Assembly (NCBI GenBank): GCA_043228905.1
Contig: JBHGNT010000004.1
Location: 17,980,001-18,044,000 of the forward strand
DNA: 64,000 nt
Reading direction: 5' to 3'
From: Azolla caroliniana
Taxonomy: Eukaryota > Plantae > Polypodiophyta
A program made the translations under genes and the position numbers. Numbering within the stretch: the stretch's first letter is position 1; the number at the start of each line of letters is the position of its first letter. The notes below the pieces were generated by a model. The model did no database searches. It saw nothing but the letters and a program-made list of their open reading frames with translations, and was not told the origin of the DNA. Positions 1 to 64,000 of the stretch are shown here, one piece after another.

Positions 1-49
1 AAGCAAAAAAGAGGTTCCACCACCAAACAAAGAAAAGAAAAGAAAGAAA

Positions 50-324
50 GTTGATGTCCCACCATCATTATCCAAAAAAAAGTTTGCTAAATACCACTAA
101 TTTAAAGTCACAAATAAGCCTTAAAAGCTTGCATTTAGTCACTCCGGTCTAAAGAATAGGAAACAAAGGCTCCACATACCTTTTGTTTTTTGGTTGTGAT
201 AGAGAGAAATTAAGTTGATGTCCCACCATCATTATCCAAAAAGCTTGCTAAATACCACTAATTTAAAGTCCCAAATAAGCATTAAAGCTTGCATTTAGTC
301 ACCTCCGGCTTAAAGAATAGGAAA
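50..324 (+). repeat. ~115-bp direct repeat pair in the CYP intron
   Basis: gttgatgtcccaccatcattatcc...aaagaataggaaac occurs at ~50-164 and ~214-324. Confidence 0.8.
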
Positions 325-718
325 CCCTTTTCTTTTATTTGTTGGCTATTGAAAATTAGATTTAGAAAGCTCAAAATAAAAAAGAGAGCTTCCTATTTTG
401 TGGGAAACAGAGGAGATTGTAACTTTACTTTAAGCTACCAAAGTTATGACATCTTTTAAACGTTTTTTTGGGAGACATAGGCCAAAGAATTCGAACAAAT
501 TTTCTTGTTTTTTTTTTGCATAGATCAACTAAACAAACCTTCATGTTTTAATCTTAGGAGAATTGGTGGAATATAGTTTTAGTGGATCTTGTATGATATA
601 AAAAAAGAAAGCATGGTTTTGATTGAAATAAAAAATACACTTACTCATCCATCATTTGTTTTTGTATGTATTCTGATTGAAGTTTTTCTCCTGTTGTGGG
701 ATGTTCTATATGAGGTAG

Positions 719-2260
719 AGAGTGGATCTGCTCTCCCGTTTCATGACCCTCTCCAATGAAGAAGGGGTGCCTTACAGTGACAAGCAGCTCAGGGATGTGG
801 TGATCAATTTCATCATAGCAGGAAGAGATACAACTGCCCTCACTCTAAGCTGGCTTTTCTCGATGCTAGCCAAGAGTCCACACGTTGTCGACAACATAGT
901 GAAAGAGGCAGATAAGATCATAAGTGACATGAAGGAATGTAGCCAAGTGAATGGTAACCATGTAGGATGCAATGATGTCGAGATGGGTGGTTTCTTCCAG
1001 AATCACGATAGTCGCCTTTCAGAAGATATGATCGAGTTCGCTCGGTTGCTCAATTATCAGGCACTTAACCGGATGCACTATTTGCATGCCGCGATTACGG
1101 AGGCATTACGGCTCTATCCTGCAGTGCCCCTTGTAAGTTCAAACACACACTATACATATAACCTTTGTGGCCATTTCTTTTTGTTTTGTTTTGTTTTTGT
1201 TTAACCAAAGGGATATGGGCATATAATGAAATACATGGGGACAATTGGGGACATTCATTCCAATGTTGATGACAATGAGCTCATTGATTCTCTCTTTTTT
1301 TTTATCTTTGTGATGCCAGGAATCCAAAATTGCCGTGTCCAATGATGTGCTCCCCGACGGCACCAAGATCAAAGCGGGGAATTTTGTGAGCTACTCTCCT
1401 TATGCAATGGGAAGATTGGAATCTTTATGGGGTGGCGATGCCTTTGAGTTCAAGCCCGAGAGATGGCTCAAGGATGGTGTATTTCAGCCCACATCCCCCT
1501 TCAAACTCACAGCATTCCAGGTTAACACATTCAATTCAATTCAAATGATTTCTAATCGACCACACCATTAGTCTCTCGGAAAAAGTTTCTTTTAAAAAGG
1601 GTGTTTCAGCTGTAATTCCTCCATAATAGCCTCAAAAACTCTTTGACTTGTTTTCCATGTGGGAATGATCCCACCATCCTTCCATGTTTGTTCCTAATCT
1701 GCAATTTGTGGGAATCTTATTTGGGGGATGACTAAAGTTTCTCATAAATTGTATGTTTTCTCACCCAAATGAACTTGAACAACAAAACCCTTATGTTTCT
1801 CTCTATATAGTGTTCCAACATCTCATGCTATTCATCAAATATCTGGACCTATATAGCAAACCTCCCCATCCACAATGGCTTGCATATATTGGAAAGTCTT
1901 TATTGCAAACCCTCTAGCTTCCCTATCATTGATTGTGTTTTGAACATCATGTGATTTCCATATTCCATCCTAGCATTTTCATTCGATTTGGGTTGGTTTG
2001 AATATAAATTGTCACTGATAATGGTGTTTTGATGAAAAATGAACTAACAACTAGTTTATGCCAATTGTAATCTTACAATGCAGGCAGGACCCAGAATTTG
2101 CATCGGCAAGGATTCTGCCTATCTCCAGATGAAAATGACAACATGTCTGTTATTGAAGTTCTTCTCTTTCAAGCTAGTGGAAGGCCAATCACTCAAGTAT
2201 AGTATGATGGTTGTCTTATACATGGCTCATGGTCTCAAGACTTCAGTCTCTTTGAGATGA
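719..2260 (+). CDS. CYP704B: Cytochrome P450, CYP86 clan, CYP704B-like fatty-acid omega-hydroxylase (last three exons; 5' exons lie upstream of the window)
   Basis: Exons 719-1132, 1320-1520 and 2084-2260 are joined by GT-AG phase-0 introns. Motifs: I-helix AGRDTT, K-helix EALR, PERW, and heme-binding FQAGPRICIGKDSAYLQMK, which is typical of CYP704. Confidence 0.9.
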
Positions 2261-3062
2261 GATAGAGATAAACATTATATATATAGCCTCTTCTATATTA
2301 TATGACTCTCTATCTCTCACATGGCCTCAAGTAACATTAGAAACTATACATGGAAATACTATATAGCTTTTGCCAATTGTGTGTACATCAAATTCGAATC
2401 CAAGAGATGTAAGTATTCATTATTATTATTATTATTGATTTTCTCTGATTGCTATCCAAAGTTGTAGCTCCAAACAAGGATCTCTATAAGATGTGAATCC
2501 TGAAATAAGATGTGAATCCCTATTATCAAATATATGAAATATCTTTATATATCATGGACCACTAAGGTCATGTATTTCTTTGTTCTTGTCACTAGATAAA
2601 AACTATGGTGGTTCATGTTAATACCATGAAACAATTGGTGTAATTAAGGCTATGCACGTGGGAAAAGTATTTGTAACTAATCAAATTGTTTGTATGACTT
2701 GTGATTACGTTATGCTATTTAAACCTCCATGATGGGTATTGTAAACTTGTTGTACATTAGCATTCGTGGTATTTGGTACCTAGCTTGATGAACTAGTCAT
2801 TACTTCTCCAATGAGTTTGTTTGGATGGACTTTTCGTATTATGAAATCTTCTATACCACATATCCCAATCATCTTCTATTGTTGGTTTCATGCAAGCATT
2901 TCCCTACCTATTGCATTGATAAGCTTGGTTCATCCTCGTAGTAGAGAGTTTCTCTATAGTATTTTACTAATCAAGGCATCAATTTTGTGAGTGACTTTTT
3001 TGTTAATGTTTCATTGTGGGCATTTTTTGGATTCGAACTCATGATCAATAAGTCGCAAACTT

Positions 3063-3403
3063 CCTTTCAAGACATAATTAGTTGACCATCCACTTAAAAG
3101 TCCCTAGACATGGTGTTGTGTGAAGTCGCATGCTTATGCTACTCGAACGAGACCATGGGGAACTTGAACCAGGGAGGACATCATGTCATGTGAGAAGACT
3201 TTAAACCCCTTATCTGGGTTGCGTTGTGTGACTTCTCTTCGTGATATTGCCCTTTGAGACATAGTTAGTTGAACATCCACTAAAGTCCCTAAACATGGTG
3301 TTCATGGAGACTTGTGCTTGTGTTACTTGAGCAAGACCATGGGGAACTTGACATCATGTCAAAGAGACTTTAAACCCCTTCGCGGGTTGCATTGTGTGAC
3401 TTT
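3063..3403 (+). repeat. Diverged tandem duplication (~190-bp unit)
   Basis: gacata.ttagttga.catccact.aaagtccct...gactttaaacccctt...gggttgc.ttgtgtgactt occurs twice. Confidence 0.75.
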
Positions 3404-3482
3404 CAAGTGCAATGATTTGATGCTAGTCAAAGTGCTTTTTGTCATTGAAGGCTTGACATTTGAGTTGGGGGTAGCTATGGGC

Positions 3483-3750
3483 TGTTAACTTTTTGGCCCA
3501 TTCTTTATCCCACATAGTTTGGGGAGGTGGTTTGGAAGTTATAAATACGCTCCTCTTCCTCTTCGTTTTGCACCCTTAATTTTCAAATTGTATTCTTCTC
3601 TCCCAACCTTAATAGAGCATGTTGTTTTGGAGGACGTAGGCTTAATTGGCCAAACCTCGATAAATTCTCGTGTTGTTTTCTCTCTCATTCTTACTCTATC
3701 TAATAACATTATTCTCGGTTATATATTGTTATATCGAGGTTTCCACAACA
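3483..3750 (+). repeat. Copia-1 5' LTR
   Basis: tgttaac...acaaca, contains TATA (ttataaata), followed by the PBS. Confidence 0.88.
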
Positions 3751-5721
3751 ATTGGTATTCAAGCCAAGGTTTTGTCTGAGTATGCTATGTGGTCACAACT
3801 TTGTCTGATCTTCCACATCAGAAAAGAATCATGGTCAAGGTTCCCAGTGTATAGTTTGAAACTGGCACTAGAAATATTTGATGGTACTAGCCATTTCGGC
3901 ATGTGACAAGAAGAGGTTCTAGACTCTCTTTTTCAATAGGGTCTTGATATTGCTATTGAAGAAGGTAAACCAAAAGAGGTAGAAGATAGAGATTGGAGCA
4001 TCATTAATCGGTTGACATGCGGAACAATTCGATTATGCCTGTCCCAAGAGCAGAAGTATGCTTTCAAGAATGAGACTTTTGCACACAAATTGTGGAGGGC
4101 ATTGGAGGGCAAATTTCAAAAAAAAAGTAGTCAAAATAAGCCCCTTATGAAGAAGAGGTTGTTTTGATTTGACTACAAACCAATTACTACTATGAATGAA
4201 CACATCACTATGTTTAATCAATTAGTAGCAGACCTGTTGAGTTTAGATGTTAAATTTGAGGATGAGGATCTAGCTTTGATGTTGTTATCATCTCTTCTCA
4301 ATGAATTTGAACATTTGGAACCTACATTACTTCATGAGAAAGAGAATGTGTCGTTAGATGCAATTCTTTTTGCTTTATATAGTCATGAATTGAGAAAGCA
4401 GGATAATATGATAACCAAATCAACGACATCAGAAGAAGCATTGGTGGCAAGAGATCATCAACAAAGCCATACTAAGGGGAGAAGAGGAAGGTTAAAATCA
4501 AAAGGCCGAGGCATTGCCAAAGATGAGTGTGCTTTCTGTCATAAGAAAGGGCATTGGAAGAAAGACTGTCTGCAATTGAAGAGGAAAGGGAAGAGTCCAC
4601 AAGATGCAAATGTTGCAGAATGCAGTGACACAGAATCATATACTTCCTTAGTAGTTATGCCTTTGATGTCAACACATCTAGATGAGTGGATTTTTTTTCA
4701 AGTTGTACCTATCATATGTGTCCTATTCAATCATGGTTGTTTGAATTTTAGGAAGTTGATGGTGGGGTTGTTTACATGGGTAATGATCATCCATGTAAAA
4801 CAACTGGGATAGGTTCGATCAAGTTGCGCAATCATGATGGAACCACAATAATTTTGAGGGATGTGCGGTACATGCCAAAGTTGAAGAAGAATCTCATCTC
4901 ATTAGGGGCTCTTGAATATAAGGGCCTAGTTGTGAGGATGCGAGATGGAGTTCTTAAGGAAACTTTAGGAGTATTGGTGATGTTAAAAGGTGTAAGGAAG
5001 AACAATTTGTACTATTACCAAGGTAAAATAGTGGTGGGGACAATGGCACTCATATGTGTGGGGACTTGCCAAGACTCCATCCATCAGAGGTAGGCATTAT
5101 TTTGTAACTTTTGTTGATGATTTATCCAGGAGAGTTTGGGTGTATACGATGAAGAACAAGAATGATGTGCTTGGAGTTTTCTTTAAGTGGAAAGATCAAG
5201 TGAAATCCATACAAGAAGAAAGATCAAAGTTCACCGAATAGACAATGGTAGAGAATACAAGGGTGATCCATTTTTGGAAGTATTCTTGTCAAAACCAAGA
5301 ATAAAAGATAGAGTGATGGAAGAAGGATATAAGAGAACACGAGAAGAAAGGAACGGAATGCTAAGAGAAGAATGGGTGTATTAAGATAGAGAAAGAAAGA
5401 GAATGGATACAAGATATGTAATGAGAGCTAAAGACTGGTGTTGATTTGAATTGATTTGAGAATACATGTATGCCCTTATTTATAGGTTCCTATAGAATAG
5501 CTTAGAGATTTCTATAATGTTGTAGACCTAGAATGTTCTAGGATATTCTAGAACATTATAGAATGATCTGGAGTTTTTACAGTAATCAATCTAATATAAA
5601 AAGTAGCTTTTATCTTCTCATATGACAATAAGCTATCTTAATGGTTGAGGTTTTCAATTATGGATTACAAGGTTCGAGGTTCAAGTTCGGGTGACGCCAT
5701 AATGGTCATGTGTTCATGACA

Positions 5722-6009
5722 CTATCCCTCCTTCGAGAACGCCGAGTGGAATTCAGCGTTAACATTGTTTGGGTAGTAGCGATTGAAGTCGTCGACAAGA
5801 GCTTGAGCATTACAAATGTTATCGACAAGTTCCCAAGTGCGATCACGCAAAGGATGGCCAAGCCAATCAACTAGATAATAAAGCTTATTGCGCACAATCT
5901 TAGAATCCAGAATAGCAGCTACCTCGTATTCAGGGCCGTCAACCAGTTGGATAGAAGGCAATGGTGGTACAACACGATTAGGAATTAAAGAGGTGCGGCA
6001 AGGTTCCAA
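5722..6009 (-). pseudogene. Integrase C-terminal chromodomain
   Basis: YEVAAILDSKIVRNKLYYLVDWLGHPLRDRTWE chromodomain pattern. Confidence 0.85.
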
Positions 6010-6569
6010 AAGAGAGCTATGAAAGATTGGGTGAGCCGCATATGTGCATGAAGGTTAAGACGAAATGTTGCATCATTAATCCGTGTTGTGATGACAAAAG
6101 GACCTAAGCATTGATAATCGAGCTTAGCACATGGGCGGGTAGTCTTGATGTGATGGCGAAGCAACCATACTCGATCACCAACCTTAAAAGGAGACTTAAG
6201 AAGATGCCGATCGGCATTGGTCTTATGGTGTGCTTGCGCTTTTTGAAGATGTGAAGATAACTCAAACTGGATTTGTTGTAGTCGGTGGAGGTTATGCGCC
6301 GGACTAGGGTTTCGTGACACCTCAGGGAGATCCAAGATACACCATCGAGGGTGGTTGTCAGTGTAGGCAAAGAAAGGTGTAACTTTGGTAGAAGAGTGTA
6401 CCGTGTTGTTGTATGCAAACTCGGCAAGATGTAAAATATTGTTGCAATCATCTTGTTGATAATTGATGAAGCATCGAAGATATTGCTCGAGTGTTTCATT
6501 TGTGTGCCTAGTTTGTCCGTCAATTTATGGATGATAAGCTGAAGAGAGTTTGTAGGAGATTTTGAGGCC

Positions 6570-8552
6570 AGCCTGTTACAGGCATGACCATATAATATCC
6601 CGTGGTGAGAATTTACCGTAGTATTCTTTACACTCTCGTTTAGTTCTTCACGAAATCAATTACTTATCTTGGAGATCTCATAACCGAACGAGGAGTTGAA
6701 ATTGATCCTTCTCGCATCGAGAAAATCAAGCTTTGGCCCACTCTTTGGAATATTCAAGAAGTTCGATCATTCCTTGGTTTTGTCGGGTTTTTGCGAAAAT
6801 CCCTTCGTAATTACTCTCAATTGACGATGCCGTTTACTGATCTTCTAAAAGGTCAAATGCGTAAGTCTACAAAACCTATTGTCTAGAATGCAACACTAAA
6901 CCTCGCCTTTAAGGAACTCAAGGACCTGGTGTGCAAGGCTCCTTCACTTCTTTTACCTGATCCTTCAAAACCTTTTGAGGTCGAAACCACGGCAGCCCAC
7001 AGGCTGCAAACTGTCACTATGTAAGAATGTACAAAACAGTGAGTTCATGGAGGCAACGACCTCGGACTCACAATCTTCGTCACAGGCGGCGGTTACAACA
7101 GAGGCAACGACCTCTTTCTCTCTCTCTCTCTCTGTACAACGTTACGTACTCTCTCTTCTTCTTGCACCAACAAGAAGAATGACAACAACAACAACAGTAT
7201 GTATATATCTCACTACATATTTGCCCTAAGTCATATTTATACTAATATGACTTTTCGGCTATTTACAAATATAGCCACAATGGGCCGGCACTGTTCTTCT
7301 CCCTTCCTATCCGGAGGGACCTGTCTCCCAACATCAATGTCGGTATACCATTCAAGAAAAGGAGTTATTTGCAATTATACATGCGTTCAAAACATGGCGC
7401 CATTATCTTTATGGAAATCGCTTTGTGGTAACTACGAACCACGAGTCCTTGAAAATTTTTTTTGACCAACAAGACCTGAAAGGTCATAAGGCATGATGGG
7501 CTGATCTCATCAGGACTTTGATTTTTCCATACAATATCGTAAAGGTTCCAGAACATTGTCGTTGATGCACTAAGTCGCATCCGTGAAGTTAACATGCTTG
7601 GCTTCACTAAAATAACATCAGATCTTTATGATCACCTTCGAGGAAAGTATCCCGATGACAGTTATTTTGCGAAATATTGAGCAAGAGTTGAGTTTGGAAC
7701 ATACACCACCACATCCTCGAAGGAATACTTCCACATTGCTAACGGTCTGCTCTACCGTAATGGGAAGGTTTGTGTTCCAAATTTGCCTGAGTTCAAAAAG
7801 AGAATTCTTTTTTAATGCCATGATGCACCCTTTGCGGGGCACCCTGGAATACATCATACACTAGTTCTCATCTCCACTCAATTCTATTGGCCTAAGATGC
7901 GCCCTGACATACATAGTTATGTGACTAAATGTCACCAATGTCAGGTTAACAAAATCGAGCGACTTAAGGCCGTAGGTCTTTTACATCCCTTGGACATTCC
8001 CAATAATAAGTGGGAAAGTATATCCATGGATTTTATTGTTAGCCTTCCTCGCACCCAAAAAGTTCATGATGCCATCTAGGTTGTGGTTGATAGACTAACT
8101 AAACTGGCCAGATTTATTGCTACTAAAACCACGATAACAGCTCCTGAATTGGCTTACCAATTCGCTAACGAGTTAAACGAGAGTGTAAAGAAGGGGAGGA
8201 TTACTTTTAATCCTCGGGTTTGAGACAACCCATTAGGCCAAGTGTGAACTTGCTTGGGGGCCTTGGGTATCGTTATAAATAAGAGGCCTAGCTACCCTTT
8301 CATCATCTTTTGACTACGTCGAGACTCTGTTTCGTGGTGGTTCAACTCTTGTAGCGAGCACGCCAGCACTAGGTACAACTCGACACCACGACGGTGGTAT
8401 GGGACGCCGATCGAGGCTTGAGTTCATCTCAATCCCTTTGCTCGGGGGTGGTCGGGTGGATCGGCACCCTTCTTTTTCTCTCTCCTTCCTATCTATCTAT
8501 CTATCATTCTTTTCTCCTTATCATACACTTACATTAGATCATATCTCTAATA
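6570..8552 (+). mobile_element. Mosaic insertion of a second Gypsy (RT-RNaseH-integrase fragments) inside the chromovirus integrase
   Basis: The host frame FWKHLCT|GLKISYKLSSAYHP is interrupted. The plus strand reads KPFEVET, KELFAIIHAFKTWRHYL, DALSR and CHQCQVNK...WESISMDF. A PPT-like aagaaggggagga at ~8188 is followed by an LTR-like stretch. Confidence 0.7.
6989..7290 (-). mobile_element. Solo-LTR-like insertion in the RNaseH fragment
   Basis: ~300 bp non-coding insert between KPFEVET and AVLL. The minus strand starts tgccggc and has a TATA (tataaata) and (GA)n. No clear TSD. Confidence 0.5.
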
Positions 8553-11322
8553 CTGTGCATAGGTGCTTCCAAAAGTGTGAGATAAATTGAGGACCTCGAT
8601 CGCTAATAATATAATTTGGGAGACAATGATGGCGAAACACCACACGCATAATGAGATTTGCAGTTTCTTCATTACAAATGGTCTTTACACACGATACAAA
8701 ATGTGTCATCTTTGTGAACCGATCCACTACTATTAAAATACTATCGAAGCCTTTGGAACGTGGCAAATCCGGAATGAAATGAAATAGATTGCCATGGCTT
8801 CTTGTGTGGTAATGGTTGTAGTAAGCCATAAGGATGATGCCTGGGTATTTTGGCGCGACAACAGGTGTCACATGTGTGAACATAATCTTCGACAAATTTT
8901 TGTACGTGAGGCCACTAAAACGAATGTTTCACCAGCTCAGTGGTCTTGGAAATACCAAAATTTCCAAGCATGGGGGCATCATGACAATGTTCTAATACTT
9001 GAAGTCGGGGTGATCCATCACGGACGTAAAGGAGGTTCTTGTAGAAGAGTGAGCCATCTTGCCACTTGAAGGCCTAATAATGTTGAGATGACCCTTTCAA
9101 TGTGGAGCAAGATGGACGGCTTGAACCAGTGTGGGCTAAGACATCCTTAGCGAAATCATCAAAGTGAAGTTGTTGCCGAATAGTGCCAAGAAGGCTAGAA
9201 TCAAGTGGCGTGGCATAAATTGTTGTTGCTTGTAGCTTTGATGGCCCGAGGAGAATTTGCTTTTGATTGTCAAAGACCAGATCTCCAAGTCGAAGATCTA
9301 GATACGAACGCCGAGACAAAGCATTTGCTTTCCCTTTTTGTTTTCCTGGCCGAAAAATGATCTTGAAATCAAAACACGTTAAAAATTGGGCCCATCGAGC
9401 CTGTCGTCTATTTAATGCTTGAGCTATTTGAAAATATGTGAGATTTTTGTGATCACTATAAATGATAATCTGATGAGGCGATCCTTCTAGAAAATGATGC
9501 TATTGCTCGAATGAGTCAACCACACCTAGTAACTCCTTGTCATGCACCCCATAGTTTATCTCCGAAACAATAAATTTTTTCGAGTGAAACACGACTGGAT
9601 GAGTCTACCCGTCCTCGCCTAGTTGCGATAGGATACTCCCCAATGCGAAGTCTGATGCATCCGCCTCAATAGTAAATGGCTTTTCAGGATCAATATGCGC
9701 TACGATAGGTGCTGATGTGAATGCATCTTTCAGCTGAGTAAAAGCCTTGTCCGCTTCGATACTTCAAAAAAATGCTTGATTTTTCTTGGTGAGTTGGGTG
9801 AGGTGCAACACAATGCTTGAATAATTACGTATGAATTTGCGATAGAAGTTCGCAAATCTGAGGAAACACCGGACGTCCCAAACTAATCATGGGAGTTTCC
9901 ATTCCAATATTGTTTGGACTTTTGCCAGATCCATGAAAATACCCTTGGATGAAATAGTGTATCCCAAAAATTTGACTTGTTTGCAATCAAAAGTGCATTT
10001 CTCAAGTTTGGCATAAAGACCATACTTTCTTAGGCGTTCAAGTACTTTCTGTACATGTATATCATGCTCCTCCTATGTTTTAGAGTAAATCAACATATCA
10101 TTTAGGTAGATGATGAGAAAGATATCCAAGAAATCCCGGAAAATGTCATTTGCCATATGTTGAAATACTATGGGTGCATTTGTGAGCCCGAAAGGCATGA
10201 TTGTATACTCGAAATGACCATACAGAGTACGAAATGCAGTTTTCCACTCATCTCCCAATCGAATTCGAACAAGATTATATGCACCCCTTAGATCAATTTT
10301 GGTAAAATGCTTTGCCTCACCAATGCGTTCTAAGAGACTGGAGATTAAAGGTAGAGCATACCTATTCCTTATGGTGACTTTATTTAAGCCTCGATAGTCC
10401 ACGACCAAACGAAGGGAGCCATCCTTTTTCTTCACAAAAAAGATAGGAGCACCAACTAGAGACTTTGAATGTTGAATAAACCCATGTGCAAGATTTTCCT
10501 CGATGTATTCTCAAAGAACCTCAAGCTCAGTGGGTGATAAATTGTAAATCAGACCCCACGGTAGCTCTTTTCCTAGTTGGAGATCAATAGGACAGTCATA
10601 CGACCGATGCTTTAGAAGAACACTAGCTTTGACTTTGTCGAAAACATTAGCATAGTCTTGATATTTTTTGGGAATTTGGATGTGTGAATTCCCTTGAGTG
10701 ACACTAGAAGGTGTCACTGATACTGCAAATAAGAAAAGGTCCTCCTTGCCTCCAACTTGTTGCAATTGTTGCAATGTGATGGTTGAAATTTGATGAAAAG
10801 GAGATGGTGCATTGGTAGAACTATATTCTTCAAGAGAATAATCTTGAGTTCGATCCTTGGCAATGATATTTTCTACTAAAGGGCACCAAATTTCTCGCTT
10901 CCTCCAATCAATTCTAGGGTTATGTAACTCGAACCATGGCAAACCGAGGACAATTGGATGCTCAGGACTACGGATTATGTTAAAGGAAACTACACATCCT
11001 AAATCACGTAAGAGTATGTGTATTGGCTCAGACTCCACGAATATCTTCCTAGAAGCTATGGGACGTCCATCAATCACTACTACGGAAACTGGACAAGGAA
11101 GTGTATGCAAGGATATTTGGTGTTTTTGGGCAAAATCTCTATCCATGAAACAAGAATTGGCTCTAGTATCTAAGAGGGCTTGGACTTGAAGTTGACAACT
11201 CGGTGTCCTAACTTGTACTTGGGCTGAGAAGACTATACTAACATGCTTGGAAGAAATGGAACCCACACTAAGTTGTACATATCTAGGGTTGTCCAACCAA
11301 ATGGCTCCTATTTTGGCCAGAC

Positions 11323-12306
11323 TTATTCGTTTGAGTCCTCTTCTAATTGGCTTAGGACTTCAAACTTATTGGACAAGGATAGATTATTCATAATATTAGA
11401 TTCACTAACTGCTCCTAAAATGTTGGACTCGTTTTTATTGTCATAGTGAATTTGATTTACCTGACGTCTCGGCCTACGGGAGCAATGAATAGCTATATGT
11501 CCTGGACCTCCGCAATATAAGCACAGACAGTTTGCACGACGTTGTTGCTTCTCTTCGTCCGACAACGGTCCTCGTTGTTGAGTAATATCGATCTCCATGG
11601 GTGTAGGATTATCCATTAGGATTGGACTACTCGTTGTTTGCCTTGGGGATGATTGCATCGTTACTGATGCATAAGTTGGTGTGAATCTTGATCTTGTTAT
11701 TTGTTGTTGTCTCTCACATCGACGATCAAAAAGGCGATTATCACACCGTATTGCTCGACTAATAGCTTCTGTAAGTGACCTTGGATCCTCGGGGAAGGTA
11801 AGAAGTAAGTCTTTCACATCACTACGAAGGCCTGAACGGAATTGCTCCATTAGGGCTTGTTCATCCCAAGGAATATCGCTTGCGATGAGACAGAAATTGG
11901 TTGCATATGTCGAAGCTGGCTGATCACCTTGACGTAGTGTAAGAATCTTGTTGATAGTTGTTCTTCCCCCATCGGTATCTCCGAAACAAGCCTTAAATTC
12001 TTTGATAAATTCCTCAGAATTATTCAGTAGAGGAGAATTTGTCTCTAGCAATGGAGCAAACCACGACAACACTATGCCAGTCAATAAGGTGCCCACTAAC
12101 CTAACTCGTAATGCATATGTCGGATAACATGTGGGATGCATTTGAATCACCAACCGTACTTGATTCAAGAAACCTCGGAAATGCGCCCTTGAACCATCAA
12201 ATTTAGCTGGGAGGCTGATTTTGGGTTCCTTGATAAGTCCTTGACCTTCGACCCTTTGTTGTTGTAACACTACGATTGTCGACTCTAATTGTTGAACCTG
12301 TCGCAT
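11323..12306 (-). pseudogene. Gypsy gag ORF (retrotransposon gag plus CCHC knuckle)
   Basis: PKISLPAKFDGSR..., PMEID, CLYCGGPGHIAIHC. Confidence 0.85.
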
Positions 12307-12506
12307 GAACTCCTCTTGTTGTTGCTGCTTCTCTATAGTAACCTTTTGTAGATCCTCAAGTAGACGTTGATTCCTCTACTTCAAGAGATGCGAACTTGGA
12401 TTTAAGATTCTCCATTTCTGCAACAAGGGTGAGATATTCTTTTGAGTTAATGGCGGTCATGGTTTCATGATGGTTACAAAGGAGGATGAGAGAGAGAGAG
12501 GGGGGG

Positions 12507-12518
12507 AATTCGAATCAA
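12507..12518 (-). promoter_or_regulatory. Putative self-priming site (replaces tRNA PBS) of the chromovirus
   Basis: Minus-strand ttgattcgaatt, 2 nt after the 5' LTR, is complementary to LTR 12675-12686. Confidence 0.7.
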
Positions 12519-14301
12519 ACTGTCAAAACCAAGAATAAAAGATAGAGTGATAGAAGAAGGATATAAGGGAACATGAGAAGAAAGGAATGAAATGCTAAGA
12601 GAAGAATGGGTGTATTAAGATAGAGAAAGAAAGAGAATGGATACAAGATATGTAATGAGAACTAAAGACTGGTGTTGATTCAAATTGATTTGAGAATGCA
12701 TGTATGCCCTTATTTATAGGTTCCTATAGAATAGCTTAGAGATTTCTATAATGTTCTAGACCTAGAATGTTCTAGGACATTCTAGAACATTATAGAATGA
12801 TCTAGAGTTTTTACAATAATCAATCTAATACAAAAAGTAGCTTTTATTCTATCATATGACAATAAGTTATCTTAATGGTTGAGGTTTTTAATTATGGATT
12901 ACAAGGTTCGAGCAGTGACGCCATAATGGTCATGTGTTCATGACAATGCCAAGATTGTGGCATAAATCATCATTTCACCATTAGAAGAACACCAGAATAG
13001 AATTGGGTGTTAGACCATAAGAACAAGACACTTGTGGAGAAAGTTTGTTGTATGTTGTCTAACACTGGATTAGGCAAAAACTTTTGGGTTGAGGCTATGA
13101 TGTATGCTCAACATCTCGTCAATTGTTTGCCATCATCTACTATAGGTGGCAAAACTCCATTATAGGTATGGTCTGGAAAACCTACAATTGATTATGATAC
13201 TTTGCATATTTTTGGTTCTACTACATATTATCATGTAACTTAATCAAAGTTGGATCCACGAGCAAAGAAGGCTCTTTTCATGGGCTTCAATGCTGGAGTG
13301 AAGGGTTATCGTTTTTGGTGTCTTGATGTAAAGAAGACGATTACAAATAGAGATGTTACCTTTGATGAATCTGCCATGTTGAACAAGGTAAATCTAGAAA
13401 AACCGGATTATACTCCGATACAAGTGGAGGGTACTTCGAAGCAGGTGAAGTTTGAGAGGATAGTGGTGACTCCAAGGCGAGGCACCACCAATGACTCTCC
13501 TATGGTAGAACAAGAGTCAAATGAGGAAGAGGTTCCGACCCAAGAACCTCTGCAGCAATCAGAACCAATTGCAATAAGAAGACAGAGACGAGTAATTTGG
13601 AAGCTTGCAGCTCGTTTTGCTGACATGGTAGCTTATACTTCTAGTTTGTGATGATAATGTTCCATCCACCTACCCAGAGGTCATTCGGAGCACAGAAAGT
13701 GGCAATTGGGCTAGTGTAATGGAAGAAGAGATGCAATCTCTTAAGAAGAACAAGACATGGAAGCTGACACAACTACCGAAAGGGAGAAAGGCAATTGGGT
13801 GCAAATGGGTATTTGCAAAGAAAGTAGGATTTCCGAGTAAAGAAGACATTCGCTACAAGGCAAGGTTGTAGCTAAAGGCTATGCACAAAAGGGGGGAATT
13901 GATTATAATGAGGTATTTTCTCCAGTTATAAACCATTCTTCCATTAGAATTTTGTTGGCCTTGGTAGTATACTTAAATTTGGAGCTAGCTCAACTTGATG
14001 TGAAGACCTTGTTCTTACATGGTGATTTGAAGGAGGAAATCTATATGATTTAACCAGAATGATACAAGGGTTGCTAGTAAAGAAGTCTCTGAGACAGTGG
14101 TACAAACGATTTGATAAGTTCATGAAGGGACAAAAGTACAGGAGAAGCAAATACGATCATTGTGTGTACTTGTGTAATCTTCAAGATGGTTTATACATCT
14201 AGTTACTCTTATATGTTGATGATATGTTGAATGTAGCAAAGAGTCAAGGTGAGATTGACAAGTTGAAGGCTCAAATGAGTAAAGAGTTCGAGATGAAGGA
14301 T

Positions 14302-15006
14302 TTGGGGGAAGCCAAGAATATTCTTGGCATGGAGATAAGTAGAGATAGAGAGAGGGGAAAACTTTGTTTGTCATAGAAGCAATATTTGAATAGGATACTA
14401 CAACGTTTTGATATGTACGATGATACAAAACTTGTAAGTACTCCACTTGCTCCTCATTTGAAGCTAAGTAGTCGATTATCTCCAACAAATGATGAAGAGT
14501 GAGAATACATGGCGAAAGTCTTGTATGCAAATGCAATTGGGGGAAGCCAAGAATATTCTTGGCATGGAGATAAGTAGAGATAGAGAGAGGGGAAAACTTT
14601 GTTTGTCATAGAAGCAATATTTGAAGAGGATACTATAATGTTTTGGTATGTACGATGATACAAAACTTGTAAGTACTCCACTTGCTCCTCATTTGAAGCT
14701 AAGTAGTCGATTATCTCCAACAAATGATGAAGAGCGAGAATACATGGCGAAAGTCTTGTATGCAAATGCAATTGGGGGAAGCCAAGAATATTCTTGGCAT
14801 GGAGATAAGTAGAGATAGAGAGAGGGGAAAACTTTGTTTGTCATAGAAGCAATATTTGAAGAGGATACTACAACATTTTGGTATATACGATGATACAAAA
14901 CTTGTAAGTACTCCACTTACTCCTGATTTGAAACTAAGTAGTCGATTATCTCCAATAAATGATGAAGAGCGAGAATACATGATGAAAGTCTCGTATGCAA
15001 ATGCAG
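14302..15006 (+). repeat. Tandem triplication of a 235-bp RT segment in Copia-1
   Basis: ttgggggaagccaagaatattcttggc starts at 14302, 14537 and 14772. Confidence 0.92.
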
Positions 15007-15747
15007 TTGGAAGCTTTGTACAAGACCTGATATTTCACATGTTGTTAATATTGTTAGTAGGTATATGCATGATCTGGAAGGGGTCATTGGCAAGTTGTGA
15101 AATGGATTCTACGGTACCTTCAAAATACCATGGATGTTGGATTGACATTTGAGGAGGATAAATCACTTGATAAATGCATAATTGGATATTGTGATTCTAA
15201 TTATGCAGGTGATTTGGATAAGAGACGATCTACAATTGGCTATTTGTTCACTTTGACAAAGCAGCTAGTTAGTTGGAAGTCTACTTTACAGTCAACAGTG
15301 GCTTTCTCTACAACAAAGGCAAAGTATATGGCAAATACAAAGGCTGTGAAGGAAGTAATTTGGTTTAATGGGTTGCTTAAAGACTTGGGAGTTGGTCAGA
15401 AACAACTTGATGTGTATTTTAACAGTCAGAGTGCCATTCATTTGGCCAAGAACCAAGTCTTTCACTCATGGACGAAGCACATTGATGTTCACAATCACTT
15501 TGTGCGAGAAATTCTAGAAGAGGAAGAGATACTTCTCCAGAAGATTGATACTAAGGAGAATCCTGCATATATGTTGACCAAGGTGGTTACAAGGGCCAAG
15601 TTTGAACTTTGTTTAGACTTGGTTAATATCCAACGCATTTAAAGTTGGCGCCTCACATCGCAGATTTGTAGGCACAATGTTTTATTATTTGTTTGCTTGA
15701 GAATATTTGTATTTGGAAGCATAAGAGATTGTGCTAAGGTGGAGATT

Positions 15748-16205
15748 TGTTAACTTTTTGGCTCATTCTTTATCCCACATAGTTTGGGAAGGTGGTTTGG
15801 GTGTTATAAATACCTCCTCTTCCTCTTAGTTTTGCATCCTCAATTTTGTATTCTTCTCACCCAACCTTAATAGAGCATGCTGCTTTAGAGGACGTAGTCT
15901 TAATTGGCCAAACCTCGGTAAATTTTGCTGTTGTTTTCTCTCTCCTTATTACTCTATCTAATAGCTTTATTCTCCTTCTTACTCTATCTAATAGCTTTAT
16001 TCTCGGAAAGGAGAGAGAAAACAACAACAGAATTTACTGAGGTTTGGCTAATTAAGACGTCCTCCAAAGCAGCATGCTCTATTAAGGTTGGGAGAGAAAA
16101 ATACGAAATTGAGGATGCAAAACTACCAGGAAGAAGAACATATTTATAACTCCCAAACCACCTTCCCAAACTATCTGAGATAAAGAATGGGCCAAAAGGT
16201 TAACA
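15748..16205. repeat. Copia-1 3' LTR (truncated) fused to an inverted ~200-bp LTR copy
   Basis: 15748-16006 matches the 5' LTR. 16007-16205 is the reverse complement of the LTR's first ~200 nt. Confidence 0.88.
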
Positions 16206-17733
16206 TGGGCTAGGTTTTGGCTCAAATTGAATTGAACCGTTAATCATTGGTTTAACAATTTATGGGTTCCAATATAATTTAACAGTTTGGTTTGGTTCAA
16301 TTATTATCAAAATGGTTTGGTTTTAGTTCTATCTATTTATAAGTTTAAGTGGTTCAGTTTAATGGTTCATTGGTTTTTGGTTAACTTTTTTTGTTACCTT
16401 AATGGTTTAGTTAATTTTTTTTCATTGATTTAATTGATTTAATTTAATGTATTTTTATTTATTTAATTTTCTATTAATTTGACTTAAATGTTTATTTAAT
16501 TTAATGTACTTTTGTTTATTTAATTTTTAAATTAATTTACATTAAATGGTTTGGTTTGGTTTACATGGCTTGGGAGTTCATAAATGGTTTGGTTTTTGTT
16601 TTCTTTAAATGGTTCAGTTCGATTTCAAGGCAAAGAAGTTGAACTAAACCAAGCCCATAGCTAATTTGAGGCTCATTGGAATTGAGGGCTCATTAGACTT
16701 GGTGCCTCATTAGGATCAAGGGCTTGCTAATTAATGTGGTAATTCAAGTTGTCTCTCTCCTTCTCTTCTTCCCTCTCTTCTACCACGATGGCACTTAAAC
16801 GATTAAAACAAGATTAGGATTAATAACATTAGATTAACACAATAAAACCTAGATTAAGACAAAACACATGATTACTGCAAAGAAAACCCCTTTCAAAATG
16901 GGGTTCACAACACATTTACAAATGATGGTAAGAATGGTTATAAATGGTCACCAAGGTGACTCCAAGTGAAGCTAACAAATGATGTTCGATTAAGCTTTTG
17001 ATGGGGACCTGAGCTTCGTGCTACTGACAAGGCATTGCTTACAATCAACAACACCATTGTCTGTGGCTAATGTAGTGTCCTCGTGCCACTTTAAGCATCT
17101 TTCCTCGATCCATAATCAAACTCTATTTTTTTGTTGTTGTGATGCTCTGGTGGTAATTAAGAAAATCTCAAAACAAAAATATAAAAAGATGAGGAGAGGT
17201 GGTCCTACTCCACTCTCACTCTCGTTACCTCCTAAACCCTAGACTCCAAATAACCTAAGAATAATAAGAGTAATCCCTAAAGTTAGTAGATAACGACCCC
17301 CAAAACGCCAAAAAATTTGAACATTAAAATAAGCCCTCCTTTCCCCATTTTATAGTGACAAAGGCGCCAACAATGAAATTTAATGCTCACCAACCCTTTT
17401 TTCATAAAGTATGTAAAAGGAGAACTACTTCATGCATTGGTTGGGACTTAACCTCTAAATCCTTTCCTTTACAATCTATAACCTCACCATTTAACTATTT
17501 ATTTTTTAATATTATATTATCATTTCATATATATCCATGTCACACTTTCCCTTTTTTTCCTTATTTTTACATTTGGATCCACGACATCATGACATTTGAG
17601 TAAGTCATGTATTAGGAAAGGGAAGGAGTTCATGTGCTTGTCAAGTGTCCACTTCTTCCAACCCCCCATCACTTAATGTGGATATTTCACCACCCTTAAA
17701 AGAATATATATTATTCATCTTTTTATAATTAAA

Positions 17734-17776
17734 CTATCTCATGATTAGTTATAGTTTATAACTAATCATGAGATAG
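17734..17776. repeat. Perfect 20-bp inverted repeat with 3-nt loop
   Basis: ctatctcatgattagttata-gtt-tataactaatcatgagatag. Confidence 0.9.
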
Positions 17777-17779
17777 ATT

Positions 17780-20700
17780 TTCCGTAGTTTTCTTAATTGT
17801 TGTCCGCGGAGTCAGACTAGGGGGAAACGATGTAAAAAACGAAGGGGGACTAGGGGATAAGCATAGCCTCATAATATGGAAGCACTAGGAAGTATAAACG
17901 CATGTAACGCTCCACGCACTGAGAGTAATCGTCCATGCCCACAGTCGAACATCAGGGAATTGAGGTCTAACCGTCGACGCACCAGAGAACCAATTCGTTA
18001 GGATCAACCAAAAACCCGGTCCATAACCCACAAGCCGAAAGAACACGCTACGCAAAAACCACGCCTCAACGACTGCTTTCCGACTCTCTCGGAGTATACG
18101 CTAGAATCGACGCTCACCACACAAAGCGGCACTAGGCAGGAGCTCCTATCTCCACTGGAGCAGTGTAGTGAAACCACCACTTCATGGACCCCCTCAGATT
18201 GCGTTGGTAATACTTACCCAAGCGCTAGCCTATCGACTTGAATGGCTTTCTCGTACCCTCGCTTTAGCGGAGATACCGACGCCGAGGGCCATGCTCGGTC
18301 GTTCCTAAATGTCTGGAACGTGAACCATGTGTCACAATGGCTTTCGGAAGCTGAAGCCCACGCAACCAAAATCGCAAAGTTTGGATTAACCCTAGATCAG
18401 CAGTTGCCCATTGGCATTCTCAGCTCGACATTACGTTATTTGTCTCCTTCGACCAACTCCAATCGTCGTTTTTACGTTTCTTCCATCGAAGCATTCCCCA
18501 ATGTGAGATCATCGACCAGTTCTATACGATTAAATAGCTTTCCGCAAGAGCCCGTGGCTGATTTCAACCTGCGTTTCCAGAGTTTACAACGCCAGTTGAT
18601 AAGAGCTCCTATGGAGGACGAAGCGAAAGAAACATTTTTGATGGCATTGCGTCGACCCTTCCAGACAACGCTAAATATGCAAAATTTAACGGGCCAAACA
18701 ACGGATACAGTTATAGAACGGACCCTACAGCTCGAGTTAGAAGAGGAGGACGATGGGATGTCTATGACATCGCTACGTCAAGCATTACCCAGAGACGAAG
18801 AGTACTGCTTCCGGCAAGGCATTCAGTGCAAGATCTGCTTGAAGTCAAGGCATTCTGTGGTGGATTGCAACATGCGAATCCATTACCCCATTTGTCATTC
18901 ACGAGCGCACATGGTGGATCAATGCGAATATAACATGTTAAATCGGACCACGCTGTCAGTCTGTCGTATGGAGCCTCAACGGACTAATCGCCACAACAAC
19001 CAAGGTCAACAAGAGGAGCGTTACAGGAATACATAGCGTAATCAACGTCCGGGCCGGTTGAACCATCTTCATTGCAACAATTATCTGTATTTGGACAAAG
19101 AAGAGCAAGAAGAAGAGGATTACTCGAGCAATGAACATTACAACCCTAAACCCTAAACCATCAAGGTGGTGCTTCAAGGCCAGGAAATCACGGCTTGCAT
19201 TATCGACGACGGCTCTGGGGTGAACGTGATTAGTAAGGCCACGTGTAACCGGCTCGGCATTACGGAATGGGAAGCCAACCTATTTTGGCTCCAAATGGCG
19301 GATACTCGTTCCATCAAACCATTAGGGTTGGTTCGGAAATTACGGATCATAATCGGCGGCCATTCCTTTGAAATTGTCGTTGTTGTTTTGGCTCTAGACG
19401 TGCCATGGGAGTATCCTATCTTGTTAGGACGTCCATGGTTATGCTCTGCTAATATCAAGCAGAACTTGCAGTACAACTACATTAGCTTTCGACGAGGCCG
19501 AGCCAAGGTCCAGGTCCCGACGCAAGAAACCACCTCACCCACAAAAGCAATAACGCCACTATACATGGAAGAAATTAACATGCCGAAAGGGCCGGAGGAT
19601 ACGGAACTCGAAGCATACCTAGAAGAAAATCCGTGGATCGTACCACTGTTCAAGATAGACATCCTTGAGACCGCCAACAAGTACGTACCGGCAGATGAGG
19701 CGTACGAACCGGATCCCGAATCATTGCTGGAGTTTAGCAAAGCACGAGAGGCATTTGAGCGGGAGATGGAAATCTCGCAACGAGTCATGACGTCGACGAT
19801 GGAAGAAATCAATGTAAGGTCAATCGAGGCACCAAGGCCACTGTTGATAGCGAAGGACCCAATGCCAACCGAAAAAATTGGAATGATTGACTTATTATGA
19901 GAATATAAAGATGTGTTTGCATGGTCACACGACGACATGAAGGGGTTAGACCCAAAATTTTACCAGCATAAAATTAACTTGGCCACGGACACAAAACCAG
20001 TTCAGTAGAGATGCTATCGCATAAACCCCAATTATGTAGCACGCATAAAGGAGGAAATCAACAAGCTCTTGAAAGTTGGGTTTATTCAGTCAGTAAAACA
20101 AGCAACATCATTGAGCCCAATCATAGTCCTTCCCAAGAAAAATGGAAAAACCCGAGTCTGCATCTGCGTCGACTACCGCAATTTAAACGGAGTTACAATC
20201 ACAAACGCATTCCCTTTGCCATTTATGGATTGCGGTCGCAGGCCATGAAATGTACAGTTTCCTAGATGGGTTTAGTGGGTACAACCAGATACGCATGCAC
20301 CCGGAGGATCAAGAGAAAACCACATTTGTAACTGATCGGGGCGTGTTTGTGGCCATAGTAATGATGTTCAGATTAAATACCACTCCGGCCACGTTCCAAC
20401 GCATCATTGTCGAGATTTTTGGTGACTTCATTCCTGCGTTCATGCAAGTCTTCCTCGATGACTTTGCTATCTATGGGATGCAAGTGGATCATTTAGGCCA
20501 TCTACGGCTATACTTAGAACGATGTCGTACTTCATGACTCAACCTCAATCCGGCGAAGTGCGCATTCAGAGTCACCAGCGGAGCCTTTCTCTGGCACATA
20601 GTGAGCGAAGATGGTATTGCGGTGAATCCTGAGAAAATCAAAGCCATCATTGAAGCGTTGGCTCTTGGCGACACAAAGGCTCTTATTCGTTTCTTGGGGC

Positions 20701-21271
20701 AAATTCGTTGGCATAGCCACATGCTCTGTTATCTGGCAGATTTCACATTGTTGTACCTTGACGCTAAACAATCACTAACAGGGAAAATGGCCCAATGGAT
20801 GCTGCTATTACAAGAATTTGAGTTCAAAATCCAGCATCGGCTAGGGACACAACATGCGGTGGCGGATTATCTAATTTGGATCGACAATGGCAACAACACA
20901 ATCGCAGGACACGATGACTTTCCGAACGCCGAAATCTTGCGTATTACGATAGCCGAGGTGAAAGACGGCAAGCACTCCTCGGATAAATGGCTGATGGAAA
21001 TGATCTCCTTCTTAAGTATGGGGCTACCACCTCCGCAACTAAGGACGGACAAAAAGAAACGAGTGGCAGTCAAGAGCCGAAACTTCTATCTCTTAAAAGG
21101 AATATTATACCATAAGGGAAACGACAACATCTGGCAGCGGTGTGTACGACAGGACAAAAAGCACATGGTCTTACGAGAGGCTCAGTGTGGCACGGCAGGG
21201 GGGGCACTATGCAGGCCTGGATGTAATGGTCCGGAAGGTATGGCAAGCAAGACTGTGGTGGCCCACAACGT
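17780..21271 (+). mobile_element. Ty3/Gypsy (non-chromovirus, Athila/Tat-like) remnant: gag-protease-RT-RNaseH-start of integrase
   Basis: gag-like 18242-19036, protease IIDDGSGVNV, DVFAWSHDDMKGLD, RT YSFLDGFSGYNQI...FLDDF, RNaseH LLLQEFEF, and integrase Zn region GGHYAG...WWPT, where it is cut by another LTR. The 5' boundary is approximate. Confidence 0.8.
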
Positions 21272-24015
21272 TGTCATGGCGTGGCTCACCCAGAAGCGTC
21301 GCGTTGCGCAGACAGAAGATAGCGTGAAAGTGAGGAAGGAATCGTTGGGATTATGGACGGAAGAGAAGAAAGAGTAGAGATGGAGTAAATAAAGATCGAC
21401 AGGATATGGCAAGGTAGGATTTGTAAGAAATATGAGATTTGGAAAGATAAGATATAAAATGATATTTGAGAAAATTTAAGAAATTTATAATCATTATCAT
21501 GAAAGAGTTACAAAATGGTTGCGAGCGTCATTGGACCTTCGATTTTCATCTCACGAGGTAACCGCTCTTCCCTTCCTTGATAATAGACCATAATCTTCCC
21601 TTCAATCTTTCAAGGAGGATAAGACTCGAACCACTGCCTTTCCGTTGCGAGTTAAGGACCACAACCGCCAAGCTAGTTGTCCTCTAATCTTTTGAAGATA
21701 GGTCTCTCTCCCTCTTTGTCTATTATGATATATTATAAAATTCTCTCTTGATCCAATATAATTCGATTCAATCTTATTTCTTGATCTCCTTATGACTACA
21801 TCCCCTTCTCTTTTTATAGCAAAGGGATAGTCTTGCATGTGGTCCATGTGGGGCACATGCAGAGAGGCTCTTGCATGTGTGCTATATGGTGGACATGTAA
21901 TACATTACAATGTTTACACTATTAAATACACGTTCAAATAATAGAACACATAGATTTTTAATATGTTGTGAGTATTGGCTAAGTGGTAGTGATTGAGGCT
22001 TTCAAAGTTGAGGTTGTGGGTTTGAGTCCTCTCTTGCGCATGTAATACAATTCTTTTTCTTTCTTATTATAGCTACTATAATGTACTATAATTATTTATA
22101 TAGTTTATATATCATGAATGTTGGCTAATTGGTAACATGTGAGGTTCATAAGTTTGAGGTTCTTCTCTTGTCCTCATAATATAGTGTTTTAGTTTATTCA
22201 CTTATATAATGTATAATATTATATAAAACACTATCAAGATTCTTTTTATTTTAGTTATGCATTTATCTTATTGTAGACTTTTGATGTGAAGCTTTTATAC
22301 TTCACGACATCCACCCCCTCTAGACCTGCACATCCTCCGACATGTGCCACTATCTTTCTTCTTCATGTTGATCTATTGGTGGAGGTTCAAGCTCAAACCT
22401 TTTCTTAAATACTTTTATTCTCTTTCCCGCTACCACGTTTAGGATTAGTGTCCCATCCAATTCACAAAGCTTATATGTAAAGTTATCATATACTTTTTTC
22501 ACTATGTAAGGCCCAAACCATCTTTCAGCAAACTTGCGAACGGTGCTATGTTGATTATCTAAACTGCTATCATACACGAGCACCCAATCCCCCTCTTCTA
22601 TTTTCTTAGGTCGAATTTTGTGAGTTTTATCGAAACGAATTTTATTCTTTAGTCGAGCCTCCTTCAATCGTTGGGCTACTAATTCTATATCTTCAGGTCG
22701 ACGCTCTAATTGTTGAATTCGCAAAGCATGCAATTCTTCTCTGCTCACCTCTTCTCTCCATGGAATAGATATCCATGACATGTGGCAAGACATAGAGGCA
22801 TATGAGCGACATTCATGAAGTTGAAAGAAAAGTATTGGTGGCCACATATGTATAAAGATATAACAAAATTTCTGGAAACCTGTGAGATCTACCAGAGGTA
22901 TTCAACTATTCGGCATCAAGATGAGTTAAAACCAACATATTCATCATCAATGCATTATAAATGGATGGTCGATCTAGTGACAATGCCACTTGGGGAAGGT
23001 CAAATGCGATACTTAGTACTAGCAAGAGAAGACCTTACAAACCAAGTAGAAGGAAGACCACTACGATAGAAAACAACTGGAGCTGTATGTAAATATTTGT
23101 TAGAAGATAGAGGAGAACTTGACGCTAATGAAGCTAGAGAATTCTTCAGCCGGATAGGGATCAAATTATCACTTACAACTACGTATAATCCAGAAGCCAA
23201 TGGAAAGATTGAAAGAGGACATAGCCCAATAGTTAAGGCGATCATGAAAAGCTGTAAAGGTAAAATAAGAGATTGGCCACGCATGCTACCTCATGCACTA
23301 TGGGCGGATCAGACAACGCATAGTTCGGTAACATGATACATGCTAGCTGAATTGATACTTGGCCAAAAGCCCATCATGCCGGTAGAAGAATAAATTATGT
23401 CATGGATATCTATTCCATGGAGAGAAGAGGTGAGCAGAGAAGAATTGCGTGCTTTGCGAATTCAACAATTAGAGCGTCGACCTGAAGATATAGGATTAGC
23501 AACCCAACGATTGAAGGAGGCTCGACTAAAGAATAAAATTTGTTTTGATAAAACTCACAGAATTCGGCCTAAGAAAATAGAACAAGGGGATTGGGTGCTC
23601 ATGTATGATAGCAGTTTAGATAATCAACATAGCACCGTCCGCAAGTTTGCTGAAAGATGGTTTGGGCCTTACATAGTGAAAAAAGTATATGATAACTTTA
23701 CCTATAAGCTTTGTGAATTGGATGGGACACTAATCCTAAACATGGTAGCGGGAAAGAGGATAAAAGTATTTAAGAAAATGTTCGAGCTTGAACCTCCACC
23801 AATAGATCAACATGAAGAAGAAAGATAGTGGCACATGCCGGAGGATGTGCAAGTCTAGAGGGGGTGGATGTCGTGAAGTATGAAAGCTTCACATCAAAAG
23901 TCTACAATAAGATAAATACATAACTAAAATAAAAAGAATCTTGATGGTGTTTTATATAATAATATACATTATATAGGTGATATAAAGTAAAACACTATAT
24001 TATGAGGACAAGAGA
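21272..24015. mobile_element. Third Gypsy family: 1.04-kb 3' LTR (21272-22309, minus) plus integrase 3' end, with an inverted duplication
   Basis: tgtcatgg...ttcacgaca LTR with PPT agagggggtgga. Minus-strand integrase C-terminus at 22350-22781. Plus-strand integrase at 22784-23828, then PPT and a truncated LTR start at 23869-24015. Confidence 0.85.
21968..22040 (+). promoter_or_regulatory. tRNA-like Pol III A/B-box cassette inside an LTR
   Basis: tggctaagtgg (A box), ct-ttc-aa anticodon-loop-like segment, gtgggtttgagtcct (T-arm/B box). Confidence 0.55.
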
Positions 24016-24265
24016 GGACTGGAATGAATGAATGCCATACATAGTGAGCGGTGATTTAACTTGCTTCTAAATGGATGGAAGATCGTGCGATCATCATCAT
24101 CATCATAATCCAGATGGAAGATCAGATAGATGCCTGAGGTGGAAGGAGGTGTGGTGAAGAAGGAGAAGAAGAACATTGGTGAGAGGTGATTTGGCGGAAA
24201 GAGGGGGGGGGGGGGTTATTTTTGGGATACCGTTTTATTAACTTTGGTTTTTAAAGGATTCATCT

Positions 24266-24306
24266 TTCTTCTTCATCTTTCTTCTTCTTCTTCTTCTTCT
24301 TCTTCT
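24266..24306 (+). repeat. (CTT)n microsatellite
   Basis: Run of ttc/ctt triplets. Confidence 0.75.
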
Positions 24307-27300
24307 CGCCTTCTGCGTATATGTATATGCGAGTGAGTTAGTTACAGATACATACACACGTGCCACATCTCGCTCCTCCCCTTCCACGGAAAGGAATTCG
24401 CAAGAGGGAAAACACTCACAGAAAGACACAGAACGGAAGATGCAGACATAGAGATCATTCGTTATACACATTCAGGAATAGGTAAAATAAAGAACCCTAA
24501 AACAGAAGAAGAAATACAAGCAAGTGTCGGAGAAAGAAAGGAACGGAGGGAGAGAGACAAGAAAAGAAGCAGCGATCGAGATATAAAAAAGAAAGATTGA
24601 TTTGCGATTCTACTTGAGGAATCCCTGGTTAGATCATAAACTTTTCTTTTCATCGCCATTTCAAAATTTGACCTAAGAGTTTATTGAAATCCTTACTAAT
24701 GCATTGCATTTTGTCTGTCGAATGTGACGCTTTCCTTTCTTCTTATATTTTGGATTTTCTTTGTCGCTAATGTTGTTGCCAAATATGATCTTTTTCTGGC
24801 ATTTTTAATGTATTGATGAAACGTACACCCGACTTTGGATTAGACTTGTTATTCGAAAAAAAGGGAAATAAATCTGGAACTCTCACGTTTTCAACATGTA
24901 TGTTGTGTTATATATGAATCATATTCATATGTCTATAAGTCCCACCATTTTTTGTTTCCATATAGAGGAAACATATAGATCCGTGCTATGTTTGGATAAA
25001 GAGGTTTTTTATTTAGTCACTTTGTAATTACCGATGTCCTAAAGGTGTAACCTTAGTATTTGATGGAGTGATGAGACACGATGAAAACATTTTAATCCAT
25101 TCTTTCTCTTCTGATCTCATGTAATTGTGAGATGCCACACTAAATTTAATATCATTTAATGTACCTATTCTTTTTCATCTGTGGTTCTGTAGCAGACTTC
25201 CATTTATTCTTTGTAGGATATGCCTCGAAACAAACATATTCTGATATGCGTTAGATGTATGGTTATTCACGCATTTTTGTACTTTACCCTTGTGAATAGT
25301 GCATATTGGTGTTGCATTAGTCTTCAAATCGTGCAAATTCAATTTGTTGTTCGTGTATTTAATTATACTAGGTATGGATGTTAATATATAAACATGCACC
25401 TGTACTCTGGGAATATTGATAATACCATTGCATTTAACTGGCAAGTGTCTTTATTGATAACATACATATGTAAGTATGAAAGTATATGCTTCTTGAGATC
25501 AATGTCTAGGTTTCCATTACCATTTTCATTCCAAATCTGCACCTGCAGCATCCAGAACTCGCGAGGTGTTGTTTGCAAACATCTTCAAGCTTTCCTTTTA
25601 TGAGTTCTACAATCATCCAAAAAAAATCCGAAATTTAGTCAAAAAAATAAGATGGTAGTCTAATTTCTGTTTTGATGACTCTCATTCTCTACAAGTTTCC
25701 AGAGAAGCTTTGAAAATTCCTTACAAAGTGCCTAAATCCAATGGTGCTGCTGCAAAATTGTTTCAGTGAGCTCCATTCAGAGTTGTAGTGAGGAGGCTAT
25801 GACTTGCTTTGCCTGGGAATACGTGGTTGAGAATAAGACACTACTGCTTACCATACTCTATAGAGCTCTTGTAAAAAAATTCTAGGGATTGCTGTATTCA
25901 ATATACCGTCATATAGAGAGGTCTGCCCTTTGGAATACTCGTAGATGATCATTAATGGCTTATCTTCTAGTAGTGATAATCAAGGTTGTTACATTGTACA
26001 ATATGGAATGTGTACTTTACATGATAATACAGAGTATCTATACTAGAACATACACAATTTCCTAGAATGCCTCTAATTTCGGTTGTAGATTGTAGATGTT
26101 AATTGTTCTATTTACTATATGATAATGACCTGATATAAACATCACTGTTGTGAAAATCCTTGGTGACCATAACTCCTTCTCCACCACTTTGAAGACCTTG
26201 ATGTAAATGTGTTTTGGGCTACCCCCTACTCTCTAGAAAGTTGGATTTACAGATTCTTTCAACAACCCAAATGTTGAAAGCAAAAATGCTGTCTTATAAC
26301 AGAATGGCAACAAATGATGAGACATGTCATCAACATTGAAGTTGATATATTCGCTTGTCATCAAGCAATGATGTCGATATGACCAAGGTCTCAACGTTTA
26401 TGATATATACACACATTTTTGCGCTTACACTTTCGAGCACACTTCGAATGTTCTCCATGTTGCTTTTCTCTCTTCCACCATTATGAATTAAAGAGGAGAA
26501 ACCGAGGAGAGAGAGAGGAAGAGGAAGTCTGAAGGTAGAATGAGGAAAAAGAATAAGAGAACAGCGAGGAGAAAAAGGATGTAAAACCTAAATGTTAAAG
26601 TTTGAGTGAGGAAAATGAATGAGAAAAAGGTGCAGAAAAATGTGGGAGAAAAGAGAACACCATGTTTACATTAGATGGTTAGAAAGTTAAACTCAACTTT
26701 ACACTTTTCTGAAAAAAGAAATCGTGCCTGTTATGAACAGTATGACAATATCTCTGCATCTGAATTATTGGACTGTACTTTGCAGTCATATGGTGTGCAA
26801 AAACAAACCTGCTAATAGTACCCTAAATTCTAATGTCAGATATTGAAAATGTTCTTGTGGAAAATGTGAATGATGACTATGTGTTAATTTATATGCTATT
26901 GATGTGGACTTTATGCATGACTCAAGAAAAACCTTTTCGTTTTGGATTTCAAGTTTGAAATGCCATCCATCTCTTTATTTAATTTAAGCTTTAATATAAA
27001 ATCCAAACTTTAAAGGTTGTTAGTATGATTTTAAAAGTTAAACTAGCAATTAAATCGTTTATGTACGTATGTATCAGGCACAGATCTTCCAATGTATGTA
27101 TTTTGCAACAGGCTTTATAAATGTAATTCTGTGTTATAATTAAAATTCTAATTATTTGTGAGATTCAGATAAAATTTCAACATATCACCTCAGATGAAGA
27201 AACTTGTGAAACCATGAACAATTCTTATCATCTTGATTGTGGCTGAGTTGTTCATTGCACTTTAAGATGTGATAGACATTTGTTCCTACTCAATAGTTTA

Positions 27301-29883
27301 AGAAGGGGTGTCATGACAACTAAGTTGTTGATCTAGCTCTGTTTGAGTTGAACCCTTAAATGGTGAAGACTACATGCATAGCGTTCATGTTTATTTCGAA
27401 GTTTCTGTTTTTTGCTTAACCCCTTTTGGGGGTATTTCTTTGATTCTAAATCTACTTAAGGGAAGTCAATAAATCCATTTAATCAACAATTATGATTTTT
27501 TTCACTATCCTACTATCTTTATGGACGATAAAAAATTCTAATTCTAATTCTTTAGGTGTTTTATTTGTGAGGTAATTTGGTTATAACATAGTATAGAGTA
27601 CTGTTTGAACTATAGAATGTTAAACATGTACAAATATATCAAAACTATCCTGTCAGTATTGAAATATGAAATCATCATAGATTATAGATAATATTGAAAT
27701 CCTTCATGATTTCAACTTTGTAGTGGGTTGACCAGTAGGCATCATTTGGACATGGTGAGCAACATATCTCTTTTCCTGCACGACTAAGTGAGGCTGAAGC
27801 TGCCAATTTCCACCACACATGATATCAATGCATCTCCCACCATACCTCTTGAAGAGTATGATTCACTACACTGATGCGAAATCTAGTACCTCTTGTCAAG
27901 GAGTACATCGCTTATTCAATCTGGTACCACCATTACATGAATATACCTGTGATTGGGAAACCATATTAACCCCGCCAATCGCATATCATCCATCATGTGG
28001 TGTTTGGGTGGGACATAGCACAAATCCAAGTGACTAAGAGCTATGCCTTATGCTAACTCTCAGTCACACACCAGTTCTAGCACATGAACAGGGATAAAGT
28101 CACTGCAAGAAGAAGCTGTACTTGTAGTATCCATTTTCTCATGCATTAAAGGACATAGCCATACCAGTAAATCCCTAGGCTGCCATCATACCATGTATCC
28201 TCTATAATTTAATGCTTAAATCAATTTTCATAATTATAGAGCTTTTTCTATAAAGATCTAATATGTGGGTGTGTACACTTTCATTAGACAAAGCAATTAT
28301 AAGACAATCTTAATTCTCAATTCATAAACAGTGAACAGACAAGAACTTATCATTATGCTTAAACTTAGGTTATCCTAGGATTAATTATAAGTAGTCATCA
28401 TATGCTGCAGTGTCTCACCTTCACAAGCTGCATTCTTACCTTCTTATAGGACTGGGATTTTGAGTCCTTACTTTAAAATTACTTATGTGTAAGCTACTTA
28501 TGTGGCAAGATCATCTGACGGAGTTAAGATAGGGCTTATGCTTTCCTACAAGAAAGAAAGAAAGAAAGATATATTAACGTCTTTTAAGAGGCCAGAATGG
28601 CGTATAAGACCAAACAAGAGATTACATCTTAAGTGTTGTCTTGTCTTTGGGAACAACAAATCAAAATAAAATAAATATTACTTTTAAATATAAAAGTAAA
28701 TGAGGTAAAAAGAGACGACGGAATCTGGTTTTCGGCACATGTGAGATTCTCAAGCTAGATATATTATAACTTTTTTCTTCCAAATATCTCTAGCATAGGT
28801 TGATCCAGAATGGAGAGGTCTCCGAAGCGAGGGAAGCACCTGCGATGGTAACCCCTTTGTTATGTCCTGGTTGGGAGCCCATTTGTGTATCGCTTGATTT
28901 ACTTGTAACATAGGAGTGATGGGCAACTTGTGCCAAAGGCCAATATTCCAATGATTAAACTATTACAGCCTATTAATCAGCCAACGATTAATAACATAGA
29001 TGCTATATCCAACATCAAATAAAAGTATCATGGATTACTTGAATGATACTTTTATTAAAGCCTGTATATCTCCCTAGGGAGAACTCCTACTGCATCCCTT
29101 TTTTAAGGATAGGTATTATGTTGCACTTCTTGAATTGCACACTCCAGACTCTAAATATCGAGATTGTAATTGCATTCATCTTTTCACGTTTCTTTTATTA
29201 TACTAATTTTTGCTTCTTCCTTTGATTCCTCTTTTTCTATTCTCTGGGCATTCTTTTTTACTTTTTATATTGGCAGCCTCAAAGTCATGGCATAAATTTT
29301 CATTTTTGTGATTCCAAACCATTTGTTATCCCTGTGGAGTCTCCAATAAAGTCTAAATTCAAGCTCAGGATTTCATTTGGTTGTCTGAAGTTAAATTATA
29401 AATTCTAAAGTTCAAGATCTTGGCTGTCACTCATTTGTGCAAGATGCAACTCTTTTTTTTCAACAGAGTGGCTATTCATACCTAGAAAGACTACAGACTA
29501 GATTTATCTCTGTTATGTGTGAGTGCTTTATGAAAGAGGAAAAGCTAGATATGCTCATTGATAGGGGCAATCTCGAGCATGGTTTGAATGAAATTGGGGT
29601 TTATCATGTGATTATAAAGTGTGGGATCTGAGTATATCAATGTTGTACAGGTTATAAGCAGTAATATAGCATTGTTAAGTGTTAGAATAAAGACATTGTG
29701 TTAACTTTCATGTAAGCTCATAGATATTCAGAATGGCACTGATTATACTGTGTTCTTTGTGACAGGAAATAATAACTGTTCTTTCTCATCTTATTTTGCA
29801 TCATCAACGCTTATTCTGTATGGTACATCAATGAGGGTCGTTTAGTAGCCTATTGATATCTTTTACAGTGTGTTAAGACAAAA

Positions 29884-32383
29884 ATGGCTTCTTCGGCAAT
29901 AGTACTGCAACCCCAACATGAAGGGGCCATTATGGCGCCCCCAGCATATGGATTTGATTGTAATGAGGATATCCAAATCTACATAACTACTTCTGGCCGA
30001 AATCCATCTATCCTGCCTTTGAAAGTCTGTGCTGGTGACACCATTGCTTCTGTGAAAATGAGGATCCAAGTTTATAAAGGTTTCTATACAAAGCATCAAA
30101 GATTGGTCTATGGTGGTCGTGAGCTTTATCGACAAGATGCTTTGGTTAGAGATTATGGGCTTACTAATGGAAAAAAGGTGCACTTGGTTGTGAAGCTTTC
30201 TGAATTGCAAGTAGTGACCATAAAGACATTTAGTGGCAAAGAACATGTTTTCAGAATTGACAAGATGAAGAGTGTTCGAGATTTGAAAAAACGATTGTCA
30301 AAAAAAGCAGGCCTAGCTGCTGATCAGCAGCAGCTTGTTCTAAGAGGTCAGGATCTGAAGGATGAAATGCTTATTGAGCAACTTTCACTTGTTGATGATG
30401 CTGTTGTACACCTATTTCTCCATAGCACTGTGAAAGTAAGAAGTCAGGCAATAGGATCTGACATTGAACTTTCAGCAATAGCTCAAGAAATGATAGATAA
30501 TCCATGTATTGTTGAGATGAAACCATCAGATAGGCCCATGCTTCCACCATGCTCAGAGAATGGTAATCTCAACAGAGTTTATCCTAGAAAAGCTTATGCA
30601 CATATAGAGAGGCTTTCAAAGCTCGTTATGCCATCTGTGCTTGATGATCTCCTAAAGCGTGTTAAAAGTGGGCTGGAAAATGGGCATACCCCTATCTTAT
30701 CTCCGGAAGGATCAGGAGGGGCGTACTTCATGCAAGATGAGTTTGGCTCTAGCATCGTTGGGGTTTTCAAACCAGTGGATGAGGAACCCATGGCCATTAA
30801 CAATCCACGGGGTCTTCCACCATCAAAAAACGGTGAGGGTCTCAAAAGAGGCACTAAAGTTGGCGAAGGTGCTCTGCGAGAGGTTGCAGCTTATATATTG
30901 GATCATGCAACTAAAGGACAAGATGGTGAGAAATTCACAGGTTTTGCAGGGGTTCCACCAACGATATTGATTGAATGCTCTCATGAATATCTTGAACATC
31001 CCAAAGATGATACAACTGCTGGTGTCAATGTAAAAATAGGCTCACTTCAAATGTTTGTACATGCTTCCAGCAATTGTGAAGATATGGGTCCTGCTCACTT
31101 TCCTGTATATGAAGTACATAAAATAGCAGTTCTTGACATTCGTTTGGCTAACACTGATAGAAATGGAGGAAATATCTTGGCTTGTAAACAGGGAGATTCT
31201 ACAGAATGGACTCTTGTACCAATTGATCATGGCTATTGTTTGCCAGAAAAGGTAATTGTAGATAAAGTTATTCTATGTTTCTTTTCATGTTGTTATGGTA
31301 CTTTATGCTACCTATGTTGTTATGTTATGTATTTTGCATATGTTATCTTAGAAAAGTTACCTATGCTATATTCATCGTGTCACCTTCGTACGCCCTGTGA
31401 TGGCTCTGAGTGCTAAGTGGATAGAGTCAAGAGTCCAAGTTCTGGAGCATGAAATACCAAGTAACTGGCATGCTTTATCCAGGCACCAGGTGAGCTAATT
31501 ATATAGGCAAGCCCTTAGGCAGCCTCTAGCTATAAGAAACCAACCTGTGGTAATCAAGATAACATTGGCATCAAAGCGAGCAATGTTAACATCTTGATTG
31601 CTGTAGGATGGTTACAATGAAGTAGCATGTCATACACCCTGTGATGGCTCCGCTTGTGTTCGTCCTGCCTACCTTGTGGCCTTTACCTCTCGCTTGATAA
31701 TGTTGCCTATATTGGTACTCTACATAATGTCGTGGATATTATATTACATATGGTCACCTATATTGTCTTGTTATAGAGTCACTGATGTTATATTGCATAA
31801 ATCTACTCTACGTTATATTCCAAAATGTCACCTGCGTATATTATACACTTAGTGTCACTATCTAATTGCCTATTTTTCTTTTTTCTAGTTTGAAGATTGT
31901 ACTTTTGAATGGCTATCTTGGCCTCAAGCAAAGATACCACTATACATAATGTCACCTGTTATATTACAAAATGTCACCATCTAATTGAGTATTTGTCTTT
32001 TTTTCTAGTTTGAAGACTGTACTTTTGAATGGCTATATTGGCCTCAAGCAAAGATACCATTTCAAGCTGAAGTTCTGGAGTATATTGCTTCACTGAATGC
32101 AGAAGCAGATATTGCTCTATTAAAGTTGCACGGTTGGGCTTTATCTGCAGCTTGTGCTCGAGTGTTCAGAGTAGCAACAATGTTACTAAAGAAAGGGGCA
32201 GCTGCAGGTCTCACTCCGTACGAGATTGGGTTGATGATGTGCAGAGAAACACTGCATAAGATGTCTATTATTGAAAAGATAGTTGAAGATACAGAATCTA
32301 TTGTTTTGCCTGGGAGCAGTGAGTCAGGCTTTATTGCAGCTGTTTCTATGATAATGGATAAGTATATCCAAGATAAAAAATAG
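29884..32383 (+). CDS. PI4KG: Type II phosphatidylinositol 4-kinase gamma with two ubiquitin-like domains
   Basis: Exon 29884-31251 has two UBL domains plus EGSGGAYF, VFKPVDEEP, ALREVAAY, DIRLANTDRNGGN and PIDHGYCLPEK. After a GT-AG intron, exon 32009-32383 reads FEDCTFEWLYWPQA...DKK stop. Confidence 0.92.
31857..32060 (+). repeat. 120-bp tandem duplication of the intron/exon-2 boundary of PI4Kgamma
   Basis: ttttctag|tttgaaga.tgtacttttgaatggctat.ttggcctcaagcaaagatacca occurs with exon starts at 31889 and 32009. Confidence 0.9.
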
Positions 32384-33816
32384 CTCATTGACAATAACAA
32401 TTAGGCTTGTGTGGAAAGGACAACCATTTATAGTGGTTTCAATGGTGTGTGCCCGTTTGTGTGCTAATAACTGATTCTTTCCTAATGAACCCATAGAGAA
32501 CCAAAGTACATTAAACACTGGAATTTTTGAAGTGATAATATGTTTATAGACTTCTTTGTTAAAATAATATAGTTTTATGTGTACATTTTCTTGTTTTTGT
32601 TTGAATGAAATTGATTAAACTATGCGTAATGATGTGTTCTACATTTCATATGGTGGCTACAGAATGACCTTATGCATTCAAAATTTAAAGTAACAATATG
32701 ATTGTTCATACTGGTCAATAATTTAAGATGATTTTATAAAGTTCAATTTTGTCAAATGAATTTGCATTCATTGTGCATGGGGGACTGCATAATAGCAGAT
32801 ATGAGAAACAATTTATCTAGTATTTGAAGATTACTAATGGATTGTTGAAATAGAAATCATGTTAATTATTTGCTATTTGTGTTTTTGTTATCATGGATCC
32901 AAAATAATCATGGAACATATATGTATGAGAGACGATTTATTCTAGTATTTGAAGAATACTTGAGGAGTGTTGATATAGAAATCATGTTAACTATTTGCCA
33001 TTTGTGTTTTGGTTATCATGGATCACAAATAAAATGCTTTCATTTTCTTGACGTATTTCTTGATTAATTTCTCACTAATGATGATTTTCAATGAAATGTT
33101 AGTAGAAGTCATGGATTTTTGCAAATTGTTTGAACTTCTTACAAATTTGAACCAAGTAGAACCATGTTACTCATGTTCAAATCTATTGCTTGTAGCTGGC
33201 TTGTGCATCGGCATGTTTGTAAAGGTACCTTTTACTAAATAAGAGCTATATAGACTACACTTGGTATTTGGGAGAGAAAATGTTTGTACTTGGGCTCAAA
33301 CAAAGTAGGCTTTGCTCACTAATATAGGAGAATAAATGGGTTTAGCTATGGGCTTGGCAAGAAACATTATAATAAGATTAGTTTTGATTATATGTTGGCA
33401 CCAATCTCCATCCATACTCACATGTGCTCACTTTTGTTTGGAGCATTTGCATTTTCATATTCTCTTTCTCAATTATTAAGTATTTGAAGCTTGCCACTCC
33501 CCATAAGAAGATTAGACATCTTAATATCCATTGGTTTATAATTAATGGGTCTCAACTATAGCGAAAGCACTCTTGTACAAATATACACCCATGGTTTAAC
33601 TAGGGTTATATAAAGATTGTATTCCTCTCTAATGCAAATGTGCCACATAATGCATGTGCATTGGTTGTACTTTGATTACATCAATACCCACCATTGGCTT
33701 TTTTATAAAAGCCTCTCACATAATGCACTGGAACAATGCTTTACACCTAGATGGTCCAGTCAATTGTTGCACCTCAACGCATGTTAGGGAGAACCAATTC
33801 GCATTTCACCCCTAAC

Positions 33817-34361
33817 TAGCAATGGGCATGGTTTCGGCTCAAACTGAACTGAGCCATTAAGCCATAGTTTAACAATTTATTGGTTCCAAAAAATTTAATG
33901 GTTTGGTTTGGATTTTCGATAAACGGTTCGGTTCGGTTCTAAAACTCAGGTTTATAGGTTTGGTTTAAAGGTTTATAGGTTTTTGGTTAACTTTTTTTTT
34001 ACCTTAAAGTTTATTGATTTCATGGTTTAATTAATGGTTATTTATTTAATTAATTAATTTAACTTAAATATTTATTTAATCTAATGGTTCAAGTAAAGTT
34101 TCTTTTATTGATTTAATAATTTTAACTTAAATGTTATTTAATTTAATGTATTTTTGTTTATTTCGATGTTTAATTAGTTTGATTTAAGTGGTTAGGTTTA
34201 AATTTTTTATTAAATGGTTCGGTTTGGTTTTAACTTTTCCCTAAACGGTTTGGTTTTAAATGGTTTGGTTTAAATACTGAGAGTTCATAAACGGTTTGGT
34301 TTGGTTTGGTTTCTTTCCCATGAAACTGAATCGAACCGAAACCAAATTGCGCCCATTGCTA
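33817..34361 (+). mobile_element. hAT-type MITE
   Basis: TIR tagcaatgggc...gcccattgcta, 8-bp TSD cccctaac/ccccaaac, AT-rich non-coding body. Confidence 0.88.
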
Positions 34362-34768
34362 CCCCAAACCACAACTCATCCACTAATTTCTCAATGTCAA
34401 TCAGTTCAAACCTCCCATTAGCTTCACTCAAGCTTCATTGGATCAAACTTGAGCATTCCAACAAGAGTATTAATGAGAGGAAATTATTGAAGGGGTGATT
34501 CAAATTGCCACCCAAAAATATTGTGAGAAAACGTCAATGTTACATAGATTGGACACCAACATGGATGTAAAAATCATTCTAGTTGTCAATTAGTCTTGTT
34601 AGAATTTGAATCATAGATAGGGCAAAACAACGAACGTAAAAATTCTTGGAGAAAAAACTACCCACCTCACTTTCTTGCAGATTATTATTTTGTGTCACAT
34701 TTGCAGGATTTGTGCTAGACCTAATGTAGTCATACCTAAATATTTGGAGCTCTGGTTTAGGCTTTGCA

Positions 34769-34772
<4 letters not shown>

Positions 34773-34806
<34 letters not shown>
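34773..34806 (+). repeat. (TC)n microsatellite
   Basis: Perfect dinucleotide run near the 3' end of the LINE. Confidence 0.85.
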
Positions 34807-34810
<4 letters not shown>

Positions 34811-35369
34811 GGTGAAAACACACAATTATATTAATAAATGTGTGTGAAAAGCACTACTTACAATGGGTGTGATAATGGAGTATGGTCACCCACTAACTAC
34901 ACTACATGGGTAATGGAACATGTTGAATTGCCAATAGGCAAGACGAACAATCCACTAAGGAAAGAATTTCCACTTGCTCCAATAAAGAAAATTACCACAT
35001 TAGTACTCCCTTCAACTTTCGTAGATATACTTTCACTCCATGTCTACCATCGAATACAAAAGCATTGCACATGTCCCAATTATACCGCAATCCACAATAT
35101 ACTTCCATCTCTGATTTTGGGTCAACCTGTGTAAATTGTGCAAACACCCACTGTTTAGGTGTAAAATAACACCGTGATAAAACTTGCCAAATTTGAGAAA
35201 TGTAACTCCAAATCTGACAAGCAATCGAACATTGTTTAAATCGATGAGTACTATCTCTCCATTTGAACAGTGGAAAAGAAGCAATTACCCGTTGCTCGTC
35301 CACGACGCTTTAGAGCTAATGCTAAAGGCAATCCTCCAATCAAAACTCTCCAAATAAAGACCTTTGCTA

Positions 35370-36556
35370 TAACAATGGGCACGGTTTTCGCTCAAACCGA
35401 ATCAAATCGTTAAGCCATGGTTTAAGGGTTTATTGGTTCCAAAAAAATTTAATGGTTTGGTTTGGTTTGGATCTTCGATACTCGGTTCGGTTCAGTTCTA
35501 AAACTCTAGTTTATAGGTCTATAGGTTTATAGGTTTTTGGTTAACCTTTTTTTTACCTTAATAATTTATTAATTTCATGGTTTAATTTAGCAATGGGCAC
35601 GGTTTTAAGACAAGGAAACCGAACCATTTATTTAAAACAAAAACCAAACCAAACCGTTTATGAACTCTCAGTATTTAAACCAAACCATTTAAGAAAAAGT
35701 TGAAACCCAACCATTTAAAACCAAACCGTTTAGGGAAAAGTTAAAACTAAACATAACCATTTAATAAAAAATTTAAGTTTACCTAACCACTTAAGTCAAA
35801 CTAATTAAACATCTAAATAAACAAAAATACATTACATTAAATAAACATTTAAGTTATATTTATTAAATCAGTAAAAGAAACTTTAATTGAACCATTAAAT
35901 TAAATAAACATTTAAGTTAAATTAATTAAATAAATAAATAACCATTAAATCAATAAACTGTTAAGGTAAAAACATAGTTAACCAAAAACCTATAAACCTT
36001 TAAACCAAACCTATAAACTTATAAACTCGAGTTTTAGAACCGAAACCAAACCGTTTATCGAAAATCCAATCCAAACCAAACTATTAAATGTTTTTGGAAC
36101 CAATAAACCGTTAAACCATGGCTTAACGGTTTGGTTCGGTTAGAGCCAAAATCGTGCCCATTGCTAGTTTAATTAATGGTTTTTTATTTATTTAATTAAT
36201 TTAACTTCAATGTTTATTTAATTTAATGGTTCAATTAATGTTTCTTTTATTGACTTAATAAATTTGACTTAAATGCTTTAATTTAATTTAATGTATTTCT
36301 GTTTATTTAAATATTTGATTAGTTTGGCTTAAATGGTTAGGTTTAAATTTTTTATTAAATGGTTCGGTTGGTTTCAACTTTTCCCTAAATAGTTTGGTTT
36401 TAAATGGTTTGGTTTACTTTTTCTTAAATGGTTTGATTTAAATACTTGAGAGTTCATAAACGGTTTGGTTTGGTTTTTGTTTTATATAAACAGTTCGGTT
36501 TCGGTTTCTTTGCCTTCAAACCAAATCGAACCGAAACCGAACCGTGCCCATTGCTA
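35370..36556 (+). mobile_element. hAT-type MITE (outer copy) inserted in the LINE
   Basis: TIR taacaatgggcacgg...ccgtgcccattgcta, TSD ctttgcta/gtttgctt. Confidence 0.85.
35588..36166 (-). mobile_element. hAT-type MITE (inner copy, opposite orientation)
   Basis: TIR tagcaatgggcacg...cgtgcccattgcta and a perfect 8-bp TSD gtttaatt (35580-35587, 36167-36174). Confidence 0.92.
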
Positions 36557-38594
36557 GTTTGCTTGGTAATTTAGAATGCCAACTACGTTGTAAGATTTGA
36601 TTCCACCCATGATCAGATTTATGTATTTTCCATTCTTCTTCAACCTTAGATAATAGCCACCCAAGAGTCTGAACAAAGCAATGATACAAACGATTAGTAG
36701 TCACTTGTAACAACGACGTTTGACCCCGTAAATACCAATCAATCCACGGTTGCTCTCCTGTTTGATGAGGTAAAGGACCTTGCATCAATGCAATATTTTG
36801 TAATTGCTGCTAGATAAACCCATAATTAGGCGAGATGCGTAATAACTATCGCGTTTCAACAAACTCCAAAATGCTTTAAGATGGAGCCTCAACTATATCT
36901 CCCACCTCTTTGACTCCCAAACGAAACAAACGATTAAATTAAGAGCGCAATCTCACCTTTCCTAGCCAATATAATAACCGAAAAGGCACAAGTAACTCTT
37001 TTTGCAAAAATTACAATGCTCTCTACTAGATGATGGTTTCCATACACATAACAAGAGACTTGCTTCTTGCCATGAGGTAACCAAATGTTGAACATACGAA
37101 GAGCGCAGAATCCTAAGTGAAATACACCCATTTAGTAATTGCCACCATGAAGCCTTAATCATTGTCCTCCCATGTGTTAAACCCTTGTTCTCAATGAAAT
37201 ATTGAACAATAGATATCCATGGTTATGAGTTTGAACACATGTCTTGTAATAATGAAAATCTATGAACCATCATATGCATAGATAAGTTCAATATTCTAGC
37301 TCCCCCCAAGTGCTTAGGGGGTGCTAGATGATTCCCCGCAACCCATGTGATTCCCATCTTATCCCTCTTCTTCCACAACAAATATCGAAGACGTTGCAAA
37401 ACATAATGCAAAGCCTTCTTTCTCCATGGCAACAATGGTAAGTGATATAATATCATGGGTTCCATAATACATTGTACAACCTTCAAGCGTACATGAAATG
37501 GCCAAGATTGTGACTTCCAATACATGAACTTATCCCTCAACTTACTAGACATCCATTCAATCAATTGACCATTTGTAGCATTCATTCCTAATGGATAGCC
37601 CAAGTGTCCAAAAATAGAACCTTTCTTCACCACAAATCGTTGCCATCCTAAACATTCCAAATCCCTTTCAATACATGATATGAGACTAGACTTCCTCAAA
37701 TTGATATCTAATCTAGAATCCAGTGCAAATTGGTTCCATACAAGCATCCCCTTCTCAAGATTCTCTCGTGAGGCTTGTAAAAACATGAAAGAATCATCAA
37801 CCAAAGCTTGTGCTACTAGCTGCCCTCCAGATGGAAGGTGTAAACCCACAATGTCACCATTTGTTGCAAGCCTTGATAGCATCATTAACAAGGGATGAGC
37901 AAACAACAATGGGCTATGTGGGCATCCTTGACGAATGGAACTTGTGAGGCCAATATCTGATGTAACTCCCCCATTAAGCATTACTCAAGACATTGCATCT
38001 TTTCCTAATAAAAATATGAGGCGAGACATACAAGGTCCAATGCCCATTGTATGCATTAACCCAGAAACAAAGTGTCACAAACATGACAACAGTCGCGTCA
38101 AGATTTGAACTCTTGATCTCTTATATATAGTCAAGTGTTGTGTTCTAACCAACACGTCCAAATATATGGTCATGGTATTTTTATCTTAGTAAATTATTAG
38201 TAGATTATCTATTTCAAGTTCTAGGAGTTTTTAGAAAGTTCTAGAACTAGAAGGTTGTAGAGGGTTCTAGAATATTCTCCCGAATATTCTAATGCATGTA
38301 CTTCGACTCACAATATAAATACTTGTAACCTCCTTGGTCCCTTTCAAGGGATTCAACACCAGTCATTGACACGTCAATCTAGTATTCTCGTTTCGTCCCA
38401 TATTCTCTCCTTGATTTACATCTATGTCTTTATGCTCTTGTATTGTTCCTAGAGTCTTAAGTTCCTCATCTCGTCGCTCCCAACTTCTCGAGTTTCTATC
38501 CCCATCACGTCGAGTTCCACGTTTGTAACCTTATCGGTCGTAGCCTCATCATCTGTGCTTTGTCGTAGTCTAGCGTTGGTGTGTCTGTGACAGT

Positions 38595-38604
38595 TTGAAT
38601 CCCT
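38595..38604 (+). promoter_or_regulatory. Putative self-priming site of the non-autonomous LTR element
   Basis: ttgaatccct, 2 nt after the 5' LTR, is complementary to agggattcaa at 38347-38356. Confidence 0.7.
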
Positions 38605-38605
38605 C

Positions 38606-38651
38606 TATAAAGAATTGAGAAGGCAAGAGTGGTTGTAATGCAGCGGAAGAT

Positions 38652-38686
<35 letters not shown>

Positions 38687-41600
38687 TGAGTGAGAGAGAG
38701 AGAGAGAGAGAGACAGCTCTTAAGACAGAGATAGAAAAACTTTATATTAACCAAATTACATCAAAGCATAAGACATCCAACAACAACTAAGTTACAAGGG
38801 GTTGGTTTAAATACCAACTAAGCTATGGCAAGTCCCCTTTCTACTATTTACAAAACTAGCCTAGTATGTCCATGAGCTAGTATGAAACCTATCTATGGGC
38901 AGTTGAGTTCGATTCTCAACACGCCCCTTAGAACACAACTTCCATCTGTCAGAAAGTTGTTTCGGTCTTCGGAGTACTTCGATTTAAGGAATCGGATTCC
39001 GGCTTTATTGCTTTACGCTTCTTATTGTGTGTTGCGTAGTCTAGCCGTGTTGCGTACTCCCCCTCAAGCTCGGCAATTTAGATGTCGTGAGACCAAGGTC
39101 CGATGCAAATTGCCCGAGCTTGTCGATGCCTAGAGCTTTCGTGAAAGTATCAGCAACCTGCAGGTGCGTACTAATGTGTTGTAGGTCGATCTCTCCAGCC
39201 TGTACGCGCTCGCGGATGAAGTGGTAGTGGACCTCGATATGCTTAGTCCGCGCGTGGAATACGGGATTCCGCGCCAGGTAGATACTACTCATGTTGTCGT
39301 AGTATATGTGAATCGGATCCTTGATGGGTACGCCCAGATCCTTTAGTACGCGTTTGAGCCAGACGGCTTCGCATGTAGCAATTGCTACGCCCCTGTATTC
39401 GGCTTCCGTGCTCGACAATGCGACTGTCGGCTGCTTCTTACTACTCCAAGAGATCGCTCCGCTGCCAAGAGAGAAGAAGAATCCGGAGGTGGATCGTCTG
39501 TCCGCTTTATATCATGCCCAGTCCGCGTCCATAATGCCGTAGTCCATTGTCATACTAACATACTGAAGTATCCCCTTAACGCAGTCCAGATGAAGATTTC
39601 GCGGATTCTACATAAATTGGCTAAGTAGGCCAACCGAATAACTGAGGTCGGGTCGCGTAATGGTCAAATAGATCAAACTACCGATCAGTTGTCGATACTG
39701 AGTCAGCTCACTCTCAGCGGTTCCGGAATTGGCATCGATCTTGAGATTACGATCAAGAGGGATAGACACAGGCTTGCACTTGGTCATTCTGAACTTGTAG
39801 AGTAAGTTGAGATTGTAGTGTCGTTGAGAGATCATTATTCCGACTGGTGTCTGAATTACTTCAATACCTAGGAAGTAATGGAGCTCGTGTAAGTCTTTCA
39901 TTTCGAATCTGCCGGAAAGAAGTGATTTGACTTTGTTAATCTCGGCGAGATCCTTCCCTCCGATGACCAAATCATCCACGTACAGGATGATGATGATCAG
40001 GTTATCCGACTCATTTCGGATGTACAGAGAGGTGTCAGATTTTGACATCTGAAATCCGACTTGGTGAAGATATTGCATGATCTTCGAGTGCCAAGCACGC
40101 AGTGCTTGTTTGAGGTCGTAGAATGGCTTCTTGAGTTGGCATACGGCGAGCAAATGCTTACGCGATTCGAATTCGGGTGGTTGTATCATGTACACCTCTT
40201 CTTCTAACTCTCCTTGGAGGAAAGCGTTTTCCACGTCCATCTGGTGGAGGTGCCATCCCTTCGCTATGGCGAGTGCAATTATTGTCCGTATGGTTGTCAT
40301 CTTTGCCACCGGGGCAAAGGTTTCTTCGTAGTCTATGCCATGCGTTTGCGCGTAGCCTTTCGCAACGAGCCGTGCTTTGAAGCGATTTACGGATCCGTCG
40401 GCATTGTATTTTACTTTGTATATCCATCTGCATCCAATCGCTTTCTTGTTCGGGGGGAGAGGAACAAGATCCCATGTCTCGTTTTTGCATAAAGCTTCCA
40501 TCTCCTCATTCATTCTATCGACCCATCATGAATCCTTTGCGGCTTCGGAAACCATTTCCGGTTCCCGTACTGACGCTACTTTCATCATAAAAGTGTAGTG
40601 ATACGCCATGTACTCGTCATAGCCATAGCGGTTTACGGGGTTCTTCTCTCGGGTGGACCGGCGTAGCTTTTTGTTCGCGGATTCTAAAGCTTTCTTCACG
40701 CCGTCTATCCCGGTGTCAAGGCCTTCGAACTCACTATCAAGGGAGTGGATCGATTCAAATTCGAACTGATCTTCATATTCCCGCATTTTCGCCTTCCCTT
40801 TGTCCAGCTTCGGACTCGGCCGAGATGTGCTTTCATCACTCGGCGGCTCTAATGGCCCACTCAGCTGTGTCGTAATAGGGATGTCTTCTAACATCTGTGT
40901 GAGCCGATCCTCAGCTTCTATTTCTATTTCAGTGTCATCTGCATCGAGCGGGGTTGGAGTCGAAGTATTCACTGGTGCGTACCAAGATGCGTATTCGTCG
41001 AAGACTACGTCTCAATTTGTTCAAAACTTACGGGTAGATGGATTGTAGCATTTGTACCCCTTCTATTCGAGTGAGTATCCTAGGAGGATAAATTTCTCCA
41101 TCTTTGGGTCAAGCTTTTGCCGCGTATTGTCGAGAATATGTACGTAGGCGATAGAACCGAAAATACGAACATGTGACAAGTCCGGCTTCTTTCCAAAGAA
41201 TTTCTCATGCAGAGTTATATCGTGTACTCCCAAGGTTGCGCACTTGTTCATGAGATATACAGCCGTATTTGCCGCTTTTGCCCAATCAGGTTCTTGTCGT
41301 TCATCGTGGCTCGTGCGACTTCTACTACATGGCGATTTTTACGCTCTGCTACGTCGTTTTGCTGAGGCGTGTGTCGACACGAGAACTCTCGCCGGATTCC
41401 TTCTTTTCGGAGATATGCCGAAAATTCATCCGAAGACAGCGTATATGCCGACCCGTAGTTTTTTCGACTTCGGCCCTGAATGTCTGGAAGTGCCTGAACA
41501 CTTCACTCTTCTAATCGAAGACAGCGTATATGCCGACCCGTAGTTTTTTCGACTTCGGCCCTGAATGTCTGGAAGTGCCTGAACACTTCACTCTTCTAAT

Positions 41601-43510
41601 CGAAGACAGCGTATATGCCGACCCGTAGTTTTTTCGACTTCGGCCCTGAATGTCTGGAAGTGCCTAAACACTTCACTCTTCTGCTTCATCAGATAGATCC
41701 ATGTGTTCCTGGAGAAGTCGTCAATGAACGTGACATAGTATCGGCATCCACCGAATGTTGTTGTCTGGGCTGGTCCCCACACATCTCAATGTACAACATC
41801 CAGGATCCCTTTGCTCACATTTTGCTCCTTAGGGAATGGGTGATGACGGCGTTGCTTTCCGAACTGACATGCTTCGCATACGCTTGTAATCTCCTTTGCC
41901 ATAAAGTTCAAGAGTCCGATTACGACTCCTTTCGATTGCATGTTTTGTAGTTTCTGGAGATTAATGTGGCCGATTCTCTTGTGCCACAATTTTAAGTCGG
42001 TTTCGACTTTCTGGCCCTTTGCATACATGGCTGACTTTACCTCGCTTGATTCAAGGATGAACATACGACCTTCTCGTCGGTCGTGAGCTACAACTTGATC
42101 GCCTTTTTCGATGAAGCATCTGGCATTATTGAAGCGTACTTGCATTCCTTGTTCGACAATCTGGCCGACCGAGACCAAGTTTTTCATGATGGTGGGGACA
42201 TGCATCACATCCTTGAGGTAGGTTTGTTTGTCGTCGTTTCCGAATGGGATGTTCCCGATATGTTGTATGGGTTGTGTTGTGTCATCTCCTATTTCGACAT
42301 ATCCAGGACGTTCAAGCTTTCGAAGTTCCCGAAACCAATCTTCATGGGACGTCATGTGATTGGATGCTCCCGAATCGACAAACCATACGTTGTTCGGAGT
42401 GGAAGCGGTAGTTGACGCAAGTGCGGACATTGAGTGCGCTTCGTGCTTCATTATGAACATTCCGCTGTGGTCGTCGTAGTCGGAGTTCGTGGTGTAATTT
42501 GTTAGTTGTTGGCCTTGCTCACGCTTCTTCTTCCGACACTCCTCTTCGTAGTGGTCGGGTTTTCCGCAATACCCGCACTCAACTAGGTTCCTACGGTTCC
42601 TTGGTCCGGCGTGATGACTCCCCCTTCCACCGAACTCTCTGGGGCCGTTTCTGTCTACTTGCCTTTGGTGGGAGTTACGATGTTGATTGTGTCAACCTTG
42701 GCCGTATTGGCCTCTCCTGCTGCGACTGTGTCCTCTTCCTCCATCGAAGTTCGAATATAGCATCTGTCCTTTGTGTGCGTTGTTCCTTTGACGCACGTGA
42801 TTCTCTTCGACCAGCAATCACGATTGGAGATCAAAAAAGGAGGGAGGATTTTCTCTCGTGAGAACGGACGATCTTATTGCACCAAATCGCGGTGCTAAGC
42901 CACCAAGGCATATCTGCACCATTTCTTCATCGTCAATGCTAACATTGATCGATCCAAGGGCATCGCACAACTCCTTAATCTTTAAGGTGTAGTTGCCGAT
43001 TGACATGTCCCTTTGTTGAAGATTGTTCAGCTCTTGTCGAAGTTGGAGCTTTCGTGCGGCGGTATTGGCTGCAAAAATCTTCTTGAGGTTTTCCCACGCC
43101 TGCTTCGGCGTTTTTGCCTCTCAAATGTAGCCAAGCATATGATCATGAACGCATGATGCAAGGCAATACAACACACGGCTTGCGGCCTGCTCCCAAGCGG
43201 GATAGTCGGCGTGTGTTGGGTTGGGGTGTGATTCGTGAGCTCCTTCGATGTAGCTCCAGTAGCCTTGTCCGACAAGATATTGATGCATCTTGTATTCCCA
43301 AGATGCAAAGTTCGTTCTATCGAGCTTCTCGGTAGGAAGAGCGCTTCCCATTTGAGTATTCATGGTGATTTCTTCTCTGTCAATGGGCCAATTCTGTTGA
43401 TCGTCGGCGTGCAGCACAACACAGTCGAAAATGCTTGATCAAGCAACCACTCAATCTGATACCATGTAAAGAAATGAGGAGGCAAGAGTGGTTGTAATGC
43501 AGTGGAAGAT

Positions 43511-43553
<43 letters not shown>

Positions 43554-43569
43554 AAGATTGAGAGAGAGA

Positions 43570-43600
<31 letters not shown>

Positions 43601-43823
43601 AGAGAGAGAGAGAGAGAGATCTTAAGACAGAGATAGAAAAACCTTATATTAACCAAATTACATCAAAGCATAAGACATCCAACAACAACTAAGTTACAAG
43701 GGGTTGGTTTAAATACCAATTGAGCTAGGGCAAGTCCCCTTTCTACTATTTACAAAACTAGCCTGGTATGTCCATGAGCTAGTGTGAAACCTATCTATGG
43801 GAAGTTGAGTTCGATTCTCAACG
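38606..43823 (-). mobile_element. Ty1/Copia LTR retrotransposon nested in the non-autonomous element
   Basis: LTRs 38606-38921 and 43465-43823, TSD ccctc, PBS tggtatcaga (iMet) at 43455-43464. gag, protease WFVDSGAS, integrase, RT YVDD (39608-40513), RNase[13 protein letters not shown] (39041-39418). Confidence 0.93.
41431..41682 (+). repeat. Tandem triplication of an 85-bp integrase segment in Copia-2
   Basis: cgaagacagcgtatatgccgacccg starts at 41431, 41516 and 41601. Confidence 0.92.
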
Positions 43824-43849
43824 CCCTCCCAATTGGAAGCATCACTCGT

Positions 43850-44290
43850 CTTTGTCATCGCCCTTGCTTTTAGAGTTATCATCGTCACCGTCATCAATAT
43901 CCTTTTGTTTCTTATCTTCCTCGACATCTCTATCTCTTAGTTTCTTCCCATCATCGTCGTTGTCTTTTAGTTTCTTCTCATCCTCCACATATCTATCTCT
44001 GTGTTTCTTATCATCATCATCCCTATCTTTGCACTTCTTATCATCTTCCACATCCCTATCTCTGCATTTTTTGTCATTGTCATCCTTCTCCCGGTGTTTC
44101 CTACCGTTTTCATCTCTACCTATGTGTTTCTTATTATCTTCGTCCCTTTCTCTACGTTTCCTATCACCTTCATCCCTATCTTTGTGTTTTCTCTCATCCT
44201 TTGTATCTGTATATTTGTGTTTCGTCAGAACCTCAACATCTCGATCTCTATGTTTCTTATCCTCTTCATATCTGTCTCTGCTTCCATCAT
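43850..44290 (-). repeat. Degenerate ~30-bp repeat region encoding D/K/R-rich units (DDDKKHRDRD-like) on the minus strand
   Basis: Recurrent tcatcatccctatctctgtgtttctta-like units. ORF 43842-44051 (-). Confidence 0.75.
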
Positions 44291-44380
44291 TGCCTTCATT
44301 GCTTCGTCTTCGACATCATCATATTCAACCCTCTTGTTGTCATCATCGACACTACTTTGCCTAGCCTTCATTGTCGTCAA

Positions 44381-45385
44381 GTGTTCCAGTTCCCGGTGAA
44401 GACCGTGCAGGGTCGCTCACATCTGTTGGTGTTCGTGTCTCCGGTGAGGACCACACATGATCACTCACGCCCATTGGTGTTCGCGTCTTCGGTGAGGACT
44501 GTACATGGTCTCTCATGCTCGTTGGTATTCCAATTCCCGATGAGGACCATACATGGTCTCTCATGCTCATTGATGTTCCAATTCCTGATAAGGACCACAC
44601 ATGGCCGCTCATTCCCATTAGTGTTCATGTCTCTGGTGAGAGGACCGCACATGGTCACTCACGCCCGTTGGTGTTCATGTCTCCGGTGAGGACCGCACAT
44701 GGTCACTCATGCCCATTCGTGTTCGTTTCTCCGGTGAGGACCGCACAAGGTCGCCCATGCCCATTGGTGTTCGTGTCTCCAGTGAGGACCGTACATGGTC
44801 GCTCACACTCGTTGTTGTCCTAGTTCCCGGTGAGGACCGCACATGGTCGCTCACACCCGTTGGTGTCCCAGTTCCCGATGAGGTCCACATGGTCGCTCAC
44901 GCCCGTTGTGTTCCTGTCTTCGGTGAGGACCGTACATGGTCGCTCATGCTCATTGGTGTTCCAGTTCCCGGTGAGGACCACACATGGTCGCTCACTTCCG
45001 TTGGTGTTCATGTCTCCGGTGAGGACCGCACATGGTCGCTCACGTCCGTTGGTGTTCCTGTCTTCAGTGAGGACCACACATGGTCGCTCACTCATGTTGG
45101 TGTTCCAGTCTCCGGTGAGGACCTCACATGGTCTCTCATGCTCGTTGGTGTTCCAGTTCCCGGTGAGGACCATACATGGTCGCTCAAACTCACATTGGTG
45201 TTCCAGTCTCTGGTGAGGACCGAACATGGTCGCTCACGCTCACGTTGGTGTTCCAATATCCGGTGAGGACCGTACATGGTCGCTCACCCCCTTGGTGTTC
45301 TAGTCTCTGGTGAGGACCACACATGGTTGCTCGCGTTCACCCGTGCTCCTATTTCTGGTGAGGACTGCTCATGGTCACTCACTCC
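44381..45385 (+). repeat. 48-bp minisatellite, ~21 copies
   Basis: Consensus ggtgaggaccgcacatggtcgctcacgcccgttggtgttc(a/c)tgtctcc. Confidence 0.93.
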
Positions 45386-47445
45386 TCAACGTACTTTGGT
45401 TTTCTCTTTCAACTCACTCCTACTCCATGCTTTCGAAAAGGCGGCCATAAAGGGGAAGATAATGTCACAAACATGACAACAATCATGTCAAGATTTGAAC
45501 TCTTGACCTCTTATATATAGTCAAGTGTTGTGTTCTAACCAACACGTCCAAATATATAGTCATGTTATATATATCTTAGTATATTATTAGTAAATTAACT
45601 ATTTCAAGTTCTAGGAGTTTTTAGAAAGTTCTAGAACTAGAAGGTTGTAGAGGGTTCTAGAATATTCTCCCGAATATTCTAATGCATGTACTTCGACTCA
45701 CAGTATAAATACTTGTAACCTCCTTGGTCCCTTTCAAGGGATTCAACACCAGTCATTGACACATCAATCTAGTATTCTCGTTTCGCCCCATCTTCTCTCC
45801 TTGATTTACATCTATGTCTTTATGCTCTTGTATTGTTCCTAGAGTCTTAAGTTCCTCATCTCGTCACTCCCAACTTCCCGAGTTTCTATCCCCATCACGT
45901 CGAGTTCCACGTTTGTAACCTTATCGTTCGTAGCCTCGTCATTCGTGCTCCATTGTAGTCTAGGGTTGGTGTGTCCGTGACACAAAGGACCAATTAACAT
46001 GATCATAAGCTTTCTCCAAATCTAATTGCACCACAATCAATTCTTGATGAGTGTTTCGATCATAATCCATGGTCATTTGGAAATTCAACACATGATGCAA
46101 TATATTCCTACCTGCAATAAAACCATATTGGGTGGGATGTATCAACTTTGGCAAATACTTTTGTAATCTATTTGCCAAGACCTTTGTAAATATCTTATAC
46201 AACCCCCCCATCGAAGAAATAGGTCTCCATTGATGAAATGACTCGGGAGATGCCACCTTTGGAACTAATTTAATTAGACCAACCTTCCAAGCTTGAGGCA
46301 TACAACCAAAATCCCAAGAATGTTGAAACATCAAAGTAAAGGGCCCCTTTAAAATGTTCAAATATTGCTTAAAAACTTCATTTGTCAAGTCATCCCAACC
46401 AGGGCTCTTGCCACTATGAAGATGCCTTAAAACCGTGTCCACCTCATCTTTAGTGAAATCCGCATCCAATTCATGACTAATGAGTTCATGCACAATACAT
46501 CCAACCACATCATAAAACTCATGATGTGCTCTACTCACCTCATTTGTCATTAACAATTGTGGGTCAATCAACTTCTTAAAGTAATGAACACATATGTCAA
46601 TTATTATAGTAGGATCCACTATCAATTCATTCCCTTGCTTCACATGTACCACATTAGATTGAGCATAAGTAGGATGTAATGCTTGGAAAAACAAATGAGA
46701 TTGACATTGATTATCTATGAGCCCATCCTTTTTTCTTATAGAAATTCTGTGAAATTTTGTGAGTTTATATACATTTTGATTTAAAACAGAAACATGATGA
46801 TATCCCTTGAATCGCAACATGATAATTCCACAAATCTCCATTTCGTTTCTGTCAACTTGGCTATACACCCTAGGTTTGTAAAGGCCATAATATTTAATGA
46901 GCACTGGAGGGATAGACGAGACATGATTCTTATTTCCCAAGTTTGCCCCTTGTGATAATCTAAAAGGGGAAGATTTGATCCTGGAAATCGAGAAAACAAA
47001 GACAAGGGATGAATTGGATGGCCATCACAATGCTCCCGAGAGTGGTGGCACACCGATAGGTGGACAAGACGGACGGACGGACGAACGGACGAAATGTGAA
47101 GGGTCCGCAGCCGAGAGGCAAGATTCCTCAAACCTTAAAAGAGAGTTGAGTTATGTAATAAGCGATCCATGCATGCATTCCACAAACCTTAAAAAGAGAA
47201 AAAAACTCACCAAAGTTTTATGTATTACATATACACACTCACTGCATTTCATGCATATAACTAATAACTAACTCTCTCTCTCTCTCTCTCTCTCTCGTTT
47301 TGATAAATGAACCCATTTCCCTCCCCTGCTCTGTCCTGCTCTGTCCTGCTCTCCCTCTGCTCTGTTACAATATTAGGGTTTTATTGGTATATCTATATAG
47401 GTGTTTAACAACAATATTAAACTTTTCTACTGCTAGATTAGGTTA

Positions 47446-50400
47446 ATGGAGGAATTGGGTAAAGCCCTGGTAGCAGATTGTGCTGCCATCTGCAACGATC
47501 CTCAGTACCAGAGGAGTTGCCATGTACGAAACCTCCGTGGCTCCATCCGCCAATGGGCCAACAATCACAAAAGTAATTCTCGGTTTCTACCCATGCCTTC
47601 CTAAATTGTTTTTGGGTATTTACCACAGTATCCCCCCCCCCCACACACACACCCACCCACCCACCCAGGTTAACAAAAGTTACCAGAATACCCTGTGTTT
47701 CTCAGAGCTGAAGAAAGTGGATGGAGAGCTGGCCAGTTCCATTCAGGCTTGTGCTCGCCTCGAACAGGGTTTCAATTGCGGTACCGACTTGGATACCTAC
47801 AAATGCAATCGTGAGTATCATTTCATCCAAAAGCACATTTTTCATCTTCTCTTATGTATTTAATGTGTGCAATCATAGTTTGTATGTATGTATGTATGTA
47901 TGTATGTATGTGAGTGTGTATGGATTGGTGCATGAGTATGTGTGTGAGTGGTTCAGACCTGTTCGTTTGCTATGTAATCTAAGGTTTGCATGTGATGTAA
48001 TGGATTGATGGAAGAATACCTATGCATGTATGCATGTATGCATGCATTCATGAGTGGTTCAGACCTGTTCGTTTGCTATGTAATCTAAGGTTTGCATGTG
48101 ATGTAATGGATCAATGGAAGAATACCTATGCATGTATATATGTATGCATGCATTCATGAGTGGTTCAGACCTGTTCGTTTGCTATGTAATCTAAGGTTTG
48201 CATGTGATGTAATGGATCAATGGAAGAATACCTATGCATGTATATATGGATGAGTGGATGTTGATACAGGAATGTACAAACATGTGTATGTACCTGCATT
48301 TCGGTACTCAGTTGAACAAGATTGTTTTTCGTTTGTATATGCATCATAAGTTGCTCTTGTTTGTAAATGAAAAGTTGGTCATTCTTGTTTGTTTTTATGT
48401 ACTGGCAAGCCAGTGCACTTGTTTTGTGTTCTAAAGTCTTTCGTGGTTCTGGGTAAACAAATATTCAGTCTAAGCAAGCACATTTGTGTTGTTTTAAGAT
48501 AGAGGATCAGATTTCAAGCTTACATCATTCTGCTGAAGTCATATTGGCAGTTGAAGAGGCTCGTAGTGCCATGGTAGTGTTTCAACGTTATAAAACCTTG
48601 TTATTTTAATGTATCTTACAATAATTTATTGTTGAAAATATGTTATAACATCTCATTGACAAGATTTGTTTTTCGACAATAATTCCTAGGCCCAAAAGAA
48701 CAAGGCAGCTCTTGATACATCTTTTCTCTTGTTTGGAACCAAGGGAGTTATACCTAGGGTATCTTTCAGAGTTCTTTCATCTTACCAACATAACTACCTA
48801 CCTACATGCATGCATGCATACCTAACTACATACGTTCATACATTGACACAAGCATATATACATTGTCATTGTGTCATTATATTTGAAAATATGGCAGCCA
48901 GATCAGCTTGGATTAGTTCCAATGGGTGTCACAAGAACAGATACTAAGCCTCCAGTAAAGACATGGAATGAAGGGTGGCAGCCACGATGGGAGGGTGATT
49001 TAGGAGACCCATTTGAACCATACCAGGTTTTAATACTCTTGATTGTGATCAAAATACGGTAGTACATCTAAAGAAAAATACATCAAAGAAAGGTCCTGAA
49101 ACAAGTTAACTTTTTAGTTTTATTGACCATTGTGTGATCATGTTTGAATGCAGCAATTGATCGAACAATATTTGCACGGTGCTATCGCATATCATTCAAA
49201 GTAAAGAATTTATTTAATATCTGTTCTGATTGAAAATATTTAAGGTTTTAGGACATTTACCTGAATTTCTCTGTTACAAAAAACCAACTAAAAAGTCAGC
49301 ATTGTTTCAAGATCATTACTTTTTGTGCAATAAAGAAAAAGAAGTGGTAAGAATTATTTATTTTCTCACAAGTCTTTTTTTCTCCATTTTCTTTTTTGCC
49401 TTTTAGAGCATTAGAGCATCTGAGTGCAGCATTCGCCACAGTGCAAAGGGCTCGGAAGATCTCGAGAGATTACTCATATTTGAAAACACTTGCAGCAGCA
49501 GCAGGAATCACTGTTAAAGAATACCAACGGCTTCTTGAAATGTTCCGGAAGATTGACATTGAGAGTACAGGGTATGGAAATATATACAATAGTGCATAAA
49601 GTGGTGTGAATAGAGAAATAAATTGATAGATTTTATTATCAACCTTAGAATTCAAATATGAACTAAGGTAACAAAGTCAAACATTTTGAGATAGTGACTG
49701 GTAATGATTAGTGACTCTCGATGTCCGACGATTTTACTAATGATAGTTGCAACTGAGAGTCCACATTACGAATGGGAGAGACATGTTTTGCCCAAATGAT
49801 TATTTGGTAAGGTTGTTCAATGGAGACTGGAAGTTCACTTGTTCAATGCCTACATTCTGTAGTCTCATTTTGTAAAATTTGCATGTGGGGAGATTTGAAC
49901 CCACATGCATGGGTTAGTAAACACTTGGCTTACCAGTAGGGTACCGCACTAACATAGAGAAAATTGTTATGAGCATATTTGTACCATTTGATATATTATC
50001 AGCTTTTCTACTTTCTGAAAGAAACACCCAATTTAGCATAACTGATAGGCCACCTACATTATTTAGCATCGTTACCTTCTATAATGCAATGCCATCATTT
50101 TCATCTCTTGGGTTGTAATCTAGAAGGAAAACAAAATTAGGGGCTATTTATCAACCAATAGATATCAAATGGTACTTACGAAAAATACGCTTGCATTTTG
50201 GGAAATCTTGAAGTATTAGCCCAAACTCTTATACTTGCTCAGCTGTTTAAATTTAGTAGCTGAGGAGACTCCTTATTCTTTTACCATTGAAAGTCTCTTA
50301 TACTATGTATAAAACCAATGCATTGACTTATTTTGCTTTACTAAGAAATGCCTTATTTGTTTTTTTAGATTTTGAAATAAAGTTTGTGCCACTGAATAAG

Positions 50401-51049
50401 ATTCCATTACGGAATCTCTCCGAAGTATATATTAAATTTTGTGTATCAGACTTCCTTTCACAACTAATTACTTGGTGTTTCTATTTTTTAACAACACAGA
50501 ACCATTAGCAAGATGGACTTAATGAGTGCGATGAAGCGAGACAAAGATGTAAGGATCCATCCTCTTGATCTTCTGTAATTTGTGTGAATCTTGTTTTCTT
50601 TTCTTTGTCTCTTTTCTCTTTTTGGTAATGGACAGGTATGCATCAAATTTAGACTCTTTCCATGGGGGAGTGAATTTCTTGTTTCTATAGATTGCAGCAT
50701 TTATGCAACTATCGAGAGCAAAAGGAAAAGACGGTCGGAGAGAGTCATTTGATTCTGTTTTCAATAGAATTGATAATCAAGGTTGGTTGGTTGGTTTATT
50801 TGTTTGTTTTTAGGTTTTCAAAGAATACCATAAATTAACAAAGATTACAAAAGGTTGAAGATTGTAACTTCCATTGTGATATCATTGTCAGGATTGGGTG
50901 TGATCACATGGGAAGCGTTTCTACATTTCTTTTCCATTGACATCTCACTTGTTGGTAGCGACACTGCACCTATCATACCTTTTGCGCCCTACATAACACC
51001 AATTCCTCCTAACCTTATGGTGCCAAAGCAAGTATTGCCTACATTCTAG
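47446..51049 (+). CDS. Uncharacterised ~336-aa protein with two C-terminal EF-hand-like motifs (10 exons)
   Basis: Exons 47446-47572, 47706-47810, 48503-48573, 48690-48758, 48898-49026, 49154-49200, 49407-49571, 50500-50548, 50691-50781 and 50892-51049. All are GT-AG, total 1011 nt, and stay in one open frame. EF-hand-like FRKIDIESTGTISKMDL and FNRIDNQGLGVITWEAF. Further 5' exons are possible. Confidence 0.8.
47946..48245 (+). repeat. Three ~105-bp tandem repeats in intron 2 of the EF-hand gene
   Basis: gagtggttcagacctgttcgtttgctatgtaatctaagg x3, separated by (tgca/tgta)n. Confidence 0.88.
49885..49950 (-). mobile_element. Possible tRNA-derived SINE head in intron 7
   Basis: Minus strand reads taccctactgg (A-box-like)...gtgggttcaaatctccc (B-box/T-arm-like). 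Confidence 0.35.
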
Positions 51050-52251
51050 AGGATTTGTAATTTCTTATCAAATTGTTAGAATTAATGAAAAGTATTACCT
51101 ATGTTATGTAGGATTTGTAATTTCTTATCAATTGCTCAAATAAATAGCGAGTTAAAATCATGCTTGTATGCACAAACGACATCTAATTGCATTCAAGTTG
51201 CACCTGTCAATTTGTAAGAATAATATGAAATGCAAACATACTGAGAATTTTTGTTATTGGCTTCATATACCTTCTTGTGTAGCTGTCATAATTGAGTTGT
51301 ATTGTTTGTAGTTATTTCTCTTTTACCATGATATTAAATTAATATTGTATATTGCGCACATTCACAAATAAATGGTATGGGTTCTAGGGAGTATGGATCT
51401 CTAGTCAAAAATCGCAAAATCAGAATCGAGAAAAAACATTGCTATATAATTAAAACATTTCACTCCATTTCAGTATGTGCAAATTTCTTTCATGACTTAA
51501 AACTTGTCTTCTCAATTATAGCAGCAATTTAAATACAGCGAATTGCCTTTGACAATGATGAAAAGGATATCATATTTGAATATTTCAAAAATCTAGAATT
51601 GGTAAAGATGGGAGGAACAATTGAACTTCCAAGAGTGGTCATCCACAAGAATTTGCTTCATGAATTAATTGGAACTAATTGACTTGTTTTTGCCATCCAT
51701 TGACCCAATTGGGAATACAATGAGTTATTTAGTTGAATGATCCTATGCACCTTGAGAAAAACCCAAATCACAAACCATATCCCTACTTGTGCATTGATTC
51801 TAATTGATCCTGTTAGTATCAAAAGAATGAATTGAATCTGAAAAAAAAAGCATTCACAGTTGACTGCGTGCTCAAGTTTTTTGAGATTTAAACACTTTCT
51901 TTTTATAAGGAGAAACTTATACATGTCCAGATTTCTTTTGTGCTGCTACAATATCTATGCATCGTTCAAAAGTTAATCTTCCCAGCTGCACAATAATCAT
52001 AGCATGTGCACTTACTCTATCCGTATCTGCTGGAACAAATCCATTTTAGGCTGATCACACATTAACGCCTTGGTACAACCACACCTCTTGCATTTCAAAA
52101 GATGCTTCACGTTAGGTGGGAGAAGCAATATTTTCTTCTCTTTTGATACATTTGGCGCCACCACGGGGCATTTTTACAAGCTTGGTGCCATCATGGGGCC
52201 AAGGGTATCCTTTATAGAAAACCTTTGGGGTGGAAAGGATGATAACAAAGT

Positions 52252-54276
52252 TTAGTAGCTATGATGCACTTTTAACTCATGCTTAACCATGGCTTGCTTC
52301 CTCATTGCTTCAATCTTCTCTGCATCCTCATGCATACCAGCAGCTGTATAGATATTAATCATAGAGAGGTAAGTCGAAGTATTCTCATTATCAATGACTA
52401 TTGCTTGTTCAAAAACCTGTCTCCCAAGCTTCACATTCTCCCATTTCCGGCATGCACTTAAGAGAGCACTCCAGGCTGGAGTATGGTCAGCTGATGACAT
52501 GTTTGTAATCATATCCATTGCCTTATCCAAGTGACCTGCTCTGCCATAAAGATCAACCATGATAGTATAATGCTCTGCCTCTGGTAAAACCCCATATTTC
52601 TTGATCATATTTGCAAAATACATTTGCCCCTCATCCACTAGACCAGAGTGACAGCATGCATTTAGCACACATAGAAGTGTGATTGAATTTGGAGAGAAGC
52701 CCTGACTTTGCATTAGTTCAAAGCAGTTCAATGCTTCCACACCTTTGCCTTGTTGAGCATATCCTGAGATTAATGAAGTCCACAATGTCATACACTTCAC
52801 GGAAAGCTCATTCATTGCTTCTTGTGCTTTTGCGAGTGCACCACATTTGACATACATATTGACCAAAGCAACCCGCAACAAATGATCTTTCCCTAGCAAT
52901 CCATTACTTACAATCTCATTATGCATTTGTTTTCCTCTGTCAATTGCTCCTGAGCTGCCACAACCATTCAAGATGGAAGTGAATGTTATTGCATTTGGCA
53001 AGAACCCTTCACGCTGCATTTGTTCAAAACATTTGATAGCTTCCTCACCATCTCCCTGTTGAGCATATCCTGAAATTAGTGCGGACCAAGAGGCAATATT
53101 CCTCACAGGAAGCCCATCAAGCACATCATGTGCTTTTGCAAGCATACCACATCTGGCATACATGTCAACTAAGGAAGAACCAAGCACAACATCATCTTTT
53201 ACCATATCTTTACTCATAATCTCGTCATGAATTTGTCTACCCTTGTGAATGGCCCCAATGTTTGCACATGCCTTCAAAATGCAGCTGAAAGTGACAGCGT
53301 TTGGAGAGAGACCTTCTTCGTTTAACCGTTTGAAGCAATTCAATGCCTCCTCATTCTGCCCTTGCTGCACGTATCCGGAGATTAATGCAGTCCAAGAAAC
53401 TATGTCTTGACCACTTAGTTCACCAAGCACGTGCTGAGCTTCTTCGAGCACTCCACATTTTGCATACATATCCACCAATACAGTTTCAAGCACAACATCT
53501 TTTCCCAACAACCCTTTCTTGACTATTTCACTATGAATCCCTTTTCCTATCTCAATTTCTGTACAAGCCCTCAAAATGCAAATGAATGTAATCACGTTCG
53601 GGGAGAGGCCATCGTTCTGCATTTTTTCTAGACATTTCAGTGTTTCCTCTGGATATCCATGCCGAGCATATCCTGCGATCAATGCAGACCATGTGACAAC
53701 ATCTCGCAATGGAAGTTCTTCAAGCACTTGTGCTGCATCTGTCATCATACCACATCTTGCATACATGTCTACTAAACTATTCCCAAGCACCGTGTTGTTT
53801 TCTAGTAATCCCTTGTTGGTTATTTCATCATGAATTTGTCTACCCTTCTCAATAGTTCCTAGACTACCACATGCTTTCAGGATCCCATTGTAGGTGATGG
53901 CATTTGGAAAGAGACCTTCACATTGCATCTGTTCAAAATAGTTGAATGCTTCTGAGCATTGACCTTGTTTGGCATAACCAGCAATCAATGCAGACCAAGA
54001 GATTACATTCCTAACCGGAAGCCCATCAAAAACTCGCCGAGCTCTGGCAAGGACACCAAATCTCACATACATATCAAGTAACACATTGCCAAGCGCAGCA
54101 GGTTTTCGAAGAAACCGTAGATGTAGAATCCGATTGTGGATTTGTTTGCCTTTCTCAACATCTCCTATCCTGCAACAAGCCTGTATAACAGAAATGAAGG
54201 TGAAGTGATTGGAAAAGGAACCCTGATGTAGAGTTTGTTGGTACCAGTTTAAAGCTTCTTCACCGTGTCTCTGCAT
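52252..54276 (-). CDS. PLS-class pentatricopeptide repeat protein with E domain, no DYW (organellar RNA-editing-factor type)
   Basis: 674-aa intronless ORF with repeating P-L-S triplets (LVDMYARCG; VVTWSALIAGYA; PNAITF..ILKAC). It ends in E-type HYTIMVDLYGRAG...WSALLSACR...YLSMINIY. Confidence 0.92.
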   Translation of the reverse strand: MQRHGEEALNWYQQTLHQGSFSNHFTFISVIQACCRIGDVEKGKQIHNRILHLRFLRKPAALGNVLLDMYVRFGVLARARRVFDGLPVRNVISWSALIAGYAKQGQCSEAFNYFEQMQCEGLFPNAITYNGILKACGSLGTIEKGRQIHDEITNKGLLENNTVLGNSLVDMYARCGMMTDAAQVLEELPLRDVVTWSALIAGYARHGYPEETLKCLEKMQNDGLSPNVITFICILRACTEIEIGKGIHSEIVKKGLLGKDVVLETVLVDMYAKCGVLEEAQHVLGELSGQDIVSWTALISGYVQQGQNEEALNCFKRLNEEGLSPNAVTFSCILKACANIGAIHKGRQIHDEIMSKDMVKDDVVLGSSLVDMYARCGMLAKAHDVLDGLPVRNIASWSALISGYAQQGDGEEAIKCFEQMQREGFLPNAITFTSILNGCGSSGAIDRGKQMHNEIVSNGLLGKDHLLRVALVNMYVKCGALAKAQEAMNELSVKCMTLWTSLISGYAQQGKGVEALNCFELMQSQGFSPNSITLLCVLNACCHSGLVDEGQMYFANMIKKYGVLPEAEHYTIMVDLYGRAGHLDKAMDMITNMSSADHTPAWSALLSACRKWENVKLGRQVFEQAIVIDNENTSTYLSMINIYTAAGMHEDAEKIEAMRKQAMVKHELKVHHSY

Positions 54277-57200
54277 GGCATATCCTCACAAGTAATGGAT
54301 GCATTACAAGGCTGAAGCAGCTACATTTCAAGGGCTCGCTTCATCTAATCCGCGTACTTGATGGGCTTTCTGAAAGTCTTATCACAAAACGGAGCAGCCA
54401 TTACAGCCCCAATCAGTGCACTCCAAGAATCTACATCTCGAATTGCCTCCTTGATCAGGAAATGTAGACATGTTATTTTTAACCTTCCAGTCATAAGGGC
54501 ATCTGCATCTGCGTCTGCCATTACAAATTTACAATGCTGCTTTGAACTGCATACTCCATAGCTAATGATTCGGTGCCAGAAACGCTAAAATCAGTTGGGT
54601 GGTAAATTGTAATGAAGGTCCAAGGGATTTGTGAAGCAAATCGAAACTTGTTCCAGAGCTTTTATTTCGGTCTACATTGCTTCGAATCGCAACGTGGTTT
54701 CTCTACGAGAGGTAGTAGAACCGACATGATGCTTCTATGTCTCCGAAAACTACCAAGGCGTATTATGTAGAATTCATCTAGGGTAGAATTCATCTAGGGA
54801 CATTCGCTAATATAAGGCCACAAGAATAAATGAGAATGTAAGAACTAGTTAATGAAGTGAAGAAAACTGTGTGACTGAACTCACTGAGAATTTCATGGAC
54901 TAAGGCATTTGATGTCCTTTCCAATGTACAAATGGGCAATGAAAATATGTGCACTATGCTTGATCTTGGGTTGAATACATTGCAAACCTTGAGAATTTGA
55001 TGGCTAGATCAAGTAGTAACATATGAACATTGTGCATACTACTATAGTTGTAACAATACCAAAATTTTGGATCCTTATGGCAAGGAAACAAGTGCCAATC
55101 ACACTTTAAAACACCCTTATGTAATGTGGGATATAGTATGGATGAAGAATAAAGAGCACATTATATCCATTATTTACCTAGGAATGAGGCTAAATGTTAG
55201 AACTTAGCATAATCACCGAGTACATGATATATATAAGAAAAGGGATTATGAAAGAGTTGAGACCTAGGATGGCTTGAAGAGTCCATGACGAGAAGAATTC
55301 CGTCATGTGAACCATGATCCTATAAGGCTTGAAATGCATCAAAAATGCTTGGTCAAGTGGGATATAATGCCAATCAAAGCATTCCTTAAGGCTAGAAATC
55401 AATGACATGGGCGTAGCAAAGAGATTATGTTATCTCATCATTTAACTTAGTATGGTGTTTCTATGTAAATGCATGGCCCAAATGTTAGAAGCATGCTAGA
55501 ATGGATAGGTCTTGCGAAATGACTACCTTTGACATATAGTTTGCAATGAACAACTCTAAATTTAGAGAACTATTTAAACATATAGGTGCCACAATAAGCA
55601 TATCACAATGCTTAATTGGGTTTTTAACTAAGCAAGCATACTCTCCAAGTGGGCTTAGATTCTCATGATAAAAAGAATAATATTACCTTTGTAGCTCATT
55701 GAATTAACAAGAGGGAAGCAGTTTATCAAGTAAGGGACAAGCCACAGTTGACTTGTGGATCAACATCCAAGGATCATCCAGAGTTAAGCACAAGTATGAA
55801 AAAGATTTATTTATTTTTGTTCTCGTATGGTTGGAACTCAGTTAAGAAATTTATTTTATGTTGGTTTTCATTACACACACGAGAATCATTGCATTCCTTT
55901 GTAGTGAGGTGCATCAAGATCGATGCCTTTGTTGTCTAAACAAAGAAAATGTGTCCACCTGAAATTATCCAATGATTTGTGGGCCATTATAGGACATTCC
56001 ACATGGCTCTTTATTCTTTTGTTACTTGTATGAGGTCTAAGTTAGTTTAATAAACTTTTCATGGTTTTTCTTGTAAGATATATAATGAGTTATGAATACC
56101 AATGTAAGTTCCAATGCAAACATAGAGACGTAACCTAGTTGTAAATGACCAATAGATACACAACCTGAGTCCTCAATCACCCATGAAGGAAAAAAAGATC
56201 AAACTTGAGATGGTATTTAAGATTAACTTGAAATCTTCATAATGTGTATGGATGTAGATGTGCACATGATTTGTTCAAGTAGTCATCGATGTACCCATCA
56301 TAAACTTCCATTGGTTTCTACTAGCCTCAAAATTTTGGTTTATTCCCTAATAGTTCCACCTTCTCCATGTCGGGGTGCTTGAAGATGATAATCCCTTGGT
56401 TCCATTCGGCTTTGAAAATTATCCATAGATCAATGCCTACATGACAAACACAAGTTCTCGATCATAAAGCACAAGTTCTCGATCATAATGGTCATACTCT
56501 CTCACAATAGAAGGAGAGATCGAGGACGGCTACTATAAACGATTGTAATAGGGTTCAATCATGCAATTGAACCGATTCTTAAATATTCCACAAAAATCAA
56601 ATGGTGCTCGCTACGAGTTCTTGATGACACACCAAATCGTTATATGGGCAATGAAGAACTTTGCTATGATAAAAGTATGCTCTATTAATTTGGGACTCTG
56701 ACTCGTACCCTTGACTTCAATCTTAAGAGAAGATGAAAAACCTTTCATGATAACCTAGCTTGATCTATTGACAATTAGATGAATATATCATCTTGGATGC
56801 TTCGATTCCTCCTCCTTAAATAGGGGTTTGAGTAAGAGTACATTTAATGTGACTACATGCGTGTAAGAGTGCATGGAATGCATGCAATGTGCAATTGCTA
56901 CTTGGCACACATGTTTTAACATGTGATGCATGAAAGCCATGTTGCACATCCGAGTTCATGTATGGAATAATGCATCACACATAATTATGTTGATGAGAAT
57001 ATAAATATGTAAAAATACTTATCTTAATGATTCACCCTTGGTGGTTGATATATGAGGTTTATTAGGTTCAAACAAGACTATTTGAAATCATTTTTACATT
57101 GTGAAGCAATGCATGATGACACTGCCCAATTATGAGTTAATCTAGCAACAACAACTACAAGATATAACATTCATGCAAGGTCTTTACCTCTACAAACAGA

Positions 57201-58163
57201 AAAGCAACCATGGGTTGATTGGCATTTTCATTTTTACAAGTGACTACTAATATCTTGCATCTAATGTTCCTCTAACAATGTGATACCTCACACCGAGTAA
57301 GTCACCGACCTACCGCCTCTCAGAAGGGCCACCGAATGTTCCTGCAAATTATGGTAAATACCTAGAATATACGCCATTACCCAGAACTTGAATGCTTCGA
57401 TGGTTATCATCTAAGGTGGAACAAGAATGGAAAGTACATAGCTCAGATCATGGATGCATGTAGATCGTAAAATTGGCTGGCAGTTTGAATTTGCCACTCA
57501 TAGTGAAGGTCATCATTCAGAGAGTTTTTGACTGGGAGGGGTTCTACATTTGGGATTTGGCTCTAAAGTGACGTGGACTAGTAACAGGTGAGCAAATGAT
57601 TCTTCTGGCAATTATTTATGTGAGGTAATCTGGGAGAGTATCTATTACATACTTTACTTACTAATGTGGCCTGAGTTTTGTTGAGTGAAAAGCAAGTAGA
57701 AAATTCTTTCATGGGTGTAGTGAATGGTGACCAGATAATTGTACTGTCTTAGTATGAACCATACGTTCATTCGCATTCGAGAACGTTTCAATAATTCGAG
57801 TATGGTAAAAACCCTCGAAGTATGGTAAACACCATACTTTTGTATTCATTATTTATTATAAGGTAATTTTTTTAAGGTATGAAAATTAAGGTAAAAAGTG
57901 TAAAAATATATATAAGAATGTTTTGATCACATACGCATTCGTTTACATTCGTGTAGAAAAAGAATGTTTTGCCAATCCATTCGAGTATATTACATATGTA
58001 CATATGTAGTGTTTTTTTCACACACATTTCTTCATATAATTTGTGTATGTGTTTTCACTCCCACAGAAAAGAGAGCCCGTGCATCAGATAGGAGAAAGAG
58101 AAAGAGAAAGAGAAAAACAGAAGGGAAGACCTACATTTTTCATTGCAATCATCTTTTTTCTCC

Positions 58164-61100
58164 ATGTCAGGAGGTTTCTTCAGGGTAAGGATCTCTCTGA
58201 TTACTGTCCTGATTTGTCTTGTTTTGTTTCTGTTCTTGAGTTTTTGCTTGTTTTCCTGGAGTTTCTAGTGATTTTCCAGGACTCCTTCTACACAAATCTC
58301 TTTCCTTGAGATAATTGATTCACAGAAAATAGCTGCGTGGTGATTTTGACTCAATCCTATGTTTTTTTATGTTTCTTTCTGTCTTTGAATCTTCTTGTTT
58401 TCCTAGGGTGTCCTGTGACTTCATAACCTTTCTTGTTTTCCGGGGGGTTTCTTCTTCTTAAAATACTTCGCCTTATCTTGATTTAATGCTGCAACTCTTT
58501 TTGTTTTTCTTTGGGTTCCTGTGAATTTCTTGCTTATCTAGGGCTTTTTCGTTGCATATTATTTCCATTATATTCCGTGATTTGCGAAAGGAAAAGCTTT
58601 GCCTGGTATCAACTTAACCGTGTAGCTCGTTTTTGCTATTTTCTCACTTGTTTCCGAATCTTCTTGTTCTCTTCCGGTTCTGATGTTCTTATGTTGCTGT
58701 GCTTCTTTGGAAAACATTTTCTTGTGCTGAAACTTATGGCTTGACTGAAATCTGGCATTCTTTGTTTTATCTTATTTTGGATACTCTTGTTTTCCTAAAT
58801 GTTTCTAGGTTTTCTTCTTCATAGATTATTCCTTTACAATCTGTTCTATACATTTTGCAAAGTTTGATAACCTTTTTGAAATTTGGTTGAATCCTCCTTA
58901 TTTGATAGATTTTACCTGCAGAATCGTTGTTACATATTGTTCTTATGTTTTTTCTTGTGATACTCCATAGTTCCAGCCTCTTCAGGTAGAACTCCATTAT
59001 TTGTGATTGAGTCCGCATGATGCTCCTCTTGAATTGATAGTTTTGTCCGTGAAATCCTTGTGCTAGATTGTCTGTGAAATCATTTCTACTCTTTCTGAAT
59101 AATATTGCCTATTTCTTACTGAAAAACCTGCCTGACACGCCTGTGATTATTATTATTTGTTTTGGTTCAATTCTTATGTTTTTTTCCCCCGCAATACTTA
59201 TCTTCTTTTCTATGCTTTTTGCTGTGGTAAGGGCACGTCTGCCGATCAAGATACGAGGTTTTCTAACAAAGCGGCCAAGCTTCTTAAATCACAGAAATTT
59301 GCCCCTGAGCTTGATCAACTGGTAATTAAACAGAATTCCTCTTTTTGGTTTTTAGCTTGAATCATTAGACCAAGATCGTACTGATGATTTCAATAACAAT
59401 ACAATGTTTTTTCTGAATTCTGATTTCAAGGTATTGAAATGAAAAAATGTGAACTTTTTGAATGCAAGGTGGACATGAGCAAAGTTAACATGGATGTCAT
59501 GAAACCATGGATAGCGACTCGAGTGACACAGCTACTTGGTTTTGAGGATGAAGTCCTCATTAATTTCATATATGAACTTCTAGGGGGGAAGGTAAGCTGT
59601 AGAACGCGAAAGTCTATTAGCATCAATCATATTTCTGTATCTTTAATAAACAGACGGGAAACCAGTGCCTCTATAACTACTACTTTTCCTCATTATAACT
59701 GGTTAATTTCTTTTATATTCATAGAAACGGAATGCATACGTCCTCATTGAGTGAGTTTCTTTGCAGAATGTTGATGGAAAGCAAATTCAGATACAAATTA
59801 CTGGATTTATGGAGAAGAATACTGGGAAATTCATGAAAGAGCTTTGGGGTTTATTGACTAGTGCACAGAATAACATTAGTAAGATACCCCAACAATTTTT
59901 GGACGAGAAGGCAGAGGAAACAAGACAGAAAAAGGTGGAATTTTAGTTTTCCTGAAACGCAGCATATAGAAAAAAGGGATCATATAATTATTGAATGTTG
60001 TCTATAAATGAATAAAAGAATCTTAGAAGGAACAAAAGAGAGAAGGTTGTCTTGTTTGTTATTTCTATATTTACTCATAGTTTTGCTAAGAATTGTCTGG
60101 TTTTGTTAAAGGTTCAAGGGTTCATAGGCTGAAAGAATTCTTTACAGGCTGAAGAGCTACGAGTCATTTCAGAGGTGCGGAGGAAGGAAGAGGAGAAAAA
60201 AGAAGCAGAACAAGCACGAGCCAAGAATCAGGTACAGTTTGAATCTGTCCTTTCAGGAACTAGTTCTCTTCCTTCAGTTATAATTTCAGAGGAAAAACTC
60301 TGAAATATTCGTGTAGTTTTTTTATTTTCTTAATGCTCCCAAGTTTTCATTATTTCCTCAATTGCCGCTGGTTAGCCCATGAAAGAGAGAAAATGGTATT
60401 GAGTTGACCATGTGATTGCTCAATAGTGCATATTACTTCATATAGAAATAGTGAAAGGGATTGTTGGGGAAATAAAGAGAACTCTATGGTATGTGAGAGT
60501 TTTTCCTTAATTCCTTTCCATTAGATGTTGTGAATAAATGGGGAAATTTATCTTATTGCAGGATGTTTCTTTACTGGTAGCAGAGACTCCTGATACTCAT
60601 ACTGCCAAACGAAGTGGCTCACCTAAAGGCGATAGATCACCATATAATGGTCGTATTGATGCAAGTAATCGGTGAGTTAAGATCATGTTGTTCTGAAAAT
60701 TTCAGATATTACCATAGGTGTTTAAATACTCACATGCAAATTGTCATTTGGATATTGACTTAAATCATCTTGATGTATGAAGTCAGTGTTATGGTTCTGT
60801 TAGTTACACAAAGTTCCAAAGCTCTATTCACAAGGAGCTTATCAGACAAGCTACATTCATTTTACTGAGTTTTCAAAACTGAGATACAGTTTTCTCCTTA
60901 TTTTGATATTCATTATTACTGTTACGAAATCCAGCAGGGACGCAGGGATGCAGGGACTTTAAAGTTTCCTCACCAGGAACTTATAAATTATATGACTAGA
61001 TATATATCAATGTTCTCTATGAGGCCAAAACTGCCCATGAGGCCGAATGAGAAATTAGATTTTCATATATATTTATGTTCTCTATGAGGCCAAAATATGT

Positions 61101-64000
61101 GTACATCTAGATATATATGAATGTTCTCAATGAGGCCAAAATAGCCCATGAAATTGAATGAGAAATTACACCTTAAGATATTCTCATCTTTTAGAACAGC
61201 AGACCAGAATAAATATAAGTAAATGAATTAAACTGCCTACGGTATGAGATAATCTTGTTACCTAAACGTTTAACCTTCTGAGCTTAGATGAGACTATTGC
61301 ATCTCCAACAGGGGCTGATTCCAAGATGGTGTATGTTTTCATATTTTATCTCATCAATTTGCAACTTTAGGACTATAAACATTTCAATTTTATTTTCTTG
61401 TTTATACTTTTGATTGTCCATCCTTTCTTTGCTTGTGTTCTGCTGTTGTAAGTGCTTCTAATTGATATCAAGTTACACTTTCAATGTATGAAAATTGAGC
61501 TGCAGTGTACAGTTTTTGACGTTATAGAACTCTGGTTAGTTTTAAAGTTCAAATTTAGGGAATTTGTCACAATATTCTAAGTGTATTAGGAAACAATAGG
61601 TTTGTGCATACTCAGGGAGTCAGTAGTTCCAGATTTTTAAGTCAGAATCCTTAAGGGAATTAGTGGTTATTGACCTTAGCGTCCTTTGTTATGCTTGTTT
61701 AGTTTTCGTTCTTTTGGTGAAGTATCATAATAGTACCTTATCAAGAGAGAAGGTTTCCACCTGATGCTCATGCCTGTGATTTTTTATTTTTGATTGCACT
61801 ACTTGAACAAATGACAATTCGAAAATTGTGGTTACTTTTAGATGTTTATCATAAATAACTGTGCTTCTTTTATATGTATGATTATGCTTGATGGACTTCT
61901 AATTGGTCCATCTTTATGCACTTTCCAGAGCGAAGTTGTCACATTCAAGGTCTAGAAGCAGATCACATCTTTCTTCCAGAAGTGGATCAAGGTATAAAAA
62001 GCTGAAACGTATTATTAACTGAGAGTTATGGGGTAGTGTAAACTTAGCTACTGTGAATTATCCCAGTTTTTCCTTTTGAAGTTTGGAGCACACCATCTGA
62101 AATTAGGAAAGGCCTTTGGGGGTGCTAGTCTGCAAGATTCTCTGTACTGTGCATCTGCCTTATGTTGCCTAATCTTTTGGTATGTGTATTCATGTATCTC
62201 TGGATTTATTTACTGGCACCAGCAAAAAAATGATAGGAGACAGCTTCCCTGCTCGTGCATACTTATGGAACTTAATGGTATATCGTGGCTTCTTTAAGTG
62301 AAAAGATAATTCAGGTAGTTGCAACTATAATAGTCATACCTTGCACCTTACATGTGTATATTTGCTTGTCTACAATAATTGGGTATATGGAATCCAATCT
62401 ATCAACTATAAGTCCACAGATGAAACAAACATTGTTTTATTGCATGTATGTAGGACAAATGTAATGATAGAGATGCATCTAAGGTGTGGGCTTGCTAACC
62501 TGAATATGGTTTGATTTCTGGCTGATGCATTTACTGGATCATATGCCTCTCAAGTGATTGCAGCTGCATTTGATGAATGTTTTATTTTGTAACAGGTTTA
62601 AACACTTTGGAGTACCTCAGTTGTAGATGTAAAAACACGGATTTCATCTATGTAACATGTTCATCTAGTTTTTTGAATTTTGGAAGCTCTGTAAACATTA
62701 TAGGTGTAGTGCATACATTCCTGAAAGGACTATGCAATCAAGTTCGAGTAACAAGAACTTTGTTGTTTGTTTCTACTGTAGGTCTCCTCCCCCATTGCGC
62801 AAGAGGTATGCATCACGCAGTGTGTCTCACTCACCACCTCGGAATTGGTCGAGGTCTCCACCAAGGAGAAGACGGTCCCCTATTAATTTCCACCATCATC
62901 GGTCAAGATCTCCTAGGTCTCCAAGGCGTTCAAATTCCTTAAGAAGGCATCACCATTCACTAACATATGCTCGTTCTCGGTGTGAACACTCCCCCCGAAT
63001 TGGTTATCGATCAACATCACGAAGAAGGCATTCACCAATCTCATCACATTTTCCGCGTAGAGGTCGATCTCCCATTGCATATTCACCAAGAAGGCACCGG
63101 TCGCCCAGCTACCCTCGGTGGAGGAAGTCTCCGGTTCGATCCCCTCTTAGGCACCATCGGAGATCTCCAAGGTATTCTCGTAATTCGCCTCAATGTTATT
63201 TTTCTCCACCCCCAAGACATCATGAGGTTGTTGATAGGTCTCCACGAAAGTACACTAATAGGTCACCACAACAAAGGTATGTTGATAGGTCACCACCAGT
63301 TCAAAATGTTGATAGGTCACGACAAAGGGATGTTGATAGATCACCTCGAAAACGCCCTAAATCATCACCTCAGCATGGTACCCCATCAACACTATCACCA
63401 CCCGCTGCTCGCTCACCATCTTATGAAGCTTGTGCAGTGTCATCCTCTCCACGATCTCCGGGGTCTCAATCCCGCTCATATGTTCATCCCTCTCCTCAAA
63501 GACATGTTTTAAATAGGTCATTGTCTCCAGTGCAACAATGCAAGCAGCATTACTCAGTCGATTCTCCCTCTCCAATTGAACAGGAAAGATTAGAGCATCT
63601 TGAGAGGCAAGAAAGAAAACACTCTTCATATTCTCCATCTGCCCGACAATGCTCTCCTTGTTCTGGTGCACAGAGGAGAAGGTTAAGCACATTCATCACT
63701 TATTTGTTATATCACAAGTTGAGAAACTATTTTTTCTATAATCTTATGGTCAATGTTTTCTTTCTACCTGCAGTAGGACTCCTTCAATGCAGACAGAGAA
63801 GGATAGAATCGATCTTGATGCAAGAATTGGAACTCAGAGAACAATTGGAAGGTGTCTTGCTTTGTGATCCGATTTTTGTGATGGGAGTGCTTTTTGAAGA
63901 CCTAGCTATATGCATCTGATTTTAATTATTACTTATCCAACAGGTCTAGAAGAGCTCATTCTCAATCAAGTGATAGCAGGGAGGTTTCTGTTCATGAGGA
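58164..64000 (+). CDS. SRRM1: SRm160/SRRM1-like PWI-domain, RS-rich splicing coactivator (3' end beyond the window)
   Basis: Exons 58164-58184 (MSGGFFR), 59232-59321 (GTSADQDTRFSNK), 59469-59591 (VDMSKVNMDVMKPWI...GFEDEV), 59767-59934 (QIQITGFMEKNTGKFMKELW), 60148-60231, 60562-60671, 61929-61991, RS/SP-rich 62782-63681, and further exons. Confidence 0.92.

What the first reader, a model, noticed from the sequence alone, without database searches (positions are those of the whole stretch)
5634..45551. Three different Gypsy-type LTR families each carry an antisense tRNA-like (Pol III A-box/B-box) cassette in U3
Seen in the chromovirus LTRs: 5634-5699 reads tatcttaatgg...cgaggttcaagttcgggtgacgcca, and the copy at 12866-12923 has part of the T-arm deleted. 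Seen in the third-family LTR: 21968-22040 reads tggctaagtgg...ctttcaa...gtgggtttgagtcct, with a second partial copy at 22121-22163. Seen in the non-autonomous element LTRs: 38091-38161 and 45481-45551 read, on the minus strand, tggacgtgttgg...ggtcaagagttcaaatcttga. In all three the cassette is in U3, upstream of the Pol II TATA, antisense to the element and pointing out of the LTR, even though the primary sequences differ a lot. Established: Cassandra TRIMs carry 5S-derived Pol III promoters in their LTRs, and TFIIIC-bound B boxes act as chromatin barriers. Inference: these lineages may keep a tRNA-mimic as an insulator or anti-silencing element, or as a small-RNA source. For the two self-priming families it cannot be a PBS remnant. 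I do not know of a description of this, but cannot verify novelty.
Basis: partly seen in the sequence, partly recalled or inferred. Interest (0 to 1): 0.82.

Follow-up and report, generated by a model that had tools for sequence, protein, structure and literature searches.

The report
Backward tRNA promoter in fern LTRs
A high-copy family of fern jumping genes carries a decayed, backward-facing tRNA look-alike at the outer edge of its end repeats, which likely serves as a docking site for the RNA polymerase III factor TFIIIC, while in a second, unrelated family a similar piece sits in only a minority of copies and is likely a passenger.

Summary
The motifs are real, tRNA-like, antisense and in U3, but they are not three equal cases. 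The host is a fern. In chromovirus E1 the cassette is family-wide: contig depth over it equals that at the LTR ends in four organism labels, and most depth has a perfect 11/11 B box. Non-autonomous E3 is a sister LTR family with a weaker cassette at the same place, so E1 and E3 probably count once. In E2 the two cassettes sit in a ~315-nt module with 2-13% of the LTR-tip depth, and the window copy has a damaged B box. None folds as a tRNA. Box conservation beyond flanking U3 is not shown, and no RNA or binding data exist. tRNA-derived LTR sequence is known (Helenus), but there it is sense and in tiny non-coding elements. Best reading: a retained outward TFIIIC/Pol III promoter in the E1/E3 lineage (0.42), against passenger (0.33). 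I saw no earlier scan note on this; notes on other genomes describe sense Helenus elements.

The parts
5287..5721 (-). E1 3' LTR (self-priming chromovirus); PPT abuts at 5722; TATA at 5477-5484
5634..5644 (+). E1 A-box-like motif, antisense to the element; identical in 4 of 4 copies aligned
5651..5654 (+). T4 run inside the E1 cassette (4 of 4 copies; T5 in the 5' LTR), a possible early Pol III stop
5678..5688 (+). E1 B box, 44 nt after the A-box start; 10/11 in this copy, with C at 5687 (11/11) in 95, 98, 81 and 78% of depth in four runs
5689..5721 (+). Acceptor-like remnant ending in CCA at 5699, then the 22-nt U3 tip with a small inverted repeat
   Evidence: sequence
12521..12945 (-). E1 5' LTR, 95.5% identical to the 3' LTR; A box at 12868-12878, B box lost by a 10-nt deletion; self-priming PBS at 12501-12520
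10511..12375 (-). E1 gag and protease frames; RT, RNase H, integrase and chromodomain follow, broken by stops and frameshifts
21272..22309 (-). E2 LTR (Gypsy, no chromodomain seen; left end inferred); PPT at 22310; TATA at 21812-21819
21916..22234 (.). Variable U3 module holding both E2 antisense cassettes; skipped by other contigs; flanked by a 7-nt direct repeat that may be chance
21969..22041 (+). E2 cassette 1 in full tRNA register (A box 21976, B box 22019-22029 with T in place of the invariant C56); T5 run at 22054
22122..22170 (+). E2 cassette 2, a diverged tandem unit; B box incomplete here, with extra letters in another contig
38073..38592 (+). E3 5' LTR (non-autonomous, self-priming, sister of the E1 LTR); TATA at 38314
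38101..38160 (-). E3 cassette, 5' LTR: weak A box, B-box core intact, spacing 49
45463..45982 (+). E3 3' LTR, 94.8% identical to the 5' LTR
45491..45550 (-). E3 cassette, 3' LTR; its variable-loop/T-arm 21-mer occurs in real tRNA genes

Best explanation
The self-priming chromovirus lineage E1/E3 carries a decayed tRNA-like cassette, antisense and about 30 bases inside the U3 tip, that was likely captured once and likely persists as an outward-facing RNA polymerase III promoter whose main job would be to bind TFIIIC next to the element's own Pol II promoter. Shown: position, strand, A/B spacing of 44 (E1) and 49 (E3), loss of cloverleaf pairing, family-wide presence and a perfect majority B box in E1, and a Pol II TATA about 150 nt inward. 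Inferred: TFIIIC binds the boxes; that binding keeps the U3 edge open or limits chromatin spreading from the flank; little long RNA is made from E1 because a T4 run lies 18 nt into the cassette. E2's cassettes are a separate, subfamily-restricted capture and are probably passengers.
For: Cassette depth over LTR-tip depth is 0.80, 1.19, 1.13 and 0.93 in four runs of four organism labels, and 2.7-9.8 times the mid-U3 depth. The B box is 11/11 in 78-98% of depth. The A box is identical in 4 of 4 aligned copies. E1 and E3 LTRs have diverged until blastn finds only short shared motifs, yet both keep a box pair ending 28-32 nt from the tip, with the B-box core intact, while stems are lost. Boxes kept while structure decays is the pattern reported for Helenus (PMC10886601). 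In 0 of 10 distant chromoviruses with an automatic PPT call was there such a pair at the tip (best 6-8 mismatches), so it is not a general LTR-end feature. TFIIIC acts on chromatin at sites without Pol III (PMC11346459).
Against: Substitutions between L001 and L002 are 5 of 55 in the cassette, 10 of 127 in mid-U3 and 21 of 144 in R/U5, so there is no clear extra constraint. Listed variant sites are 2 of 55 against 20 of 143 in mid-U3 (p=0.04) but 14 of 204 in R/U5/TATA (p=0.53), from a table showing 40 of 78 rows. The 5' LTR of the window's E1 copy has lost its B box. In the two more distant organism labels the cassette has only 0.23-0.30 of the TATA-block depth, so many related LTRs lack an alignable version. 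No CAA lies at -10 to -3 in E1, E2 or E3 (against PMC13578239). DNA methylation impairs TFIIIC binding and silences tRNA genes inside repeats in Arabidopsis. The common origin of the E1 and E3 cassettes is inferred; their 5' halves do not align.
Confidence: 0.42

Rival explanations
1. Passenger: a tRNA copy or SINE head was captured into U3 and multiplied with successful master elements, with no present function. Capture could come from a mis-priming tRNA copied by plus-strand synthesis from the nearby PPT, which would give this strand and position (inferred).
For: No extra constraint in the independent pair. E2 module at 2% (organism A) and 13% (organism D) of tip depth, with at least six contigs skipping 314-356 nt. 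E2's C56-to-T change is what decay of a methylated CG gives (inference). The E1 5' LTR lost the B box. On the element strand E1 reads tip, then TGG, then anti-tRNA, with no poly-A tail and no flanking repeat of 7 nt or more outside the boxes. Box pairs also occur in sense orientation and outside delimited LTRs.
Against: The B-box core survives in both E1 and E3 although the rest of their LTRs barely aligns. The majority B box is perfect in four organism labels.
Confidence: 0.33
2. The cassette is transcribed by Pol III into antisense RNA. From the 3' LTR this would run over the PPT into the integrase end and feed small RNAs, or it would damp the neighbouring Pol II promoter and so limit the element's own activity.
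For: Outward antisense direction and an intact B box in E1. E2 cassette 1 has a T5 run just behind it, like a tRNA gene, and E3 has its first T4 at +112 or +147. No T5 occurs within 600 nt in three of four E1 copies if T4 is read through.
Against: T4 at +18 in 4 of 4 E1 copies would cut most transcripts short if it terminates (the strength of T4 in ferns is unknown). No CAA at the usual place.
Confidence: 0.13
3. The cassette works at the RNA level: in the genomic RNA it is complementary to the D and T arms of a host tRNA and docks that tRNA in U3 near the PPT, as the 3' part of the Ty3 bipartite primer site does, helping strand transfer or dimerisation.
For: Same strand and region as in Ty3, where the TpsiC and D arms of the primer pair with U3 (PMC5371799, passages). 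E1's version begins with TGG on the element strand.
Against: E1 and E3 are self-priming (10-nt complement between PBS and the R start in L001 and E3), so no tRNA is held at the 5' end. T-stem letters vary between E1 copies while the box letters stay, which fits protein recognition better than pairing with one tRNA. No single isotype stands out (Asn 11, Met 10 of 28 tRNA hits).
Confidence: 0.09
4. Chance resemblance of AT-rich LTR sequence to two short boxes.
For: No Rfam or ARAGORN hit. E3 reaches only p 0.02-0.075. The nested Copia tip fails the 5'-half test (p 0.9).
Against: E1 and E2 p<0.001. E2 is the top hit of a profile from 18 unselected tRNAs at 13.4 bits, against a maximum of 9.6 in 20 shuffled windows. 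Motif hits in viral contigs fall in tRNA genes in 28 of 42 (E1) and 2 of 4 (E3) cases.
Confidence: 0.03

Closest known systems
Helenus TRIMs / TRIMp3 (Kojima 2024, PMC10886601; read parts 1-4 of 6, passages, and supplement passages)
   Same: tRNA-derived sequence inside LTRs, conserved around boxes A and B, mostly not a functional tRNA; one plant family (Selaginella). The paper also notes that 'not a few' Repbase LTRs hold tRNA-like parts, but it analysed only elements under 1 kb.
   Different: In the consensus LTRs I saw the tRNA-like part is sense and near the LTR's 3' end, in 311-1263-bp non-coding, tRNA-primed elements. Here it is antisense at the U3 tip of a gag-pol-coding, self-priming element that keeps a Pol II TATA.
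Cassandra TRIMs (PMC10853983 and PMC10886601, passages)
   Same: Pol III promoter sequence held in plant LTRs, ferns included.
   Different: 5S-derived, drives the element's own transcript and replaces the Pol II promoter; non-coding.
Ty3 bipartite primer binding site (PMC5371799, passages)
   Same: U3 sequence complementary to the TpsiC and D arms of a tRNA, so it reads as antisense B and A boxes.
   Different: Ty3 is tRNA-primed and the U3 match is to its primer; E1 and E3 self-prime, and their cassette has whole-tRNA spacing.
tDNA insulators and extra-TFIIIC (ETC) sites (PMC11346459, PMC5911963, passages)
   Same: A B box that could bind TFIIIC without making a tRNA.
   Different: Described in yeast and animals at host loci; I saw no report of one carried in a plant LTR, and binding is not shown here.
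Tcn1 chromoviruses (PMC6317226, PMC2864245, passages)
   Same: E1 has a chromodomain and a self-priming PBS.
   Different: Reported from mosses, Selaginella and fungi; no tRNA-like U3 is mentioned in the passages read. Placement of E1 was not tested on a tree.
HIV-1 U3-R tRNA-Lys3-like sequence (recalled; search found no paper)
   Same: A tRNA-complementary stretch in U3, proposed to aid minus-strand transfer.
   Different: Retrovirus primed by that same tRNA; recalled only, not checked.

Membership tests
Helenus / TRIMp3 | tRNA-derived A and B boxes inside the LTR | tested here: met
   (strong for E1 and E2, weaker for E3)
Helenus / TRIMp3 | Short (about 0.3-1.3 kb) and non-coding | tested here: not met
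   E1 spans 7.66 kb with gag-pol; E3 is about 2.7 kb without the nested Copia
Helenus / TRIMp3 | tRNA-like part on the element's strand, able to drive its transcript | tested here: not met
   antisense in E1, E2 and E3; sense in the Helenus consensus LTRs seen
Helenus / TRIMp3 | tRNA-complementary PBS | tested here: not met
   E1 and E3 PBS complement their own R start; E2's PBS is not in the window
Cassandra | 5S rRNA-derived sequence in the LTR | tested here: not met
   no 5S hit in Rfam scans
tRNA gene | Cloverleaf with acceptor and anticodon stems | tested here: not met
tRNA-derived SINE insertion | Own target-site duplication and tail | tested here: inconclusive
   none for E1 or E3; one 7-nt repeat around the E2 module, of a size expected by chance
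tRNA-derived SINE insertion | Dispersed independently of the LTR | tested here: not met
   E1 cassette/tip depth 0.8-1.2, no large excess; not tested for E3
Ty3-type bipartite PBS | U3 sequence complementary to tRNA T and D arms | tested here: met
   strand and position
Ty3-type bipartite PBS | The same tRNA primes at the 5' PBS | tested here: not met
   self-priming in E1 and E3; not testable for E2
Ty3-type bipartite PBS | Long exact complement to one host tRNA | not testable with these tools
   no fern tRNA set available (no genome held)
TFIIIC insulator / ETC site | Intact B box | tested here: met
   E1 majority 11/11; E3 core intact; not met in the window's E2 copy
TFIIIC insulator / ETC site | TFIIIC occupancy and barrier activity | not testable with these tools
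   no ChIP or chromatin data
Plant type-2 Pol III promoter | CAA at -10 to -3 | tested here: not met
   E1 CAA at -1 to +2; none in E2 or E3 (rule from PMC13578239)
Tcn1 chromovirus (E1) | Chromodomain after integrase | tested here: met
   Pfam Chromo E 3e-14 in family copy L001
Tcn1 chromovirus (E1) | Self-priming PBS | tested here: met
   10-nt complement in L001 and E3; 6-7 nt in the decayed window E1 copies
Tcn1 chromovirus (E1) | Phylogenetic placement in the Tcn1 clade | not tested
   no named reference sequences at hand; relatives at 66-90% were unnamed metagenome proteins

The most novel reading that the evidence does not exclude
Fern LTR retrotransposons of several lineages repeatedly capture tRNA heads into U3 and use them as portable, outward-facing TFIIIC barriers that shield their Pol II promoter from silencing. 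This would be a Pol III-factor-based anti-silencing device in coding plant retrotransposons, distinct from Cassandra and Helenus, where the Pol III promoter makes the element's RNA.
Probability: 0.2. Interest if true: 0.82.

Novelty: new variant of a known kind. Interest (0 to 1): 0.5.

Why it matters
If the E1/E3 boxes bind TFIIIC, thousands of LTRs (a rough reading of depth, not a copy count) would scatter Pol III-factor sites through a fern genome. That would give a plant test of tDNA-type insulation, with natural controls in the same family: copies with and without the B box, and E2 copies with zero, one or two cassettes. It would also extend small-RNA-gene capture by LTR elements beyond tiny non-coding TRIMs, to coding elements and to the opposite strand. 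If they are passengers, they still record a capture route and can mislead tRNA and SINE annotation in ferns.

Tried and rejected
No whole genome is held, so no genome-wide family alignment was made. ARAGORN and Rfam found no tRNA. A blastn of the L002 cassette against phages gave only chance hits. No RNA holder was listed; the one guessed-RNA run laid gave 0 contigs on E2. Neither says anything about expression.

Viral contigs gave no relative of E1 gag and one distant chromovirus for RT. The E2 motif scan fell in tRNA genes in 113 of 120 loci, but only 2 loci had the window's own letters, the rest coming from a degenerate position I allowed, so I give it little weight. The profile built from all 115 tRNAs is circular for the T arm and was not used as evidence.

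Nested Copia as a fourth case: box pair p 0.004-0.09 and a T-arm-like hairpin, but the 5' half is not tRNA-like (p 0.9) and E1, E2 and E3 tips also form hairpins, so it is left as doubtful. Self-targeting to Pol III starts, as Ty3 and Tj1 do (PMC5911963), was considered: E1 sits in a Copia integrase, E3 in a LINE RT and the nested Copia at E3's PBS, so 0 of 3 insertion sites support it. A shared source for the E1 and E2 cassettes was not supported by blastn. L001 and L002 were found by an exact match to the tip 30-mer, so identity at the tip was not counted.

Literature searches showed no description of antisense tRNA-like U3 cassettes in coding plant LTR elements. The library lacks most subscription papers and Repbase entries, and I read only passages of the Helenus supplement.


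Full report
Setting. The window is from a fern: its PI4-kinase is 64-68% identical to Adiantum and Ceratopteris proteins, and the best seed-plant hits are about 51% or lower. No whole genome is held. Self-comparison, Pfam and the ends define the elements. E1 is a minus-strand Gypsy with gag-pol, LTRs 5287-5721 and 12521-12945 (95.5% identical), inserted in a Copia integrase. A family copy has a chromodomain, and the PBS complements the R start, as in Tcn1/Tf1 elements (PMC6317226, passages). E3 is a plus-strand element with no Gypsy gag-pol found, LTRs 38073-38592 and 45463-45982, TSD CAAAG, self-priming PBS, inserted in a LINE, with a Copia nested at its PBS. E2 is one minus-strand LTR (~21272-22309) behind an integrase end with no chromodomain seen.

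Noticed in passing
window 38857-38921 and 43759-43823 (+): The nested Copia (LTRs 38606-38921 and 43465-43823, TSD CCCTC, inserted 13 nt into E3's PBS region) has an antisense 6-bp hairpin with a T-loop-like heptamer at its U3 tip and an A-like box 49 nt before it; the 5' half is not tRNA-like.
   Followed up: partly
window 21622-21675 (-): Sense A/B pair at spacing 43 in R/U5 of the E2 LTR, with about 3-4 times the depth of the antisense cassettes in run X1; the 5' half is not clearly tRNA-like.
   Followed up: partly
window 17443-17497 (-): Another box pair (3 mismatches; 5' half p 0.01-0.02; T4 at +80) in LTR-like DNA upstream of a plus-strand Gypsy gag; TATA-like sites on both strands leave its LTR orientation unresolved.
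   Followed up: partly
window 49886-49943 (-): tRNA-like relic with an intact B-box core, apparently in an intron of a host gene; possibly an old SINE head.
   Followed up: no
window 5287-12945; L001, L002: A high-copy self-priming chromovirus with a chromodomain in a fern; the papers read list Tcn1 for mosses, Selaginella and fungi. Unnamed metagenome relatives at 66-90% exist. Not placed on a tree.
   Followed up: partly
window 6574-8557: About 2 kb present in the window's E1 integrase but absent from L002.
   Followed up: no
window 43824-45420: E3's interior holds 30-33-nt and 48-nt tandem repeats and a short minus-strand reading frame at 43842-44315 over the first repeat array.
   Followed up: no
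window 22161-22781 and 23397-24018: Inverted duplication (96%) of E2's integrase end, PPT and first 150 nt of U3, breaking off at the edge of cassette 2.
   Followed up: no
window 15748-16205: The host Copia's 3' LTR is followed by an inverted copy of itself, forming a 460-nt palindrome; this LTR family has no box pair at its tip.
   Followed up: partly
L171-L211: Eukaryotic Gypsy elements sit as contigs inside many bacterial and archaeal genome records, most likely as binning contamination.
   Followed up: no
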